From a virus: a stretch of 64,000 bases of DNA. Where the stretch lies: IMG/VR virus record IMGVR_UViG_3300025769_015982, positions 1-64,000 of that record; one strand, 5' to 3'. A model generated the notes under the pieces. It had not been told where the DNA came from. It was given only the letters and a program-made list of their open reading frames with translations, and did no database searches. Positions 1 to 64,000 of this stretch are shown here, one piece after another (positions within the stretch are counted from its first letter, which is position 1; each line of letters starts with the position of its first letter). Position numbers and translations under genes: made by a program.

Positions 1-2
1 GG

Positions 3-803
3 GGTGCTTCAGGTTTACCCCCAACAACTTCTCAAACAACCCCCCTTATTGATTTAATAACAAACGATAATTTATGTTTGGGTATGATCCCGATAGGTAG
101 TGGTACTGCTTTTCAATCAATAGTTTTTAATTCTACTATCCCTAGCATAGGATTAAAAATCCATTATAGTACTCCGGATCCTACTAAAGTAGTTATTACA
201 GGAAATACTAAAACCAAAATTGGCAAATCCCCTTCTACTCTTAGTACTTCCTATAAAAGGGCAGGTCAATCTACAGGAACTGGTAACGTATTTAACGCAA
301 CAGCTCTTTCATCCAATAATACTGGAATTGCTAACTTTAGGATCCCACACGGTAATACAGATGCTTTTACTTTAAGTGATTTCGGTTTTAATATTCCCGG
401 TAATGCTACAATAAATAGTATAGACACTAGTGTACAAGCTAGAAGAGGATCATTTCCTGGTAATACTACAAGTCAATTAGTATATGTTTTTGATGATGAC
501 GATGGGACTACTTACACAAAATTATCTAATACATTTCAATATAGTTTTGGATTTTTTACCACAATGAATCAAAATTTTAGCAACCCTATCCTTACTCCTA
601 ATTTTATTAATAACCTAATATGGAAAATTTATTGGAGGAACGATTTAGCAGATGACGATACAGGGGAATTTGGCCAAACCGCTCTTTTTACAAACAGTGA
701 GGTTGACGTCAATGGTTCAGCCTTTGGAACTGGTTATCCCGTTATTAGAATAAATTATACAGTCCCCCCTTCTCCACTTAAAGTCAAATTACAATCTATT
801 TGA
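3..803 (+). CDS. C-terminal part of a putative virion structural/tail-associated protein (5'-truncated by the window edge)
   Basis: The frame of the 78..803 ORF stays open back to position 3 (GASGLPPTTSQTT...). The protein is G/S/T/N-rich and lies upstream of the tail genes. Confidence 0.5.
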   Translation, partial: GASGLPPTTSQTTPLIDLITNDNLCLGMIPIGSGTAFQSIVFNSTIPSIGLKIHYSTPDPTKVVITGNTKTKIGKSPSTLSTSYKRAGQSTGTGNVFNATALSSNNTGIANFRIPHGNTDAFTLSDFGFNIPGNATINSIDTSVQARRGSFPGNTTSQLVYVFDDDDGTTYTKLSNTFQYSFGFFTTMNQNFSNPILTPNFINNLIWKIYWRNDLADDDTGEFGQTALFTNSEVDVNGSAFGTGYPVIRINYTVPPSPLKVKLQSI

Positions 804-846
804 TTCCCTTAAAATAATTTTATACGTATATAAAAAACAACAAGTT

Positions 847-1116
847 ATGGCTATAAAAAACAACGAAAGTGTTAACTTAACACAAGAAGAAATTCAAAAA
901 TTAAGCGATCTCCGCACTAAAACAAGTGAACTCACCTTTTTAAGAGGACAAATGGGTATTGCCGAAGACAATATCAAACGTCAATTAAACGAACTTGCCG
1001 AACAATTTAACGATCTGTACAAAACAGAAAGTGAATTATCATCTACTATGTTTGAAAAATATGGTAAAGGACAAGTAGACCTCGACAAAGGTACATTTAT
1101 TAAAGCAGAAGATTAA
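847..1116 (+). CDS. hypothetical small coiled-coil protein
   Basis: 89-aa ORF with heptad-like L/E/Q pattern, preceded by a promoter-like motif and followed by a terminator. Confidence 0.6.
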   Translation: MAIKNNESVNLTQEEIQKLSDLRTKTSELTFLRGQMGIAEDNIKRQLNELAEQFNDLYKTESELSSTMFEKYGKGQVDLDKGTFIKAED

Positions 1117-1144
1117 TTTTCTTTAAAATATCCTCGATATTTAT

Positions 1145-1174
1145 TGCCAGCAGGAAACTGCTGGCATTTTTTTT
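1145..1174 (+). terminator. Rho-independent terminator
   Basis: TGCCAGCAG-GAAA-CTGCTGGCA, a perfect 9-bp stem with a GNRA loop, followed by T8. Confidence 0.85.
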
Positions 1175-1205
1175 CTATATTTATTACAAATAAACAACAC
1201 AAGAT

Positions 1206-3344
1206 ATGGCCGAACAAATAGTATCTCCGGGAGTATTTCAAAGAGAAACCGATCAATCATTCATAACACCTGCTCCTGTTGAAGTAGGTGCAGCAATTGT
1301 TGGCCCAACAGTAAAAGGTCCTGTAGAAAGACCAACTGTTGTAACTTCATTTGCTGACTATAAAAATAAATTCGGAACAACATTTGTTTCTGCTTCCGAA
1401 AACTTAGAATTCTTTACTTCTATTGCAGTACAAAAATACTTTGCTAATGGAGGTAATAGTATGTTAGTTACAAGAGTAGCTAGTGGTTCTCATACATCTG
1501 CTGCTAGTACTGATATTAAATCAAATATAGATGGCTCTAGTGCAGCAAAAGCTATAGGGCAATTAACCTTTGCAAATAACTTTTTTGAAGATGAAGGTGA
1601 TGAACTACAAATTACTGTAGATAGCACTGAATTCAGATTTATAGCTTCTGATCCCACAGCTATACCAGCAGATAATTCTCCTATATTTTTCGTAGCTACT
1701 GGTTCTGATGCTGAAACTGCTATTGATGCATTAGTAACAAAAATCAATGCATCATCAGTAGGAGTCACAGTTAATGATGGTGCTACATTCTTAGGAATTT
1801 CAGCCTCTATTGCAGGTACTGCTGGCAATAGTATTGCAATACAAACTGGTTCAGGTACCTCAGGTGATATTACCTCAAATGTAACTGCGGCTGCATTAAC
1901 TGGAGGTACTGATGGCAGTGGTGTTAAATCATTTACTTTAAAAACTATTGGTCAAGGTATAACTCTTAATGGTACTTCAGGCACTTCAGATGCTGGAGAA
2001 CATTTTAGTGATGGTTCATTAAAATCTGGCTCTATAGATAACTTAAGATGGGAAGTAAGTGGTGTAAATACAACAGCTGGTACTTTTAATCTTACTATTA
2101 GAAGAGGTGATGATAATACAAAAAATAAAATCATTTTAGAAACTTATATAGGATGTAGTTTAGATCCTAAATCTGATAATTTTATTTCAAAACTTATAGG
2201 CGATCAATTTACAGACACTGTTACTGAAGAAGGACAAACATTTATTAGGGTTCAGGGTGAACACGCTAATAGATCTAAGTTTGTATACGTTCATTCCGTA
2301 GATTTACAGACACCCGATTATTTATTAAATAATGGTAGCCAAGGAAAAGATGTAAATGGAATCTTCTATAAACATAGTCTACCAGCAGCAGGGAGTGGTT
2401 CATTTGCGGGAGCTACAGGAGCAAATATTCCTACTGATAGAACTTTAAAAACTTTTAAAGATATTAGCAGCACAGATTCACAAGGATTATTAGGAAGTGA
2501 TTATACTAAAGCACTTAATATCCTTAAAAACACGGATGAATATAGATTTGCTACATTTGCAATTCCAGGAATGTTTAATGAAGCTACTAATCACTCAACC
2601 GCAGTAGCGTCTGCTATTGAATTATGTGAAGGTAGAGGAGATGCATTCTATATCGCAGATCTTGTAGGATATAATGCTACTTTAACAACGGTAACAGATG
2701 AAGCAGCAGAATTAAATACTAATTTTGCAGGTGCTTATTGGCCATGGGTTCAAGTCCCCTCTACAGAATTAGGTAAAAATGTATTCTGCCCCGCTTCAGT
2801 AGTAATGCAAGGTGTCTATGCTGCAAATGATAGAGATGCAGCTCCTTGGTTTGCACCAGCAGGTTTGAATAGAGGTGGACTCCCAGTAGTAAGAACTGAA
2901 TTTAAACTAAATCAAAAAGTTAGAGATACTTTATATGATAATAAAGTTAACCCAATTGCAACCTTCCCTAACGTAGGTCCAGTTGCATATGGTCAAAAAA
3001 CATTGCAAACTAAAGCAAGCGCTTTAGACCGTATTAATGTTAGAAGATTATTAATTTCATTAAAGAATTTTATAGGTGATACTTCTAAAACTTTAGTATT
3101 TGAACAAAATACAACAGTTACTAGAAACAGGTTCTTAAACGCTGTTACACCATTCTTAGAATCAGTACAGCAAAGACAAGGTTTATTCGCATTTAGAGTA
3201 GTAATGGACGAATCTAACAATACTGCTGAAGCAATTGATAGAAACCAATTAGTAGGACAAATTTTCCTACAACCCACTAAAACAGCTGAATTTATAATAC
3301 TTGATTACACCATTCAGCCAACAGGTGCAACATTTAACGACTAA
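1206..3344 (+). CDS. contractile tail sheath protein (T4 gp18-like)
   Basis: N-terminal SPGVFQRETD and GPTVKGP; C-terminal YWPW, PWFAPAGLNRG, LYDNKVNPIATF, RINVRRLL and PTKTAEFI sheath motifs. Confidence 0.95.
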   Translation: MAEQIVSPGVFQRETDQSFITPAPVEVGAAIVGPTVKGPVERPTVVTSFADYKNKFGTTFVSASENLEFFTSIAVQKYFANGGNSMLVTRVASGSHTSAASTDIKSNIDGSSAAKAIGQLTFANNFFEDEGDELQITVDSTEFRFIASDPTAIPADNSPIFFVATGSDAETAIDALVTKINASSVGVTVNDGATFLGISASIAGTAGNSIAIQTGSGTSGDITSNVTAAALTGGTDGSGVKSFTLKTIGQGITLNGTSGTSDAGEHFSDGSLKSGSIDNLRWEVSGVNTTAGTFNLTIRRGDDNTKNKIILETYIGCSLDPKSDNFISKLIGDQFTDTVTEEGQTFIRVQGEHANRSKFVYVHSVDLQTPDYLLNNGSQGKDVNGIFYKHSLPAAGSGSFAGATGANIPTDRTLKTFKDISSTDSQGLLGSDYTKALNILKNTDEYRFATFAIPGMFNEATNHSTAVASAIELCEGRGDAFYIADLVGYNATLTTVTDEAAELNTNFAGAYWPWVQVPSTELGKNVFCPASVVMQGVYAANDRDAAPWFAPAGLNRGGLPVVRTEFKLNQKVRDTLYDNKVNPIATFPNVGPVAYGQKTLQTKASALDRINVRRLLISLKNFIGDTSKTLVFEQNTTVTRNRFLNAVTPFLESVQQRQGLFAFRVVMDESNNTAEAIDRNQLVGQIFLQPTKTAEFIILDYTIQPTGATFND

Positions 3345-3359
3345 AGATTCAGCTTTAAC

Positions 3360-3379
3360 ATATTTATAACAAAACAACA
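3360..3379 (+). promoter_or_regulatory. putative phage (late) promoter ATATTTATAACAAAACAACA
   Basis: An identical 20-mer occurs at 6653-6672. The core TATTTAT recurs upstream of genes near 1138, 1178, 4928, 14104 and 18854. Confidence 0.6.
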
Positions 3380-3384
3380 AGACA

Positions 3385-3870
3385 ATGGCAATATTAAGTT
3401 CAGCAGATATGTTCTACACAGCTTACGAACCTAAGCTACAGAATAGATTCATATTTTATATAGACGGTATTCCTGCTTACCTGGTCAAATCAGCAGATAA
3501 ACCAAAATACACTGCAGAAGAAGTAGTTCTTGATCACATCAACGTTAAGAGAAAAGTTAAGGGTAAGTCCGATTGGTCTCCTATCTCTTGTACCCTGTAT
3601 GATCCAGTAACTCCTTCAGGAGCCCAAGCAGTGATGGAATGGGTTCGCCTCCATCACGAATCAGTCACTGGTAGAGATGGTTATTCTGATTTTTATAAAA
3701 AAGACATTAGATTTAACACATTAGGACCAGTAGGTGACGTTGTTGAAGAATGGATTTGTAAAGGCGCATATGTTACTAGTGCTGAATTTGGATCAGGTGA
3801 TTGGACTTCTTCATCACCAATGGAAATTAGCTTGACAATTGCTATGGATTATGCAATCTTAAACTACTAA
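3385..3870 (+). CDS. tail tube protein (T4 gp19-like)
   Basis: 161 aa, directly after the sheath gene; EPKLQNRF, LYDPVTPSGAQAVMEW, GDVVEEW and MDYAILNY tube-like motifs. Confidence 0.9.
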   Translation: MAILSSADMFYTAYEPKLQNRFIFYIDGIPAYLVKSADKPKYTAEEVVLDHINVKRKVKGKSDWSPISCTLYDPVTPSGAQAVMEWVRLHHESVTGRDGYSDFYKKDIRFNTLGPVGDVVEEWICKGAYVTSAEFGSGDWTSSSPMEISLTIAMDYAILNY

Positions 3871-3891
3871 GATTCTTAACATAAATAAATT

Positions 3892-3919
3892 AAGAGGTGC
3901 GCAAGCACCTCTTTTTTTT
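3892..3919 (+). terminator. Rho-independent terminator
   Basis: AAGAGGTGC-GCAA-GCACCTCTT stem with GNRA loop, then a T-run, directly after the tube gene. Confidence 0.85.
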
Positions 3920-3951
3920 ACATATGTATATGCAAACATACAAGTTGTAAT

Positions 3952-4701
3952 ATGGAAAATAAATCATTATTCCCCACTGAAGAAGTTACATTACCTTCAA
4001 AAGGGTTAATTTACCCCAAAGAAAGCCCACTATCTAGTGGTACCCTCGAGATGAAATACATGACTGCTCGAGAAGAGGATATCCTTACTAATGAATCTTA
4101 CATTAAAAACGGAACAGTAATTGATAAATTACTTAAAGCCCTAATAGTTACTCCTATTAACTATAATGACCTATTAATAGGCGATAAAAATGCCATTATG
4201 GTTGCTGCTAGAGTATTAGGGTATGGTAAAGAATATACGTTTGATTTCGAAGATGAAACCCATACAATTGATTTAACTACAATTAACGATAAAGAATTAG
4301 ACGAAAAACACATTATTACACCAGGTAAAAATGAATTTGGGTTTACTTTACCTCTTCTTAAAAAAGAAATTACATTTAAAATTTTGACTCATGGTGATGA
4401 AAAGAAAATTAAAAGTGAGTTAGAGGGCCTTAAAAAAGTAGAAAAAACTAGTCGTGATCTAACTACCCGATTAAAACATATGATTTTATCTGTAGATGGT
4501 GATTACGATAGAAAAACAGTAAGAGAATTTGTAGATAACAATTTATTAGCAAGAGACTCTAGAGCATTAAGATCTTATATCAAAGAAATCCAGCCTGATG
4601 TAGATTTAACAATTGATCTTGAAACCGAAGCTGGAGACGTAAAAGGGGGCGTTAAAATCCCTATAGGGATTACGTTTTTTTGGCCTGACTCCGACTTATA
4701 A
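3952..4701 (+). CDS. baseplate hub/tail assembly chaperone (T4 gp26-like)
   Basis: LPSKG...MKYMTAREEDILT...LLIGDKNAIMVAARVLGYG motifs, ending in FFWP; lies between the tube and tape measure genes. Confidence 0.75.
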   Translation: MENKSLFPTEEVTLPSKGLIYPKESPLSSGTLEMKYMTAREEDILTNESYIKNGTVIDKLLKALIVTPINYNDLLIGDKNAIMVAARVLGYGKEYTFDFEDETHTIDLTTINDKELDEKHIITPGKNEFGFTLPLLKKEITFKILTHGDEKKIKSELEGLKKVEKTSRDLTTRLKHMILSVDGDYDRKTVREFVDNNLLARDSRALRSYIKEIQPDVDLTIDLETEAGDVKGGVKIPIGITFFWPDSDL

Positions 4702-4918
4702 AAAACAAATTTACCAGGAAGTCCATGACCTAGTTTATTATGGTAATGGAGGTTTTATATATTCTGAGGTATACCAAATGCCAGTTCATTTAAGGAGGTA
4801 CCATATCCGTAAAATAGATGTAGTACATAAAAAACAAAATGAAGCCATTAAAAAGGCTCAAGAAAGTAATACTACAACTCCTTCTATTCCTAAGGCACCA
4901 AGCATTAATAAAGGCTAA
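4682..4918 (+). CDS. unannotated +1-frame ORF (gp51-like), probable frameshift extension of the gp26-like chaperone
   Basis: Reads GLTPTYKKQIYQEVHDLVYYGNGGFIYSEVYQMPVHLRRYHIRKID...NKG*. It starts right after the T7 run at 4675-4681, has an in-frame TAG at 4664 upstream and no ATG until 4778. Confidence 0.7.
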   Translation, partial: GLTPTYKKQIYQEVHDLVYYGNGGFIYSEVYQMPVHLRRYHIRKIDVVHKKQNEAIKKAQESNTTTPSIPKAPSINKG

Positions 4919-4958
4919 CCTTTTTAATATTTATAATAAACACCCCCAATAAGTTAGC

Positions 4959-6653
4959 ATGGCAGACGAAACATTTAATGAAGCAAATGAGGCCGCAGAT
5001 AATCTGCGAGATGCATTTAGCGATCTTTATATACTTCTTGATGATTTAGCTAAGAGTCTAAGTACCTCATCAAAATTAACTAATGACTTGGCTGATAATA
5101 TGTTAAGAACTGCAGAAAATACTGAAAAAGCCAAAGAAGCTACTGAAGATTTAAAAGATGATATTGATAAAGCAACTAAGGCTCAAGAAAAACAAAATAA
5201 AAGATTAAAACTTCAAAACCAACTAGTTGCTGCTGGTAAAGGTAGTTTACTTGCTATAGTTCAAGCAATTCAAGATGCTGATAAGCAAACCACAGAACTT
5301 GTTAGATCTTTAGCACTTTCAAAGGGGGAAGCAATTCAACTAAAACAAGAATTCACAGATGCCGCTTTCCGGCTGAATGATATAGCTATTACTTCTAAAA
5401 AATTAATTGAAGCTAATAATCAGCTAAATAATGCATATGGAACCGCATTTAGATTTAATACTAGAACATTAGCTACATTCTCAAAACTAACTAAAATAGT
5501 TGGAATAACAGAGGAATCAGCAACTAACTTAGCATTTGCCGCCCAACAATCAGGTCAAAGCTTTAGAGCTGTAGAAGAAAACATATTAGGTGCTTCTCGT
5601 AACTTACAAAAACAAGTAGGTGTAGCTTTAGATAGTAAAAATATATTAGAAAGCACAGGTAAAATTACAGGTCAAATAAGAGCTAACTTCAAAAACAATC
5701 CAGTAGAAATTGCTAAAGCAGTAACCCAGGCTAAATTATTGGGTACTGAATTAGAAAAACTCTCAGCAGCTGGTAGGACTCTTCTTGATTTTGAATCAAG
5801 TATAGAAAAAGAACTTGAAGCCGAACTTTTAACAGGTAAACAGTTAAATTTAGAAAAAGCAAGATCAGCTGCTTTAGCAGGTGATGAATTAACATTAGGT
5901 GCAGAATTAGCTAAAAACATAGGAACACAAGCTGAGTTCTTAGATATGAATGTTTTAGAAAGGGAAAAACTAGCAGCAGCAGTAGGTCTTGAAGCAGACC
6001 AAGTAGCAGATATGTTATTCGCCCAAGAAACTATGGGTATGAATGCTAGGCAATTAAGAGCTATAGGAAAAGGGCAGTTAGCAGATAGAGTAGAAGAACT
6101 AAGCTTACAAGATAAACTGCAAGCGGCACAAGAAAAATTCCAAGATTCTCTACAACAATTAGCCATACGATTAACCCCAATAGTTGAAGGCTTTGCTAGT
6201 GTACTAGAATCTATCGCTAATAGTGGACCAATGATGTCAGCACTAGTAACAGCAGCTGGTGCACTAGCAACAATCAGTATAGCTTCTTCTATAGCAAATA
6301 TTTTTTCAGCAGGAGCTAAAGGAGGTCTTCTAGGATTAGGTGTAGCAGCAGCTGCTGTTATAGGCATGATGAGTATGATAAGTAATGCATCATCAACAGT
6401 TGCAAACCTTGCTGAAGGTGGTGTTGTAATGCCTAGAGCAGGCGGTACTATAGCACGTATAGGTGAAGCAGGCCAACCAGAAGCTGTAATCCCACTAAAT
6501 AGAGCTAGACAAATGGGGTTCGGTGATACTCAAACTAATACCCAACCAATAATAATACAAAATAACTGGGATGCATTTGCTGCATCTAATGGTAATGGTC
6601 GTAGAGGATTAGGAGGAACTCAAGCACTCCAAGCAAGTCCTACATTTGCATAA
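4959..6653 (+). CDS. tail tape measure protein
   Basis: 564 aa, Ala/Leu/Glu-rich and helical, with a hydrophobic segment near the C-terminus and LAEGGVV...IGEAGQPEAVIPL motif; follows the chaperone. Confidence 0.75.
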   Translation: MADETFNEANEAADNLRDAFSDLYILLDDLAKSLSTSSKLTNDLADNMLRTAENTEKAKEATEDLKDDIDKATKAQEKQNKRLKLQNQLVAAGKGSLLAIVQAIQDADKQTTELVRSLALSKGEAIQLKQEFTDAAFRLNDIAITSKKLIEANNQLNNAYGTAFRFNTRTLATFSKLTKIVGITEESATNLAFAAQQSGQSFRAVEENILGASRNLQKQVGVALDSKNILESTGKITGQIRANFKNNPVEIAKAVTQAKLLGTELEKLSAAGRTLLDFESSIEKELEAELLTGKQLNLEKARSAALAGDELTLGAELAKNIGTQAEFLDMNVLEREKLAAAVGLEADQVADMLFAQETMGMNARQLRAIGKGQLADRVEELSLQDKLQAAQEKFQDSLQQLAIRLTPIVEGFASVLESIANSGPMMSALVTAAGALATISIASSIANIFSAGAKGGLLGLGVAAAAVIGMMSMISNASSTVANLAEGGVVMPRAGGTIARIGEAGQPEAVIPLNRARQMGFGDTQTNTQPIIIQNNWDAFAASNGNGRRGLGGTQALQASPTFA

Positions 6654-6672
6654 TATTTATAACAAAACAACA
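6653..6672 (+). promoter_or_regulatory. putative phage (late) promoter, identical to 3360-3379
   Basis: ATATTTATAACAAAACAACA immediately upstream of ORF 6678. Confidence 0.6.
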
Positions 6673-6677
6673 CAATT

Positions 6678-7100
6678 ATGGCACTTAAAGATTTAAAATC
6701 AATTCACGATTTAGTCCAAGGAGATGGTCCCGTAGGAGAAATGACAGGCCAAACTGGTCCTAATTTCCCAATAACAGGCCCCAAAACTGAAAGAGGTGCA
6801 TATCCATTTAGTGTCCCTAATAATTCAAACCTCCATGCAGGCCCATTAGCAGACCAAGCTGGTAAATCATTATTAGGTTCAGCATATCAATATGCTTATG
6901 GTGGTGCAGCAGCATCTGTAAATCCATCTACCTTAGACCTAAATGGTATTGCTCCTGATTCTTACCCAATTAACAATGAGACAACATCTCCATTTTTTAA
7001 CCTAAGGTCTATTCATGATCTAATTCCTGGAAATGTAAAACCTATAGGATCATTTGATGGGATAACTCCATCTTTATATACTGATAACTTACCCGACTAA
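6678..7100 (+). CDS. hypothetical virion-module protein with internal repeat
   Basis: 140 aa; repeated LKSIHDLV/LRSIHDLI and LNGIAPDSY/FDGITPSLY segments. Confidence 0.55.
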   Translation: MALKDLKSIHDLVQGDGPVGEMTGQTGPNFPITGPKTERGAYPFSVPNNSNLHAGPLADQAGKSLLGSAYQYAYGGAAASVNPSTLDLNGIAPDSYPINNETTSPFFNLRSIHDLIPGNVKPIGSFDGITPSLYTDNLPD

Positions 7101-7107
7101 ATAACCC

Positions 7108-8664
7108 ATGGGGATAACTTTAAAGGGTATACTAGAGGCAGCCGAAGAAACCGGTCAAAATCCTGATGGGTCAAATTTTAATCAACGATCGTTAGGATAT
7201 GGAGATAGTAAACCTTTAATTGTAAAACAATTACCAGGGGTTAATCAAACTAAAATCCTAGACAGTCAGGGAGCTCAATTAATAAACGAGGTTAGCGACA
7301 ATTTTATCAGAGGTGGGACTATAGGGGCCACAGAAGCAGCTATTACCGATGTAGCTAGATTAGGTAAAGTTTTATTATCCCCTAATGGTATATCATGGAC
7401 AGCATCTCAAGTAGCTCTTTCAAAAACTAACCCTACATTCTATGCTAATGATAATCCTATCGCAGGGGGTGCAAATAATAGAGTAACATCCCCCGCCCAT
7501 GTCATAGGCACAGCAGGTACGGGTGCTGCGGGTATTAGGTTTAGAAGGGATAGAATATTAGATTTAAAAAGAGAATCAGGATATAATTACGAACCTAAAA
7601 GAGGAGGTCCTAAATATGAATCTAACTTTCTTAGGGCTATAAAATCAGGGGTAGAAGAAATTTCTGATAATACATTATATGGCGCTTATAATAAAATAGT
7701 TAGCAAAGGTAAATTAGGGATTATTAAAGAATATAAAGGTGGCCCTCACTCAACTTTTGGTATAGGTGATACTACTATAAAACAATATATAAGTAATCCT
7801 TTTAATGATATTGGCGAGAATGGTGGGTATCTCCCCCTATTTAATCAAGGACTATTTGACCTTAGACAAGGTCCTAACCCTACAAAAACTGACGCAGGGT
7901 CTGCAACTTACACAGATTATAGATCAAGAACTAATAGACCCAATAATGTTACCCAAACTCGAATTGGATTATATAACTTAGGAGATCCTGGGGCAACATC
8001 CGAAGAAATAAGAAATGGAGCCTATAATGTACCAGTAGAGGATGTAGAGGGTGCTATAGATAAAATCACCCAAACAGGAATATTCTCTAGGAAAAACTTT
8101 AATAGGGAAGATAATAATCCTGAATTAAAGGACTACATTAAATTTAGGATCGCTGTTGTAAACACTGAAGAACCCATAAAGGACAATGTTATACAGTTTA
8201 GAGCCCTTTTAGATAGCATGTCTGATAACTATACTGGCAATTGGAATAGTTACAAATACAATGGTAGAGCTGAAGAATTTTACACTTATGCAGGTTTCCA
8301 AAGGGGAATCAACTTTAGTTTCAAAATCCATACTCAAACTAGACACGAACAAGGACCACTTTGGAATAAGCTAAATTACTTAGTAGCCCAAACTGCACCT
8401 GAATACAAAAACAATAGGATGAGAGGAGTATTTTCTCGATTAACTATAGGTGATTGGATAAGTGAAATCCCTGGGTTTTTTACTAGTGTAGGGTTGAGTT
8501 GGGCTACCTCATATCCCTGGGAAATCCAACAAGACCCCGAAGGTTTAGACAGCGATGTAAAGCAATACCCTCATGTCCTAGATGTCTCTTGTGCTTTCCA
8601 ACCAATACACAACTTTGCCCCATCAAATTCTACTACTACACCATTTATAATTGCTGAAGCATAA
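7108..8664 (+). CDS. baseplate/tail-tube initiator-like protein
   Basis: C-terminal FRALLDSMSDNYTGNW..YNGRAEEFYTYAGFQRGINFSF...RLTIGDW...PW pattern of tube-fold baseplate proteins; synteny. Confidence 0.6.
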   Translation: MGITLKGILEAAEETGQNPDGSNFNQRSLGYGDSKPLIVKQLPGVNQTKILDSQGAQLINEVSDNFIRGGTIGATEAAITDVARLGKVLLSPNGISWTASQVALSKTNPTFYANDNPIAGGANNRVTSPAHVIGTAGTGAAGIRFRRDRILDLKRESGYNYEPKRGGPKYESNFLRAIKSGVEEISDNTLYGAYNKIVSKGKLGIIKEYKGGPHSTFGIGDTTIKQYISNPFNDIGENGGYLPLFNQGLFDLRQGPNPTKTDAGSATYTDYRSRTNRPNNVTQTRIGLYNLGDPGATSEEIRNGAYNVPVEDVEGAIDKITQTGIFSRKNFNREDNNPELKDYIKFRIAVVNTEEPIKDNVIQFRALLDSMSDNYTGNWNSYKYNGRAEEFYTYAGFQRGINFSFKIHTQTRHEQGPLWNKLNYLVAQTAPEYKNNRMRGVFSRLTIGDWISEIPGFFTSVGLSWATSYPWEIQQDPEGLDSDVKQYPHVLDVSCAFQPIHNFAPSNSTTTPFIIAEA

Positions 8665-8975
8665 TGAGACGCTATAATAACATATCAATAGTAAGAGGTA
8701 TAAATAATAAAAGAAGATACCTAAGTACAGTTTTACCTGAGGTACCTTTAAGCGCAGATGATTCTTACATTATCACCCAAGATGGTGATAGGTTAGATAA
8801 CCTTAGTTTTGAATTTTATAACGATCCCCAATTTTGGTGGGTAATAGCAGCTGCTAACCCTAATAAATTAAAGAAAGATAGCTACTATGTAGCATTAGGC
8901 GAACAAATAAGAATACCAGTGGATCCTATACAATATATAAATACATTCACTAGTTTTAATAATAACGGTAGATGA
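8664..8975 (+). CDS. baseplate wedge protein (gp53/LysM-like)
   Basis: GDRLDNLSFEFYNDPQFWWVIAAAN...GEQIRIP motif. Confidence 0.8.
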   Translation: MRRYNNISIVRGINNKRRYLSTVLPEVPLSADDSYIITQDGDRLDNLSFEFYNDPQFWWVIAAANPNKLKKDSYYVALGEQIRIPVDPIQYINTFTSFNNNGR

Positions 8976-11956
8976 GTATTTTTAAAGATACTTTTAGAGA
9001 TTATGTAAGAGACCAATTATCAATTAGAGAAAAACTAATTGAAATAGGAAACCTTACTGATAATAACCCTTTAACTAATAGAAGGCAGATAAATGATATT
9101 TTCCTGCAAAGTGGTAAAAAAGCTTCACTTTCACCTGATAGCTATTATCAATACACTTTAAATAAACAATGTGGTATTAGACTTACCTCATTAGTGGATT
9201 ATGTTGAAGATGTTAATTTAGGACTTAGTAATTTTACTAACCTTCAAGGCCCTGCTTTAAGCGAAAGGTTTATTTTAGAAGGAGGTACATTAGGGAGAGG
9301 CAGATCAAAATCTGACCTTAGGGGTGGTATTGGTGATTTTAACTCAGCTTATGGTGATCCATTTATAGCTTCAGACGCTAGTTCAGATGGATTTGGTGTA
9401 GTCCCTATGCCTGGTATAATTGATACCCAGGTAAGAACTAAATCAGCTTATGGATCGTTAAGAGAAGCTAAGGTTAATTTTGAGTGCCATAATAGAAGAC
9501 AATTAGAGGTCTTAGAAATGTTATACATGAGACCTGGATATGTTGTTTTACTTGAGTGGGGATCAACCCCTTACATTAATAATAGGGGAACCGTAGTTAA
9601 AGACTTAAGATTAGTAGAAAGCGAAGAACCTATATATACTAACAATATAACCCAAACAAGTCTTTATAATGCTATTAATAGACTAAAAGAAGAATCATGT
9701 GGTAATTATGATGGGTTTTTAGGTTTTATTAAAAACTTTGGCTTCCAGGCTCGTGAAGATGGGGGATTTTCCTGCTATACAGAATTAATTACCATTGGTG
9801 AGGTTATAGAGGGTTTAAAACCTCCAAGCATATCTCCATTTAGCCCAATATTCCTTAGCCCTAAAGCAGAAGATATCCCCGCAGAGTTACTGGTCCCAAG
9901 CCCTATTAGAGATAGTGCTGGGCGATCTGAACTCGTTACTCAACAACAAGTAGAGATTGAAAGACAAACAGGTATCAAAACCTCTAGATATCAAGAAGCT
10001 TTAGATATAAAATTAATCCCTGAATATAATGGTTTAGAGGGGGTAACCAAAGCTTTAAAAACATATACTTCATTTAATCAATTTACCCTAGGAAATCCTG
10101 GTCCTGATAGTGATAGAGGGAGAAGTAACAACCTTAGCACTTTAAGGAATGGCCCTGATGGTAGGAACTTAAGTCCTATATCTAGGAGAGAACTAGATAT
10201 TATATTCCCTGAACTAACTGAATACTATTCAGCCGAAGCTGCTAGAAACCCTGATTCAGGTATTCCCCCCGAAGAAAGAGAAAGACTTGATTATTTCGAA
10301 GACCAATCCGGGGAAACAAGAGAAGGAAGATCTAGACTTCAAAATGAAGGTCATGACCGTATAAATCAACTTGTAGAAAGAAAAAGAATGTTAGAAGGTC
10401 TTCTTAGAACCAGATCATTTAACATTGAAAATACTCTATTAAGTACTTTAGGATTAAATTCCCGTAAAGAATTACGGAATTTTATAATCCCTAGAGGTGG
10501 TCTTACTAAAGAAACCACAAACTTTAGGGGAAACGTTCTCCGAGATGGCACAGTTGAAACCCCCATCTTTAGAAATGATCAACCTTTTATTAGATGGGAT
10601 GCTTTAGTAATTTTAATTAATAATGCTTTAATCCCACAAAATGAAAACCAAAAATCTCCTATAAACCTAACTACAGAAAGGATATATGATTTAGGAAAAG
10701 ATTCTGATGGAAAATATAGATACCGATTAGACGCATTAAGGTATGCTCCTATTACTGAAATAGGACCTGATGATAAAAATAGAATTATTTATGATTTTTC
10801 TTCGGATCCTAATACGTGTATACTACCTTCTCAATTTTTTAATGTCCCCCCATTATTCATTGAAGAGCAGTTAGGGTATACCCCTAACCTTTTTGCCCTT
10901 CCTGACACTTACGCTGAAGCCTTATATGGTAAACAACCCACCGAGGGTTTACCCCTCAGTCAACTAGAAGCTAGCAGTAGAATAGGAAGCATATTTTTAA
11001 ACATCAATATGATTGATGACATTGCATCCAAAAATAATAATAACCCTAATTATACTTTAGGTAATTTTATTACTGATATTTGGGATGAAGTAAATAAAGC
11101 ATGCCCTAACCATAATTTTGTGCTAACAGACGATAAAGAAGCAAACACTTTATTTATAATAGACCTTCCTATAGATAAAGATACTTTACCACCACCTCCA
11201 CAATTACATGAATTTACTCCATTTAGCAATAAAACTATCCTCCGTAATTTTAGTTATACTAGCAATGTTCCAAGCGCTTTAACTGCTACTGTAGCTATTC
11301 AAGCCCAGGACCCAAGAAGTATTCAAGATATAGATGGGGTAACATTTGCAGCATTTAATAGAGCAATTAAAAACCGCTTATTTAGTATTGACACTGAATC
11401 CAATTGGGTTAAAACAGCAGCAGATGTTGAAACCACTGCAAGTGAATATGAAAAAAAGCGTGCTATCCTTAGTGAAGAGCTATCTAATTTTAGATTTAAT
11501 TTTTTCTACGATCTATCAGCAGAACCTAATGAAAGAGATTATAAGGCAGGAAATATAATAGGTATTCTGAAAGAATACCAGCAAATGACTACATATGTAA
11601 GCGAAGCTAAAAATAAGTCTACCAGTTTCGCCTCAGTAATCCCACTAGAATTCAATGCTACATTAGATGGTATTTCAGGGATAGTTATTGGTAATTTATT
11701 TAGAGTTGAAGAAAGTAGACTTCCTAGAGCCTATGCTAAATCTGATATAGGATTTATAGTTTTTTCTGAAGAACAAAAAATCACAGCTGGTGGAGATTGG
11801 ACCACAGATATAAGTGGTAAAATGGTTCTTTTAGACCCTACTCCCCCTAGCGAAAAACTCCCCATAGTCAATATTCCTATAGAGGAAGAAACTATAAGAG
11901 ACGTAAGCTTTGGATTTTTCCCTAACTATAATGATTATTTCAATCCTTTATCGTAA
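8972..11956 (+). CDS. large baseplate hub-like structural protein
   Basis: 994 aa after the gp53-like gene; PMPGI...LYMRPGYVVLLEWG N-terminus and LDGISGIVIGNLF...WTTDISG C-terminus, typical of hub-type proteins. Confidence 0.55.
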   Translation: MSIFKDTFRDYVRDQLSIREKLIEIGNLTDNNPLTNRRQINDIFLQSGKKASLSPDSYYQYTLNKQCGIRLTSLVDYVEDVNLGLSNFTNLQGPALSERFILEGGTLGRGRSKSDLRGGIGDFNSAYGDPFIASDASSDGFGVVPMPGIIDTQVRTKSAYGSLREAKVNFECHNRRQLEVLEMLYMRPGYVVLLEWGSTPYINNRGTVVKDLRLVESEEPIYTNNITQTSLYNAINRLKEESCGNYDGFLGFIKNFGFQAREDGGFSCYTELITIGEVIEGLKPPSISPFSPIFLSPKAEDIPAELLVPSPIRDSAGRSELVTQQQVEIERQTGIKTSRYQEALDIKLIPEYNGLEGVTKALKTYTSFNQFTLGNPGPDSDRGRSNNLSTLRNGPDGRNLSPISRRELDIIFPELTEYYSAEAARNPDSGIPPEERERLDYFEDQSGETREGRSRLQNEGHDRINQLVERKRMLEGLLRTRSFNIENTLLSTLGLNSRKELRNFIIPRGGLTKETTNFRGNVLRDGTVETPIFRNDQPFIRWDALVILINNALIPQNENQKSPINLTTERIYDLGKDSDGKYRYRLDALRYAPITEIGPDDKNRIIYDFSSDPNTCILPSQFFNVPPLFIEEQLGYTPNLFALPDTYAEALYGKQPTEGLPLSQLEASSRIGSIFLNINMIDDIASKNNNNPNYTLGNFITDIWDEVNKACPNHNFVLTDDKEANTLFIIDLPIDKDTLPPPPQLHEFTPFSNKTILRNFSYTSNVPSALTATVAIQAQDPRSIQDIDGVTFAAFNRAIKNRLFSIDTESNWVKTAADVETTASEYEKKRAILSEELSNFRFNFFYDLSAEPNERDYKAGNIIGILKEYQQMTTYVSEAKNKSTSFASVIPLEFNATLDGISGIVIGNLFRVEESRLPRAYAKSDIGFIVFSEEQKITAGGDWTTDISGKMVLLDPTPPSEKLPIVNIPIEEETIRDVSFGFFPNYNDYFNPLS

Positions 11957-12756
11957 TGGCTTATCTACCAAAAAACAAATATAAAAAATATTACACTAAT
12001 GGGGGTGAATTTAGATTAGCTAAAGAATCAACCTCTTATGTGGGAGATTATATTGTTACATCTGGGGGAAAAATATATGCTGGAATCAGTCCTGATAGAC
12101 TTTTGGGCCGCTTAATTCCTTTAAACAAAGTATCTCCCAATGTAGATGATTCTCCCCCTAACAATAAAACATATTCTATTTTAAGGCCAGATTTAGCTAG
12201 AAAACAAAATTCTTATATCCCTATTCCTTCTGATCAACCCACACCTACAGCAATTGAATATTCACAAGGTGTTTTTGATCGTTTTATTGTTGTAAGGTTA
12301 AACACTAAAGGCTATTTTGAAATATCTAAGGATACTTATACTAACTTCTATAAGCGTAATTACAATAGAGATTTACATAAGACATTCTCAATTCCTTGGT
12401 CATTAAAAGAAAATAACACTGAAAACAACTTAAAAACCCTTAGATATTATGAATCTAAGTTACCAGGAATAATAGATTTTTTCCCAAATAAAGGTCAATA
12501 TGCTCTTAGAAACGGAGTAATTAATATAACACCAAGTTCACGAATATATCCTACGGGTGAAGTTATTCCTAAAATATTACCTGCGGCTTACCAATTAGGA
12601 AATGATAAAGTTAATACTATAATTAATCCTAGGGTCCCTAAAAATCAACATTGTAATAATTGTAAATTTAACCAAAACGGACACTGTACTAGGTGGAATG
12701 CTCATATTAATAAAAAATATTGGTGTGCGGTATGGAAGCAACTTGGTTCTGAATAA
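11956..12756 (+). CDS. hypothetical virion-module protein with C-terminal HiPIP-like four-Cys motif
   Basis: N-terminal YTNGGEF...YVGDY; C-terminal QHCNNCKF-x5-C-x9-WCAVW. Confidence 0.55.
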   Translation: MAYLPKNKYKKYYTNGGEFRLAKESTSYVGDYIVTSGGKIYAGISPDRLLGRLIPLNKVSPNVDDSPPNNKTYSILRPDLARKQNSYIPIPSDQPTPTAIEYSQGVFDRFIVVRLNTKGYFEISKDTYTNFYKRNYNRDLHKTFSIPWSLKENNTENNLKTLRYYESKLPGIIDFFPNKGQYALRNGVINITPSSRIYPTGEVIPKILPAAYQLGNDKVNTIINPRVPKNQHCNNCKFNQNGHCTRWNAHINKKYWCAVWKQLGSE

Positions 12757-12773
12757 TAGATTTCGTATATTTG
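12742..12773 (+). promoter_or_regulatory. Bacteroidota-type sigma70 promoter (-33 TTG, -7 TAnnTTTG)
   Basis: CTTG-N20-TATATTTG, ending 4 nt before the ATG at 12778. Confidence 0.65.
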
Positions 12774-12777
12774 GGGT

Positions 12778-14103
12778 ATGTACTACCTCATAGAAACACA
12801 AGAGCAATTAGAACGGTTCTTTGAAGGTGAGGGTAACGAGTGTTACCTTCAATTTGTTACAAATAACGACGATACTCACCCTAAATTACAATCGCTTTGT
12901 GCGTTGTACATTTATTCATTTAGTAGGGAAAAGGGTTTTATGGTTAACTTAAATCACCCAGAGGGGTTTGAGCTTGATTTACCAATGAAGTACTTGCGAT
13001 CTTATACGAACATATTCGTTAAAGAAAAAACAAAAAGCTTACTATACATCCCTACACTCCCTTATACGGATATACAAAGCATATACTACTTACTAAAAAA
13101 CGAACCACTACCCTCATTACCAAAAACGGGAACACACACGTTCTATGAGCGCAAATACGGCGCAAATAACGTGAATAAAATAATTCCCCTTGCAAAGCAC
13201 TACGAGGCGTTGACTAACGAATTTGAGGCGATTTACCCGTATATTCGTAGCTATAAAAGTGAAGAATCAAACAAGTGGTACAACGAAATATTTATACCTA
13301 CACTAGCCAAAATGGTAGGTGAAGGCTTTAAAATTAACGACACATTCAAACAACACTTTGATATAAATGAAAAATTCAGCGTTCACGACTCCAAAATATA
13401 CGGATGGTATAATTTTTGCACTACAACAGGACGTCCTACAAACAACTTTAATAGCGTTAATTTCTCAGCTTTAAAGCACGATACAGGCGAGCGAGATGGT
13501 TTTGAAGCAGACAACGACATGCTCATTGAAATGGATTTCGAGGGTTATCACCCACGAATTATAGCGCGTTTGTCAGGTGGTGAATTAGATAAAAGCGAAT
13601 CTGTTCACACACAAATGGCAAAAATGTATTTTGACACTGAAGAGATAGACGCTGAAATGTACAAGCGAAGTAAGGAGCTTACTTTCCAACAAATGTACGG
13701 AGGTATAAATAAAAAATACCTTAAACATAAATATTTTAATAAAGCACAACAATTTATTAACGAGTTATGGCGAGAGTTTAACACACAAGGATATGTTAAA
13801 ACTGTAATTGCGAGGCGCAAGCTTTTAAAAGATAACTATAAAAACATGACTCCCCAGAAGTTATTTAACTACTATATCCAGGCATTTGAGACGGAGTATA
13901 ATTTTACGATGTTATCAAGGTTGTTTAAATTACTCGAGGGAAAGAAAAGTAAAATCATTTTATATGTGTATGACTCTGTGTTAGTAGATTTTTCGTTGGA
14001 GGACGGTAAAGAAACACTTCAAGCGATTAGATCGATAGTTTCGTCTGATTTTCCTGTAAAACTAAAACGCGGCAGTACATACTCTTCTTTAGAGGACCTT
14101 TGA
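12778..14103 (+). CDS. family A DNA polymerase-like protein (atypical, short)
   Basis: TTTGRP; motif A DFEGYHPR; motif B KELTFQQMYG; NYYIQ; motif C YVYDS. Confidence 0.85.
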   Translation: MYYLIETQEQLERFFEGEGNECYLQFVTNNDDTHPKLQSLCALYIYSFSREKGFMVNLNHPEGFELDLPMKYLRSYTNIFVKEKTKSLLYIPTLPYTDIQSIYYLLKNEPLPSLPKTGTHTFYERKYGANNVNKIIPLAKHYEALTNEFEAIYPYIRSYKSEESNKWYNEIFIPTLAKMVGEGFKINDTFKQHFDINEKFSVHDSKIYGWYNFCTTTGRPTNNFNSVNFSALKHDTGERDGFEADNDMLIEMDFEGYHPRIIARLSGGELDKSESVHTQMAKMYFDTEEIDAEMYKRSKELTFQQMYGGINKKYLKHKYFNKAQQFINELWREFNTQGYVKTVIARRKLLKDNYKNMTPQKLFNYYIQAFETEYNFTMLSRLFKLLEGKKSKIILYVYDSVLVDFSLEDGKETLQAIRSIVSSDFPVKLKRGSTYSSLEDL

Positions 14104-14137
14104 TATTTATTGTGGAATAACACAATACATATTTAAA

Positions 14138-14527
14138 ATGAACAACAAACTTTATTGTACCTTTCTCCAAGATGAGGGGGTTAATGAAGTTGTAGATAGA
14201 ATTCTTGAGGAGCACGATATCTTATTTAATAAGATTTTTGTTTTAGTTTCGTTAGATGACCACAAAACTATGTTAACTTATAACATTGATGGTCCTATTT
14301 ATAACCTTCAGTTACCTAATACTATTTTGGTACACAGGAAAAAGCAAACAAACACGCTATATACTATAAACGCCTTAAATGAGGTAATAAAATATTTGAA
14401 TGGGGGTGTCTTAGACACTACATACCAAGTTGATTGGACAAAATTCCGTAACAGCCTTCTTTTGACTCGCCCTGGTGGGTTTAAAAAAGTTAGAACTCGT
14501 TTAAAAACTATTATCGAAATAGAGTAA
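14138..14527 (+). CDS. conserved hypothetical phage protein
   Basis: 129-aa ORF with VHRKKQTNTLYTINALN motif and its own TATTTAT motif upstream. Confidence 0.6.
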   Translation: MNNKLYCTFLQDEGVNEVVDRILEEHDILFNKIFVLVSLDDHKTMLTYNIDGPIYNLQLPNTILVHRKKQTNTLYTINALNEVIKYLNGGVLDTTYQVDWTKFRNSLLLTRPGGFKKVRTRLKTIIEIE

Positions 14528-14544
14528 AAAGCTCTCTGGTAAAA

Positions 14545-14576
14545 TTTGGATTTACTGACCTGGGTTATTATATTTA
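14545..14576 (+). promoter_or_regulatory. Bacteroidota-type sigma70 promoter
   Basis: TTTG-N20-TATATTTA upstream of the gp32-like gene; same spacing as the site at 12742. Confidence 0.55.
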
Positions 14577-14593
14577 CCCAAAATTAAAAGGTC

Positions 14594-15346
14594 ATGAATC
14601 TAGACGAAATTAGAAAGCGCATGGACCGCTTGCAAAACAAGTCCAACGGCAAGTCAAAATCCGACTACAAAGCCAACTTTTGGAAACCACCTAGCGGTGA
14701 GAAATCAGTTATTCGTATTGTGCCCTATAAGCACAACAAGGAAGTACCATTCACTGAATTGTATTTCTACTTCGGCATTGACAAACCCAGAATGATGTCA
14801 CTCTCAAACTTTGATGAGTCTGACCCAATCTTGGAGTTTGCATCACAACTACGTAAGTCCAATGATGCTGACAACATGGCATTGGCAAAGAAACTTTACC
14901 CCAAAATGCGTACGTTCGCACCTGTAATTGTTAGAGGTGAGGAAGATAAAGGTGTACGTTTCTGGGAATTTGGTAAGATGGTTTACCAAGAACTCCTTGG
15001 AGTTATGATGGATGAAGATTATGGTGACATTACTGATATTGCTCAGGGACGAGATGTTACTGTTGAAGTTATTCCAGCAGCTGAAACTGGTAAGATGTAC
15101 GACACAACTACTGTTCGTGTTAAACCAGTTCAGACCCCGCTTTCGGATAGTGCTGAAACAGCTGAATCATTCCTTGAAAACCAAAAGAATGTTATTGATT
15201 TGTTCAATAAGTATTCATTTGATGAAATGAAAGAATCACTCCAAAAATACTTAGCACCAAGTGAAGAGCAAGAAACAGTAGAGGCAACATCACCCGTAAA
15301 AGAAAAGGTTGACCTCAATTCTAAAATAGACGATTTATTCGGTTAA
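14594..15346 (+). CDS. single-stranded DNA-binding protein (T4 gp32-like)
   Basis: FWKP...VIRIVP, VIVRGEEDKGVRFWEFGK and GDITDIAQGRD motifs; acidic tail ending IDDLFG. Confidence 0.8.
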   Translation: MNLDEIRKRMDRLQNKSNGKSKSDYKANFWKPPSGEKSVIRIVPYKHNKEVPFTELYFYFGIDKPRMMSLSNFDESDPILEFASQLRKSNDADNMALAKKLYPKMRTFAPVIVRGEEDKGVRFWEFGKMVYQELLGVMMDEDYGDITDIAQGRDVTVEVIPAAETGKMYDTTTVRVKPVQTPLSDSAETAESFLENQKNVIDLFNKYSFDEMKESLQKYLAPSEEQETVEATSPVKEKVDLNSKIDDLFG

Positions 15347-15347
15347 T

Positions 15348-16493
15348 ATGGCAAGAAAATCTAACAATACGACCCTAGACGGGGGAAGTCTTACTGACGA
15401 ACTAGCAACTTCGCTAAATAAGAAATTCAGTAAGGAATACAATCAAGTAGCTTACTTTCTTAACGGTGGGGATGAATCACCAACAGATGTAACATCCTGG
15501 GTATCTACAGGGTGTACACCACTCGATTTGGCGATTTCTAACAGACCAAATGGGGGTTTGCCTGTTAGTAAGATTGTTGAGATTACGGGCCTAGAGCAAA
15601 GCGGTAAATCCCTCCTAGCAGCTCACGTAATTGCTTCTACACAAAAGCAAGACGGTGTGGCAATATACATTGATACTGAATCAGCACTAGATGCGCAGTT
15701 CTTAACCGCCATAGGAGTTGATGTTGATAAGATGCTTTACATCCCACTTGATACAATTGAGGATGTTTTTGAAGCAATGGAAGACATCATCGTAAAGATT
15801 CGCGAAAAGAACAAAGACAAGCTAGTGACTATTGTAGTAGACTCTGTAGCCGCCGCAACCACGAAAATTGAGTCTGCAGCCGACTATGATAAAGATGGTT
15901 ATGCTACTGCTAAAGCAATTATCATGTCTAAATCAATGCGCAAAATTACTAATTTAATTGGTAAGCAAAAAATCCTATGTGTATTTACTAACCAGTTACG
16001 TCAAAAACTAAACGCGATGCCGTTTGGGGATCAATACACAACATCAGGAGGTAAAGCGCTCCAATTCCACGCCTCAGTTCGCTTGCGACTTAAAGGAGTA
16101 GGCAAGATTAAAGAGAAAGTTAATGGTGTGGATGAAGTAGTTGGACAGGAAGTTGAATGCGTAGTTGTTAAAAACCGCCTAGGCCCACCTAACCGAAAAG
16201 TCCGTTATAACGTCTTTTACGATTCCGGGATTGACGACATTTATGGTACCTTAAAATTGCTTAAGGAATACAAGATTGTTAAGCAGGGAGGAGCGTGGTA
16301 CAAGTATGCCACAGCAGATGGAGAAACTCACCAGTTTTTAGCTAAAGAGTTTGGAGATCTGTTAGACAGCCACCCCACAGCTAAAGAAGAATTGTATGAA
16401 GCCCTTTGTGACAAATACATTATGAAGTATCGTCACGAAAAGGAAGATGGTCTAGATCGTGACCCCGAAGAAACCATAACTGAGAATGGGTAA
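15348..16493 (+). CDS. uvsX: RecA/UvsX recombinase
   Basis: STGCTPLDLAI; Walker A GLEQSGKS; YIDTESA; VVDSVAA; FTNQLR; GGKALQFHASVR. Confidence 0.95.
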   Translation: MARKSNNTTLDGGSLTDELATSLNKKFSKEYNQVAYFLNGGDESPTDVTSWVSTGCTPLDLAISNRPNGGLPVSKIVEITGLEQSGKSLLAAHVIASTQKQDGVAIYIDTESALDAQFLTAIGVDVDKMLYIPLDTIEDVFEAMEDIIVKIREKNKDKLVTIVVDSVAAATTKIESAADYDKDGYATAKAIIMSKSMRKITNLIGKQKILCVFTNQLRQKLNAMPFGDQYTTSGGKALQFHASVRLRLKGVGKIKEKVNGVDEVVGQEVECVVVKNRLGPPNRKVRYNVFYDSGIDDIYGTLKLLKEYKIVKQGGAWYKYATADGETHQFLAKEFGDLLDSHPTAKEELYEALCDKYIMKYRHEKEDGLDRDPEETITENG

Positions 16494-17505
16494 TTTCGAA
16501 GATATCTTAAATAACATATCCCGTGAAGAGAAGCATCCTAATGATAGGGTGCTTCTCATTGACGGATTAAACATATTCCTAAGAGCATTTGCTGTAAATG
16601 GTGCATTGAATGAAAAAGGTGTTCCAGTAGGCGGTATTATGGGATTTATGAAGTCCCTTGCCCTTGCTATTAGGCAAATGGAACCTACTAGGGTAGTTGT
16701 TGTTTATGATGGGGCCGGGGGTAGTAAAAGGCGAAGAAAAATTAATCCGGATTATAAATCAAATAGAACCCCTAAGCGCGTAACTAAATTTGATGCTTTT
16801 AACTCGTTACAAGACGAAAAAGAAGCAATGAAAATTCAATTTAGGAGACTACTCAGTTACCTTGAGTTACTTCCAATTGATGTTTACAGCGTGGACAATG
16901 TTGAAGCAGACGATGTAATTGCATATATCGCACAAAATGTGCTAGAAAACGAAGTAATTATCATGTCTGCTGATCAAGATTTTTTACAATTAGTAAACGA
17001 TCGAATTGTAGTCTGGTCACCAAATAAGAAAAAGTATTATACAACCGAGCAAATATTTACTGAATACGGAATACCAGCTCACAATTTTTTGATGTATAAG
17101 TGTTTAATGGGTGATAAATCAGATAATCTTGAAGGTATTAAAGGTTTAGGCCCTAAAAAGATGGCTAAAGTAATCCCTGAAATTACAGGTAGAGAAATGA
17201 ACTTAGATTACCTTATACATTACGCATCCACACAAGACAGTTTAATGCATAAGCGAATCGTTGAAAGTAGAGAAAAATTGGAAACAAACGAAAAGATGAT
17301 GTCACTTAAAGACCCAATTATGTCAGGTCAAATAAAAATTCAAATAAGTGATTTAGCTTCTCGCCCAACAAATTTGCTCCACCGAAATGATTTTATTATG
17401 TTGTATAACGAAGATTATATGGGGAATAATTTACAAAACCCAGATATCTGGTTAAAGGAACATTTCCTTAAATTAAATAATCTTGCAAAATTAACACATG
17501 AGTAA
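16486..17505 (+). CDS. 5'-3' exonuclease / flap endonuclease (T4 RNase H-like)
   Basis: LIDGLN, YKSNR, EADDVIA, SADQDFLQL, GDKSDNLEGIKGLGPK. Confidence 0.93.
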   Translation: MGNFEDILNNISREEKHPNDRVLLIDGLNIFLRAFAVNGALNEKGVPVGGIMGFMKSLALAIRQMEPTRVVVVYDGAGGSKRRRKINPDYKSNRTPKRVTKFDAFNSLQDEKEAMKIQFRRLLSYLELLPIDVYSVDNVEADDVIAYIAQNVLENEVIIMSADQDFLQLVNDRIVVWSPNKKKYYTTEQIFTEYGIPAHNFLMYKCLMGDKSDNLEGIKGLGPKKMAKVIPEITGREMNLDYLIHYASTQDSLMHKRIVESREKLETNEKMMSLKDPIMSGQIKIQISDLASRPTNLLHRNDFIMLYNEDYMGNNLQNPDIWLKEHFLKLNNLAKLTHE

Positions 17506-18841
17506 GTTAGAACAGTACGGCCATAATTTTCAGGTTAAGGTACTATCTACACTTGTTAAAGATCGAGAGTTCATACAACAAGTAGCAGATATTGTATCGC
17601 CTGATTTTTTTGATAACGAAGCAAATAAGTGGATTGTAGGTAAAACTCTAGAATATTTTAATGAATTTAGAACTACTCCCACAATGGAGGTATTTAAAGT
17701 TGAAGTAGAGAAAATTAAAAATGAAATTCAACAAGTTGCTGTAAAAGAACAACTTAAAGAGACATTTAAATCTACTAAAGCACAAGACCTTGATTTTGTA
17801 AAACAAACATTCCTTGATTTTTGTAGGAATCAAACACTTAAATCTGCTCTTCTTTCCTCAGTTGACCTTCTTGAAATAGGAAATTATGAAGATATTCGCC
17901 GCCTTATTGACAATGCACTTAAAGCAGGTGTAGAAAAAAATCTTGGCCATGATTATATGGACGAGATTGAGGCTCGATACCAAGAAGAAGCTAGAAACAC
18001 AATAGAAACTCCTTGGAATGAAATAAATAGTCTATTAAGTGGAGGATTAGGTACTGGCGACTTAGGACTACTTGTTGGTAACCCAGGTGGAGGTAAGTCA
18101 TGGGCACTTGTTGCTTTAGGGGGACATGCTGTTAAATTAGGCTATACAGTTTTACATTATACACTTGAACTTTCTGACATGTATGTTGGTCAAAGATACG
18201 ATGCATTTTTTACAGAAATACCAGTTAATGAGATTAAAATTCATAAAACAACTGTCAAGGAAGAATTAGGAAACATGAGAGGAAAATTGTATATTAAGCA
18301 ATATCCCGCCGGTAAAGCTAATGTAAACACGATATTAGCGCATATTGATAAGTGTCGCGGCCAAGGTATTGAACCTGATCTTATTGTGTTAGATTACGCG
18401 GATCTTTTATATACTAGAAATGGAAAAGAAAAACGAGATAAATTAGACGATATTTACACCTCATTAAGAGGTATGGCTACTGAAATGAAAATCCCAATAT
18501 GGACAGCATCTCAAAGCAATAGATCAGCAGCTCGAGATAATATTATTCAAGGAGACCAAATTGCTGAAAGTTATTCGAAAATTATGATCTCAGATTTTGC
18601 AATTTCACTTTCTAGAAAGACAGAAGACAAAGAAAACGGTACTGGTAGATTCCATATTATGAAAAATAGATACGGAGCAGACGGATTAACATTTGATGCC
18701 CTTATGGACACATCTACCGGAAAAATCGATTTTACCAACCGAATAAATAATGAAGAGAACAGTGGTCCTGACGGAGCTGGCTTTACAGGAAATGAAAGAA
18801 GAAATCTTCAAAGGGCTGCTGAAAATATTTTCAGCTTTTAA
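17498..18841 (+). CDS. replicative DnaB-like helicase (T4 gp41-like)
   Basis: Walker A GNPGGGKS; YTLEL; VLDYADL; WTASQ; KNRYG. Confidence 0.92.
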   Translation: MSKLEQYGHNFQVKVLSTLVKDREFIQQVADIVSPDFFDNEANKWIVGKTLEYFNEFRTTPTMEVFKVEVEKIKNEIQQVAVKEQLKETFKSTKAQDLDFVKQTFLDFCRNQTLKSALLSSVDLLEIGNYEDIRRLIDNALKAGVEKNLGHDYMDEIEARYQEEARNTIETPWNEINSLLSGGLGTGDLGLLVGNPGGGKSWALVALGGHAVKLGYTVLHYTLELSDMYVGQRYDAFFTEIPVNEIKIHKTTVKEELGNMRGKLYIKQYPAGKANVNTILAHIDKCRGQGIEPDLIVLDYADLLYTRNGKEKRDKLDDIYTSLRGMATEMKIPIWTASQSNRSAARDNIIQGDQIAESYSKIMISDFAISLSRKTEDKENGTGRFHIMKNRYGADGLTFDALMDTSTGKIDFTNRINNEENSGPDGAGFTGNERRNLQRAAENIFSF

Positions 18842-18889
18842 CAGTATATACTGTATTTATCACTACACTAATAAAAAATTTAAAGTAAA

Positions 18890-19873
18890 ATGGCAACGAA
18901 AGATCTAAAAGAAGAACGAATTGTTTATAAACCATTTGAATATCCCGAAGCATTTGACTACTGGTTAAAGCAACAACAAGCTCATTGGATTCACACTGAA
19001 GTACCAATGATGAGTGATATTAATGATTGGAAACAAAACCTGACAGAAACAGAAAAAAACATAATTGGTTCTATCTTAAAAGGCTTTGCACAAACTGAAA
19101 CAGTGGTAAACGACTACTGGACCGGACTGGTTACAAAATGGTTTAGGAAACCAGAAATTATAGCAATGGCGACCACTTTTGGTGCTATGGAAACAATTCA
19201 TGCCGAAGCATATTCACTACTTAATGAAGAACTTGGACTTGACGACTTTAGCGAGTTTCTCGAAGACGAAACTACAATGGCAAAAATTGAGAACCTTATG
19301 TCAGTTAGGGATAGTTTTAATGGCGAAAAGGATTGGCACGAAATTGCTAAATCTCTCGCAATCTTCTCGGCCTTTACAGAAGGGGTCAATTTATTTTCGT
19401 CATTCGCCGTACTCCTCTCTTTCAAATTGCGAAACAAGCTTAAGGGAGTGGGTCAAATTGTTGAATGGAGTATTAGAGACGAAAGCATGCACTCAGAAGC
19501 AGGATGTTGGTTATTTAGAACACTTGTTAAAGAAAACCCTCAGCTCGACACTCCGGAACTCAAAACGGCAATAACTGAAGCTGCTCTTCTTTCACTTCAA
19601 CTTGAACTTGATTTTATTGAGAAAGTTTATGAAATGGGTGATCTTGAAGGGTGTTCTAAAGATGACTTAATCAGCTTTATTAAACATAGAGTTAATACAA
19701 AAATGGGTGACCTTGGCTATGATGGTGTAGTTAATGGAATTGACCCAACAGCACTTAAAAGAATGAAGTGGTTTGACAGCCTCTCAGCAGGTAAACAACA
19801 CACTGACTTCTTTGCAAACAGGGTTACCAACTACAGCAAGGGACACTTGCAGTGGGACGAATCAATATTTTAA
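18890..19873 (+). CDS. nrdB: ribonucleotide reductase class Ia beta subunit
   Basis: ETIHAEAY (including the radical Tyr); EGVNLFSSF; RDESMH; DFFANRVTNY. Confidence 0.95.
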   Translation: MATKDLKEERIVYKPFEYPEAFDYWLKQQQAHWIHTEVPMMSDINDWKQNLTETEKNIIGSILKGFAQTETVVNDYWTGLVTKWFRKPEIIAMATTFGAMETIHAEAYSLLNEELGLDDFSEFLEDETTMAKIENLMSVRDSFNGEKDWHEIAKSLAIFSAFTEGVNLFSSFAVLLSFKLRNKLKGVGQIVEWSIRDESMHSEAGCWLFRTLVKENPQLDTPELKTAITEAALLSLQLELDFIEKVYEMGDLEGCSKDDLISFIKHRVNTKMGDLGYDGVVNGIDPTALKRMKWFDSLSAGKQHTDFFANRVTNYSKGHLQWDESIF

Positions 19874-19876
19874 ATT

Positions 19877-21586
19877 ATGGACGGAAATTTAGTAGCAGAC
19901 ACAACCCAGTGGGTTGTAGGGAAAGACTTCCCTGAATGGATGGATGAAGTTGGTGTAGCAACTATTTCAAAAGGGTATTTATTACCCGATGAAACACCAA
20001 GAAAAGCATACAGACGAGTCGCAAAAGCAATCGCAACTCGGATTGATAGACCAGATTTGGAGGCTAAGTTCTTCAAATATATTTGGAATGGTTGGATTGG
20101 CCTCGCTTCCCCCGTTCTATCTAATACTGGGACCGATAGGGGTTTGCCTATCTCTTGCTTTGGTATTGATACACCTGATAGCGTCAGGGGAATTGGATTA
20201 ACAAACGCTGAACTTATGAAACTTACTGCCCTGGGTGGTGGAGTTGGTATCAGTGTTTCAAGAATTAGGCCTAGGGGAACTGCAATCACAGGTAATGGTA
20301 AATCTGAAGGTGTAGTACCTTGGTGCAAGATTTACGATTCAGCTATTATTGCTACAAACCAGGGTTCGGTTCGTAGAGGTGCTGCATCAGTAAACTTAGA
20401 TATTAATCATCTTGACATTGATGAATTTATGCAAATTCGTAGGCCAAAAGGTGATCCAAATAGGCAATGCCTTAATTTGCACCAATGTGTAGTTGTAGAT
20501 GATACTTTTATGAGGCGTTTACAAGATAGAGATGGTGACGCTATGAAGTTATGGCTTGAAATTTTAAAAACTAGAGTTGAAACAGGTGAACCATACATTA
20601 TGTTTAAGGATAATGTTAATAAAAATAACCCTTTAGCATACGCTATGAATAACCTCGATGTTAGTATGACTAACATTTGTACAGAAATTACATTACATAC
20701 AGATGAAGAACATTCCTTTATATGTTGTCTCTCCTCGCTTAATTTGGCAAAGTACGATGAGTGGAAAGACACAGACGTCGTAGAAACATCAATCCGTTTT
20801 TTGGATGGTGTTATGCAAGAATTTATTGATAAGAGTAATGGCAAAGATTCCCTTATTAGAACCCATAGACACGCTCAAAAAGGTAGAGCACTTGGGTTAG
20901 GTGTAATGGGTTGGCACTCATTCCTTCAAAAGAAAAACCTACCATTTAATTCAATTGCTTCAACAGCTTGGACACATACCATTTTTAGTGACATTAGAAG
21001 CAAAGCAGAAGCCACTTCCAGAGAATTAGCCCAAGAATATGGTGAACCTGTGTGGTGTAGAGGTACGGGTATGAGAAATACTCACTTACTTGCTATTGCA
21101 CCTACAGTATCAAATTCTCGTTTAAATAACTGTTCTGCAGGTATTGAACCTATTCCTGCTAATATTTACACTTTTAATGGTGCTAAAGGGACATTTATTG
21201 TAAAAAATAAAGAATTGGAATGTCTTTTGGAAGGTAAAGGACATAACACAGATAAAGTATGGGATCAAATCCTCGCTGATAATGGGTCTGTCCAAAACCT
21301 CCCCCATGATGTTCTTACTGAGTCTGAAAAAGAAATATTCCTCACATTTAGTGAGGTAAACCAACTTGAACTGGTTCGTCAAGCAGCAATTAGACAAAAA
21401 TATATTGACCAAACCCAATCACTCAATCTCTCATTTGACCCTACAGACTCCCCAAAATGGATTAACCAGTGTCACTTAGAAGCATGGAAATTAGGTGTTA
21501 AAACACTCTATTACTTAAGAACTGATTCAGTAATTAAAGGTGATTTAGGAAGTAGAACCGCAGAATGTATAGCTTGTGATGGATAA
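19877..21586 (+). CDS. nrdA: ribonucleotide reductase class Ia alpha subunit (no ATP cone)
   Basis: SPVLSN; ISCF; TNICTEI; CCLSSLNL; IAPTVS; KTLYYLR; C-terminal CIAC. Confidence 0.95.
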   Translation: MDGNLVADTTQWVVGKDFPEWMDEVGVATISKGYLLPDETPRKAYRRVAKAIATRIDRPDLEAKFFKYIWNGWIGLASPVLSNTGTDRGLPISCFGIDTPDSVRGIGLTNAELMKLTALGGGVGISVSRIRPRGTAITGNGKSEGVVPWCKIYDSAIIATNQGSVRRGAASVNLDINHLDIDEFMQIRRPKGDPNRQCLNLHQCVVVDDTFMRRLQDRDGDAMKLWLEILKTRVETGEPYIMFKDNVNKNNPLAYAMNNLDVSMTNICTEITLHTDEEHSFICCLSSLNLAKYDEWKDTDVVETSIRFLDGVMQEFIDKSNGKDSLIRTHRHAQKGRALGLGVMGWHSFLQKKNLPFNSIASTAWTHTIFSDIRSKAEATSRELAQEYGEPVWCRGTGMRNTHLLAIAPTVSNSRLNNCSAGIEPIPANIYTFNGAKGTFIVKNKELECLLEGKGHNTDKVWDQILADNGSVQNLPHDVLTESEKEIFLTFSEVNQLELVRQAAIRQKYIDQTQSLNLSFDPTDSPKWINQCHLEAWKLGVKTLYYLRTDSVIKGDLGSRTAECIACDG

Positions 21587-21758
21587 TAAATTAAAAGATG
21601 TAATGGAGGACTTAGATGAAGTCATGGCTTTAATAAAAAAATTAGGAGAAGCTACCCCAGATAACGTGGATTCCCTAAGAGAAGATATTAAATTTACGCA
21701 TAATAAAATTAAATCTAAGTATGGCAAAGAGAATCCCCCCGAAACCAACCCATCGTAA
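21576..21758 (+). CDS. hypothetical small protein
   Basis: 60-aa ORF overlapping the nrdA stop and the next gene start. Confidence 0.4.
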   Translation: MMDNKLKDVMEDLDEVMALIKKLGEATPDNVDSLREDIKFTHNKIKSKYGKENPPETNPS

Positions 21759-22248
21759 GCGTAGTCCTTTTTATTGGTGGAGGCGCTTTCCCACACATCA
21801 AGCCCTCCACCATTATAAACCCCTGATTGAAAGGATTCAAAACGGTGATTTTGATTATCCTGAATATTTTGAACAGGCTGAATGGGAAAAGCAATGGTGT
21901 AAGGAAGAAATTGAATCTAAGAGGCATTTATTCAAAGATTCTCAAAGTTTTTTAGAGGAGTCTCGTTCTATTGAACGACGTTATAGAAAGCGTCAAAATC
22001 TTCTTATCAAAGATGGTTATGAGAATGATGAAAAGCGGCTTAAGGAGATTGTAAAACAATTTTCTATTACATTTGGTGGTTCAAAAGATGATGTAGTTGC
22101 ATTTATGGAGAATTTTGATGGTACTCTTGAGGAAATGTACTATGCTTATGCTAGAATTAAAGGTATTAAAAACGTTAGTTTATTAGAAACTATGCCTGTA
22201 AAAAGACGTGGGCGCGGTAGGCCCCGTAAAAATCCTTTAATACAATAA
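21721..22248 (+). CDS. hypothetical protein with C-terminal AT-hook
   Basis: KRRGRGRPRK at the C-terminus. Confidence 0.55.
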   Translation: MAKRIPPKPTHRKRSPFYWWRRFPTHQALHHYKPLIERIQNGDFDYPEYFEQAEWEKQWCKEEIESKRHLFKDSQSFLEESRSIERRYRKRQNLLIKDGYENDEKRLKEIVKQFSITFGGSKDDVVAFMENFDGTLEEMYYAYARIKGIKNVSLLETMPVKRRGRGRPRKNPLIQ

Positions 22249-22251
22249 AGT

Positions 22252-22716
22252 ATGGGAAAATTTCAATCAACAAAATTATTTGACGGATTCAGCTGTGTGT
22301 TCCGTCAGTGGAAAGCAGAAAACACACATTGTAGATTTATGCATGGTTATGGAATTAGCTTTAGAGTATGGTTCGAAGGTGGACTAGACGACCGGAATTG
22401 GGTTTGGGACTTTGGGGGTATGAAACGTGCTCAAACTAAAATTGACGGTATGAATCCTAAAACCTGGATGGATTATATGTTTGATCATACTATATTGGTT
22501 GCTAAAGACGATCCAATGCTTAGTTTAATTAATGAATTAGAACACAATAAAATAGCCCAAGTTAGAGTAGTAGAGGCTACAGGTGCTGAAAAATTTGCTG
22601 AATTTATATTTAATAAACTAAATACATTTGTACAAACTGAAACTGATAGTAGGGTTAGAGTAGCAAAAGTAGAATTTATGGAACACGGTAAAAACACTGC
22701 TATTTATGAAGGTTAA
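22252..22716 (+). CDS. queD: 6-carboxy-5,6,7,8-tetrahydropterin synthase (QueD/PTPS)
   Basis: HCRFMHGY, WVWDFGGMK, FDHT and AEKFA motifs; next to queC and queE. Confidence 0.88.
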   Translation: MGKFQSTKLFDGFSCVFRQWKAENTHCRFMHGYGISFRVWFEGGLDDRNWVWDFGGMKRAQTKIDGMNPKTWMDYMFDHTILVAKDDPMLSLINELEHNKIAQVRVVEATGAEKFAEFIFNKLNTFVQTETDSRVRVAKVEFMEHGKNTAIYEG

Positions 22717-23497
22717 AGTTTCACACGAAGTCCCCCTCCCACTACTTGAGGTTAGTAAAGATTTTAACGACTATGATTACTGCCTCCCCCACTTACTAGA
22801 CCAACATGATTTATACGAACAGTATTTTAGGCAAGCTAAAGTCGAAGGTAGGTATATAATTATGGATAATTCTCTCCATGAATTAGGAGAAGCATATGAT
22901 ACTAAACGTCTATTGCATTGGGTAAATGAACTTAAACCTAATGAATTTATTGTACCCGATGTCTGGGAAAATTGTAATGCTAGCGTTAGGAATGCTAAAA
23001 CATGGGCTTCTGTTGAATTACCTGAAGGAGTAGAAAAAGTAGCAGTTGTACAAGGAAAATCATATATAGAGTTTGCTACCGGATACCAACGTTATAAGTG
23101 GTTAGGTTACCAAAAAATAGCATTTAGTTATGGGGCGTCTTGGTTCCAAGAAACGTTTCAGCACCCAAACCCATACGTAGCTAAAATGATGGGTCGTTTA
23201 AAAACTATTAATAATCTTTATAAAAATAATGTTATAGGAGATTATGATAGAGTACATCTTTTAGGGTGTAATTTACCCCAAGAATTCCTTTACTATAAAG
23301 ACTTCCCATTTATTGAATCTATAGATACTTCAAACCCTGTTATACATGCTTTAAAGGGAATGAGGTATTCCGAGGGGGGTTTATTACATAAAGACAAAGA
23401 AAAAATCGACGAAAATTTCGTTCAACCAATATCCCCAAAACAAAAAGAAGACGTTTTACACAATGTAAAAATGTTTAGAAAAATTAATCAACTATGA
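22706..23497 (+). CDS. TGT-fold guanine transglycosylase, DpdA-like
   Basis: Ordered TGT motifs IMDNS, VPD, VVQG, HLLG and SIDTS; located inside the que cluster. Confidence 0.7.
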   Translation: MKVKVSHEVPLPLLEVSKDFNDYDYCLPHLLDQHDLYEQYFRQAKVEGRYIIMDNSLHELGEAYDTKRLLHWVNELKPNEFIVPDVWENCNASVRNAKTWASVELPEGVEKVAVVQGKSYIEFATGYQRYKWLGYQKIAFSYGASWFQETFQHPNPYVAKMMGRLKTINNLYKNNVIGDYDRVHLLGCNLPQEFLYYKDFPFIESIDTSNPVIHALKGMRYSEGGLLHKDKEKIDENFVQPISPKQKEDVLHNVKMFRKINQL

Positions 23498-23964
23498 ATC
23501 TAGTTTTAATCACAATTACAATTTGCGCCCTAGCTTTTACTTATTATGTTTGGCGTTTCCATGACCAGTTAGCTGAACGAAAAGCAGAAGCCCAATTAGT
23601 AAAATGGAAACTTAAAGAAGAAAAAGCAATTAGAGAAGATGCTTACCAACGTTCTAGAGCAGTTAGCTTTGGTAAAACAATTGAACATTATGTCCCATTT
23701 ATGGAAAATTTTCCTATCAACCCTAATGATGTAAGATTTTTTGGTAACCCAATTGATTATATCGCTTTTACAGAAATGGGATCAAAGAAAAAATGTGCAG
23801 TACATTTCTTGGAAGTTAAAAGTGGGGAAAGTAACTTAAACGCAAGACAAAGAAATATTAAGGATGCTATTCAAAAAGGTAGAGTTTACTGGCATGAGTA
23901 TAATGCAGATGGTATCTGGACACATGAAACAAAAGATCAACATTTAAATAAAAAAGAAAAATGA
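23494..23964 (+). CDS. membrane-anchored PD-(D/E)xK endonuclease (Endonuc_Holl-like)
   Basis: N-terminal TM helix; RSRAVSFGKTIEHYVP, RFFGNPIDYIAF and FLEVKSG motifs. Confidence 0.75.
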   Translation: MNLVLITITICALAFTYYVWRFHDQLAERKAEAQLVKWKLKEEKAIREDAYQRSRAVSFGKTIEHYVPFMENFPINPNDVRFFGNPIDYIAFTEMGSKKKCAVHFLEVKSGESNLNARQRNIKDAIQKGRVYWHEYNADGIWTHETKDQHLNKKEK

Positions 23965-24797
23965 CTAAACAAGCAGTATTGTCACTAAGTGGAGGTATGG
24001 ACAGCTCCACAGTGTTGCTTCATCTACTCGCCAATGGCTATGAAGTGACAGCACTGTCTTTCGATTATGGGCAAAAACACAGAGTAGAACTTGATAGGGC
24101 CCAATCATTAGTAAATTATATTAATGATAAAGCAATTCAATCTAATTTAGACGGAGATTTTATTAAAAGATATTCTAAAGTTAAATATGGGGTTATTAAA
24201 CTTAATGGTTTAGCTCCTATGCTTAATAGTGCCCTTGTAGAAGGTGGAGATGAAGTACCCGAAGGGCACTATGAACAGGAAAACATGAAAGAAACTGTTG
24301 TTCCTAACCGTAATAAAATTTTCTCATCCTTAATTCAGGCTGTTGCCTTATCAATTGCAAATAAAAAAGATACAAAAGTCGATATCGCTATGGGTATTCA
24401 CGCAGGTGATCATGCTATTTACCCTGACTGTAGACAAGAATTCCGAGATGCTGACTATACGGCCTTCCTGGAAGGTAATTGGGACGCTGATCGGGTTAGC
24501 TATATTACCCCTTACCTTAATGGTGATAAGTTTGATATCCTTAAAGATGGACTCGAGTGTTGCGAGAAACTGGGTCTTAGATTTGACGAAGTATATCGAA
24601 ATACAAATACTTCTTACAAGCCCATTAATATTGCTCATGAGTGGTACAGCGATTATAAATCAGCTTCATCGGTCGAAAGGGTTGAAGCCTTTATTAAATT
24701 GGGAAGACCTGATCCAGTACAGTATGCTGATGAATCAGGAGTTGTCAATTGGGAAACTGTACGAAACCATGTGGAAAAAGTCTTAGAAAATGCTTAA
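23961..24797 (+). CDS. queC: 7-cyano-7-deazaguanine synthase
   Basis: SGGMDS, FDYGQKH, VPNRN, GIHAGDHAIYPDCR. Confidence 0.93.
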   Translation: MTKQAVLSLSGGMDSSTVLLHLLANGYEVTALSFDYGQKHRVELDRAQSLVNYINDKAIQSNLDGDFIKRYSKVKYGVIKLNGLAPMLNSALVEGGDEVPEGHYEQENMKETVVPNRNKIFSSLIQAVALSIANKKDTKVDIAMGIHAGDHAIYPDCRQEFRDADYTAFLEGNWDADRVSYITPYLNGDKFDILKDGLECCEKLGLRFDEVYRNTNTSYKPINIAHEWYSDYKSASSVERVEAFIKLGRPDPVQYADESGVVNWETVRNHVEKVLENA

Positions 24798-25563
24798 AAG
24801 AATAGAAGATTATAATAAAGTTCTACCTATAGTAGAAGTATACCGCTGTGTGCAAAGTGAGGGCTCCCGTTTTGGGCGCCCCACTATTGCAATTAGAACC
24901 ACAGGGTGTACCCACCGTTGTTGGTTCGGAGAAGGTGGCTGGTGTGATAGTTGGTATACAAGTATTCACCCTGAAAAAGGTACCTTTACTTTTAACGATA
25001 TAATCGCTATTTATGACGAGAACCCACAAGTTAAAGAAATGATGCTTACAGGTGGGTCACCTACAATGCATGCTGCCCTAGTAAATGAAATTACACATTT
25101 TGCCAAAGAAAGAGGAATCCTCGTTACAATTGAAACCGAAGGATCCCATTTCCTTGAGACTGATAACCCCATTGATCTCATTTCTCTTAGCCCTAAATTT
25201 TCTAATTCTGTACCTAGGGTGGGCATTACTACTCCCGGTGGTAAAATTGTTGATGAAAGGTTTGTCAAAACTCATAACCGTTTTAGATTACATTATGAAA
25301 ATATTAGGAAAACTTTAGATTACCATAAAGACTACCATTACAAGCCTGTTTGGGATGGTACAGACGAATGTTTAGCTGAGATAGAGGAGTTTAGAGTAAA
25401 AATGGATATCCCTAAAGATAAAACCTATGTTATGCCAGCCGGGGATACTCGTGAAACATTAGTTGAAATGTATCCTAAAGTATTTGAAATGGTAGCAGAA
25501 CATGGTTATAATATGACAGGTAGAGACCATATAATAGCATACGACACAGAAAGAGGAGTATAA
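24790..25563 (+). CDS. queE: 7-carboxy-7-deazaguanine synthase (radical SAM)
   Basis: VQSEG, IRTTGC..RC...WCDS, LTGGSP, IETEG, SLSPK. Confidence 0.9.
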   Translation: MLKRIEDYNKVLPIVEVYRCVQSEGSRFGRPTIAIRTTGCTHRCWFGEGGWCDSWYTSIHPEKGTFTFNDIIAIYDENPQVKEMMLTGGSPTMHAALVNEITHFAKERGILVTIETEGSHFLETDNPIDLISLSPKFSNSVPRVGITTPGGKIVDERFVKTHNRFRLHYENIRKTLDYHKDYHYKPVWDGTDECLAEIEEFRVKMDIPKDKTYVMPAGDTRETLVEMYPKVFEMVAEHGYNMTGRDHIIAYDTERGV

Positions 25564-26075
25564 TGGAAAAGATAATTAGTGAAAAAGAGCTAGATATTAA
25601 AATTAAAATTCTAGCTAAAAAAATAAATGATGAACATAGAGGTGATCCTACACCTGTAGTATTAGTTTGTATCTTAAATGGCGGATTTATGTTTTTTAGT
25701 GACCTCGTAAAACAAATTACCATTCCAATTGAAATAGATTTTATTCGTTGTAAATCTTATTTAGGTAGAAAACAAGGTGATTTAGTAGTAACTAAAGATT
25801 TAGAAACAAAAATTAAAAATAAACATGTTTATCTTGTAGATGATATATTAGATTCAGGTAATACTATGAAAGCAGTTACTAAGTTTCTTTCGGTTAAAGA
25901 ACCTAAATCAGTTACTCCTGTAGCAGCAATTTATAAAGAAAGTGTGGACTTTAAGAAAGTACTTCATATATTTAAACAAGATACCGATTCATTATTTGAT
26001 CCATGGTACATAGGGTATGGTATGGATGATGAGAATGGACACAATAGAAATTTAAGCACTATTTATACAATATGA
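25563..26075 (+). CDS. hpt: hypoxanthine/guanine phosphoribosyltransferase
   Basis: CILNGGFMFFSDL; PRPP loop LVDDILDSGNT; IGYGMD...RNL. Confidence 0.9.
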   Translation: MEKIISEKELDIKIKILAKKINDEHRGDPTPVVLVCILNGGFMFFSDLVKQITIPIEIDFIRCKSYLGRKQGDLVVTKDLETKIKNKHVYLVDDILDSGNTMKAVTKFLSVKEPKSVTPVAAIYKESVDFKKVLHIFKQDTDSLFDPWYIGYGMDDENGHNRNLSTIYTI

Positions 26076-27076
26076 TCGCAAAAGCAAGCTACTATAAATT
26101 AATACATCAAATGCAAAATAAAGTAATAGACACCCAAAAATTTAACCATAGTTATGATCACGAATTTTCTCCTACAAAAGAATATTTAAAATCAATGCCT
26201 GATCTCCAAAATGGAGATACTATTAAAGGGTCTAAAGTTGGGATTGAGCGAGTAGGTATATCTAATTTTAGATTACCACTTAAAATTCAAATGAAAGATG
26301 GTAATGTTATGGAAGTTGAAGCTTCTGTAATTGGTACTGTATCCCTTGAAGGTGTAAACAAGGGCATTAACATGTCTCGTATTATTAGAACGTTCTATGA
26401 GTATAAAGACGAAACATTTTCACTTGATACACTTGAAAAAGTACTCCTAGGATATAGAGAACGCCTGGGTTCATATGGAGCCCACATCCAAATCAGCTTC
26501 AACTACAGATTGTGGCAAGAGTCAATGCGTTCTGTAGATGCTGAAGGTAATAAAAATGGTGGTTGGCAATATTATAAGGTTACACTTGAATCCTTATTAA
26601 AAGAAAGTGGTAAATTTAATAAATATATCCATTTTGATTATGTATATTCTTCAACATGCCCTTGCTCTACAGAGCTTGCTTTGCACGCACTTGAAGAAAG
26701 AAATCAATATGCAACCCCACACTCACAACGTTCAGTTGCCCGCATTTCGCTTAAACTAAAAGACTTTATTTGGATTGAAGATATCCAAGATATGTGTCTT
26801 AAAGCTCTTAAAACCGAAACTCAAGTATTTGTTAAGAGAGAAGATGAGCAAGCATTTGCTGAATTAAACGCTGCAAATACTAAGTTTGTAGAAGATGCTG
26901 TTAGATTGTTATTTGAACAGTTTGATGCTGAAGAACGAGTATTAGATTTTAAAATCATTGCTTCACACAATGAAAGTCTTCACTCACACGATGCAATTGC
27001 AGTAATTACTAAAGGAATTGAAGGTGGATTTAACAAACATGTTTCCATCGCAGATATGAAATCATTAATATACTAA
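26072..27076 (+). CDS. folE2: GTP cyclohydrolase IB (FolE2)
   Basis: PDLQ, KGINMSR, STCPCS, PHSQRS, VKREDE, FVEDAVR, ESLHSHDA. Confidence 0.93.
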   Translation: MIAKASYYKLIHQMQNKVIDTQKFNHSYDHEFSPTKEYLKSMPDLQNGDTIKGSKVGIERVGISNFRLPLKIQMKDGNVMEVEASVIGTVSLEGVNKGINMSRIIRTFYEYKDETFSLDTLEKVLLGYRERLGSYGAHIQISFNYRLWQESMRSVDAEGNKNGGWQYYKVTLESLLKESGKFNKYIHFDYVYSSTCPCSTELALHALEERNQYATPHSQRSVARISLKLKDFIWIEDIQDMCLKALKTETQVFVKREDEQAFAELNAANTKFVEDAVRLLFEQFDAEERVLDFKIIASHNESLHSHDAIAVITKGIEGGFNKHVSIADMKSLIY

Positions 27077-27088
27077 AAAATAAAAGTT

Positions 27089-27289
27089 ATGGCATATTGG
27101 CTAGCAAAAGTAAAAATTGAAGAAGAAACAAATCGTGGTGCCGTTAGATGGACCAACGAACAGTTTATTGTCAACGCTGAAAACGCAACTGACGCAGAAG
27201 TAAAATTAACTCAAGAATATTCCAGTTATCCTATGGATTGGCATGTTGATCAGTTAAAGCAAATTAAAATCGTAAAAGTTATTGAGTAA
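27089..27289 (+). CDS. small hypothetical protein (DUF4494-like)
   Basis: 66 aa; YWLAKVK...EQFIVNAENATDAE pattern. Confidence 0.5.
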   Translation: MAYWLAKVKIEEETNRGAVRWTNEQFIVNAENATDAEVKLTQEYSSYPMDWHVDQLKQIKIVKVIE

Positions 27290-27825
27290 TGAGTCAAACA
27301 TATAGAGATTTAGAAAGAAAAGTCAAAAGTAATGATGTTCCTTTTGTGGATGAGGTAGAGGAATTTAATAAATTAATGAATAAACCCAATAACTATGAAC
27401 CCACTATTCCAGAAAAGAAAGAATGGCAATTCGTATATGACTTCGTATTGGAAGAACTTGAGGAATATCGAAACGCATGTGAACGAGGTGACATCGTCGA
27501 AATTTTGGACGCGCTGTGCGACATTGCTTATGTTTCCTTTGGGAACGGAACTATGCTACATGGTCTTAAGGATAAAATTTGGCCAGCCTATCAAGAAGTT
27601 CAAGCCTCAAACTTATCAAAGGCTTGCTCGACTGAGAAAGAAGCTCAAGCAACGATCGCAGTCAGGTCTGCCGAACAAGGGGAGCCGTGCCACTATGAAA
27701 AGTGTGGTGATAAATATATTGTTTACAGAACGCGTGACAGAAAAGTTATGAAAAATGTTAACTATTTCCGTCCGGATCTTAAACAATTTTTTAACGAAAA
27801 AGAATTAAAAAATGTCAACTCGTGA
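27289..27825 (+). CDS. MazG/PRA-PH-like all-alpha nucleoside triphosphate pyrophosphatase
   Basis: EELEEY...EILDALCDIAYV...EVQASNLSK...KVMK..YFRPDL. Confidence 0.8.
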   Translation: MSQTYRDLERKVKSNDVPFVDEVEEFNKLMNKPNNYEPTIPEKKEWQFVYDFVLEELEEYRNACERGDIVEILDALCDIAYVSFGNGTMLHGLKDKIWPAYQEVQASNLSKACSTEKEAQATIAVRSAEQGEPCHYEKCGDKYIVYRTRDRKVMKNVNYFRPDLKQFFNEKELKNVNS

Positions 27826-28105
27826 TTATGAAGGGTGGAGACGTTATGGGCAGTGGAAGAAAGAACAATATGAAAATTATCAAAAACAAATGAGTGATAG
27901 AGAAATCATGAACGCTAAAAGAGTTCAACCAGTAAAATTAAAAAACATAGATCAGATGCCTGATCAAAAGTGGCACCGTATTATTTCCTTTATTAAATCA
28001 GGAATTAGAATCTTAGGTTATGCCCTTATTCCCTTTAACCTAATTACTGCTACAGTAGTTTTAATTGCTAGTGAGGTAGTAGGAATTATAGAAGAATTAG
28101 TATGA
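27812..28105 (+). CDS. hypothetical protein with C-terminal hydrophobic hairpin
   Basis: 97 aa; HRIISFIKSGIRILGY...EVVGIIEELV. Confidence 0.55.
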   Translation: MSTRDYEGWRRYGQWKKEQYENYQKQMSDREIMNAKRVQPVKLKNIDQMPDQKWHRIISFIKSGIRILGYALIPFNLITATVVLIASEVVGIIEELV

Positions 28106-28353
28106 AAAAGTTTTTATATTTTAGTGCCCCATGGTGTGGGCCCTGTAAACAATTAGGTCCAATTATGGATGAACTTCAAGCAGAAGGATATACAGTCCAA
28201 AAAATCGATGTAGATTCTAACCCAGAAATCTGCCAATCGTTTAGTGTCAGAAATGTCCCAACAGTTGTCTTACAAGTAGATAACGTAGAAAAGGGAAGAA
28301 AGCTTGGCCTTAACCCAAAGAATACATATATTGACCTATATAATCAGGTTTAA
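28102..28353 (+). CDS. trxA: thioredoxin
   Basis: WCGPC active site and VPT cis-Pro motif. Confidence 0.93.
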   Translation: MKKFLYFSAPWCGPCKQLGPIMDELQAEGYTVQKIDVDSNPEICQSFSVRNVPTVVLQVDNVEKGRKLGLNPKNTYIDLYNQV

Positions 28354-30068
28354 TGTATAAAAATTGTTATGTTCAAAGAGGTGATGAGTGGAATCATTAC
28401 CGAATACACCTATGGACCGATGAAGGTTACACTGAAGAGGAATTCCAAAATTATGGTTATCAAGAATGCTCCGAAGCCCAAGCGACCCATAAGGGCCTAA
28501 AGGGAGAAAACTTAAAGAAAGTGTTTAATTGGGATAGAGAAAACCCCCAAATGCACTATTCTGACCATACTAGAGGAAATATCCACACTAAATTTCTTAT
28601 TGACAAATATGGTGATGATGATACTCCTTCTGTTACCCATAGGGAAGTATTTTTCGATATCGAGATTGAGATGGGTGGTGCTCTTACCCCAGAATATATT
28701 AAACAAGCACCTAAGCCTGTTACCTCAATTGCATGGTGGGATCGACAATTAGATGATTGGAAAATTATTATTGTAGATAAAGAAGGAAAACTTGAACAAA
28801 CAATTGATAAACAAGGAAGAGAAGTAATCCCCGTAAAACGGGAAACAGACTTATTAGACTTATTTATTAGGATGATGGAAGAAATTCAACCAGATATCCT
28901 TGTAGGTTATAATAGTGATTATTTTGATATTCCTTACTTATATTATCGAATTAAAAACACAATGGGTGATCGTACAGCAAAACGCCTTTCACCCATTAAT
29001 ATTGTAGAAGAACAAACTTGGAATGAGGATGTACCCATCAAAATAGCAGGAGTTAGTTCTCTTGACTATATGCGTTTACATAAAAAATATAGTTTTAAAG
29101 ATGAACCATCATTTAAACTAGATGCATTAGGTGAAAAGTATGTAGGTCAGAAAAAAATTGAGTACGAGGGTTCACTTGATAGGTTATTTGCAGAGGATAA
29201 GGAAAAGTTTATTGAATATAACTTTGTTGATGTTTTAATACTTAAAAAATTAGACGAAAAATTCCAATATATTAATCTAACTAAAAATCTTGCTCATAAA
29301 GGGAAAGTATTATATGAAGAAGTATATCTATCCTCTAAAATCCAAGATGGGGCTATTTCAGGTTGGTTATTATCTCAAAATATTATTCCCCCTAATAAGG
29401 ATTTAAACCCACTTACAAAGAAAAACTATGCTGGGGGTTATCTATTCTGCCCCAAAACAGGTATTTACAACTATATGTTTGATGAGGACCTTACATCACT
29501 GTATCCCTCAATTATTATGTCTCTTAACATTGGTAAAGAAACATACGTTGGTAGAGTATTAGATTTGTATAATGATAGGAATAATAGGTTGGGTTTAAAC
29601 GATTTAGAAGCTATGGTCGCCCAAGACCCCGAAGCAACTATTCCACTTGAAAATACCGCACGTAACCAACAAAATATGCCCGTTAAAGACATAGTCAATA
29701 AAATCAAAACCCATAATCTTGCGGTTACAGCAAATGGTGTTATGTTTAGAACTGATAAAAAATCAGCACTATCTGTTATACTTGATACTTGGTTTGACGA
29801 GCGAGTTAGATATAAAAAAGCAATGAAAACTGCTTATAAGAGTGGCAATAAAAAAGAAGGTGAATTGAATCATTTGAAGCAATACACAATGAAAATCTTG
29901 CTCAACTCACTTTATGGTGCAACCGCCCTACCAAGTTTTAGGTATGGTAGTGTTATTTTATCTGAAGGTATCACACTTACAGGACAACGTATTATCCAAG
30001 AATCGGCTTTATTTGCAAATACACATATGAATAAAGTGCTTCGGGGAGAATTAAAATTAGAATTATAA
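28353..30068 (+). CDS. family B DNA polymerase, N-terminal subunit (3'-5' exonuclease plus motifs A and B)
   Basis: Exo I FDIEIE; Exo II GYNSDYFDIPY; Exo III YNFVDV; motif A DLTSLYPS; motif B KILLNSLYG. No motif C. Confidence 0.92.
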   Translation: MYKNCYVQRGDEWNHYRIHLWTDEGYTEEEFQNYGYQECSEAQATHKGLKGENLKKVFNWDRENPQMHYSDHTRGNIHTKFLIDKYGDDDTPSVTHREVFFDIEIEMGGALTPEYIKQAPKPVTSIAWWDRQLDDWKIIIVDKEGKLEQTIDKQGREVIPVKRETDLLDLFIRMMEEIQPDILVGYNSDYFDIPYLYYRIKNTMGDRTAKRLSPINIVEEQTWNEDVPIKIAGVSSLDYMRLHKKYSFKDEPSFKLDALGEKYVGQKKIEYEGSLDRLFAEDKEKFIEYNFVDVLILKKLDEKFQYINLTKNLAHKGKVLYEEVYLSSKIQDGAISGWLLSQNIIPPNKDLNPLTKKNYAGGYLFCPKTGIYNYMFDEDLTSLYPSIIMSLNIGKETYVGRVLDLYNDRNNRLGLNDLEAMVAQDPEATIPLENTARNQQNMPVKDIVNKIKTHNLAVTANGVMFRTDKKSALSVILDTWFDERVRYKKAMKTAYKSGNKKEGELNHLKQYTMKILLNSLYGATALPSFRYGSVILSEGITLTGQRIIQESALFANTHMNKVLRGELKLEL

Positions 30069-30334
30069 TGGAATTAACACCACAATCTATAAGGAATAAT
30101 GTTTTTATCGAATTAAATGACGAATACATTAAAAAAGAACATGTAATAGAATTAAGCAAAAGTTGGAATGATAAACAGATTTCTTATTTTCGTAAAATGC
30201 TAAAACAAGGGGGTAGTTTAAAAATTAATGGTAATTCTTTTAAAATCACCATTAATGATAGTATAATCTTAAACTCCCGTGGGGAGAAAGATGGTGGTAT
30301 TATTACCATTCCAGGAATAGATGAAAGATTTTAA
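30068..30334 (+). CDS. hypothetical protein between the two polB halves
   Basis: 88-aa ORF coupled to the polB-N stop by a TAATG overlap. Confidence 0.55.
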   Translation: MELTPQSIRNNVFIELNDEYIKKEHVIELSKSWNDKQISYFRKMLKQGGSLKINGNSFKITINDSIILNSRGEKDGGIITIPGIDERF

Positions 30335-30338
30335 GTAA

Positions 30339-31265
30339 ATGAGTAATCAAGAAGAAGTACCATGGTGGATCTGTAAGGAAGAAGATAAAAATTTCTGTAC
30401 TTATGTAGACACTGATTCAAACTATTTCCATGCTGAACCCCTATTAAGACACCTCTACCCGGATTTTAATGAAATGGATGAGAGTAAACAAGACGATTTA
30501 CTCGAGAAAATGGCTCTCAAATACCAAGATCTCATTACTGAATACTATGATACACTAGCTAGAGACGCTTTTAATATCCAAAAACATCGTCTTGAAATGA
30601 AAACTGAATGTACTATTCGTTCAGGATTTTTCTCAGGTAAGAGACGATACGCCCAATACATTACTAAAAAAGAAGGTATAAAGGTAGAAGATATTGATGT
30701 TAAAGGTCTTGATTTTATGAAATCAAATTTCCCACCTCTATTTAAGAAGTTTTTTAATGAAATACTTAATAAAATCCTATTTGGAGCTACTAGAAATTCA
30801 ATTGACCAAGAAATCCTTGAATTCAAAAACAGTTTAGATGAATTGCCACTTGAAATGTTAGGCAAACCCACAGGAGTTAAAGATATTAAAAAATATATTG
30901 AACGTCCTCCGGGTGCAGGGAATATCTTTACAGTACTAAAAACAGGAACCCCAGTTAATGTTAAAGCTGCTGTCCGTTATAATGATTTTCTTAAATTTAA
31001 AGGATTAGACAAGCAACATTCCCAAATTGTACAGGGTGATAAAATTAAATGGGTATATTTAAAAGATAACCCTTATAAAATTGATACAATGGGTTTCTTA
31101 GACTTTGATTTCCCAGAAGGTATTCGTACATTCGTAGAGACTTATATAGATAGGGATAAAGCATTCGATTCTATTCTAAAAAATAAGTTAGAAACTTTTT
31201 ATAAAGACTTAAGTTGGGGTAGTTTAACCCTTAACACACATGTAAATACATTTTTTTCATTCTAA
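30339..31265 (+). CDS. family B DNA polymerase, C-terminal subunit (motif C, thumb)
   Basis: YVDTDS; KRRYA; VKGLD; ends TFFSF, resembling a clamp-binding motif. Confidence 0.92.
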   Translation: MSNQEEVPWWICKEEDKNFCTYVDTDSNYFHAEPLLRHLYPDFNEMDESKQDDLLEKMALKYQDLITEYYDTLARDAFNIQKHRLEMKTECTIRSGFFSGKRRYAQYITKKEGIKVEDIDVKGLDFMKSNFPPLFKKFFNEILNKILFGATRNSIDQEILEFKNSLDELPLEMLGKPTGVKDIKKYIERPPGAGNIFTVLKTGTPVNVKAAVRYNDFLKFKGLDKQHSQIVQGDKIKWVYLKDNPYKIDTMGFLDFDFPEGIRTFVETYIDRDKAFDSILKNKLETFYKDLSWGSLTLNTHVNTFFSF

Positions 31266-31993
31266 TGACAGATAAAAGAGTTATAGATCAATTTATTTCA
31301 AAGTATCACTTAGGGGGTACTATTGAAAGAGTTAAGTGGGTTTCTGATAAGGAATCCCTTAAAGCAGACTTCATAAATGATTCACAAAACTTAGTAGGTA
31401 GTGTAATATCTAAAAACTTTAAATTCCCCGTTGGTGAATTTGGAATTTATAGTACTTCTACTTTAAGTAAAATGTTAGGAATCCTTGAAAATGAAGTTAT
31501 ATTTGAAGTCCAAAAAGAAGGAGGTACACCTGCTAGGTTTAATATAGGTGATACTGCTATGGATATTAAATTTAATCTAGCAGATCCTCAAGTAATCCCC
31601 AATGTACCTAACATTAGTAAAACAGAAGGCGACATTCATGTGGAATTAACTGAAGAATTTGCTACACGTTTTATTAAATCTAAAGATGCCGTAGGTGAAG
31701 AAGTATTTTATATTTCTACCCAAGATGGGTTTACTTCAAAGGAAATTAAATTCACTATAGGAAATAATACATCTAATTCAGTATCGTTTGCTGCTCTTAT
31801 AGAAGATAGAAGCCCTGATATAGAATTAGACAGCATTCCCTTTAATGCGGACTTAGTAAAAGAAATATTTAAACACAATAAACGTTTTGAAATTGGTTGG
31901 CTAAAAATAAACCCAAAAGGATTAATGACTTTTGTATTTAAATTTGGAGACCTAGAAACTAATTATTATCTTGTAAGAAATCAAAATCAATAA
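31265..31993 (+). CDS. sliding clamp (T4 gp45-like)
   Basis: 242 aa; EFGIY..STL, INPKGLM..F and YYLV pattern; between polB and the clamp loader. Confidence 0.7.
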   Translation: MTDKRVIDQFISKYHLGGTIERVKWVSDKESLKADFINDSQNLVGSVISKNFKFPVGEFGIYSTSTLSKMLGILENEVIFEVQKEGGTPARFNIGDTAMDIKFNLADPQVIPNVPNISKTEGDIHVELTEEFATRFIKSKDAVGEEVFYISTQDGFTSKEIKFTIGNNTSNSVSFAALIEDRSPDIELDSIPFNADLVKEIFKHNKRFEIGWLKINPKGLMTFVFKFGDLETNYYLVRNQNQ

Positions 31994-31995
31994 AA

Positions 31996-32295
31996 ATGGA
32001 GAATATCCCAATTACACCGTTGGCTGATCGCGTGTTGATCCAACCGATTGAAGCCGAAGAATCAACCTACGGGAACATTGTTGTTCCCGACATGGGTAAG
32101 GATCGTCCTGACTTCGGTAATATACTTGCTGTAGGCCCGGGCCGTTATGACAATAATGGTAATCTGGTTCCTGTACGAGTAGAAGTAGGACAAAAAGTTA
32201 TTATGCCTAAGTACGGGGCAAATACCGTAGAAATAGAAGGCGAAGAGTACGTACTCGCCTCAGAATCAGAAATTTTAGGAATTGTAAATCAATAA
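31996..32295 (+). CDS. groES: co-chaperonin GroES
   Basis: PLADRVLI, GNIVVPD, AVGPG, KYGANTVEIEGEEY...ESEILG. Confidence 0.95.
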   Translation: MENIPITPLADRVLIQPIEAEESTYGNIVVPDMGKDRPDFGNILAVGPGRYDNNGNLVPVRVEVGQKVIMPKYGANTVEIEGEEYVLASESEILGIVNQ

Positions 32296-33914
<1,619 letters not shown>

Positions 33915-33915
<1 letters not shown>

Positions 33916-34805
33916 TGGATTTATTTGTAGAAAAATATAGACCACAAGATCTAAATGGGTTTGTAGGAGATGATACTATTCGCCTTAAAATTCAAGAATA
34001 TCTTAAAACTGGTAAACTACAAAATCTACTATTGTTTGGACCAGCGGGGACAGGAAAAACCTCGCTGGCTAAACTAATAGTGGGGCAGTTGGGTGCTGAT
34101 CATCTTTATATTAATGCTTCAGACGAAAGAGGTATTGATACAATTAGAGATAAAATCATCCCATTTGCTTCTAGTATTGGTTTTAATGGATTAAAAGTAG
34201 TTATATTAGATGAATCAGATTATCTTACAGCGCAAGCTCAAGCAACTCTACGAAACGTTATGGAAAGTTTCAGCGCATCCTGTAGGTTCATACTTACTTG
34301 TAATTATCTTGATCGCATTATTAGCCCCCTTCAGTCTCGTTGTATGGCTTTTGGGATTACCCCACCTTCTAAAAAAGAAGTTGGCCAACATCTTTTAGGC
34401 ATTTGTGACAAAGAAGAAATTACATATGCTAAAGAAGATTTAGGCCAGGTAATTCTTACCCACTACCCTGACATTAGAAAAATCCTTAATACCCTACAGG
34501 GTAGTCTAAAGGATAACCAATTAGTACTAGATACTAAATCCCTTAAAAATACTGACTTCGAAAATAAGGTAGTAGAGGGATTAAAAAATAAAACTAAAAT
34601 CAACAATATTAGACAAATTATAGCTGATAGTGGAGCTACACAGTTTGAATCACTATTTAGGTGTTTATATGATAATGTTGAAGAATATACTACAAACGTA
34701 GGTGATGCAATAATTATAATAGCTCAATATCAATATGAGTATGGGTTTGTAGTAGATAAAGAAATTTGTGTCGCCGCAATGTTAAATAAATTATTAAAGT
34801 TATGA
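33915..34805 (+). CDS. clamp loader large subunit (T4 gp44/RFC-like AAA+)
   Basis: VEKYRP, GPAGTGKT, NASDERGID, ILDESD, SRC. Confidence 0.93.
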
Positions 34806-34933
34806 GTGTAAATTCAACACAACAAAATTACGATCAATTTCAAGATTGGTACAAGTGGTTTAATAAAAAATATAATAGATTCCACAAGCTTAGATTTAAA
34901 AAGCCCACTAAGAAAAATTATCACCAAAAATGA
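34802..34933 (+). CDS. unannotated 43-aa basic protein
   Basis: MSVNSTQQNYDQFQDWYKWFNKKYNRFHKLRFKKPTKKNYHQK*, with ATGA overlaps to both neighbouring genes. Confidence 0.6.
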   Translation: MSVNSTQQNYDQFQDWYKWFNKKYNRFHKLRFKKPTKKNYHQK

Positions 34934-35157
34934 TGAATCCACAACAACAACAACAATTTAATATTGATTTTAGTCAAACTACCCCAGTAGTTTGTGACGA
35001 ATGTGGTCATGAACATTTTGTTCAAGTTAACATGATGAGAAAATTATCTCCTATGTTATCCCCCACAGGTCAACCAGCATTAATTCCTATTCCTGTATTT
35101 GCATGTGCAAAATGCAGCCATGTAAACGAAGAATTTATGCCTAATGACACCCTTTGA
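34930..35157 (+). CDS. small zinc-ribbon protein
   Basis: CDEC...CAKC. Confidence 0.65.
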   Translation: MMNPQQQQQFNIDFSQTTPVVCDECGHEHFVQVNMMRKLSPMLSPTGQPALIPIPVFACAKCSHVNEEFMPNDTL

Positions 35158-35557
35158 TTTTTTAAAACTAGTACATAATAAAAGTACTAAGTGGGAAAAT
35201 TTTAATGAGGATGAACAAAAAGCCTATAATACATTTATTATAAATAAAGCTTTGAGTTTTAATTCTAATTATCTAGATGTTGTGAACAAAATCCAACATT
35301 TCACCCCAACTCCTAAAGAATCATTTAAATATTTACAATCTATGACTAGTAATAAATTTAGATATAATAAATGGATTAAGGGAGGTAAAAGCACTAAGTT
35401 TAACCTTAATTTGATTGAAACCATAAGTACTCATTTAGAATGCTCCCAAAAACAGGCTGAAGAATATTTATATATCCTTGAAAAAAAGGAAATTAAAAAT
35501 ATGCTAAAACACATAGGGATTCAAGAGTCTGAAATTAAAAAACTAATGAAAAAATGA
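35144..35557 (+). CDS. clamp loader small subunit (T4 gp62-like)
   Basis: PFDFLK...YNTFIINKALS...KWIK...AEEYL pattern; near the gp44-like gene. Confidence 0.7.
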   Translation: MTPFDFLKLVHNKSTKWENFNEDEQKAYNTFIINKALSFNSNYLDVVNKIQHFTPTPKESFKYLQSMTSNKFRYNKWIKGGKSTKFNLNLIETISTHLECSQKQAEEYLYILEKKEIKNMLKHIGIQESEIKKLMKK

Positions 35558-35910
35558 TCAATTTTAGCGAAGAAGATGATGCCGCCGTAAAATGGTGTGA
35601 AGAAAAATATCCTGAACTAACTCAGGAATATAAAAAAATCATGATGGAACAGTATGTTCTATTTTGTAAAAAACATCGCAATTATGGTACTTCAAATGTA
35701 AATGTAGGAACTAACCTTGAAACAGATGTTGACATTAAATTAGCTCTTACAGGGTTATGGTTTAGGATTAATGATAAAATTAATCGCCTTAAAAATTTGG
35801 TTGTGTTAGGAGAACCTGATACAGTAGGGGAGCCTATAGAAGATACCCTTAAGGACCTAAGTGTGTACGGAATCATAGGTCAAATCGTACAACAAGGTAA
35901 ATTTAAATGA
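35554..35910 (+). CDS. nucleotide modification associated domain 1 (DUF1599-like) protein
   Basis: KKHRNYG...RINDKINRLKNL...EPIEDTLKDLSVYGII. Confidence 0.7.
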   Translation: MINFSEEDDAAVKWCEEKYPELTQEYKKIMMEQYVLFCKKHRNYGTSNVNVGTNLETDVDIKLALTGLWFRINDKINRLKNLVVLGEPDTVGEPIEDTLKDLSVYGIIGQIVQQGKFK

Positions 35911-36836
35911 TTATTGAAAATATTCAAAGCACAGTAGTCCCTAAAATGGATTACGAAAAATATAGGATGGTTTCCTATACACAACTTTCTTTATGGTTGG
36001 AATGTCCCCATAAATGGAAGTTAATGTATATTGATAAACTTAAACAGCCCCCTAATATTCACTTAGCATTTGGTTCGGCAATGCATGAATCACTCCAAGA
36101 ATATTTTGAGTTAATGTATAATAAGTCTATTAAACAAGCAGATGATTTTAATATCCATGAGGATTTCCAACAGCGTTTTATGAAAATGTATCGTGACTAT
36201 AAGGAACAGATTGGTGAAAATTTTTCTACCAAAAAGGAAATTATGGAATTTGTAAATGATGGACTAAACATTATTGATTTCTTTTTGCAAAGGCGCCAAA
36301 TGTATTTTTCTAAAAGAGGAACTCGATTGCTAGGAATTGAAATGCCTATTTTAACTCCTCCCCATAAAGAACACCCTAATATTATGCTTTATGGTAAACT
36401 AGATTTAGTTTTTTATGATGAAGATTTACAAAAAGTAACTATTTGGGATATTAAAACATCTACTAGAGGATGGGGGAAGTGGGATAAAGAAAATAAAATC
36501 AAAATGGCCCAAATGGTTCTTTATAAAAAATATTTCGCTGAACAATATAATGTTCCAGTTGATTCTATCGATTGTAAATATTTTATTGTAAAACGTAAGG
36601 TACCAAAAGACCCAAAATACCCAGCAATGGCTTCGCGTATTCAAACATACGAGCCATCATCGGGTAAGACAACAATGAATCGTGTATCTAAACATCTTTA
36701 TGAATTTATTGACGATTGTTTTAAGGACGATATGTATCAGATGAAGGACTACACTAAAAACCCATCAGATAAAAATTGCAGGTGGTGTCCTTTTAAAGAT
36801 AAACCCGAACTCTGTGATAAAGAACATTCAAGCTAG
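35907..36836 (+). CDS. PD-(D/E)xK nuclease, Cas4/AddB-like with Fe-S staple
   Basis: SYTQL..WLECP; FGSAMHE; GKLDL..WDIKTS; Q..LY; C-terminal CRWCPF...C. Confidence 0.85.
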   Translation: MIIENIQSTVVPKMDYEKYRMVSYTQLSLWLECPHKWKLMYIDKLKQPPNIHLAFGSAMHESLQEYFELMYNKSIKQADDFNIHEDFQQRFMKMYRDYKEQIGENFSTKKEIMEFVNDGLNIIDFFLQRRQMYFSKRGTRLLGIEMPILTPPHKEHPNIMLYGKLDLVFYDEDLQKVTIWDIKTSTRGWGKWDKENKIKMAQMVLYKKYFAEQYNVPVDSIDCKYFIVKRKVPKDPKYPAMASRIQTYEPSSGKTTMNRVSKHLYEFIDDCFKDDMYQMKDYTKNPSDKNCRWCPFKDKPELCDKEHSS

Positions 36837-37767
36837 GATATTTCCTTTTATAATTGCCTTATCAGCACTTTCTGTTTCAGCATCAGCTGCTTTCTACTCT
36901 GTTAGTGGATTAAGTAAACTATTTGCTGGAGCAGCATTTGCTGTTATTATAATGGCTGCTTCACTTGAAGTAGCTAAGCTAGTAATTGCTTCTTTACTTT
37001 ATCAATATAGGGAGAAATTACCTCGTCTACTTAAATATTATTTATCGATAGCCTGCTTTATACTAATTTTAATTACAAGTATGGGTATTTATGGCTTTTT
37101 ATCCGCTGCTTACCAGGAAACAGCAGCATTAGCAGGAAATGTAGACGCTCAAATATCATTAGTAGAAACTAAACGTGATAATGTAAAAGAACAACTCACG
37201 ATATATAATGCAGAAAAAGAAAGCATTAACGAGGCGGTGAGAGACTTAAGGTCTGGCTTATCTAACAATGTAATACAGTATACTGACACATTAGGTAATG
37301 TTATTACAACAACCTCTTCATCTACTAGGAGAGCCCTAGAAAAACAACTTGACCAAGCAATTGAGCGTCAAACTGAAATCAATACCAGAGTAGACGACTT
37401 AAACCAACAATTATTTGAATATGAAACAGAAATAGTTGAGGTAACTAGCAACGCTAATGTTACGGGTGAATTAGGTCCTCTTAAGTATTTATCTGGCTTA
37501 ACAGGTAAACCTATGGATCAGATTATAAACTGGTTATTATTAACTATTATATTTGTATTTGATCCTTTAGCTATTGCTCTTGTAATTGCTGCAAATTTTG
37601 CTTTTGCCCAACTAAAAACTAAAGATAATAAAAAATCTGAAGTTAAAATAATAGAAAAAATAGTAGAAGTACCTATTGAAAAAGTTATTTATAAAGATAA
37701 CCCTATACTAAATCACCCTAGGATACAAGAAGCAATAAGACATGCTAAAAGGGCAGGGGAATTATAA
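36814..37767 (+). CDS. membrane protein with central coiled coil
   Basis: Three N-terminal TM helices, a coiled coil, then ELGPLKYL...IIFVFDPLAI TM segment. Confidence 0.65.
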   Translation: MIKNIQARIFPFIIALSALSVSASAAFYSVSGLSKLFAGAAFAVIIMAASLEVAKLVIASLLYQYREKLPRLLKYYLSIACFILILITSMGIYGFLSAAYQETAALAGNVDAQISLVETKRDNVKEQLTIYNAEKESINEAVRDLRSGLSNNVIQYTDTLGNVITTTSSSTRRALEKQLDQAIERQTEINTRVDDLNQQLFEYETEIVEVTSNANVTGELGPLKYLSGLTGKPMDQIINWLLLTIIFVFDPLAIALVIAANFAFAQLKTKDNKKSEVKIIEKIVEVPIEKVIYKDNPILNHPRIQEAIRHAKRAGEL

Positions 37768-37772
37768 TTTAC

Positions 37773-37796
37773 GTATATGTATAGATAAACATATAC
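37773..37796. promoter_or_regulatory. inverted repeat / putative operator overlapping the promoter motif
   Basis: GTATATGT-N8-ACATATAC, 3 nt before the RHH gene start. Confidence 0.5.
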
Positions 37797-37799
37797 AAC

Positions 37800-37991
37800 A
37801 TGGCTTTAAAATTAACATCTGTAAAATTAGAAGAACGTTTATTTGAAGATTTCAAAGTAGCTTCAATTAGACAAAAATTTAATCTTCAAAAATTAGTTAA
37901 TAGAACTATACATCTCTATTTAACTGATGAGGAGTTTGCAAAACAACTTCATACACATACCGATCTGACTGTTAGTGGCAGCGGATTATAA
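37800..37991 (+). CDS. ribbon-helix-helix-like DNA-binding protein
   Basis: 63 aa; LTSVKL strand followed by two amphipathic helices. Confidence 0.55.
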   Translation: MALKLTSVKLEERLFEDFKVASIRQKFNLQKLVNRTIHLYLTDEEFAKQLHTHTDLTVSGSGL

Positions 37992-38011
37992 ACAATAAAA
38001 GGTTTTATTTA

Positions 38012-39481
38012 ATGAAAAAAGGTTATATTCCTAAAGAGGAAAGGAAAAAAATCCTCTTATTATGCGATGATATTCGCCTCCATAGTGGTATTGCTACTAT
38101 GGCTAAAGAAATAGTATTAAATACGGCTCACCATTTTAATTGGATAAATTTAGGAGCAGCTATTAAACATCCGGAAATTGGTAAAGCATTTGATTTAAGT
38201 CAACAAATAAATGAAATTGCAAAAATCCCAGATGCAGACGTAAAAGTTATTCCTTTTGATGGTTATGGGAATGATCAAATTATCCGTCAGTTAATTAATC
38301 AAGAGAAACCAGATGCAATACTTCATTTTACTGATCCACGTTATTGGACTTGGCTATACAGAATGGAAAAAGAAATTAGAACTAAAATCCCTATGGTTTT
38401 TTATACTATTTGGGATGATTTACCATACCCAATGTGGAATAGAGATTTTTACCGTTCAGATGATCTTCTTCTTTGTATTTCAAAACAAACTGAAAATTTA
38501 GTTAAAAATGTACTTAAAGATTACCCAAAAGAAGATTGGCAAGTACAATATATCCCACATGGTATAGATAAAAATAAATTTTTCCCTATAGCTAATGATC
38601 TTGAATTTGACGTATTTAAAGATAAGTTTTATGAAGGTAAGGAATATGATTTTGTAGTATTTTGGAACAATAGAAATATTCGTCGCAAAAACCCAGGTGA
38701 TGTAATTACTGCTTGGAGAGTATTTACAGACCAACTTACCCCAGAACAAGCTGAACGTTGTTTACTTATTATGCACACTGATAAAGTAGATCCTAATGGT
38801 ACTGATATACCTGCAGTTATTGAACACATGTGTGATCCTATAAAAGCTAAAGTTAAGTTCACACATGGTAAGTGTGATGAAAAAATCCTTAATTACTATT
38901 ATAATTTAGCAGACGCTCAATTTATGATGACTGATAATGAGGGTTGGGGTTTATCACTCACAGAAGGTATTATGGCGGGTAATATGGCAATTGCCCCTGT
39001 TCAGGGAGGTATGCAGGATCAAATGCGTTTTGAAGATGAAAACGGTGATTGGATTAATTTCACTACTAAGTTTCCTACTAATAGTAATGGTAAATATGAA
39101 AAATGTGGTGAGTGGGCTATTCCAATGTGGCCTAAAACACGTTCATTAAAAGGATCCCCACAAACCCCATATATTTACGCATCCCAAGTAGATATTGAAG
39201 ACGCGGGTTTAGCACTCTTGAAGTGTTATAATCTTGGCAGAGATGAGATTAGTAAAAGGGGCCTTAAAGGTAGAGAATGGTTAATATCTAATGAGGCTAA
39301 AATGACTTCTAAAGACATGGGAGAAAATTTTATAACTCACCTTGATATTTTATTTAAAAACTGGGAACCTGTAGATAGATTTACTATAGAAAAAGTAGAT
39401 GAAGGGTATACTACATTTAATCCTAATCCAGTACAATATACCCCTAAATTTAAACAAAAATTAAAAGAAATTTTAACATGA
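38012..39481 (+). CDS. glycosyltransferase, GT-B (GT4-like)
   Basis: SGIAT; IPHGID; NRNIRRK; EGWGLSLTE motif. Confidence 0.88.
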   Translation: MKKGYIPKEERKKILLLCDDIRLHSGIATMAKEIVLNTAHHFNWINLGAAIKHPEIGKAFDLSQQINEIAKIPDADVKVIPFDGYGNDQIIRQLINQEKPDAILHFTDPRYWTWLYRMEKEIRTKIPMVFYTIWDDLPYPMWNRDFYRSDDLLLCISKQTENLVKNVLKDYPKEDWQVQYIPHGIDKNKFFPIANDLEFDVFKDKFYEGKEYDFVVFWNNRNIRRKNPGDVITAWRVFTDQLTPEQAERCLLIMHTDKVDPNGTDIPAVIEHMCDPIKAKVKFTHGKCDEKILNYYYNLADAQFMMTDNEGWGLSLTEGIMAGNMAIAPVQGGMQDQMRFEDENGDWINFTTKFPTNSNGKYEKCGEWAIPMWPKTRSLKGSPQTPYIYASQVDIEDAGLALLKCYNLGRDEISKRGLKGREWLISNEAKMTSKDMGENFITHLDILFKNWEPVDRFTIEKVDEGYTTFNPNPVQYTPKFKQKLKEILT

Positions 39482-40794
39482 AGCCAACTTGTATAGTTAG
39501 TTGTCCAATAGATACCTTTAGTGGATATGGACATCGTTCACGTGATTTTGTTCGATCACTTATAGAAGCCAAAAGTAATGATTGGGATATTAAAATTATG
39601 CCTCAAAAATGGGGAAATACCCCATGGGGGTTTTTAGAAGAAACTGATCCTTTAAAACAGTATTATCTTACTCCTGGAGAACACCCCCAACCCGAGGTAT
39701 GGATGCAAATTACAATCCCTAATGAATTTCAAAAACAGGGAAAATACAATATAGGCATAACCGCTGGCATTGAATCTACATGCCCCCCTCCAGACTTTAT
39801 AGAAGGAATGAATAGAATGGATTTAAATTTAGTATCATCTAATTTTACTAAAAATACATTTCAATCCATTAATATTACCCAAAATGATAAGCAGGGGAAC
39901 CCGGTTAAAGAGGTAAAACTAGAAAAACCTATTGAAGTTTTACTTGAAGGTTTAGATACAGGAGTTTATTTTAAAGAACCTAATAAATCAGGACTATTAA
40001 ATAATATTGATGAAAGTTTTTGTTTTTTATTTACAGGCCACTGGTTACCTGGTAATTTTGGGGAAGATAGAAAAGATGTAGCTACCTTAATTAAAACATT
40101 CCTAAAAACATTTAACCAAAGAGGATCTAAACCAGCATTACTTTTAAAAACTAATAAAGTAGATTATAGTCTTTTGGATAAAGAAGAAATTCTTAAAAGT
40201 ATAAGGGAAATTAGAAATCAATTTGAATATAAAAATAATCTTCCTAATATTTACATTCTCCATGGCGAATTTACTAATGAAGAGTTAAATAAAATTAACA
40301 ATGACCCTAAAGTTAAAGCATTTGTTTCTTTTACTAAAGGTGAAGGTTTTGGTCGTCCATTACTTGAACAAGCAATTACGGGTAAACCTGTAATTACAAC
40401 TAACTGGAGTGGTCATACTGATTTTATTCGCCCTGAATATAATGTATTGCTTGGGGGCGAATTAAAAAATATTCATAAATCGGCTGCTAATAATTGGCTA
40501 TTAGAACAAGCCCAATGGTTTGATGTTAATGAAGAAATAGCTTCTAAAGCTATGAAAAATGTTTATAAAAATTATAAAAAGTATATTGAGCAAAGTAGAA
40601 AACAAACTAAATGGTTAAAAGAAAACTTTAGTCAAAATAAAATGACTGAAACATTAAAACAGTATATGGATAAAGTAGGTATAGTATCTAATGTTCCTTT
40701 ACAATTACCACAGTTAAAGAAATTAAATAGTTCTCCTACAAATACTGAACCCCCAAAACTTAAACTCCCTCAACTTAAAAAAATACCAGTATGA
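39478..40794 (+). CDS. glycosyltransferase, GT-B (GT4-like)
   Basis: SGYG; RKDV; EGFGRPLLE...PVITTNWSGH. Confidence 0.88.
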   Translation: MKPTCIVSCPIDTFSGYGHRSRDFVRSLIEAKSNDWDIKIMPQKWGNTPWGFLEETDPLKQYYLTPGEHPQPEVWMQITIPNEFQKQGKYNIGITAGIESTCPPPDFIEGMNRMDLNLVSSNFTKNTFQSINITQNDKQGNPVKEVKLEKPIEVLLEGLDTGVYFKEPNKSGLLNNIDESFCFLFTGHWLPGNFGEDRKDVATLIKTFLKTFNQRGSKPALLLKTNKVDYSLLDKEEILKSIREIRNQFEYKNNLPNIYILHGEFTNEELNKINNDPKVKAFVSFTKGEGFGRPLLEQAITGKPVITTNWSGHTDFIRPEYNVLLGGELKNIHKSAANNWLLEQAQWFDVNEEIASKAMKNVYKNYKKYIEQSRKQTKWLKENFSQNKMTETLKQYMDKVGIVSNVPLQLPQLKKLNSSPTNTEPPKLKLPQLKKIPV

Positions 40795-41246
40795 CAACAG
40801 AATTAATAAAATGTCCTTGTTGTAATTCAGATGCTTGTTCCGTAACCACGAATAATGATGTTAAAATTTACTTATGTTGGACGTGTGGGATGACTACAAC
40901 TAGTGAGTTAATTGATGGTAGTAATTTTGAAAAAGAAAATTATGAACACACTGCAGAATTAATTAAAGATTTAAAACAAGTACATGATAATTTAGCTTGG
41001 TACCCTAAAGTCATTAACTTACAAGAAAACGGAATGGTATTCCCTGAATGGAATAAACGAGTTAAAGATTGGTATTGGGCAGCTGTTAAAGCAATTCCTG
41101 TAACAGAGAAAGAAAAAGAAAAATACCCTGACCCTAATAATCCTGGTGAATTTTATAAATTTAAAACTGACATTAAAAATATAAAACGTTATGACAAGTT
41201 ATGTTTTATGGATGCCGCTGAAGAAATAGGAATGTTTGAACCATGA
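40791..41246 (+). CDS. hypothetical protein with N-terminal zinc finger
   Basis: CPCC...CWTCG. Confidence 0.55.
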   Translation: MTTELIKCPCCNSDACSVTTNNDVKIYLCWTCGMTTTSELIDGSNFEKENYEHTAELIKDLKQVHDNLAWYPKVINLQENGMVFPEWNKRVKDWYWAAVKAIPVTEKEKEKYPDPNNPGEFYKFKTDIKNIKRYDKLCFMDAAEEIGMFEP

Positions 41247-41860
41247 AAATAAGTTACGCAATACCGGTCCACAATGAGTATAAAGAAATAGATAGATTAC
41301 TTGAACATCTTCTTAAATATAAAAGAAAAGAAGACGAAATCGTAGTACAATGTGATCAAGGCAATACTACAGGAAATGTATATAAAGTATTAAATAAATA
41401 CGAAAAGCAAATTCATATAATTGAATTTCCCCTAAATAGAGATTTTGCAAATTTTAAAAATAATCTAAAAAATAATTGTGAAGGAGATTGGATTTTTCAA
41501 ATTGATGCTGATGAAATACCTGATGAATATTTAATTTCTACTTTACATGCTATTTTAAAAGAAAACCCAACTACTGAAGTATTTTGGGTTCCTAGGATTA
41601 ATACAGTACATGGTATAACAAAAGAACATATCCAAAAATGGAGGTGGATTGTAGACCACGATGGAAGAGTTAATTTTCCTGATTACCAATGTAGAATCCT
41701 CCAAAATACTCCTAAGATACAATGGGTTAGTAAAGTCCATGAAGTATTACATGGACATAGTAGCCAAACTAAGTTACCCCAAAACGATGAATTTTGTCTT
41801 ATTCATCCTAAATCTATTGAAAGGCAAGAACACCAGAATAAACTATATAGTGCAATATGA
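41243..41860 (+). CDS. glycosyltransferase, GT2
   Basis: ISYAIPVHNE; WIFQIDADE; PDYQCR; VHE. Confidence 0.88.
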   Translation: MKISYAIPVHNEYKEIDRLLEHLLKYKRKEDEIVVQCDQGNTTGNVYKVLNKYEKQIHIIEFPLNRDFANFKNNLKNNCEGDWIFQIDADEIPDEYLISTLHAILKENPTTEVFWVPRINTVHGITKEHIQKWRWIVDHDGRVNFPDYQCRILQNTPKIQWVSKVHEVLHGHSSQTKLPQNDEFCLIHPKSIERQEHQNKLYSAI

Positions 41861-42726
41861 TTTTTTGGAGAATATTTAACAATACTTTATACCCCGTAAA
41901 AGAAGTAGAAAAGTTAGGATTTGAAAAATCTGAAGGATTAAGAATCCCTGATGAATATTTAGAATCTCGTAATTTTACTGTTTTAAGGACTATAAAAGGT
42001 ATAGGTGATTGGGGTATTATTTCTGCTATGCCTCGACTGTTAAAAACTAAATATCCTGATTGTAAAGTATTTATACCTTCTAATAAACTTTTTAAAAAAT
42101 TATTTGATATAGATACTAATATAATGTATGATATTTTTTCAAATAATCCCTACGTAGATGGATTTTCGGATGAAATACAAGGAGAAATATTTCATGATCA
42201 TTACCGAATATATGATAATGATAACCCTAATATTCCCTTATTAGAACAAATGTTAAAATTTTGGCAATTTGAGGAACATGAATATCAAGATTCACAACCT
42301 GAACTTTATTGGTCGGACGAAGAAAAACAGTTAGGAGATGCTATTATTGAAAAGTACACAAAGAATCAAGAATTTGGTGCATTACTTATATCGGAAAGAT
42401 TTGGCACACAATTTGGAAAATACGATGAAGTTAGTTATATTAATGATTATAAAAAAATAAATAATTTATTAGACAAATTTCAATTACCCTATTTTTATTG
42501 GACTTACAAACCTTTAGCATCATTTAATTTTAACACTGTAGATCCTATTTTAGATATGCACAATATGGATTTAAGACTACAATTATACATTAAATCTAAA
42601 GCCAAAGTAAATATTAGTAACCAATGTGGTACAAACCATTGTGTAGTTAGATATTCAGACGTTTATGAGGTTAAAAGACAATCTATACTAGGATTAAATT
42701 TTGTAAAAGGAGAAAATTACATATGA
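41857..42726 (+). CDS. GT9 (heptosyltransferase)-like glycosyltransferase
   Basis: GIGDWGIISAMPRLLKTKYPD and FSNNPYVD motifs. Confidence 0.6.
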   Translation: MIFWRIFNNTLYPVKEVEKLGFEKSEGLRIPDEYLESRNFTVLRTIKGIGDWGIISAMPRLLKTKYPDCKVFIPSNKLFKKLFDIDTNIMYDIFSNNPYVDGFSDEIQGEIFHDHYRIYDNDNPNIPLLEQMLKFWQFEEHEYQDSQPELYWSDEEKQLGDAIIEKYTKNQEFGALLISERFGTQFGKYDEVSYINDYKKINNLLDKFQLPYFYWTYKPLASFNFNTVDPILDMHNMDLRLQLYIKSKAKVNISNQCGTNHCVVRYSDVYEVKRQSILGLNFVKGENYI

Positions 42727-43439
42727 ACAAAAAAGTAATATACACATCTATATTCGGTAATTATGATACGTTACCTGATATAACCTATTACCCCCCAGGT
42801 TTTGATTTTATATGCTTTACGGATTCTGATATACAAGCATTAGGGTGGAAGGTAATTAAAGTTCTTCCTCTATATAATGATAATACAAGGAATGCTAAGA
42901 AATATAAGATATTACCTCATAGATATTTAAAAGATTATGAAATAAGTATTTATATTGACGGTAATTTTTCTGTTACTAAGGATATTAATAAATTAATTGA
43001 TTTATATTTAATAGATGCAAATGCCGCTTTTCATAATCACTCTAAAACTGCATTAGATCCTCGAAATTGTATATATCAGGAAGCTAATATTATACTATCA
43101 TTTGGTAAAAGAAATATGCAACTTTGGCCTGAAAGAGGTATGTTAAACTATAAAGATAACCCTGAAACTATAATAAAACAGGTCCAAAAATATCAAAGTG
43201 AAGGATATCCTCAAAATAATGGTTTAATAAAAGGTGGTATTATTTTACGTAGACATAATGAAAAGGAATGTATAACTGCAATGGAAAATTGGTGGTCCGA
43301 AATAAAATATCATAGTAAACGAGATCAATTAAGTTTTAATTATGTTGCATGGAAAACTAATTTTAAATTTAATTATATGCCCCACGACATCCGCAATAGC
43401 GAATATTTTTCATATAATAAACATAACCACCAAAAATGA
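42723..43439 (+). CDS. DUF616 (TOD1/MUCI70-like) glycosyltransferase
   Basis: [10 protein letters not shown]; KILPH; YIDGN; RNCIYQE; RDQLSFNY. Confidence 0.8.
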
Positions 43440-44179
43440 TCGAATTAGATAAAATAGTAAAATGGGCTAAAAATAATAATTTAGTTTATAAATTAAATCC
43501 TAATTATTCTTCTTCTCACTTAATAAAATCACCTTGGAATATTAAAGAATCAACTTCTTATAATATTTCATTTATAACCCAAGGATGGGTAAGTAATAAT
43601 GCTGGAGTTGTATTTGCCTCAGAAACCCCTGAACATATTGACTCATTATTAGTTATAATCACAACCAGCCCAAAATACCATTTTATAAAGTGCATCAATG
43701 AATTTTTTAAACCTAATAAATGTGTAGTAACTAAAGGTAAGAATGTTCAAATAGGTCAAAATTGTTCTATAGGGAACGATGGTTTTCAGTATGTGCATGG
43801 ACCTAAAGGTGATATAGTAAAATTCCCTCACTTTGGAAACATTATTATAGAAGATAATGTAGAAATTGCTAATAATGTATGCATTGATAGGGGTGCTTTA
43901 AGTAATACTATAATCCGTAAAGGAGTAAAAATAGATAATTTAGTACACATTGCACACAATGTAGAAATAGGAGAAAACACTATGGTAGTAGCATTAGCCA
44001 TGATTGCGGGAAGTGTTAAAATTGGAAAAAATTGTTGGATTTCTCCTTCTAGTAGCATTAGAGAACAGCTTACTATTGGGGATAATGTTTTAATAGGATT
44101 AGGGGCAGTTGTAATAAAAGATGTTGAATCAAATTCTGTTATGGTAGGTAATCCTGCCAAGCTATTAAGAAAACAATAA
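43436..44179 (+). CDS. hexapeptide-repeat acyltransferase (LpxD-like)
   Basis: IGNDGF; IEDNVEI; IDRG; [12 protein letters not shown]; GNPAK. Confidence 0.85.
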
Positions 44180-44187
44180 TATAAAAG

Positions 44188-44991
44188 ATGGAAAATATAG
44201 TTTTTATACCTTATATAAAAAGAAATAAATCATTAGGAAATTCTGGTGTAGCTAAACCCCGGTGGGATACTGGATATGATTATGGGATAGATTCATGGAA
44301 AAAATGGTCTAACAAAAATAATTGTAAACTTATAATTATGGACGAATTAATGCTCCCCGAAGAGGAAATGTTAATTACGTGGCAAAGGTGGAATGTTTTA
44401 AACATATTAGAGCATAACAATGTTGATTATAATCAGGTTTTAGTAGTAGATGCTGACAGTATTGTACATCCAGATTGTCCCAATTTTTTTGAATTAACTG
44501 ATAATAAGTTTACTTCTCAAATTACTGACGGGTGTTATGAATGGGTTAACAGAGCTATCCGAGGTTACTCACAAACATTTTTTAATAAAAAAAATTGTCT
44601 TAAACCTTATGAATTTTTCCAAACAGGTTTTGTTATTTGTAATAAAACCCATAAGGAATTTTTTGATAAAGTATTTAAATTTTATTGGGAAAATAAGAAT
44701 AACATAATTAAATCATATGATACTTTAAAAACAGGTAGTGATATAGCTCTTTTAAATTGCCTTAGAAAGGAGTATAATATTGAACTAAATATTTTGCCTA
44801 GAGAGTATAGCATTATGGATGTAACTAGGAAAAATTTATTATATTATGATAATAGACAATGGTGGGAAGATAGTTTAGAAAATTTAATAAATTCTGGTTG
44901 GATATACCAGTTTACTTCTATACCCGAAAATTCTTTAAATAGAGACCGAAAATATTGGATGGAAAGAATACATAAAGAACTAAGTATATGA
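44188..44991 (+). CDS. GT-A fold glycosyltransferase (GT8/GT34-like)
   Basis: YNQVLVVDADSIVHPDCPNFF; FQTGFVI; D..LLN. Confidence 0.65.
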   Translation: MENIVFIPYIKRNKSLGNSGVAKPRWDTGYDYGIDSWKKWSNKNNCKLIIMDELMLPEEEMLITWQRWNVLNILEHNNVDYNQVLVVDADSIVHPDCPNFFELTDNKFTSQITDGCYEWVNRAIRGYSQTFFNKKNCLKPYEFFQTGFVICNKTHKEFFDKVFKFYWENKNNIIKSYDTLKTGSDIALLNCLRKEYNIELNILPREYSIMDVTRKNLLYYDNRQWWEDSLENLINSGWIYQFTSIPENSLNRDRKYWMERIHKELSI

Positions 44992-45413
44992 AAAAGATTA
45001 TAGGTTTTACTAGTGGATATTTTGATATCATGCACCCAGGACATGTTATGATGCTACAAGAATGTAAAAGATATTGTGACTACTTAATAGTAGCTGTAAA
45101 TGAATATAAAAATAAAACCCCCCAACCTGATGGGAGATTTAAAAACGAACCCATATGGAATCCTAATGAGAGATTATTGATGGTTTCATCTTGTAAATAT
45201 GTGGATGAAGCTTTTTTGTATGATGGAGAACAGGAGTTATATAATTATTTAAAACATAATTTAGAAAGATTAGATGTTAGAATGGTAGGAGAAGACCATA
45301 AAGGTAAACCTTTTACTGGTAATGATCTAGATTTACCTATTATATTCAATAGTAGAAACCATAATTACAGTACTACTAACACTATTAAATTAATAATAGA
45401 AAAAAGAAAGTAA
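44988..45413 (+). CDS. cytidylyltransferase (TagD/RfaE-like)
   Basis: GYFDIMHPGH; R..MVSSCKYVDE; GEDH; R.HNYSTT. Confidence 0.88.
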   Translation: MKKIIGFTSGYFDIMHPGHVMMLQECKRYCDYLIVAVNEYKNKTPQPDGRFKNEPIWNPNERLLMVSSCKYVDEAFLYDGEQELYNYLKHNLERLDVRMVGEDHKGKPFTGNDLDLPIIFNSRNHNYSTTNTIKLIIEKRK

Positions 45414-46159
45414 TGAAAATTGAATTTATATTTTCGGAATTTGGGCCAAGAACCCAAGCCAATCAACAATGGGTTAATTCCATCCCCAGGTTAGATCCTA
45501 CATATAGTTCTGTAAAAACTTACTTCCCCGAAGCTAACTTAGTTCTATATACAGATAGACCAGAAATTAAAAACGATTATAAAGATATTGAAGTAAGATT
45601 AATTGACGTAGATAAAAGTCCTTTTAATAAAAAAAATCACAGATGGGGATGGCATTGTTGTGACTATTACCAAGTACTAGGATTATTAAATTCAAAAGCA
45701 GATATAGCAATTTCTTGTGATTCTGATCTAATGTTTATCTCTGATCAAGTAAAAACGTTAATCCCTATAATTGAAAAATTTGGAATATGTGTACCTACAA
45801 ATGAAAGACAACTAGTTAAAGTTGATGGCATACATACTAGGGGAAATGATGGAGATTATTACCTTGATGAAGATCAAAGTATGGGTAATCTATTAACATA
45901 TGACTTATGGTGGGCTGGATTTAATACTAAAGATAACCGAGCTAGAAAGTATTTAGAAGAATTTTGTAATCTTATGAAAACCAACCCTAAAAGAGCCCCA
46001 TTACAAATGACTCGAGCTGCATGGAATACAGGTATTTATCCATATTCAACCCCCCAACAGTGGGGTGTGGGTTCGGGTTATATTGGTTGTGGTAATGAAA
46101 TTATATTACATGTAGGTCATAAAAATGTACAAGATTTTTATTTAGAAAAAAGTATATGA
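45413..46159 (+). CDS. putative GT-A fold glycosyltransferase
   Basis: LYTD and DSD (DxD) motif; glycan cluster context. Confidence 0.45.
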   Translation: MKIEFIFSEFGPRTQANQQWVNSIPRLDPTYSSVKTYFPEANLVLYTDRPEIKNDYKDIEVRLIDVDKSPFNKKNHRWGWHCCDYYQVLGLLNSKADIAISCDSDLMFISDQVKTLIPIIEKFGICVPTNERQLVKVDGIHTRGNDGDYYLDEDQSMGNLLTYDLWWAGFNTKDNRARKYLEEFCNLMKTNPKRAPLQMTRAAWNTGIYPYSTPQQWGVGSGYIGCGNEIILHVGHKNVQDFYLEKSI

Positions 46160-47508
46160 TTAAATTAATTATTTTTGACCTAGATGGTGTTTTAGTTGAA
46201 GCTAAACAAATCCATTATGATGCTTTAAATCAAGCTTTAGGGGAAAAATATGCTATAAGTTGGGATGAACATTTATCCACCTATGATGGTTTAAAAACTA
46301 ACCAAAAATTGGATATGCTTACACAACATAAAGGACTTCCTATAAGAGAACATTCTAGTATTTGGGCTAAAAAACAACAATTAACTTTAAAAGCCCTTAG
46401 TAATCTACAACCTAATTCTACTATTAAAAATACCCTTAGTAAATTAAGTAAAGAAGGGTATAAAATAGCGTGTTGTAGTAATTCTATTAGAAAAAGTGTA
46501 TTAACTATGTTATCTAAATTAGATTTAATTGAGTATATGGATTTAATTTTATCTAATGAAGATGTTAAAAATAGTAAACCCCATCCTGAAATATATTGGA
46601 AAGCTATTTCTATGATGAAATGTTTACCAGAAGAAGTTTTAATTATAGAAGATTCTCCCTATGGCCTTTTAGCGGCTAATAGGAGCAAAAGCAATATTAT
46701 GAGAGTTGGTTCCCCTTCAGATGTTACATACAATAACATTAGCAAATATTTAAAATCTAATAAAATGAACTTAACCCCTAAATGGAAAAATGACAAATTA
46801 AATGTTCTTATCCCTATGGCGGGTGCTGGGAGTAGATTTGAAGCCGCGGGTTATACTTTCCCTAAACCCTTAATTGAGGTTAAGAAAAAACCCATGATTC
46901 AGGTTGTAATAGAAAACCTTAATATAGATGCTAACTATATTTATGTTGTCCAAAAATCACATAGAGAAAAATATAATTTAGATACTCTTCTAGGATTACT
47001 AACCCCTGGATGTAAAATAGTAGAAGTAGATAGAATTACTGAAGGAGCAGCCTGCACAGCTTTATTAGCTAAGGAATATATTGATAATAATAATCCTTTA
47101 TTTTTTGCTAACTCAGATCAATTTGTAGAATGGGATTCAAATGAGTTTATGTATAAAATGCAAGAAACAAATGCTGATGGGGGTATTGTAACATTTAATG
47201 CTACCCACCCAAAATGGAGCTTTGCCAAAGTAAACGAACAGGGATTAGTTACTGAAGTAGCAGAAAAAAACCCCATCTCAGATATTGCTACTGTAGGATA
47301 TTACTATTGGAAAAAAGGCTCTGATTTTGTAAAGTACGCAGAAGATATGATTAAGAAAGACATTAGAGTAAATAATGAATTCTATGTTTGCCCCGTATTT
47401 AATCAAGCTATAGATAATGGATCACATATTAGAACATTTAATGTTAGTGGAATGTGGGGTTTAGGTACTCCTGAAGATTTAAATTATTTTCTAGAAAATT
47501 ATAAATGA
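46156..47508 (+). CDS. HAD phosphatase fused to sugar-phosphate nucleotidyltransferase
   Basis: N-terminal FDLDGVL, KPHPEIY and IEDS; C-terminal IPMAGAGSRF..PKPLI, NSDQ and GLGTPEDL. Confidence 0.88.
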   Translation: MIKLIIFDLDGVLVEAKQIHYDALNQALGEKYAISWDEHLSTYDGLKTNQKLDMLTQHKGLPIREHSSIWAKKQQLTLKALSNLQPNSTIKNTLSKLSKEGYKIACCSNSIRKSVLTMLSKLDLIEYMDLILSNEDVKNSKPHPEIYWKAISMMKCLPEEVLIIEDSPYGLLAANRSKSNIMRVGSPSDVTYNNISKYLKSNKMNLTPKWKNDKLNVLIPMAGAGSRFEAAGYTFPKPLIEVKKKPMIQVVIENLNIDANYIYVVQKSHREKYNLDTLLGLLTPGCKIVEVDRITEGAACTALLAKEYIDNNNPLFFANSDQFVEWDSNEFMYKMQETNADGGIVTFNATHPKWSFAKVNEQGLVTEVAEKNPISDIATVGYYYWKKGSDFVKYAEDMIKKDIRVNNEFYVCPVFNQAIDNGSHIRTFNVSGMWGLGTPEDLNYFLENYK

Positions 47509-47954
47509 AACTAATTTCACATAGAGGTAATACGACAGGCCCCAATCCCCAACAAGAAAATCACCCTAATTATATTATAAACACTTTACATCAGGGGTAT
47601 GATGTTGAAATAGATGTATGGTATAGTAAAAATAAGTTTATGCTAGGACATGATAACCCCCAATATAAATTTCCTTTTAACCTATTATTAAACTTTTATA
47701 CAAAATTATGGATACATTGTAAAAATATTGAAGCCTTAATTAAATTTAAAAATACAGATACTTTATCGAATCGATTAAATTATTTTTGGCACGAAAAAGA
47801 TACAGTTACTTTAACGAGTAAAAATTACATATGGGCATATCCCGGAAACCAACCTATAACTAATAGTATAGCAGTTATGCCTGAAATAAATAATGATAAC
47901 ACATCTCAATGCATAGGAATATGTAGTGATTATATAAAAAATTATAAAAAATGA
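47505..47954 (+). CDS. glycerophosphodiester phosphodiesterase-like protein
   Basis: ISHRG..EN; DVEIDV; LGHD; WIHCKN; GICSD. Confidence 0.75.
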   Translation: MKLISHRGNTTGPNPQQENHPNYIINTLHQGYDVEIDVWYSKNKFMLGHDNPQYKFPFNLLLNFYTKLWIHCKNIEALIKFKNTDTLSNRLNYFWHEKDTVTLTSKNYIWAYPGNQPITNSIAVMPEINNDNTSQCIGICSDYIKNYKK

Positions 47955-48688
47955 AAATAGCATTATGCATCTCTGGACAACCCCGGAATACAAATAGAGG
48001 TATCCCTAATATATTAAAACATTTAAACTTTGATTTTGATGTATTTCAACATGCTTGGTGGGATAGTAATTCTTCTGAAGAACTTTTTACAAAATCTAAT
48101 GCTGCTAAGTTAAACGATATTGTAAGCGAACCTGTACATAACGATTGGATTACTTCAATGTACCAAAATTTTAATATTAAAAAGTTATTTCTAGAAACTC
48201 AGGTCCCTTTTAAAGTATCTAATTTATTAGAAGAAAGAAAAGCTTATTTCGCTAACGCTTTTAATATATATAGTAGTTTATATAGTATCTATATGTGTAA
48301 TAAGTTAAAAAAAGAATATGAAAAACAAAATAATTTTAAGTATGACCTGGTAATAAGAACCCGATTAGATTTTGGGTTTAGTGAAATCTTAGATGTACAA
48401 AAATACAATGATGGTCTAATACACGTGCCCAATGATTTTGGTTCCCATCGTTATGGTTTTAATGACCAATTTGCTATTGGCCCTAGTTCTAAAATGGATA
48501 TATATGCAGATGCTTTTAATAATGTAGAAACCATCCTAAATTCAGGATATAATGATCCAATGGGTCATGAACAAATAATTCAAAAACATTTAGAAAATAA
48601 TAATATAGAATTTATTTCAGAGGATTTTAAAAACTTTTTATGGAGACATGAAGGTAGTAGATCCCGTATTCATTCTATAGAAGGATAA
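47951..48688 (+). CDS. putative glycosyltransferase-like protein
   Basis: KIALCISGQPR; YDLVIRTRLD; NDQFAIG. Confidence 0.55.
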   Translation: MKIALCISGQPRNTNRGIPNILKHLNFDFDVFQHAWWDSNSSEELFTKSNAAKLNDIVSEPVHNDWITSMYQNFNIKKLFLETQVPFKVSNLLEERKAYFANAFNIYSSLYSIYMCNKLKKEYEKQNNFKYDLVIRTRLDFGFSEILDVQKYNDGLIHVPNDFGSHRYGFNDQFAIGPSSKMDIYADAFNNVETILNSGYNDPMGHEQIIQKHLENNNIEFISEDFKNFLWRHEGSRSRIHSIEG

Positions 48689-48696
48689 TAAAAATA

Positions 48697-50319
48697 ATGA
48701 AAATAATAGGATTACACGGAGGACATGACGCGGCCTATGCTATTTTAGAAAATGGTATACCCGTAAAACACAATGAATTAGAAAGATTTAATAGAGAAAA
48801 AGGATGTAGGGGAGATACACTTAAACTTTTTCTAGACAATGAACTTACAGAAAACATATCTTATATTACTACTAATAGCACAGGTAAGTGGAAACAGTAT
48901 TTTAATTATACCCAACAAGGTTTTTTAGATAAATTTCCTTCTTCTAAATTATATATTGCTAATCACCATCAATCACATGCTGCTAACGCTTTTTTTACTA
49001 GCCCTTTTGAAGAAGCCTTAGTAGTAACTATAGATGGGGGAGGAGCAGATTATGAAAATGGAAAAGAAAACACATGGGGGGATTTAGATACTTATTTAGG
49101 TCCTGGGGGTATTATAACAGCTACTACCTTTTGGAGTGGAAAAGGAAATAAAATAACTCCAATAAATATGATTAGTAAAGGAGAGCTTAATATAGGGTTA
49201 TATTGGGATATATGTACCTATAATATATTTGGCCTTAATAGAAATCCAGTTAAAAGAGGAGAAGAAGGGACAGTTATGGGGATGGCGGCCTTTGGAAATC
49301 CTGATAAATATTTAAAATATTTTAAAAATTTAGGAAATGCCCGACTTGCTAAGGATTGGGGTCCCTATGAAATAGATTTCCTAAAAGCAGAAGCATTAAA
49401 GAGTGAACAAAATAAATTTGACATAGCAGCCTCATTACAAAAAGAAACAGAAACTGTTATAAAGAATTTACTAGATCCATATGTAAAAAAATATAACCCT
49501 AAAAATATATGTCTTTCAGGTGGAGTTAGTTTAAATTGTGTTATGACAGGAAAAATGTTAGAGTGGTATCCTGACATTGAAATATTTTGTGACCCGGTTC
49601 CCCATGATGCTGGTTTAACTCTAGGTTCTTGTAGATATGTCTGGCATCAATTACTTAATAATCCTAGAGTATATAATAACCCTAGAAACCATAGTCCCTA
49701 TTTAGGGAAAATCTATGATAAAAAAGATGTTTTATCTTCTATAAATAAAGTCTTAGATAAAATAGAGTACAAAGAAGTTAATGATGATTATGTAGTAAAT
49801 TTACTCACAGAAAATGATAATGTTATTTCTTTATTTGGGGGAGGGTCTGAATCAGGTAGAAGAGCTTTAGGAAATAGGAGTATAGTTGCGGATCCTAGAA
49901 GCCCTAATATGAAAGATATTATTAATAAAAAAGTAAAACACAGACAATGGTTTAGACCGTTTGCCCCCTCAATTTTAGAAGAAGAAACTAAAAATTGGTT
50001 TACCCACGATGTCAAAAGCCCCTATATGAGTTTTGCTATACCATTTAAACAAGAAAAACTATCTCAAGTCCCCGCAGTAGTTCATAATGATGGCACCGCC
50101 AGACTACAAACAGTATCTGAACGTGATAATAAGTGGTATCATAGCTTTATTAAAAAATTCCAAACTAAAACAGGAATCCCTATTATATTAAATACTAGTT
50201 TTAACGATAGAGAACCTATTGTAGAAACCCCGGAACACGCTATTAATTGTTTTTTAAGAACAGACATAGACTACCTATATTTTAGGGATTGTAATATATT
50301 ATTAAATAAAAAACAATGA
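48697..50319 (+). CDS. O-carbamoyltransferase (NodU/CmcH family), copy 1
   Basis: HDAA; ERFNREK; HHQSHAA; IDGGG; SGGVSLNC; RALGNRS; RPFAP; LNTSFN. Confidence 0.92.
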   Translation: MKIIGLHGGHDAAYAILENGIPVKHNELERFNREKGCRGDTLKLFLDNELTENISYITTNSTGKWKQYFNYTQQGFLDKFPSSKLYIANHHQSHAANAFFTSPFEEALVVTIDGGGADYENGKENTWGDLDTYLGPGGIITATTFWSGKGNKITPINMISKGELNIGLYWDICTYNIFGLNRNPVKRGEEGTVMGMAAFGNPDKYLKYFKNLGNARLAKDWGPYEIDFLKAEALKSEQNKFDIAASLQKETETVIKNLLDPYVKKYNPKNICLSGGVSLNCVMTGKMLEWYPDIEIFCDPVPHDAGLTLGSCRYVWHQLLNNPRVYNNPRNHSPYLGKIYDKKDVLSSINKVLDKIEYKEVNDDYVVNLLTENDNVISLFGGGSESGRRALGNRSIVADPRSPNMKDIINKKVKHRQWFRPFAPSILEEETKNWFTHDVKSPYMSFAIPFKQEKLSQVPAVVHNDGTARLQTVSERDNKWYHSFIKKFQTKTGIPIILNTSFNDREPIVETPEHAINCFLRTDIDYLYFRDCNILLNKKQ

Positions 50320-51098
50320 GAAAATTAGCATTTATATCTGAACCTCGAAAACATAAAGCTTTAAAATTTGTATTAGAAAATTTTCTTACTATTTTGCCTA
50401 AAGATTGGAATATTCAAATTAATCATGGGCTAAATAATTTAGAATACATAAAGGAAGTAATTAATAATAGTAAAATTATTTCTAGTGCTAATTTAGAAAA
50501 TCGAATTATTTTACATAATTTAAATATTAGTAATTTATCTCATAAAGAAGAAAGTGACTTATTAAGGACAGTTGAGTTTTATAATGATTTAAAAGGGGAT
50601 ATTTTATTAAAATTTGAATGTGATACTATTTTATGTCCTAATTCTAAATATAAAATAGATGATTTTTTACAATTTAAATATATAGGGGGCTATTGGGGAA
50701 ATAAACTTTATCCTTTAGATAAACCTTATCCCACTTTAAAACCTGGTGGGGCATACGCAGCCGCTTATGGAGGTCCCCAAACACTACCCCTAAATGGAGG
50801 ATTATCTCTTAGGCATAAAGATACAATGATTAATATTATTCAAACATATTTAAAAGAGTATAAGGAGTCTGAAAAAACATACTCTGAAGATTATTTTTTT
50901 ACCGAATATATGGGCAATAGACCCCTAAGTAAGGAAGTAATATCTTTTTCAATAGATAATGGATACATTGCTCCTTTAAATGGTGAATCTCCCTTTGGGT
51001 TACATAAACCCTGGGCAGATAAAGGTAACGCTTATGCTTCTATTAAATGGGCATGCCCGGAAGTAGTTACTTTAGAATCACTTCAACAAGTTATTTAA
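50316..51098 (+). CDS. DUF5672-like (GT-associated) protein
   Basis: EPR.H; YIGGYW; NGGLSLR; EDYFF; FGLHKPW. Confidence 0.65.
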   Translation: MRKLAFISEPRKHKALKFVLENFLTILPKDWNIQINHGLNNLEYIKEVINNSKIISSANLENRIILHNLNISNLSHKEESDLLRTVEFYNDLKGDILLKFECDTILCPNSKYKIDDFLQFKYIGGYWGNKLYPLDKPYPTLKPGGAYAAAYGGPQTLPLNGGLSLRHKDTMINIIQTYLKEYKESEKTYSEDYFFTEYMGNRPLSKEVISFSIDNGYIAPLNGESPFGLHKPWADKGNAYASIKWACPEVVTLESLQQVI

Positions 51099-51110
51099 AA
51101 AATTAAACAC

Positions 51111-52280
51111 ATGAAAAAACAGTTTTTAAATTTAGGAAAACAACCTATAGCAAATAGATTTATATATAAGGATCAAATAGAAAACGAATTTCTTTTTGAC
51201 TTAAAAGTAGCTTTTGATGAGGAAACTAAACTTGTAACTCAAGTAGAATATGTAGATCCTCCTTTAATGTTTAATAAAAATTACACTTATAGGGGTTCTA
51301 TGTCTAATACCATGCAAAAACATTTTAAAAAACTAAGTAACTCCCTAAATACAAATCCTAATTTTAAAATATTAGAAATAGGGAGTAATGATGGTGTTTT
51401 TATAAAAAATTGGCCAACTAGTCAGGCAATTGCTGTTGAGCCATGCGGTAATTTTGCAAAAGAAACCCAAAATTTAGGCTATACCACGTACCCCGAATTT
51501 TGGACTACAAAGTTATCTGATAAAATTAAAGCTAACCATGGTCATCAAGATATAATATTTGCAGCTAATTGTATTTGCCATATTCCTGATTTAGATGAAA
51601 CATTTAAGGCTGTAGAATCTCTCCTTAACAAAAATGGTGTTTTTATATTTGAAGACCCCTCTTTAGCAGAAGTAATAAATAATACATCTTATGATCAAAT
51701 ATATGATGAACACCCACATGTATTTTCAGTAATTGCTTTAGATAATATTTTAAAAAGAAATGGATTGCAAGTAGTTAAAGTAGACAATCTTTCAGTCCAT
51801 GGGGGGTCTAATAGAATATACGCCCAAAAATTAGGAACTAAAGTTGATTCCTCAGTAGAGGAAAATAAGTCATATGAAAGAATTTTAGGACTTGATAAGT
51901 TTGAAACTTTTGAAAGATTTGCTGAAAAAGTAGAACAATCTAAAAAAGATTTAATCAGAATACTTACCCAATGTAAAAAAGAAAATAAAAAAGTAATAAG
52001 TTATGGCGCTACTTCTAAATCAACTACTATATTCAATTACTGTGGTATAACCCCAGAATTAATTGATTATATCACAGATACTACGCCAGAAAAACAAGGC
52101 AAATTATCACCGGGCACTCATATTCCAATAATAACCCCCGAAGAGGGATTTAATGAAAGTGTAGATTATGCCTACTTAGGAGCATGGAACTTTATTAAAG
52201 AAATAAGCAAAAAAGAATCTAAATATTTGGATAGAGGGGGAAAATTCATTACACATGTACCCACGGTAAAAATAGTATGA
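51111..52280 (+). CDS. NDP-hexose C-methyltransferase
   Basis: LGKQPIAN; LEIGSNDG; YDQIYDEH; VHGGS; YGATSKS; AWNF. Confidence 0.88.
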   Translation: MKKQFLNLGKQPIANRFIYKDQIENEFLFDLKVAFDEETKLVTQVEYVDPPLMFNKNYTYRGSMSNTMQKHFKKLSNSLNTNPNFKILEIGSNDGVFIKNWPTSQAIAVEPCGNFAKETQNLGYTTYPEFWTTKLSDKIKANHGHQDIIFAANCICHIPDLDETFKAVESLLNKNGVFIFEDPSLAEVINNTSYDQIYDEHPHVFSVIALDNILKRNGLQVVKVDNLSVHGGSNRIYAQKLGTKVDSSVEENKSYERILGLDKFETFERFAEKVEQSKKDLIRILTQCKKENKKVISYGATSKSTTIFNYCGITPELIDYITDTTPEKQGKLSPGTHIPIITPEEGFNESVDYAYLGAWNFIKEISKKESKYLDRGGKFITHVPTVKIV

Positions 52281-52687
52281 TGAACTATACTTTTACGAAA
52301 ATTCCATATCACGAAGATGATAGAGCCCAAAGATATTTAGATATATTTAAAAATTTAGGACCTGGCCAAATAAATATTTCTTATGTAAATTCATCTGAAC
52401 ATATAGTAGCTTGGCATAAACATAATATACAGACTGATTACTGGGTTTGTATAAAAGGTTCTTTTAAAGTAGGTTTAGCAACTAAAAAAAATGGAGCTTG
52501 TTTTGAATACCTTTCAGATAGAAATCCTCGAGTATTAAAAATACCCCCCGGAATATATCATGGTTATAAAGCAATTGAACCTGGTTCTATATTAATGTAT
52601 TATTTAACTGAAAAATATAACCCCCAAGATGAGTTTAGAGCTAAAGTAGGGGAATTTAATGAAAAATGGCATACAGAAAACAAATAA
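52277..52687 (+). CDS. dTDP-sugar 3,5-epimerase-like cupin (RmlC-like)
   Basis: EDDR; AWHKH..QTD; IPPGIYHGY; YNPQDE. Confidence 0.78.
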   Translation: MMNYTFTKIPYHEDDRAQRYLDIFKNLGPGQINISYVNSSEHIVAWHKHNIQTDYWVCIKGSFKVGLATKKNGACFEYLSDRNPRVLKIPPGIYHGYKAIEPGSILMYYLTEKYNPQDEFRAKVGEFNEKWHTENK

Positions 52688-53088
52688 CTATTAACGACGT
52701 TAAATTTTTTAATACACGCACCATGGTTGAACCTGATGGGAATTTAGTTCCTATTGAATCTAACTATGATGTTCCCTTTCCTATTAAAAGAATATTTTAT
52801 GTGTATGGTGTTAAAGACCAAAATGATAGAGGTAAGCATGCCCACCACAAAACACAACAAGTTTTAATATGTTTAAATGGAAAAACAGAAGTTTTAGTTA
52901 ATGATGGTTTTAAAAGCCAAAAATACCTTTTAGAATCCCCACAACAGGCCCTTTATATCCCTGAATTAATATGGGATGAACAAGTATATCTTACAGAAGA
53001 TACAGTATTATTAGTAATATCAAGTACTAAGTATGACCCTTTAGATTATATACATGACTTTAATGAATTTAAAAAACTAAAAAAATGA
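52666..53088 (+). CDS. sugar 3,4-ketoisomerase (FdtA/QdtA/WxcM-like)
   Basis: GNL..IE...PFPIKRIFY; RGKHAH; YDPLDYI. Confidence 0.88.
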   Translation: MAYRKQITINDVKFFNTRTMVEPDGNLVPIESNYDVPFPIKRIFYVYGVKDQNDRGKHAHHKTQQVLICLNGKTEVLVNDGFKSQKYLLESPQQALYIPELIWDEQVYLTEDTVLLVISSTKYDPLDYIHDFNEFKKLKK

Positions 53089-53741
53089 AAATAACAAAGC
53101 ATAATTTTACCATACCTTGCGTTTCTATAGATGATTTTATTCCTTCTATTCCATTGTTAAGAGCAGCTTCTGAGGGATTTAATGATATATTTTTCGATGA
53201 TTGGGTTGCATATAATAAAAAAGACCACAACCAAATACAGTATTGTACTAAGTTAACAACTAAAATCCCCCATGCTACTCAATTAGTACTAGATCATATA
53301 GCAACTAATCTTGACCCAGATGATATATTCGATCTAAACACAAAATCATTCCCAGATATTTCTCACTATGGTGGGGGTTTAATGATAACGCCTAATTCTA
53401 AAAATGAAGGTGGGTACTTAGGCATGCATGTTGATGCAGCTATCCATGGCAAACACGATGATTGGAAAAGAGAATATAGTGCTGTATTATGCGTTTCAGA
53501 AGAATATGATCCATCATTTGATTTATTACTACATGACGGTCAAGATCATATAAGACTTCCATACAAATTTAATAGACTTAATATTTTTAAATGTGGGGAA
53601 AATTCGTGGCACGGTTTCCCAGAAATAACTAAAGGATTAAATCGGAAAGCTTTAGGAGTTATGTATTGGTCTAAACTTAGTGAACAAGATAAAACTCAGG
53701 ATTTTGTAAAAGCTCAGTTTAATAATAATCTACCGTTTTGA
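53085..53741 (+). CDS. 2OG-Fe(II) oxygenase
   Basis: GGGL; LGMHVD (HxD); FNRLNIF...SWHG; R.AL..MY. Confidence 0.8.
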   Translation: MKITKHNFTIPCVSIDDFIPSIPLLRAASEGFNDIFFDDWVAYNKKDHNQIQYCTKLTTKIPHATQLVLDHIATNLDPDDIFDLNTKSFPDISHYGGGLMITPNSKNEGGYLGMHVDAAIHGKHDDWKREYSAVLCVSEEYDPSFDLLLHDGQDHIRLPYKFNRLNIFKCGENSWHGFPEITKGLNRKALGVMYWSKLSEQDKTQDFVKAQFNNNLPF

Positions 53742-54448
53742 AAAAAATCCTAATCACAGGAGGGGGAGGTAATCTAGCTACAGAATTAGTAAAAGCTAAT
53801 ACTAAATATAAAATAACAGCTTTATCTAAAGCTCAGTTAAATGTGTGTAACCAAGATGATATAGAACTTGCTTTAAGTAGTTACCGTCCAGATATTCTTA
53901 TCCACACTGCAGCATTAACAAGACCTATGGTTAAACATATAGAATCACCTAGTACTAGTATTAACTCTAATATTATAGGAACTTCTAATATAACTTTATC
54001 TTGTATTAAATATAAAACTAAATTAATTTACATATCTACAGACTATGTTTACCCAGGTATTACTGGTAATTATTCTGAAGAAGATCCTTTATTGCCTATT
54101 AATGAATATGCTTGGTCAAAATTAGGAGGAGAATGTGCTGTTAAGTTATATGATAATTCTTTAATACTAAGAATGGCTTTATGTGAAAAGCCATTTCCCC
54201 ACCCTAAAGCTTTAACTGACATTAAAAAATCATACCTTTATATAGATGAAGCCGCAAGTATTATTTTAAAGTTAATTAATAAAAAAGGTATTATAAATAT
54301 AGGAGGAGATGAACTATCCCCCTATGAATTTGTTAAAAAAACAAACCCTCATATTAAAAAAATCACTTTAAACGAAGTTAGTGACGTTAAGATGGGTAAA
54401 AATTCATCTATGAATACTAATAAGTTAAATAATATACTAAATGATTAA
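53738..54448 (+). CDS. dTDP-4-dehydrorhamnose reductase-like (RmlD)
   Basis: ITGGGGNLA; YISTDYVY; P.NEYAWSK. Confidence 0.85.
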   Translation: MKKILITGGGGNLATELVKANTKYKITALSKAQLNVCNQDDIELALSSYRPDILIHTAALTRPMVKHIESPSTSINSNIIGTSNITLSCIKYKTKLIYISTDYVYPGITGNYSEEDPLLPINEYAWSKLGGECAVKLYDNSLILRMALCEKPFPHPKALTDIKKSYLYIDEAASIILKLINKKGIINIGGDELSPYEFVKKTNPHIKKITLNEVSDVKMGKNSSMNTNKLNNILND

Positions 54449-55373
54449 TTTATTTAATATTCCTAACTATACAATTGATACTTCTGAATTTAACCACTAT
54501 TTACATGGGGATATAGTAAAACAATTTGAAACTAACTTTTGTAACTATGTAGGAGCTAAATATGGGTGTAGTGTTAGTAGTGCTACCAATGCTATATTTT
54601 TAGCTATGTTGGATAAAAAACAAACAGTAAACCTTCCCAGTATGATACCACCTGTAGTATGTAATGCCATTATTACTTCGGGAAATAAAATTAATTTTAT
54701 AGATGATATAGATTGGGTTGGTGATTCTTATATTTTACACGAATTCCAGGATTATAAAATTATAGACTCTGCCCAAAAAGTAAATGAAAATCAATTTAAA
54801 AAAGAAGCTAATGATAATGATTTAATGATATTTAGTTTTTACCCTACTAAACCTGTAGGTAGTTCTGATGGTGGTATAGTTGTATCAAACGATTTTGAAA
54901 AAATAAAATGGTTTAAAGAAGCTACTATGAATGGAATGACTTACGCCCACAATAATTGGGATAGAACCATTAAATTCCCGGGATATAAGATGTACATGAA
55001 CTCTATCCAGTGTTATATTGCTAATAAAAATTTAAATATTTTAGATAATAAAAAATCTAAATTAAAATTAATTAGACAAATATATAATAAAGAATTAGGA
55101 TATAATAATACAAGTGATCATTTATATAGAATAAAAGTTAATGATAATAAAAAATTTATTAGAAACTTAAAAAATAAAAATATAGTTTGTGGAATACATT
55201 ATGATACTCTACATAAAAATACTTCGTATAATTCTTACTCTTCCCAATGTCCTAAATCAACTTTAAATTCTAAACAAACAGTTAGTATTCCGTTTAATGA
55301 GTCTTTAACCACTAATCAAATAAATTATATTATAGAAACTATTAAAAATGAAGGGTATATTTATAACAGTTAG
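54441..55373 (+). CDS. DegT/DnrJ/EryC1/StrS sugar aminotransferase, copy 1
   Basis: SSATNA; IDSAQ; FSFYPTKPVGSSDGG. Confidence 0.85.
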   Translation: MINLFNIPNYTIDTSEFNHYLHGDIVKQFETNFCNYVGAKYGCSVSSATNAIFLAMLDKKQTVNLPSMIPPVVCNAIITSGNKINFIDDIDWVGDSYILHEFQDYKIIDSAQKVNENQFKKEANDNDLMIFSFYPTKPVGSSDGGIVVSNDFEKIKWFKEATMNGMTYAHNNWDRTIKFPGYKMYMNSIQCYIANKNLNILDNKKSKLKLIRQIYNKELGYNNTSDHLYRIKVNDNKKFIRNLKNKNIVCGIHYDTLHKNTSYNSYSSQCPKSTLNSKQTVSIPFNESLTTNQINYIIETIKNEGYIYNS

Positions 55374-56076
55374 AACGGGATCAACAAGACTACCTAATAA
55401 ATCAATTTTAAAAATCAATGGCAAACACACTATTGAATATTTAATTGAACGAGTTAAAAAATCATGTTTAGCAGACGAAATTATTTTATGCACTACATCT
55501 AAACCAGAAGATGATATTTTATGTCGTATAGCGGTTAAAAATAACATAAAATATTTTAAAGGGCATGAAACTAATAAGTGGGAAAGATGGTTGGGTACTT
55601 GTAAGGCATATGGTATAGATTTTTTTGTTACAGCAGATGGTGATGATTTATTCTATGAAGGAAATCTTGCAGATATTTGTTTTACCCAATATATATCTAA
55701 CCCAAACCCTAATTTATTTTTAAATGGACAGGGATTATATAATGATGTTTACGGAATTAGTTATAATACATTACAAAAAATATGTAATATGGAAAATGTT
55801 TCTAAAATAGAACCCCATAATATTGTAAATTTTTTAAAAAATAGTGATGTAGTAGTTAATAAAATATTAAATGTTCCTGATCTTTATAAAAAGAAAGATA
55901 TAAGAATGACCTTAGATTATGAGGAAGATTTTAACTTTTTTAAAAAAGTTATTAAACATTTTAATGGGGAAAAATTTGGATTACCCGAAATAATTTCTTA
56001 TATTGAACAAAACCCATCAGTTAAAGATATAAATAAACATTTAGAAATAGCATGGAAAGAAAACCAGTTAAATTAA
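55348..56076 (+). CDS. nonulosonate/KDO-type cytidylyltransferase (SpsF/KdsB-like)
   Basis: VRTGSTRLPNK; TADGDD; RMTLDYEED. Confidence 0.85.
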   Translation: MKGIFITVRTGSTRLPNKSILKINGKHTIEYLIERVKKSCLADEIILCTTSKPEDDILCRIAVKNNIKYFKGHETNKWERWLGTCKAYGIDFFVTADGDDLFYEGNLADICFTQYISNPNPNLFLNGQGLYNDVYGISYNTLQKICNMENVSKIEPHNIVNFLKNSDVVVNKILNVPDLYKKKDIRMTLDYEEDFNFFKKVIKHFNGEKFGLPEIISYIEQNPSVKDINKHLEIAWKENQLN

Positions 56077-57266
56077 AGAATAAGCTTTTAAATCATCTTA
56101 AAATAGGAAAAATTTATAAACCAGAAAATAAGTATAATGGTAATGAATTAGAATATGTGTTAAAAGTTTTAGATTCAGAAGATCAAGATAGAAAAGAAAC
56201 CCCTTTTGTTCAGCGTTTAGAAAATTTAGCAACGGAAGTTTTCCAAAGTAAATATGCTATAGCTCACAATTCGGGAACATCTACTTTACATACAAGCTTA
56301 ATTGCGGCAGGGGTAAAACCTGGGGATGAAGTAATATCACCCGCTCATACTGTAATTATGAATTCATTTGTAACATTACACCAAAAGGCATTGCCCGTAT
56401 ACGTTGATATTGACCCAGATACTTTTAATATGTGTCCCGATGATCTTGAACGTAAAATAACTAATAAAACAAAAGCAATACAAGTAGTTCATATGCATGG
56501 AAACCCATCTGATATGGAAAGAATAATGGATATAGCAAACCATTATAATATACCTGTTATTGAGGATAGTGCTCAATGTGTTTTAAGTAAAATTAATGGA
56601 AAATTAGTTGGAACTTTTGGGGATATAGCAAGTTGGAGTTTTGAAAATAAAAAACACCTTTCAGCCGGAGAGGGGGGAATGGTTACTACTGATAATGAAA
56701 AATATGCTACTATAATCAGAAAAACAGGTGGATTAGGATATAAAACATTATCAGCAGGACAAAGTTTAAGACAATTGTTACCCCAGGACTTTCAAAACCC
56801 ACATTATAAAAGACATGATGTTTTAGGCTACAACTATAGAATGAATGAGATAACTGCTGCTTTAGCATTAGGTCAATTAGAAAGAGCAGAATTTTTAGTA
56901 AATAGAAGGTGTGAAGTAGCTAAAATGTATGATGAAGCCTTTAAAGATTGTGATTATATAATACCCCAAAAAGTATTACCGGGCCATACAAATACCTATT
57001 GGACATACACAGTACGATATGAAAGGGATGATTGGTTTGATTTATATAATGAAGTTAAAGCAGCTGGAGGAGATGGGTTTTATGGAGGCTTATCAGTCCC
57101 CTATCAGGAACCCATTATGAAAAAATACAATTATAAAAAAGGAGACTGCCCAAATGCAGAATCTGTACAACCAAAAATGATGCAATTTAAAGCAAATTAT
57201 AGAGATCTTAAAACAGCTCAAGAAAAAATTAATATATTAAGTAACGTAATTAAAAATAGAAAATAA
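56052..57266 (+). CDS. DegT/DnrJ/EryC1/StrS sugar aminotransferase, copy 2
   Basis: NSGTSTLH; IEDSAQ; SFENKKHLSAGEGG; GYNYRM. Confidence 0.9.
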   Translation: MERKPVKLKNKLLNHLKIGKIYKPENKYNGNELEYVLKVLDSEDQDRKETPFVQRLENLATEVFQSKYAIAHNSGTSTLHTSLIAAGVKPGDEVISPAHTVIMNSFVTLHQKALPVYVDIDPDTFNMCPDDLERKITNKTKAIQVVHMHGNPSDMERIMDIANHYNIPVIEDSAQCVLSKINGKLVGTFGDIASWSFENKKHLSAGEGGMVTTDNEKYATIIRKTGGLGYKTLSAGQSLRQLLPQDFQNPHYKRHDVLGYNYRMNEITAALALGQLERAEFLVNRRCEVAKMYDEAFKDCDYIIPQKVLPGHTNTYWTYTVRYERDDWFDLYNEVKAAGGDGFYGGLSVPYQEPIMKKYNYKKGDCPNAESVQPKMMQFKANYRDLKTAQEKINILSNVIKNRK

Positions 57267-58090
57267 TGAAAAATTATATTATTGCCGAAATAGGAATCAA
57301 CCATAATGGAGATATAAACCTAGCACAAAAACTCATTAAAACAGCTGCAAAAGCAGGTTGTCATGCTGTAAAGTTTCAAAAAAGAACAATTGATGAAGTC
57401 TATTCTAAAGAAGAACTAGATAAGTATAGAGAGTCTCCCTGGGGGACTACAAATAGAGAACAAAAAGAAGGATTAGAATTTGATATTCAACAATATAAAA
57501 CTCTTGAGGAATATACAAACAAATTAGGTTTGGATTTTATAGTATCTTGTTGGGATTTAAATAGTGTAGATGTAGTAGAAGCAAATTTAAATGTAAAATA
57601 TCATAAAGTTGCTTCAGCTCTTGCAACTAATAAAGAATTTTTAAAAAAACTTAACACAACAGGTAAACCTGTTATATTATCTGTAGGTATGATGACAGAG
57701 AAAGAAATCGAATCTGCAGTAAATATACTTAATAACGTAGAATATATTTTAGCTTGTACTAGTACTTATCCTACAAAGGCCGAAGAAGTTAACCTAAATC
57801 ATATTTTAACATTAAAATCCAAGTATGATAAAAAAATAGGATTTTCAAACCATTATAATGGCCTAGATGCATGTGTAGGTGCAACAGCGTTAGGATCGGA
57901 ATGCATCGAATTCCATATAACAGAAGATAGAACAATGTATGGCTCTGATCAACCTGCATCAATTGAAAACGTATCACTAATGGTAGATGCTATTACAACA
58001 ATGGAAACTATGTTAGGAGATGGTAAGAAAGTTGTTTATGATACCGAAAAACCTATTGCAGCTAAGTTAAGGAAAGTTAATAATGTTTAA
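57266..58090 (+). CDS. neuB: nonulosonic acid (N-acetylneuraminate-type) synthase, lacking the SAF domain
   Basis: IIAEIGINHNGD; AVKFQKR; KVAS; CTSTYP; GFSNH; IEFHIT..R...GSD. Confidence 0.9.
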   Translation: MKNYIIAEIGINHNGDINLAQKLIKTAAKAGCHAVKFQKRTIDEVYSKEELDKYRESPWGTTNREQKEGLEFDIQQYKTLEEYTNKLGLDFIVSCWDLNSVDVVEANLNVKYHKVASALATNKEFLKKLNTTGKPVILSVGMMTEKEIESAVNILNNVEYILACTSTYPTKAEEVNLNHILTLKSKYDKKIGFSNHYNGLDACVGATALGSECIEFHITEDRTMYGSDQPASIENVSLMVDAITTMETMLGDGKKVVYDTEKPIAAKLRKVNNV

Positions 58091-58799
58091 TTTAAACGGT
58101 AAAGTAGCTGTAATTACAGGAGGAGGGGGATTGCTAGGAAAAATGCACGCTGAGGCAATAGAAGAAGCAGGAGGTACAGCTTATTTAACTGACATAGATG
58201 GTTCTTGTACCTATATGGATGTAACTAATAAATCTAGTATAGAAAAAGTTGCAAATAGTTTAGACCGGGTTGATATTTTAATAAATAATGCTGCCTTAAA
58301 TCCTAAAATGGTTACTCAGGGTAATAATAAATTTGAAAATTTAAGCCTAGACCAATGGAATAAAAGTATTCAAGTAAATTTAACAGGTGCTTTTTTATGT
58401 AGTCAAGTTTTTATTAAAAAAATGGTAGAACATAATATTAAAGGAGTTGTAGTAAATATAGCATCTGATTTAGGGGTTATAGCCCCTGATCAAAGAATAT
58501 ATAAAAATGATGTTAAGCCTGTTGATTATTGTGTTACTAAACATGGTATAATTGGATTAACTAAATATTTAGCTACCTATTATGCTGATAAAGGAATTAG
58601 AATTAATAGTATAAGTCCAGCAGGAGTATTTACAAATCAACCTAAAGATTTTGTAGAAAAGTTATCTAATTTAATACCTATGGGAAGAATGGCAAAAAAG
58701 AATGAATATAAAGGCGCTATAAAATATTGTTGTTCAGATGAAAGTTCATACATGACTGGACACAATTTAGTAATAGACGGTGGGAGAACAATATGGTAA
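58083..58799 (+). CDS. short-chain dehydrogenase/reductase (PtmA-like)
   Basis: TGGGGLLG; LINNAA; YCVTK; IRINSISP; IDGG. Confidence 0.9.
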   Translation: MFNLNGKVAVITGGGGLLGKMHAEAIEEAGGTAYLTDIDGSCTYMDVTNKSSIEKVANSLDRVDILINNAALNPKMVTQGNNKFENLSLDQWNKSIQVNLTGAFLCSQVFIKKMVEHNIKGVVVNIASDLGVIAPDQRIYKNDVKPVDYCVTKHGIIGLTKYLATYYADKGIRINSISPAGVFTNQPKDFVEKLSNLIPMGRMAKKNEYKGAIKYCCSDESSYMTGHNLVIDGGRTIW

Positions 58800-59086
58800 T
58801 ATTTGTAGATATAGACGAAACAATATGTTTTTATGATGGGGAAAGGTATTACCCAAATGCGATTCCTAATATGGATAATATAGCTAAAATCAATAAATTA
58901 TATAATGAAGGTCATACAATTATATATTGGACAGCTAGAGGAGGCACTACGGGTATAGATTGGACTGAAATAACAAAAGCACAACTTGTAAAATGGAAAT
59001 GTAAATATCATGAATTACGGATGAATAGTAAACCTTACTATGATTTATTAATATGCGATAAAACTAAAAGAATAGAAGAATTATGA
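58793..59086 (+). CDS. minimal HAD-family phosphatase
   Basis: DIDETI; WTARG; KP.YDLLICDK. Confidence 0.8.
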   Translation: MVIFVDIDETICFYDGERYYPNAIPNMDNIAKINKLYNEGHTIIYWTARGGTTGIDWTEITKAQLVKWKCKYHELRMNSKPYYDLLICDKTKRIEEL

Positions 59087-59739
59087 AGTCAATTTCAGTA
59101 TTATGTAGAGGAGAAAGTTTAAAAGCTATAAAACACCTACCTAAATCAGATATAGTAATGTTAGCTAATAGGTTTGGTGAAGAAATAGAAAATGTCCCTG
59201 GGGTAAAAGAATATCTTGATGACGCAGAAATATACTTGTGTACTAGTGGTACTGGTGGAGAATTAGATTCTTTAAAACGAATAGATTTTTTTGAAAAATA
59301 TAACCCTACAAAAATGATACGACCTTATTTAGGTGAAATATCTTCTAATATAAGACTACATAACAGCTGTAATTTACCAAATACGTTTTTATCTGAAGCC
59401 CATAAAGAATATATGGTTCCAATGAAATACCCTTATGACTACCCTACAACCGGTATAGCAGCAATAGGTTATGCTGTTTTAGAGTCTGAATGTGATACTA
59501 TTAATATAATTGGGTTAGATTTTTATGAAAACAGTGCCTACACTACTTCACAACAACTTAATCTTGAAGAAATATATAAAACAGATCCTTGGATTAAAGA
59601 CGGTAATATGGAAAAATTCTTTACTAAATTTGTAAAAAATAACCCAAATAAACAATTTAATATAATAACAACTGCTAAGACCTATTTGAATGAACTAATA
59701 ACATTAGCTAATGTAAATTACTATAATATAGCTTTTTAA
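59083..59739 (+). CDS. sialyltransferase-like protein (GT42/GT29-type motifs)
   Basis: VLCRGESL (cf. GNGPSL); MLAN; PTTG; IIGLDFY; directly after the neuB module. Confidence 0.6.
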   Translation: MKSISVLCRGESLKAIKHLPKSDIVMLANRFGEEIENVPGVKEYLDDAEIYLCTSGTGGELDSLKRIDFFEKYNPTKMIRPYLGEISSNIRLHNSCNLPNTFLSEAHKEYMVPMKYPYDYPTTGIAAIGYAVLESECDTINIIGLDFYENSAYTTSQQLNLEEIYKTDPWIKDGNMEKFFTKFVKNNPNKQFNIITTAKTYLNELITLANVNYYNIAF

Positions 59740-59740
59740 T

Positions 59741-60403
59741 ATGAAAAAAACTTTAATAACCGGATGTAGTTGGATTCAAGAAATGTATAAGTATAATTCA
59801 AAATTTGATTATGCTTCTTTTGGGGGCCAAGGTCTTTGGAAAATATATAATCATTTACGTGAGGGTAATATAGAGGGGTATGAAACTATTATAGTGCAAC
59901 TTCCTGCTCCTGTTAGAAACCACCCTAATTGTACTTCTACTACTGATAGATTTAATAATTTTTTAGATAGTATAAAAAAATCAGGAGAACAAAAAGCTTC
60001 AAAAACCCAATTAGATAATTATAAACAAAAAATATTAGATATAAATCTTTTACATAAAAACATATATTTTTTTCTATATAATGTTGGAGGTTATCCTTTA
60101 AGACATCCTTATGATTTTGGTGAAAATGCTAATAAAGATTTTATTAATTGGCTTAAAGAAAATAATTTAAATCATTTACACTTGTCCTTTGAAAACCAAG
60201 CAGGTTATGGTGTAAAAGAAAAATTTGAACCTGATTTAGAATTTTGGGAATATTATCATAAAGAAAATCCTCACAACCGATCAGATAAGCAATTTAAAAA
60301 ATATTGGAGCATAATAGCACCTAAAAATACAATAATTTTTGATCCCCACCCTAATAAAAAAGCTGATATACTAGCATTAGAACTAATAAGTAAAATAACA
60401 TGA
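59741..60403 (+). CDS. SGNH/GDSL-like hypothetical protein
   Basis: N-terminal GCS, GGQG and C-terminal DPHPN (DxHP). Confidence 0.55.
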   Translation: MKKTLITGCSWIQEMYKYNSKFDYASFGGQGLWKIYNHLREGNIEGYETIIVQLPAPVRNHPNCTSTTDRFNNFLDSIKKSGEQKASKTQLDNYKQKILDINLLHKNIYFFLYNVGGYPLRHPYDFGENANKDFINWLKENNLNHLHLSFENQAGYGVKEKFEPDLEFWEYYHKENPHNRSDKQFKKYWSIIAPKNTIIFDPHPNKKADILALELISKIT

Positions 60404-60510
60404 AATTTTTAAAAAAACTTTGGAATTTAATAAAGTCTTGGAGAAAAAAAAGACAATTTAAAAAAAAGATAAAACAAATGAATATAAAGGATCCTTTTAT
60501 ATATAAATAA
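60400..60510 (+). CDS. unannotated 36-aa basic peptide ending PFIYK
   Basis: MKFLKKLWNLIKSWRKKRQFKKKIKQMNIKDPFIYK*; ATGA overlap upstream and 1-nt gap to the carbamoyltransferase gene. Confidence 0.6.
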   Translation: MKFLKKLWNLIKSWRKKRQFKKKIKQMNIKDPFIYK

Positions 60511-60511
60511 T

Positions 60512-61966
60512 ATGAGAATTTTAGGTATAAATTGTCTTAATCATGATGCTGCTATTTCTGTTATTGAAGATGGAAACATATTATTTGCAGCTCATTCTGA
60601 AAGATATAGTCGTCAAAAAAATGATATGTATCTTAATGATAGTATTATAAATGAAGCTTTTAGTTATGGGAAACCTGATAAAATTGCGTATTATGAAAGG
60701 CCCTGGATTAAAAAATCTAGGCAGTTATATGCAGGTCAATATAATGAGGTTTTTAATTTAAATAATTTACCTAGTAAATATTTATCCCCCTGGTTGAAGG
60801 AATATAAAATTCATTATGTAGACCACCATCTAAGCCATGCAGCGGCAGGTTATTATACTTCCCCGTATGATGAAGCCGCTATATTAGTTATTGATGGTAT
60901 TGGTGAATGGGATGTTTTAACTATATGGCACGGAAAGGGGAATGATATAAAAAAAATATATAGTGTTAAGTATCCTCACTCTTTAGGTTTATTTTATTCG
61001 GCAGCCACCCAAGCTATTAATTTAAAACCCTGTGAAGAAGAATATATTTTAATGGGTATGTCTGCTTGGGGTAAAGATAAACACTGGAAGCAGTTTAAAA
61101 ATGATTTATTTGATAGTGATAAATTATTACGACTTAATCATAACATACATAGAGGAATAGGATCATATAGTAAAGAGTGGGACCGATTTGATGTAGCCGC
61201 TAGTACCCAAACCTTAACAGAATATATCTTAGATAAGATTATTAATCACACAAAACAGCTATTACCTAATGTAGATAATTTAGTTTACATGGGTGGGTGT
61301 GCTTTAAATTGTGTAGCTAATGGAAAAATTTTACCTAAATATTATTCAAACCATTGGATAATGCCTAATCCCGGAGACGCAGGTTCATCATTAGGGGCAG
61401 CAGCAGCATTATATAAAAAACCTATTAAATGGGAAGGACCCTTCTTAGGATCTGAAATCAAAGGTAAATATCCTGTAAAAGAAGCCTGCAAGTTGCTGTT
61501 AAAAGGTGAAATAATAGGAATAGCTAATGGTAAAGCAGAATTTGGACCTAGGGCATTAGGAAACAGAAGTTTACTTGCAGATCCTCGTGGATTTAAAATT
61601 AAAGATAAAGTTAATGAAATTAAACGTAGACAAAAATTTAGACCATTTGCCCCGGCAATAATGGAAGAACATGCTCATAAAATCTTTGAAATGCCCGTAA
61701 AAAGAATACCATATATGCAATACACAGCAAAATGTAAATATCCTGATAAATATCCTGCTATTTGTCATATTGATAATACTAGTAGAGTACAAACAGTATC
61801 TAAAAAAGATAATCCAGGTTTTTATGCTCTACTAAAAGAATTTTATACAAAAACAGGATGTCCTATGTTATTAAACACTAGTCTTAATATTAAAGGTCAA
61901 CCTATAGTTAATTCTAAACAGGATGCTGTAGATTTTGAAAATCATTATAATATAAAAGTACTATAA
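60512..61966 (+). CDS. O-carbamoyltransferase (NodU/CmcH family), copy 2
   Basis: NHDAA; ERYSRQK; HHLSHAA; IDGIGE; GGCALNC; GDAG; EFGPRALGNRS; LNTSLN. Confidence 0.93.
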   Translation: MRILGINCLNHDAAISVIEDGNILFAAHSERYSRQKNDMYLNDSIINEAFSYGKPDKIAYYERPWIKKSRQLYAGQYNEVFNLNNLPSKYLSPWLKEYKIHYVDHHLSHAAAGYYTSPYDEAAILVIDGIGEWDVLTIWHGKGNDIKKIYSVKYPHSLGLFYSAATQAINLKPCEEEYILMGMSAWGKDKHWKQFKNDLFDSDKLLRLNHNIHRGIGSYSKEWDRFDVAASTQTLTEYILDKIINHTKQLLPNVDNLVYMGGCALNCVANGKILPKYYSNHWIMPNPGDAGSSLGAAAALYKKPIKWEGPFLGSEIKGKYPVKEACKLLLKGEIIGIANGKAEFGPRALGNRSLLADPRGFKIKDKVNEIKRRQKFRPFAPAIMEEHAHKIFEMPVKRIPYMQYTAKCKYPDKYPAICHIDNTSRVQTVSKKDNPGFYALLKEFYTKTGCPMLLNTSLNIKGQPIVNSKQDAVDFENHYNIKVL

Positions 61967-61967
61967 A

Positions 61968-62540
61968 GTGGAAAATATTAATTTTGTAAATATGCATAGG
62001 TATCAGAACATAGAAAGAACTGTGTACCAAAAAGTGATAGAATGGAAACCTAAAACAATAGTAGAATTAGGCCATGGGTCGGGTGCTTTAACTTCTGCTA
62101 TGGGTCTTGCTTTAAAAAAACTAAATAATAATGGAAAAATATATAGTTATGATGTTAACGGAACTTCTAACTATACTTTAGGTCTAATGTCTAAATCGGC
62201 CCTAGAAAATGTAAAAGAAAGAAAATTAACCGATATAGTTGAATTTACAAAAGGAAATGTTTTTGAAACATGGGTAAAAGATCCATTTCCATTTGATTTA
62301 TTATTAATAGATATTAATAATACATGGAATATATTATATGATATTTTAATAGCTAATACTTTTATTAATAATGAAATAAAAAAAGGAGCTAAAATCTTAG
62401 TAGAGGGAGGTGATCCTAACCACCCTAGAATAAATTCTAATACATTAGATTTTTTTAACAATAGTTGTAATAAAAACATCTTTACTATAGAACATTTAAG
62501 TGGTTCTGGGAGAACCAGCATATCAATATTAACAATATGA
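61968..62540 (+). CDS. class I SAM-dependent methyltransferase
   Basis: IVELGHGSG; IYSYD; FDLLLID. Confidence 0.75.
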   Translation: MENINFVNMHRYQNIERTVYQKVIEWKPKTIVELGHGSGALTSAMGLALKKLNNNGKIYSYDVNGTSNYTLGLMSKSALENVKERKLTDIVEFTKGNVFETWVKDPFPFDLLLIDINNTWNILYDILIANTFINNEIKKGAKILVEGGDPNHPRINSNTLDFFNNSCNKNIFTIEHLSGSGRTSISILTI

Positions 62541-63412
62541 AAAAACTAGCAGTAATAGCGAGTGGTTGGCATTATTCATCACATTTTTATGAAAAAATAG
62601 CCAAACAACAGAAAGTAGAAGGATGGGACATAGAATTATTTGTGATATCTCATAGACACCCTGAACATAAAGACACAATAAAGGAAAAAGAACACGTTAG
62701 AAATTATGAAGGGAAAGAATTAATGACTTACCTTGATAAGGTAATGTATGAAACCCCTATAACTGAAAAAGAAATAACAGATTTAGGATGGACTTATATT
62801 GAAAAACCCAACACGATAGGAGATATGGAGGTTTTTAACCAATGGTCTGATGACTATAATTATTTAGATTACGATTTATTCCTTATAACCCATGATGATA
62901 ATTTTATTTTATCAGATAAAATATTTAAAGATATTTTACTTAATAACATAGAGTTACATAAACCTATTATAGAATCAAAATATGGAAACCATCAATTTAA
63001 AACCCAACTAGTAGATAATAACTTAGATTGGATGTTTTTAGATAATGGATATTCAGAATACATAGCTAAGGCTTTTACTCCAAGAGGATCTTTTAGTTTT
63101 TATAAAAAAGAACTCATAGATTTATTACCTAATAATAAATTTAATATGTACGAAGATGGAGGAACAGGAATAGTTAATCGAGAGGGAAAAACTAATAGTG
63201 TTGGGCATGAAGGAATTTCAGCCTGGAATACTCACGCAGGCACTTTTAGAAATGCTTTGTATGATTTAGACCTAGTTAAACACACTCGTTGGTTATCAAG
63301 TACTAAACGTGTTAGTAATTATTGCATTGAAGGTGAAAGGGGTTTTATTAGTAATAATAATTGTGGGGAAAAGCACTATAAAACCTCAGTAAAACAAATA
63401 TTTGAAAAATGA
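62537..63412 (+). CDS. putative GT-A fold glycosyltransferase
   Basis: N.IGD...N; YDLFLITHDD motif; cluster context. Confidence 0.5.
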   Translation: MKKLAVIASGWHYSSHFYEKIAKQQKVEGWDIELFVISHRHPEHKDTIKEKEHVRNYEGKELMTYLDKVMYETPITEKEITDLGWTYIEKPNTIGDMEVFNQWSDDYNYLDYDLFLITHDDNFILSDKIFKDILLNNIELHKPIIESKYGNHQFKTQLVDNNLDWMFLDNGYSEYIAKAFTPRGSFSFYKKELIDLLPNNKFNMYEDGGTGIVNREGKTNSVGHEGISAWNTHAGTFRNALYDLDLVKHTRWLSSTKRVSNYCIEGERGFISNNNCGEKHYKTSVKQIFEK

Positions 63413-64000
63413 TAAATACTCCTGTTATACATGATAGGCATATAGTAAAAGATGTTTTTAATCAAATTATAAAAAGTAAAATATATAAAGATGCTTTTAA
63501 TAAACCCGATAATTTAACAATAGTAACTGTTAGAAACGAAGGTACTATGGAAGATAGAATTATACCTTCATTAAAAGGTTATGAAGATAAATCAATATTA
63601 GAAGCTAATCTGGAATATTTAGGAATAAAGCCCTTAACTATACTAACAGACTCTAGATTACCTTGGAGAAATACTTTCAAGTTTGAAATAATATTAGACT
63701 ATTTAAATTCGGGAAAATGCGATACAGAATATTTTATGTTTTGTGATGCTATAGATGTTATATTTACAGATGATCCCCAAAAAGTTATTAATATATTTGA
63801 ATCATTTGAATGTGATGCCTTATTTATGTCTACACATTCTACAGATGGTTATAAATGCATGCCCGGAGTTAAAAAATTTATAGATGAAACTATAAAAAGT
63901 AATAGAAGATACTTAAATAGTGGAGTATATATAGGTAAAACTTCTTTTATAAAAGAAATATTTGAAGAAGCTATTAAATATGCTATTCCTCATGGGGTTA
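63409..64000 (+). CDS. PLOD/LH3-type glycosyltransferase domain protein (3'-truncated by the window edge)
   Basis: Not in the ORF track. ATG at 63409 (ATGA overlap) and open to the window end; FMFCDAIDVIF and RYLNSGVYIG motifs. Confidence 0.7.
   Translation, partial: MINTPVIHDRHIVKDVFNQIIKSKIYKDAFNKPDNLTIVTVRNEGTMEDRIIPSLKGYEDKSILEANLEYLGIKPLTILTDSRLPWRNTFKFEIILDYLNSGKCDTEYFMFCDAIDVIFTDDPQKVINIFESFECDALFMSTHSTDGYKCMPGVKKFIDETIKSNRRYLNSGVYIGKTSFIKEIFEEAIKYAIPHGV

Follow-up and report, generated by a model that had tools for sequence, protein, structure and literature searches.

A DpdA3-type DNA hypermodification module in a marine phage includes a phosphoribosyltransferase that may salvage the exchanged guanine

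The closest described relatives of the locus analysed here are the phages that carry the guanine transglycosylase DpdA3 (PMC10516641), with which it has in common a DpdA3 homologue and a FolE-class enzyme together with QueD, QueE and QueC. The final bases measured among the DpdA3 lineages differ, being fdPreQ1, dDG or dADG (PMC10516641). The published description of these systems does not mention a phosphoribosyltransferase (PRTase), and DpdA3 itself has never been shown to be active, the attempts of Hutinet/Cui et al. in E. coli having failed (PMC10516641). A purine-type PRTase, TubE or ToyH, does occur with GTP cyclohydrolase I, QueD and QueE (and QueC in toy) in the tubercidin and toyocamycin clusters of Streptomyces, where TubE joins 7-carboxy-7-deazaguanine (CDG) to PRPP and is narrowly specific, accepting CDG and rejecting 7-deazaguanine (PMC6112128). 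However, the product of these clusters is a free nucleoside antibiotic and not DNA, and their GMP-reductase-like, adenylosuccinate and phosphatase tailoring genes are absent from our cluster; the comparison of TubE and ToyH with the phage enzyme is by description only. The Z-genome system of cyanophage S-2L and its relatives (PurZ/MazZ/DatZ/DpoZ), to which an initial annotation of this DNA had likened the locus, also has nucleotide-pool enzymes beside a polymerase and complete replacement of one base, but it has no transglycosylase, whereas our locus has no PurZ-like synthetase and no polymerase clade that co-varies.

The window is the 64,000-nucleotide stretch that we analysed (positions 1 to 64,000 of IMG/VR record IMGVR_UViG_3300025769_015982). 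The whole record is 86 kb long and only about 52% complete. It represents an uncultured marine myovirus, related to Flavobacterium phage immuto yet distinct from it, whose host is probably a member of the Bacteroidota. The module lies at 22252-27825 on the + strand and is tightly coupled, since neighbouring genes overlap by 1-11 nt at seven of its eight junctions and are separated by only 12 nt at the remaining one. All eight genes claimed in the initial annotation were confirmed at their coordinates on this strand, and its view that the cluster serves 7-deazaguanine DNA modification holds. A ninth member that it lacked is the gene for a 66-aa DUF4494 mini-protein (27089-27289; PF14902, 30 bits).

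The pathway to preQ0 begins with FolE2, a type IB GTP cyclohydrolase I (26072-27076; NF010200, 266 bits against a cut-off of 215; PF02649, 221 bits). This had been called the less usual choice, which is borne out by its occurrence, besides the window, in only 2 of 32 related loci and 1 of 58 immuto-type loci, with FolE in all the others. The remaining enzymes are a QueD-like 6-carboxytetrahydropterin synthase (22252-22716; PF01242, 55 bits; phrog_2389, 134 bits), the radical-SAM CDG synthase QueE (24790-25563; phrog_2076, 165 bits; TIGR03365, 59 bits) and a 278-aa preQ0 synthase QueC (23961-24797; PF06508, 123 bits), which are 63%, 68% and 67% identical to their immuto counterparts. At what we take to be the canonical His positions QueD reads FSCVFRQ and CRFMHGY, so that two of the three Zn-binding His are missing. 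Inspection of QueC revealed an extra insertion and the loss of the C-terminal Cys Zn site, and no amidotransferase domain was seen on it. The lack of canonical Zn ligands in both proteins sets the window apart from the described DpdA3 phages, as does an Endonuc_Holl nuclease (archaeal-Holliday-junction-resolvase-like, with a hydrophobic N-terminus) inside the run (23494-23964; PF10107, 125 bits). The PF10107 nuclease recurs in about 10 of the 32 related loci, and six others, including all five with a Gpt-type PRTase, have a staphylococcal-nuclease-like gene.

The TGT-fold gene (22706-23497; 263 aa) belongs to the DpdA3 family, which is found in phages that replace all of their G (immuto, CP220 and phiST). 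Its product is 40% identical to the immuto DpdA (E 5e-54) and 37% to CP220 gp056, and its profile matches phiST (E 4.6e-15) and a Brevundimonas phage. The AF2 model (pLDDT 91) has TGTs and the bacterial DpdA 7ui4 as its top Foldseek matches, and describes a minimal barrel without Zn or nucleic-acid-binding subdomains. Immuto shares with the window the sub-block of PRTase, cyclohydrolase, DUF4494 and MazG-like genes, but it has FolE in place of FolE2, a Gpt-type in place of an Hpt-type PRTase and PolA in place of a split PolB, and it carries QueF, DpdN and an adjacent kinase that the window does not have. QueF, whose absence had been claimed for the window, was found nowhere in the 86-kb record, and neither were DpdN, a type-I FolE or a second PRTase. 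Because QueF, DpdN and the adjacent kinase are all absent, the final base is probably dPreQ0 rather than fdPreQ1. Like other DpdA3 phages, the virus probably replaces all or nearly all of its G with it. In support of dPreQ0, the immuto QueC, the close homologue of ours, must yield preQ0. DUF4494 was found in 10 of 32 window-type and 24 of 58 immuto-type loci. Wherever a phage of either lineage has it, as the window and immuto (gp209) do, its place is after the cyclohydrolase and before the MazG-like gene.

The PRTase is a constant part of such loci. The initial annotation had proposed looking for co-occurrence of hpt with que genes in related phages, and this was positive in each of the five independent DpdA3 lineages that we examined. 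Window-type loci, delimited by QueE on one side and PolB on the other, have a PRTase in 32 of 32 cases (27 Hpt-type, 5 Gpt-type) and immuto-type loci in 58 of 58 (48 Gpt-type, 10 Hpt-type, the types being mutually exclusive), and in all of these 32 and 58 loci it lies directly upstream of FolE or FolE2. The other lineages with a PRTase are phiST, CP220 and the Brevundimonas phage MaInes, in which it is again beside FolE. Additionally, 34 siphophage records, among them VpKK5 (Queuovirinae), carry, fused to the FolE N-terminus, a Gpt-like domain whose RGG and VDDIxDSGxT motifs are intact. In VpKK5, one of two fusion neighbourhoods inspected, a canonical DpdA is next door, and the characterised relatives 9g, CAjan and iggy suggest that the Queuovirinae with this fusion are partial, motif-specific modifiers. 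We found no paper that describes the pairing of a PRTase with this system.

The window enzyme is a 170-aa Hpt-type 6-oxopurine PRTase (25563-26075; PF00156, 82 bits; TIGR01203, 124 bits, below the trusted cut-off of 150). It aligns end to end with the Hpt of E. coli (1g9s/1j7j) and of Salmonella, and relative to 1g9s it keeps the VDDILDSGNT PRPP loop, the Ser-Tyr catalytic loop, the O6 Lys, the Mg-binding Asp and GYGMD. Unlike cellular Hpt and Gpt (XGPRT), it falls in a phage-specific marine clade, with more than 120 marine clusters at least 83% identical to it, and is embedded in a DNA-modification operon, whereas its relatives have either the Gpt-like domain on FolE or reduced Gpt-type proteins some 130-145 aa long. 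DDIxD(S/T)G, with the canonical catalytic Asp that contacts purine N7, is conserved in all of the roughly 110 phage PRTases, although this conservation does not prove specificity for guanine. A further indication is that Hpt-type and Gpt-type proteins take each other's place at one position of the locus in lineages that differ in their final base (fdPreQ1, dDG, dADG and probably dPreQ0), which points to guanine as their shared substrate.

The last gene of the run encodes an all-alpha MazG-like NTP pyrophosphatase (27289-27825; PF01503, 39 bits; phrog_671; 81% identity to immuto gp208) with an invariant EExxE..DxxD motif. The only significant PDB fold match of its AF2 model (pLDDT 90) is DR2231 (Foldseek E 2e-5, TM about 0.6-0.7), a MazG-like all-alpha pyrophosphatase of Deinococcus radiodurans crystallised with dUMP/dUMPNPP. 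No resemblance to MazZ appeared in sequence or fold searches. DR2231 and the phage protein have the EExxE..DxxD metal site in common, but the latter carries in addition a conserved C-terminal beta-hairpin region with two conserved Cys, and at only 18% identity the likeness to DR2231 does not fix its substrate. A search of the window record, of two complete genomes of the window type and of immuto found no trimeric dUTPase (PF00692); CP220 does carry one. The enzyme is most likely a dUTPase-type house-cleaning pyrophosphatase, and probably not one that depletes dGTP.

We put the probability at about 0.6 that this is a DpdA3-type hypermodification module in which Hpt salvages the exchanged guanine and the MazG-like enzyme is of the dUTPase type. 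Of this, the gene identities, the DpdA3 and MazG-like folds, the conservation and the synteny are observed, and the final base and the substrates on which Hpt, DpdA3 and the MazG-like enzyme act are inferred. FolE2, QueD, QueE and QueC would convert GTP to preQ0, which DpdA3 would swap for guanine in the phage DNA, so that each exchange would spend one GTP and release one free guanine. Hpt would join this guanine to PRPP, giving GMP from which host kinases could regenerate GTP for FolE2, and the MazG-like enzyme, in a nucleotide-metabolism region with ribonucleotide reductase and thioredoxin, would clean up dUTP. If true, this recycling would cut by half what a fully modified genome costs in guanine nucleotides and would also clear guanine that otherwise competes in the reversible exchange. 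Judging by the sequences, the embedded Hpt most likely recycles discarded guanine rather than making a modified nucleotide, which the initial annotation had given as its simpler alternative and which is now the better-supported reading, because the Hpt and Gpt types interchange, the catalytic Asp is kept, the PRTase can be fused to FolE, no locus lacks DpdA3 and the MazG-like protein resembles DR2231. Several points count against it. The activity of DpdA3 is still unproven (PMC10516641), complete replacement of G is difficult by post-replicative exchange, and an ADG nucleoside was reported from the cytoplasm of CP220-infected cells, according to a citation in PMC10516641. Nucleotide-level enzymes also lie beside DpdA3 in several lineages: a homologous P-loop kinase adjoins it in immuto (58 of 58 loci) and CP220, phiST and MaInes have dNMP kinases next to the PRTase, and four lineages have an NTP hydrolase in the vicinity of DpdA3 (MazG-like, or HD-domain in CP220). 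Finally, TubE is an HGPRT-family enzyme from a FolE/QueD/QueE cluster that does ribosylate a deazaguanine.

These same kinases and hydrolases, and the failed attempts with DpdA3 in E. coli (PMC10516641), would favour a T4-like logic in which the pyrophosphatase turns dGTP into dGMP, DpdA3 makes the base swap on that dGMP, or on dGTP itself, a dNMP kinase and the polymerase complete the incorporation and the PRTase again recycles guanine. Such a scheme gives every conserved component a role and accounts for 100% replacement, and the minimal DpdA3 barrel could suit a mononucleotide. We nevertheless consider it unlikely. To our knowledge no enzyme of the TGT superfamily acts on mononucleotides, the kinase of window-type genomes is far from the cluster, Streptomyces phages have members of this kinase family with no que genes nearby, and the MazG-like protein looks dUTP-type. 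In many loci the neighbour immediately upstream of DpdA3 is a conserved AT-hook protein, a hint that DpdA3 works on DNA, and those who defined DpdA3 took it to act after replication. A fuller form of the route proposed in the initial annotation, by the logic of PurZ/MazZ/DpoZ, has the PRTase make a ribonucleotide from a deazaguanine base and PRPP as TubE or ToyH would, after which kinases and ribonucleotide reductase supply the dNTP, the MazG-like enzyme destroys dGTP and the polymerase inserts the analogue. Its chemistry has a precedent in TubE, the proven CDG:PRPP transferase of the tubercidin pathway (PMC6112128), an earlier proposal for Campylobacter phages was a modified-dGTP route (PMC6884629), ribonucleotide reductase and thioredoxin flank the cluster, the PRTase is universal among the DpdA3 lineages that replace 100% of G, and unproven DpdA3 activity would again speak for a nucleotide-level route. 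The evidence gathered does not favour it and we regard it as quite improbable. It leaves DpdA3, present in every locus, without a job, whereas the toy and tub clusters have no TGT or DpdA (bioRxiv 10.64898/2026.04.15.718813). The interchange of PRTase types among lineages with chemically different bases, the invariant N7-contacting Asp and a position next to or fused with FolE, the GTP-consuming entry to the pathway and not its end, all stand against it. Additionally, the window-type cluster has no dedicated NMP kinase, the MazG-like protein resembles a dUTP-type enzyme in phages with no other dUTPase, the polymerase type (split PolB in the window, PolA in immuto) does not co-vary with the system, and an analogue ribonucleotide pool would enter RNA too.

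A general purine booster, with the PRTase salvaging guanine and hypoxanthine that come from the breakdown of host nucleic acids and so supplying FolE with GTP, uncoupled from the guanine released by DpdA3, seems very unlikely. The link of the PRTase to FolE, its canonical Hpt character, the nucleases embedded in the cluster and the low-nutrient marine habitat (TARA sources) would all suit it. However, PRTases are rare in phages overall, at least 26 of 40 records matched by a Gpt-type query are deazaguanine phages, and PRTases are universal in the complete-replacement DpdA3 lineages, a distribution that fits a need scaling with the guanine released. In practice this idea overlaps with the salvage of exchanged guanine and differs only in where the guanine comes from.

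The surroundings, on the + strand from 18890 to 31265, are also conserved in part. Directly upstream are the small and large subunits of a class I ribonucleotide reductase (18890-21586; PF00268, 220 bits; PF02867, 345 bits), and the module is bordered by a conserved 175-aa AT-hook protein (21721-22248) with a C-terminal RGRGRPRK and no Pfam, PHROG or NCBIfam match. It has homologues in 58 loci, with the RGRP core in 36 and abutting DpdA3 in 17; a relationship to the DpdA3-adjacent kinases of immuto and CP220 was considered and rejected. Downstream, a 97-aa protein with a hydrophobic C-terminus, homologues of which are in most related loci, and a thioredoxin (27812-28353; PF00085, 58 bits for 28102-28353) link the module to the polymerase. 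The adjacency of the polymerase noted in the initial annotation stands, but its two enzymes are the halves of one split family-B DNA polymerase (28353-31265), with an N half (28353-30068; PF03104 and PF00136 positions 24-203), an 88-aa ORF (30068-30334) and a C half (30339-31265; PF00136 positions 260-355), and relatives have the same split. A separate PolA-like gene (441 aa) lies 9 kb upstream, and GroES/GroEL and replication genes are near the module, as in immuto.

A purine phosphoribosyltransferase (PRTase) is a fixed part of the DpdA3 system, and it has been kept through the non-orthologous replacement of Gpt by Hpt. We compared 80 loci of the window's own DpdA3 lineage (window-type; DpdA3 57-91% identical) with 80 loci of the lineage of the cultured Flavobacterium phage immuto (immuto-type), and counted genes in the 32 window-type loci covering the stretch from QueE to PolB and in the 58 immuto-type loci with enough flank. 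A purine PRTase lies between QueE and PolB in all 32 of the former, being Hpt-type in 27 and a Gpt/XPRT-type of about 145 aa in 5. All 58 of the latter also carry one (48 Gpt-type, 10 Hpt-type), never both in one locus. The MazG-like gene is present in 31/32 and 57/58 loci, respectively, and the GTP cyclohydrolase has the PRTase directly upstream in every counted locus of both types. The PRTase was found in three further lineages: phiST, where it adjoins a dNMP kinase and RNR; Brevundimonas phage MaInes, where a single block reads QueC-QueD-QueE-x-DpdA3-like-Pol-x-RNR-dNMP kinase-FolE-PRTase; and CP220, whose PRTase of 137 aa was found at E 8.7e-14 with a profile built from Gpt-type sequences. 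The general profile PF00156 is insensitive here, as it misses both the CP220 PRTase and the FolE-fused domain described below. PRTases are otherwise rare in phages, and most of the 40 records matched by a Gpt-type query are deazaguanine phages. Given these counts and the rarity of PRTases elsewhere, hpt is truly part of the system, and the co-occurrence of hpt with que genes, which the initial annotation had named as a test, came out positive in both counted lineages as well as in phiST, MaInes and CP220. There is no mention of this association in PMC10516641, PMC6884629, PMC10484667 or the other literature we searched.

In 34 siphophage records, the gene labelled as GTP cyclohydrolase also encodes, at its N-terminus, a Gpt-like PRTase domain of about 115 aa that had not been annotated. 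The fused domain keeps intact RGG and VDDIxDSGxT (PRPP-binding) motifs, and the fusions come from phages of Pseudomonas, Vibrio, Stenotrophomonas, Variovorax, Xanthomonas and Sphingomonas. Among the fetched comparison loci, examples are those of Pseudomonas phage Baskent_P4_1 (L166:4971-5864) and Vibrio phage VpKK5 of the Queuovirinae (L167:4998-5900). In VpKK5, one of the two fusion neighbourhoods inspected, a canonical DpdA lies beside the fusion. Judging from taxonomy, the fusion-bearing phages would modify their DNA only partially; the characterised partial modifiers iggy, 9g and CAjan are not among the 34 fusion records.

The window makes up the first 64 kb of an IMG/VR record of 86 kb with an estimated completeness of about 52%, and a megablast of the region against cultured phages gave no match. 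Among the encoded proteins are a tail sheath, a gp32-like SSB, a RecA/UvsX-like recombinase, a flap endonuclease and a DnaB-like helicase; there are also genes for class I RNR, for thioredoxin, for GroEL and for a clamp loader, and this gene set indicates a large myovirus. The deazaguanine run sits between RNR and the DNA polymerase. It consists of QueD (22252-22716; PF01242), the TGT-fold gene DpdA3 of 263 aa (22706-23497), a resolvase-like PF10107 nuclease with a hydrophobic N-terminus (23494-23964), QueC (23961-24797; PF06508), QueE (24790-25563; phrog_2076), Hpt (25563-26075), FolE2 (26072-27076; NF010200, 266 bits, exceeding the cut-off), a DUF4494 gene of 66 aa (27089-27289) and the MazG-like gene (27289-27825; PF01503), with start and stop codons overlapping at seven of the eight junctions. 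Domain and profile matches thus recovered every gene that the initial annotation had named in this run, which had overlooked the DUF4494 gene. The "two DNA polymerases" that it placed beside the run are actually one family-B polymerase whose gene is split in two (28353-31265), into ORFs of 571 aa and 308 aa separated by an 88-aa ORF; the split recurs in related loci, often with a small intervening ORF.

Several smaller features of this gene order can be added. The DUF4494 protein corresponds to the N-terminal half of the Pfam domain; in both the window and immuto its gene follows the cyclohydrolase and precedes the MazG-like gene, and it was found in 10/32 window-type and 24/58 immuto-type loci. 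The family of the embedded nuclease varies, being PF10107 resolvase-like in the sub-lineage of the window and staphylococcal-nuclease-like in the Gpt-type sub-lineage (L020:13719-14012, L022:13513-13905). A short PolA-like protein of 441 aa (12778-14103), matching only the C-terminal polymerase part of PF00476, is encoded directly after the baseplate and tail genes and is kept in relatives such as locus L004.

By its sequence, the TGT-fold gene is a member of the DpdA3 subfamily. The cultured phages with the nearest relatives are immuto, with its annotated DpdA (40% identity, E 5e-54, tblastn), and, with a hypothetical protein, the group of CP220-like Campylobacter phages (37%, E 2e-40, tblastn). 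A DpdA3 profile matches CP220 at 5.7e-70 and Cellulophaga phiST at 4.6e-15, and also reaches the Brevundimonas phage. A sequence search against the PDB gave nothing significant and only the fold search was informative: the AF2 model (pLDDT 91, pTM 0.88) has as its top Foldseek matches only TGTs together with the bacterial preQ0 insertase DpdA 7ui4, at probability 1.00, the latter with an rmsd of 4.1 over 248 columns. D54 (IIMDNS), D85 and D207 (SIDTS) are invariant across 22 diverse DpdA3 sequences, and hhalign sets these motifs against DSG/CDSS of a canonical phage DpdA, at very low probability. The gene shares its coupled run with QueD, QueC, QueE and FolE2. We also considered the net charge and pI of DpdA3 as a way to discriminate between DNA and nucleotide substrates, but a canonical phage DpdA is equally acidic and this was dropped. 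As a separate observation, the protein encoded at 21721-22248 is conserved and belongs to a family in which 36/58 homologues have a C-terminal AT-hook (RGRGRPRK); in 17 related loci its gene immediately precedes DpdA3, and the protein may serve the module as a DNA-binding partner or as a regulator.

All four enzyme families needed for preQ0 are present (FolE2, QueD, QueE and QueC). QueD, QueC and QueE are divergent forms, since their TIGRFAM equivalog scores fall under the cut-offs. The canonical metal ligands are three His in QueD and a Cys cluster in QueC. The window QueD reads FSCVFRQ and CRFMHGY and is without two of its three Zn-binding His, while QueC carries an insertion and ends in ...YKSASSVERVEAF (YKSASSVER), without the CxxCxxC cluster (see also PMC10516641 for the canonical motifs). 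Both proteins are still likely to be functional, given that their immuto orthologues (63% and 67% identical, respectively) come from a phage with proven fdPreQ1. The pathway looks zinc-free as a whole, with these two enzymes, a Zn-independent FolE2 and a DpdA3 that has no Zn subdomain. The immuto QueC must yield preQ0 because the immuto pathway runs through QueF. The initial annotation saw no queF in the window; neither QueF nor DpdN was found in the whole 86-kb record. Together with the likeness of QueC to that of immuto, this makes dPreQ0 the predicted base, and dADG would be less likely. FolE2 in place of FolE had been called the less usual choice, which is borne out by its presence in 2/32 and 1/58 loci. 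The system in the window belongs to the published DpdA3 kind but differs from it by FolE2, the Hpt-type PRTase, the split PolB and a QueD and QueC without canonical zinc ligands.

Over its full length the window Hpt can be aligned with E. coli Hpt, and none of the catalytic elements is missing; against 1j7j/1g9s these are VDDILDSGNT (PRPP loop), KSYLG (Ser-Tyr loop II), YKES (O6 Lys) and GYGMD (Mg site). Its score against TIGR01203 is 123.7 bits, for a cut-off of 150. Virtually all of about 110 phage PRTases retain the motif DDIxD(S/T)G, with the Asp that contacts the purine N7. Guanine is the leaving group of every transglycosylation. Hpt- and Gpt-types interchange in the same slot within both counted lineages, and across lineages the final base varies (fdPreQ1, dDG, dADG and probably dPreQ0), which suggests guanine as the substrate that these systems share. 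The neighbour of the PRTase is always of the FolE class, the GTP-consuming entry enzyme, or the two are fused as in the siphophages. Six observations in all, those below on TubE and on the role of DpdA3 included, point to guanine rather than deazaguanine as the substrate. They agree with what the initial annotation had offered as its simpler alternative, that Hpt recycles the guanine released by the transglycosylase, and go against its proposal that Hpt makes a deazaguanine nucleotide. The stoichiometry agrees with this as well: each G of a fully modified genome would cost one dGTP and one GTP and give back one guanine; the PRTase would close this guanine loop and take away the competing product of the exchange.

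The published work on DpdA3 phages found G completely replaced by fdPreQ1, dADG or dDG and concluded that insertion is post-replicative (PMC10516641). We consider it rather unlikely that the replacement of guanine in DpdA3 systems, that of the window included, instead takes place on nucleotides ahead of replication, whichever the route. The idea draws on the completeness of replacement, on the failure of the same authors' attempts to get DpdA3 working (PMC10516641), on the NTP hydrolase near DpdA3 in four lineages, on the homologous P-loop kinases beside DpdA3 in immuto and CP220, and on the dNMP kinases beside the PRTase in phiST and MaInes. However, the P-loop kinase family also occurs in Streptomyces phages with no que genes nearby. 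A T4-like version, with DpdA3 swapping the base on dGMP or dGTP with the help of the pyrophosphatase and a phage dNMP kinase, seems quite improbable to us. The version of the initial annotation, in which the PRTase ribosylates a deazaguanine as TubE does and the nucleotide is then incorporated, is in our view slightly less probable still. TubE, the PRTase of the tubercidin (tub) cluster, is a genuine precedent, but this one characterised deazapurine PRTase is narrowly specific, accepting CDG and refusing 7-deazaguanine (PMC6112128); it is therefore unlikely that enzymes handling varied 7-substituents could be swapped freely. The tub and toyocamycin (toy) clusters use their PRTase for assembly and carry no transglycosylase (bioRxiv 10.64898/2026.04.15.718813), whereas the window has DpdA3, and the TubE/ToyH-type tailoring families (GMP reductase-like, adenylosuccinate synthetase/lyase, phosphatase) were not found at 17.5-34 kb. 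This route also leaves DpdA3 without a role although it is in every locus, which argues for guanine as the substrate.

Looking at the kinases more closely, we could not use a kinase beside DpdA3 as a diagnostic, because the family is shared with Streptomyces phages and, in complete window-type genomes, its gene is remote from the cluster. Thymidylate_kin, DNMK and Guanylate_kin had no match in the 86-kb record, which at about 52% completeness is weak evidence. The 175-aa gene upstream of QueD was rejected as the missing nucleotide kinase, as it has no similarity to the immuto and CP220 kinases and no P-loop. In CP220 itself, nucleotide-handling enzymes border DpdA3 on either side: gp055 directly upstream (L002:10862-11893) is a fusion of an HD-domain phosphohydrolase with a P-loop domain, and the downstream gene encodes a P-loop kinase.

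The initial annotation also had the MazG-like enzyme deplete dGTP, in parallel to the PurZ/MazZ/DpoZ system. The protein matches PF01503 at 38.9 bits (threshold 21.3) and is probably active, given its EExxE..DxxD site, in which E55, E56, E59, D74 and D78 do not vary across 18 sequences. By sequence nothing in the PDB fell below E 0.2. All 37 significant Foldseek matches of its model are chains of Deinococcus DR2231, solved with dUMP and dUMPNPP. The structure of MazZ is in the PDB, and MazZ is absent from the fold and sequence matches, so that the protein stands nearest to DR2231 and not to the enzyme of the Z-genome phages. No canonical dUTPase was found in the window record, two complete window-type genomes or immuto, while CP220 has one, and a dUTPase-type role would be the simplest reading. 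This likeness, together with the spread of the family in phages without deazaguanine genes, weakens the idea of dGTP depletion. The wider parallel fares no better: PurZ/DpoZ involves a dedicated, co-inherited polymerase clade, whereas window-type loci have the split PolB and immuto-type loci a PolA. Separately, the MazG-like protein is 81% identical between the window and immuto, a pair that shares 40% in DpdA3, 63% in QueD and 58% in GroEL, and so is far more conserved than these. At its C-terminus it adds a conserved beta-hairpin region, absent from DR2231, in which two Cys are invariant.

DpdA3 phages are the only viruses known to carry a 7-deazaguanine in place of every guanine. A purine PRTase is put inside the system by this locus and about 90 related ones, and in other deazaguanine phages it is fused to FolE. 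The linkage makes the route to 100% replacement directly testable. If the PRTase recycles excised guanine, this would explain how a fully modified genome can be afforded, and the enzyme may be the missing factor for reconstituting DpdA3 activity. Should it make the modified nucleotide instead, the post-replicative model now accepted would be wrong, and a nucleotide-level system of either kind would be the first purine counterpart of the hydroxymethyl-dCTP logic of T4 with a transglycosylase-fold enzyme. The DpdA3 family is very large: at 90% identity it comprises 3,977 clusters, most of which come from marine metagenomes. With the clade this abundant, phage DNA in which every G is modified may be common in seawater, and this would bear on restriction evasion and on nanopore-based viromics.

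Further downstream, a long sugar-biosynthesis island runs from 38012 to 64000 and extends in the record to about 69600. Its genes encode GT4 and GT2 glycosyltransferases, a hexapeptide acyltransferase, a HAD-nucleotidyltransferase fusion, two carbamoyltransferases, a sugar C-methyltransferase, two DegT aminotransferases and the nonulosonic acid synthase NeuB, a glycan pathway that is unusually large for a phage.

Follow-up and report, generated by a model that had tools for sequence, protein, structure and literature searches.

Large glycan gene sets have been described in several groups of viruses. In the Megavirinae, the genome position of the fibril glycosylation clusters (6 to 33 genes) is fixed, but the clusters themselves vary (Notaro et al. 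2022, PMC10117803). Pelagimyophages and cyanomyophages carry a hypervariable "host recognition cluster" (HRC), for which the authors favor modification of the host O-chain (Zaragoza-Solas et al. 2020, PMC7029224), and cyanophage S-SCSM2R has a cell-wall gene set of 22 genes, including 13 for glycosyltransferases (PMC12801897). Besides, mycobacteriophages bear glycans on the capsid and tail tube, as described in PMC12619734, which cites Freeman et al. 2023. Here we analyzed a window of 64,000 nucleotides (the whole stretch of DNA under study) of IMG/VR virus record IMGVR_UViG_3300025769_015982, in which the plus strand carries an island of glycan genes. The best explanation for this island is that immuto-like aquatic myoviruses share a conserved, phage-specific glycosylation locus, of which it is one allele. 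Hypervariable glycosyltransferase islands have already been published for marine myophages; what is new here is a lineage-wide locus with a fixed phage-specific head and a swappable cassette.

The original prediction described a translationally coupled operon of more than 26 kb and about 30 genes. This operon is real and even larger: 38 co-directional plus-strand ORFs form an unbroken run of 31.6 kb from position 38012 to contig position 69603, which overshoots the window end (64000) by 5.6 kb and has 32 of its ORF starts within the window. The coupling was also borne out, since 29 of the 37 junctions overlap, 21 of these by the 4-nt ATGA type. Only one gap in the run exceeds 12 nt (60404 to 60511, plus strand; 108 nt); it is AT-rich, terminates in TTTTATATATAAATAAT, and may represent a seam of the cassette or an internal promoter.

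The contig is 86 kb long, extending 22 kb past the window, and its source genome is only about 52% complete. Upstream of the island are the genes for tail sheath, UvsX, DnaB, RNR, PolB, and GroEL, downstream are small ORFs of phage type and those for HSP20, MoxR, and DUF932, and the overall arrangement is syntenic with that of Flavobacterium phage immuto. The source is a fragment of a virulent immuto-like myovirus, a large uncultured phage of aquatic bacteria. It is hardly credible that the island is an assembly artifact, a phage-host chimera (as the original prediction had allowed), or a decaying, nonfunctional insertion. The GC content does fall in the cassette (0.26 to 0.31, versus 0.31 to 0.39 upstream), and several enzymes are shorter than the norm of their families (the RmlD-like protein, 236 aa; DegT, 310 aa; and UDP-sugar dehydrogenase, 289 aa). 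However, phage genes stand on both flanks in the same order as in immuto and two other complete relatives (G001 and G002), the cassette breakpoints coincide exactly with gene ends, none of the 38 tightly coupled ORFs is broken, and an island occupies this site in eleven other genomes.

The head of the locus, which is phage specific and lineage wide, starts with a small ORF, continues with two GT4 enzymes and a zinc-ribbon protein, and closes with a GT2 enzyme. The small ORF (37800 to 37991; 63 aa), which heads the island and is kept in 81 of 81 related loci, is possibly a candidate ribbon-helix-helix regulator, judging from a subthreshold match to Pfam RHH_4 (E value, 0.14); a search by sequence found no PDB match for it. 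Core glycosyltransferase 1 (38012 to 39481; 489 aa) is a GT4-type GT-B enzyme of a phage-specific family, in which the EX7E motif (E310...E318) is invariant among 23 sequences. Its AF2 model (pLDDT, 86) retrieved generic GT4 enzymes with Foldseek (PimB', sucrose-phosphate synthase, and chlorovirus B736L). This family occurs in at least 599 IMG/VR loci, with 397 representatives at an E value of ≤1e-30, and in only 10 loci, all on MAG contigs, among 185,579 cellular species genomes. Core glycosyltransferase 2 (39478 to 40794; 438 aa), a GT4-like GT-B enzyme present in 69 of 81 loci, matches Pfam Glycos_transf_1 weakly and the glycosyltransferase family phrog_2170 with an E value of 4e-19, and it carries an EGFGRPLLE (EX7E) motif. 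The following 151-aa protein (40791 to 41246; 59 of 81 loci) has an N-terminal CxxC...CxxC zinc ribbon; it matched no Pfam or PHROG family, and the protein atlas was uninformative. Core glycosyltransferase 3 (41243 to 41860; 205 aa), a GT2 catalytic domain alone (Pfam Glycos_transf_2; E value, 2e-14), is found in 53 of 81 loci and is the final conserved gene ahead of the cassette. Head genes are therefore kept in 53 to 81 of the 81 loci, whereas most cassette genes are kept in 0 to 5. Apart from the at least 599 IMG/VR relatives, two cultured phages with hosts from different phyla, immuto and Microcystis phage Mel-JY01, have the head, in both cases after a PD-(D/E)XK nuclease gene.

The variable cassette (41861 to 64000 and on to contig position 69604; 27.7 kb, 34 ORFs in total) has sharp borders. 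Compared with the close relatives G006 and G007, nucleotide homology breaks off precisely at 41860 and returns at 69605; the flanks are 79 to 83% identical, whereas no nucleotide similarity to these two genomes was found across 41861 to 69604. Their own cassettes, of 12.0 and 12.9 kb, are unlike each other and unlike the present one. From the first glycosyltransferase to the right flank, the distance is 32.9 kb here versus 12.2 to 25.2 kb in ten relatives, making the present island the largest among the 11 measured. In 40 relatives and this phage, the island ORFs, nearly all for glycan enzymes, fell into 165 families, 107 of them singletons.

Family assignments were made by Pfam and NCBIfam profile searches, in which all NCBIfam NeuB and Pse matches were under the equivalog cutoffs. 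The expectation of about 10 glycosyltransferases of at least seven types was somewhat generous: six were verified in the window (38012, 39478, 41243, 42723, 59083, and 63409) and a seventh beyond it (66654), while two DUF proteins (47951 and 50316) and seven ORFs with no match may or may not be glycosyltransferases. All other predicted classes were recovered, namely, three nucleotidyltransferases (44988, 46156, and 55348), sugar-modifying enzymes (two DegT proteins, FdtA/cupins, an RmlD-like reductase, NeuB, an SDR, and a 2OG oxygenase), one left-handed beta-helix (LbH) acyltransferase, two carbamoyltransferases, and two methyltransferases. The cassette includes a TOD1/MUCI70-type glycosyltransferase-like protein (42723 to 43439; PF04765 E value, 1e-16) and the LbH N-acyl/acetyltransferase (43436 to 44179; Hexapep E value, 1e-19), for which the LpxD-like and NeuD/PglB/VioB-like NCBIfam matches are all below the cutoff. 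A small cytidylyl/adenylyltransferase resembling TagD and RfaE domain II (44988 to 45413; Pfam CTP_transf_like E value, 1e-11; also NCBIfam) and a fusion of a beta-phosphoglucomutase-like HAD protein with a sugar-1-phosphate nucleotidyltransferase follow. The fusion (46156 to 47508; Pfam HAD_2 and NTP_transferase E values, 6e-32 and 5e-12; NCBIfam bPGM and RmlA-long) has a 76% identical copy in another locus (L014). The first carbamoyltransferase (48697 to 50319; Carbam_trans_C E value, 5e-63) is of the NodU/CmcH type, with its NCBIfam NodU match below the cutoff. It is 32% identical to the second, which adjoins a Methyltransf_24-type methyltransferase starting at 61968 (60512 to 62540 for the pair; E values, 1e-55 and 4e-7).

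A branched amino-deoxysugar module (51111 to 55373) comprises an NDP-hexose C-methyltransferase (51111; Methyltransf_14 E value, 1e-49), two RmlC/FdtA-like cupins (FdtA E value, 2e-42), a 2OG-Fe(II) oxygenase, a short RmlD-like reductase spanning only positions 2 to 149 of the 287-position profile (RmlD_sub_bind E value, 1e-28), and a short DegT aminotransferase (E value, 3e-33). The adjacent nonulosonic-acid module (55348 to 59086) encodes a CMP-sugar synthetase-like protein (CTP_transf_3), a PseC/LegC-like aminotransferase (DegT E value, 2e-80), a NeuB-family synthase without an SAF domain (E value, 8e-65), an SDR (adh_short_C2), and a 97-aa HAD-like protein. NCBIfam scores of 233 (NeuB_NnaB), 167 (PseI), 202 (PseC), and 193 bits (PseB) are all below the equivalog cutoffs; a PseB-like dehydratase is encoded past the window end (contig positions 64803 to 65723). 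The next protein (59083 to 59739; 218 aa) had no match in a Pfam search, and its AF2 model (pLDDT, 84) adopts a sialyltransferase fold of the GT42/Maf-like kind. VIA-align placed it nearest to Cst-I (2p56; Z score, 11.1; 177 residues aligned at 3.8 Å) and Maf (5mu5; Z score, 10.2), with all others at a Z score of ≤8, and Foldseek to Cst-II (TM score, 0.50 to 0.55); on the basis of this modeled fold, it is a probable nonulosonic-acid transferase. A PLOD-GT-like glycosyltransferase (63409 to 64000, with the ORF ending at contig position 64149; GT_PLOD E value, 2e-8) crosses the window end. Up to 69603, it is followed by a PIG-L deacetylase, the PseB-like dehydratase, a 310-aa protein of unknown function, a 406-aa GT2, an epimerase/dehydratase, and a short UDP-sugar dehydrogenase. 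This GT2, near the far end of the island, is semiconserved, and its homologues close the island in immuto, G001, and G002.

The enzymes had been predicted to be soluble and to lack export functions, and both points held beyond the window. None of the 38 island ORFs contains a transmembrane or other hydrophobic segment, and no ORF with three or more transmembrane segments was found downstream of the head in 81 loci. Profile searches with positive controls detected no Wzx, Wzy, Bac_transf, WecA-type, or ABC-2 permease family in the 86-kb contig, including the 22 kb past the window, or, combined with transmembrane scans, in four complete relatives (G001, G002, immuto, and Mel-JY01). A self-contained, soluble pathway without export, polymerase, or initiating functions is thus supported. 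No integrase was found in the contig or in these four relatives, so classic lysogenic serotype conversion is unlikely, in agreement with the original prediction, and the island-bearing phages appear to be virulent.

Since the glycosyltransferases of O-antigen pathways are normally soluble too, missing transmembrane segments do not discriminate between a virion and a host acceptor. The phage enzymes might extend or cap the host's lipid-linked (undecaprenyl-phosphate) or lipid A-core intermediates, with the altered O-chain or capsule exported via a host Wzx, ABC transporter, and ligase, thereby blocking superinfection by competing phages or keeping progeny off debris. We regard such remodeling of the host envelope as doubtful, though a serious contender. 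Nucleotide-sugar enzymes beside GT2 and GT4 enzymes in a flanked, low-GC cassette have the look of a classic O-antigen or capsule locus; the GT2 of the head is weakly similar in sequence to TarP, a prophage wall-teichoic-acid transferase, and to ArnC; and the best match of the probable nonulosonic-acid transferase is the lipo-oligosaccharide sialyltransferase Cst-I. Host-surface modification of this kind is also the published reading for the pelagimyophage islands (PMC7029224) and for the "cell-wall" genes of cyanophages (PMC12801897). However, the phage-specific glycosyltransferases of the head are conserved across phages of Bacteroidota and Cyanobacteria, whose envelope glycans differ, which is hard to reconcile with a host-specific acceptor. 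Moreover, the islands of 81 loci include no membrane-associated component, and in an apparently virulent phage a 38-gene pathway must work within one lytic cycle.

The promoter-like motif ahead of the island is not of the early class either, which further speaks against a host-envelope target. The motif TATATGTAT (37774 to 37782, plus strand) stands 26 nt 5' of the small ORF, and the exact (A)TATATTTATATA occurs at this site in most of about 60 relatives. The contig holds 15 copies of ATATTTAT, 8 of which sit 22 to 69 nt 5' of starts, including those of the tail sheath (1206), the tail tube (3385), and the genes at 4959 and 6678; the distance from motif to start is alike at the island head, the tail sheath, the tail tube, and neighboring structural genes. 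An early-type motif, TTGG-N-CGTATATTTA[AG], is confined to 77 to 85 kb of the contig and is absent at the island head. Sharing a motif with tail genes hints at late-type expression of the island, although ATATTTAT also precedes the nonstructural genes at 14138, 69627, and 73477, which weakens this suggestion.

Sugars on DNA, the other acceptor originally considered, fared badly. Sugar-modified bases reportedly block restriction in T-even phages and in the systems of Pyle et al. 2024, T4 DNA being glycosylated by GT-B enzymes, and the present island lies directly 3' of replication and nucleotide-metabolism genes and the PD-(D/E)XK nuclease gene. To our knowledge, however, no DNA glycosylation system comes near the size of this island, with its 38 genes and a nonulosonic-acid pathway among them. 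Furthermore, immuto, which has the same head genes, contains only dA, dC, dT, and fdPreQ1 by LC-UV-MS, with no glycosylated nucleoside (bioRxiv 10.1101/2023.04.13.536721). Guanine is already modified in this lineage via DpdA and preQ0 genes, and the contig yielded no ThyA-family hydroxymethylase candidate, which the complete relatives G002 and Mel-JY01 lack as well. DNA is therefore an unlikely target, to which we give only the slightest chance, and for the head genes it is largely refuted.

It seems improbable that the glycan is built on another acceptor in the cytoplasm, whether a nonvirion protein (of the phage or its host), a small molecule, or a free oligosaccharide or lipid. Such a product might act as a decoy or as a signaling or protective compound, or the sugars might modify a motility or secretion protein of the host. 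Glycosylated secondary metabolites and Nod-factor-like molecules, too, typically involve carbamoyltransferases, a C-methyltransferase, FdtA, and aminotransferases, the island includes a PIG-L/BshB-like deacetylase, and flagellins are substrates of Maf-type enzymes. The GT4 fold neighbors likewise include small-molecule enzymes (MshA, BshA, and OtsA), but such matches are generic for GT4. The island has no aglycone-biosynthesis genes (PKS, NRPS, or lipid), and hypervariability at the strain level better fits a recognized surface structure than a metabolite.

The best reading, although we put it at somewhat less than an even chance, is glycosylation of the virion, because the head is phage specific and conserved across host phyla and its promoter motif is common to tail genes. 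Such sequence-based evidence favors a phage-determined acceptor only indirectly. Several observations count against the virion: the island lies after the replication module and outside the structural genes, no Ser/Thr-rich candidate acceptor was found in the contig, the genome is only about 52% complete, the 59083 transferase is as close to the lipo-oligosaccharide enzyme Cst-I as to the flagellin enzyme Maf, and the host's own initiating transferase, flippase, and ligase could serve the phage. The head and the semiconserved 406-aa GT2 would probably build an invariant inner sugar structure, whereas the cassette, swapped by recombination at the conserved flanks, may supply a nonulosonic acid, a C-methyl-branched amino-deoxyhexose, and a uronic acid, together with carbamoyl, methyl, and acyl tailoring and further transferases, yielding a strain-specific outer glycan. 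Soluble enzymes would carry out every step in the host cytoplasm, without export on a lipid carrier, and virion proteins, as the most likely phage-determined acceptor, would be glycosylated before or during assembly, akin to what is described for mycobacteriophages and Megavirinae fibrils.

The island shares its enzyme families with bacterial O-antigen and capsule loci, as well as the exchange of a low-GC sugar cassette between conserved flanks, but it is without an initiating phosphoglycosyl transferase, flippase, polymerase, chain-length regulator, or ABC exporter, as are its complete relatives. Like Campylobacter-type Pse/Leg and Maf/Cst systems, it combines PseB-like, PseC/LegC-like, NeuB-family, and CMP-activating enzymes with a GT42/Maf-fold transferase, although the matches are subequivalog, NeuB lacks SAF, and the transferase is a minimal 218-aa domain. 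Mycobacteriophages likewise encode soluble glycosyltransferases acting in the cytoplasm on their own capsid and tail-tube subunits, but as described in PMC12619734, these systems have one to few glycosyltransferases and no nucleotide-sugar pathways. The HRC and cyanophage sets resemble the present locus in being large, nonsyntenic islands of glycosyltransferase and deoxysugar genes in aquatic myophages, without export genes. Nevertheless, the HRC, a mixture of tail-fiber genes and AMGs, lies between VrlC and gp14 within the structural module, whereas our island follows the replication module and contains glycan genes only, with a fixed phage-specific four-gene head and exact cassette breakpoints. 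The clusters of the Megavirinae (mimivirus, megavirus, and tupanvirus) are similarly virus encoded and self-contained, with rare bacterial-type amino-sugar pathways and several soluble glycosyltransferases, and they too differ from clade to clade while keeping a fixed genomic position flanked by conserved genes. These eukaryotic giant viruses have glycans chemically shown on their fibrils, whereas the present island belongs to a tailed phage and is known from its genes; it has more genes (38) and varies even among close relatives whose flanks are still about 80% identical in nucleotide sequence.

The window forms the first 64 kb of a single viral contig of 86,012 bp (about 52% complete by CheckV), all genes of which are carried on the + strand. 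The first 37.8 kb encode a tail sheath, UvsX, a DnaB-type helicase, ribonucleotide reductase, a split family-B polymerase, GroEL, a clamp loader, a FolE2-type GTP cyclohydrolase (26072-27076, inside a coupled block at 22252-27076), and a PD-(D/E)XK nuclease. An unbroken run of ORFs, here called the island, begins at 38012 and runs beyond the window as far as contig position 69603; it comprises 38 ORFs in 31.6 kb, 32 of which start within the window. Twenty-nine of the 37 junctions overlap, 21 of them as 4-nt ATGA overlaps, and the sole sizeable gap is 108 nt long (60404-60511). The island is placed after the polymerase, GroEL, clamp loader, and nuclease genes, and fibre genes are absent from it. 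Small phage-type ORFs, HSP20, a MoxR ATPase, DUF932, and tRNA-bearing intergenic regions lie 3' of 69603. Among the latter, a 492-nt stretch at contig 79157-79648 contains tRNA-like sequence, for example GTAGCTCAGTTGGTTAGAGC..., and no tRNA was found within the 64-kb window.

We assigned gene identities using Pfam and NCBIfam. The glycosyltransferases comprise two GT4-type GT-B proteins, two GT2 proteins, one TOD1/MUCI70-like protein, and one PLOD-GT-like protein. The original prediction of a glycan operon longer than 26 kb had counted about 10 glycosyltransferases; the verifiable number is somewhat lower, at seven (six in the window) plus two DUFs. Sugar activation is represented by three nucleotidyltransferases, one of which is fused to a beta-phosphoglucomutase-like HAD domain, and tailoring by an LbH acyltransferase, a Methyltransf_24 enzyme, and two NodU-type carbamoyltransferases that are 32% identical to each other. 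Besides, deoxysugar chemistry is represented by an NDP-hexose C-methyltransferase, two FdtA/RmlC-type cupins, a 2OG-Fe(II) oxygenase, an RmlD-like reductase, and two DegT aminotransferases. Further island genes, past the window, encode a PIG-L deacetylase, a short UDP-sugar dehydrogenase, and an epimerase/dehydratase. Family searches left seven island ORFs without annotation. For the 406-aa GT2 protein, a GT2 domain with Glyco_transf_7C and a 26-residue hint of a beta-trefoil resembled a ppGalNAc-transferase-like architecture, which was rejected, the C-terminal half being devoid of QxW repeats. Several cassette enzymes fall markedly below the usual length of their families: the RmlD-like protein has 236 aa and covers profile positions 2 to 149 of 287, a DegT protein has 310 aa (both at 53738-55373), the NeuB protein has 274 aa and no SAF domain, and the UDP-sugar dehydrogenase (contig 68734-69603) has 289 aa and no C-terminal domain. 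Such proteins may represent minimal versions, or their genes may be decaying.

The island also contains a set of enzymes of the Pse/Leg/Neu pathway, namely, a CMP-sugar synthetase-like protein (CTP_transf_3), a NeuB-family synthase (E value of 8e-65), a DegT aminotransferase (2e-80), an SDR, and, beyond the window, a PseB-like dehydratase, with a Polysacc_synt_2 match of 5e-65 in Pfam. Every NCBIfam equivalog score fell below its cut-off, so that the sugars can be named by class only. A 218-aa ORF at 59083-59739 gave no family match and none in a profile search against PDB sequences. Its predicted structure (pLDDT of 84) matched the GT42 sialyltransferase Cst-I with a Z score of 11.1 and Maf with 10.2, against a background of 8 or less. 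Maf is the nonulosonic acid transferase of flagellin. From this fold match we infer that the nonulosonic acid module has its own transferase; in the model the Cst-I and Maf matches are tied, and a lipid-linked acceptor and a protein acceptor would suit it alike.

The absence of export genes, noted earlier for the window, extends to the rest of the contig: the remaining 22 kb, where such genes might have followed directly, carries none. We searched five records by profile, namely, the contig, two related phage genomes that are 100% complete (G001 and G002), and the complete genomes of the cultured Flavobacterium phage vB_FspM_immuto (immuto) and the cultured Microcystis phage Mel-JY01. Wzx flippase (Polysacc_synt, PF01943; 13 of 14 control genomes positive), Wzy polymerase or O-antigen ligase (PF04932; controls positive), initiating phosphoglycosyl transferases (Bac_transf, PF02397, and the WecA/MraY type, PF00953; controls positive), and ABC-2 type permease (PF01061; 14 of 14 controls positive) had no match in any of the five. 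Tyrosine integrase (PF00589) was likewise missing from the contig and the four complete relatives, in a search that did not extend to serine integrases. By hydropathy scans, all 38 island ORFs were free of transmembrane segments, and no Wzx- or Wzy-like polytopic protein was seen in G001, G002, or immuto. Downstream of the first glycosyltransferase, ORFs carrying at least three hydrophobic segments were absent from all of 81 related loci. Directly before the island, at 36814-37767, is a gene for a 317-aa membrane protein with three transmembrane segments at the N terminus, then about 130 aa of coiled coil, and a single transmembrane segment at the C terminus. It is kept in close relatives and in immuto (gp185, adjoining endolysin and holin genes) and abuts the island only in the close relatives. 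We rejected a role as a Wzz-like or export component, since the protein has no family match and immuto gp185 stands beside lysis genes; the protein may serve in lysis or span the envelope.

The leading genes of the island, a small 63-aa ORF, two GT4 glycosyltransferases, a zinc-ribbon protein, and a GT2 glycosyltransferase, form a conserved head. They are present in 53 to 81 of the 81 loci, against 0 to 5 for most downstream genes. For the first glycosyltransferase (489 aa), IMG/VR contains at least 599 relatives, and a protein library clustered at 50% identity gives 397 representatives at an E value of 1e-30 or below. Among 185,579 prokaryotic species genomes it has 10 matches only, all on MAG contigs, which makes the family phage specific in practice. 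Immuto shows the same gene order (preQ/DpdA genes, polymerase, GroES/EL, PD-(D/E)XK nuclease, a 60-aa ORF, two glycosyltransferases, a hypothetical protein, and GT2), followed by about 10 further glycan genes with a closing GT2 and then by DksA-like, HNH-like, and DUF932 genes. Mel-JY01 carries a version of about 6 kb, 3' of its PD-(D/E)XK nuclease. An assembly artefact or a phage-host chimera is scarcely credible in our estimate. The head GT4 gene is interrupted in some relatives. In one related locus (L015, 5013-7203) the match to a head GT4 stretches over 2.2 kb for about 476 aa, implying an insertion, and in Mel-JY01 (83441-84932) the annotation divides the head GT4 into two adjacent CDS. 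By size, both GT-B proteins of the head would fit a GtfA/GtfB-type pair, that is, the O-GlcNAc transferase of Ser-rich adhesins and its inactive partner; this identity was rejected, as both carry EX7E and the fold search returned only generic GT4. An RHH identity of the 63-aa ORF was also dropped, with sub-threshold Pfam matches only and no PDB match, and the protein atlas was uninformative on the zinc-ribbon protein.

The part after the head GT2, from 41861 to 69604 with 34 ORFs (the cassette), is variable. Two close relatives (G006 and G007) have flanks of 79 to 83% nucleotide identity to the contig; their homology stops at 41860, the stop of GT2, and restarts at 69605, one base past the last island gene. 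Their cassettes, of 12.0 and 12.9 kb, are unrelated to each other. Between the first glycosyltransferase and a conserved HNH-like gene lie 12.2 to 25.2 kb in ten relatives versus 32.9 kb here, making the present allele the largest of 11 measured. The cassette ORFs of 40 loci and the present one form 165 families, of which 107 are singletons, with a Pfam content that is nearly all sugar chemistry (epimerases/dehydratases, GT2, FkbM/TylF methyltransferases, acetyltransferases, aminotransferases, and pyruvyl transferases). Thirteen of the 34 ORFs here have a relative of at least 30% identity in another phage's cassette, and the HAD-nucleotidyltransferase fusion has a 76% identical copy in one locus (L014); phages thus shuffle modules with one another. 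The island is one allele, the largest seen, of a widespread, lineage-wide locus.

A promoter-like motif, ATAT(T/G)TAT, precedes the start codon by 22 to 35 nt at the island head and also at the tail sheath, tail tube, and neighbouring structural genes, and exact TATATTTATATA stands at the island-head site in most of about 60 relatives. The motif is also found ahead of some non-structural genes. The island head is without the TTGG-N-CGTATATTTA[AG] promoter of the early mini-cassettes (77 to 85 kb). There, at contig 76978-84816, near-identical promoter-like elements (TTGG, about 15 to 20 nt, (T)CGTATATT(T/A/C)A) each precede one to three small ORFs, and they form a class separate from the ATATTTAT motif of the tail genes and island. 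ATATTTAT also stands before the first ORF past the island (69627), and a TTGG-type element lies in the intergenic region that follows (69993-70035).

What receives the glycan can be addressed in part. We tentatively favor a putative glycosylation of a virion or other phage protein. A phage-determined acceptor is supported indirectly, because the head glycosyltransferases are phage specific and kept in phages of hosts from different phyla, and because the island head shares its motif with the tail genes and not with the early promoter. Several points weaken a firm conclusion: the motif extends to non-structural genes, the island is placed after the replication genes instead of among structural ones, the nonulosonic acid transferase is not assignable to a lipid-linked or a protein acceptor, and the half-genome shows no candidate acceptor. 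Besides, O-antigen glycosyltransferases are likewise soluble. For the nearest published islands, those of pelagimyophage type, the authors favor modification of the host O-chain (PMC7029224), and remodelling of the host surface by the island enzymes is, in our view, somewhat unlikely here. Another cytoplasmic acceptor we regard as unlikely, and DNA as the acceptor is very improbable. In immuto, which has the same head genes, all dG is replaced by fdPreQ1 as determined by LC-UV-MS, digested DNA giving dA, dC, dT, and fdPreQ1 (bioRxiv 10.1101/2023.04.13.536721), and the putative preQ0/DpdA 7-deazaguanine pathway of the FolE2 block would already account for DNA modification in the lineage. Candidate ThyA-family genes for making hydroxymethyl pyrimidines occur in immuto and G001 and are missing from the complete G002 and Mel-JY01; none was found in the contig, which covers about 52% of its genome.

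A search for Ser/Thr-rich acceptor proteins gave none in the contig, and the striking ones of G001 and G002 are not conserved. G001 (183 kb, complete) has four tandem genes on the minus strand at 119769-127120, encoding proteins of 317 to 1193 aa with a common N-terminal domain of about 80 aa, very long TPT[IV]S[IV]TPT repeats (more than 50% Ser/Thr), and a Cys-containing C-terminal domain. These would be mucin-like candidate acceptors for O-glycosylation, with no conserved counterpart in the contig, G002, or immuto. In G002, a 500-aa ORF at 134439-135941, about 5 kb upstream of its island, has a signal peptide, a Thr/Ser/Asn-rich and then acidic low-complexity region, and the end ...RFAF; with a C terminus like that of an outer-membrane beta-barrel, it appears to be a phage-encoded outer-membrane protein.

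If the phage-protein reading holds with the glycan on the particle, complex strain-specific glycocalyces would be common in a large clade of aquatic phages, beyond mycobacteriophages and giant viruses, which would bear on phage encounters with hosts, grazers, and particles, on host-range evolution, and on the viral share of marine carbohydrate pools. A more specific version is decidedly improbable: the cassette glycan would coat the virion as a host-recognition ligand mimicking a polysaccharide taken up by the SusC/SusD-type TonB-dependent systems of Bacteroidota, the head would anchor it on a conserved virion protein, and cassette swaps would switch or broaden host range with tail-fibre proteins unchanged. 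The phage would then be "taken for food" by host glycan uptake. Smaller alleles exist in the cultured immuto and Mel-JY01, and the purpose of phage glycan islands is therefore testable at the bench.

In comparison with known systems, the island is like Wzx/Wzy-dependent O-antigen and capsule loci in having a swappable cassette of nucleotide-sugar and glycosyltransferase genes between conserved flanks, and unlike them in having no flippase, polymerase/ligase, or initiating transferase. It differs from ABC-transporter-dependent polysaccharide loci in the missing ABC-2 permease, and from the lysogenic serotype-conversion modules of temperate phages (gtrABC, oac, and wzy, with membrane-bound GtrA, GtrB, and Gtr(type)) in having neither a tyrosine integrase nor a transmembrane protein. 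The nearest functional analogue is the fibril-glycosylation clusters of Megavirinae, which have 6 to 33 genes, rare bacterial-type sugars, and clade-wise variation at a fixed locus (PMC10117803); the largest cluster reported for a giant virus has 33 genes, fewer than the 38 of the present allele. Mycobacteriophages alone among phages have experimentally shown virion glycans, in the account cited in PMC12619734, and our literature search found no direct precedent for glycosylated marine phage virions. With mycobacteriophages and Megavirinae the island shares soluble, virus-encoded glycosyltransferases independent of lipid-carrier export. Among phages, the closest counterparts are the hypervariable host recognition cluster (HRC) of pelagi- and cyanomyophages and the glycosyltransferase sets of cyanophages; in one such set, the 13 glycosyltransferases were described as perhaps the most in any marine phage (PMC12801897). 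The HRC is likewise hypervariable and glycosyltransferase rich in an aquatic myophage; unlike the island, it sits inside the structural module (VrlC to gp14) with tail-fibre genes. Four features set the island apart: it is placed after the replication module, it codes for glycan functions only, it has a fixed, phage-specific head of four genes with exact cassette breakpoints, and it differs in size.
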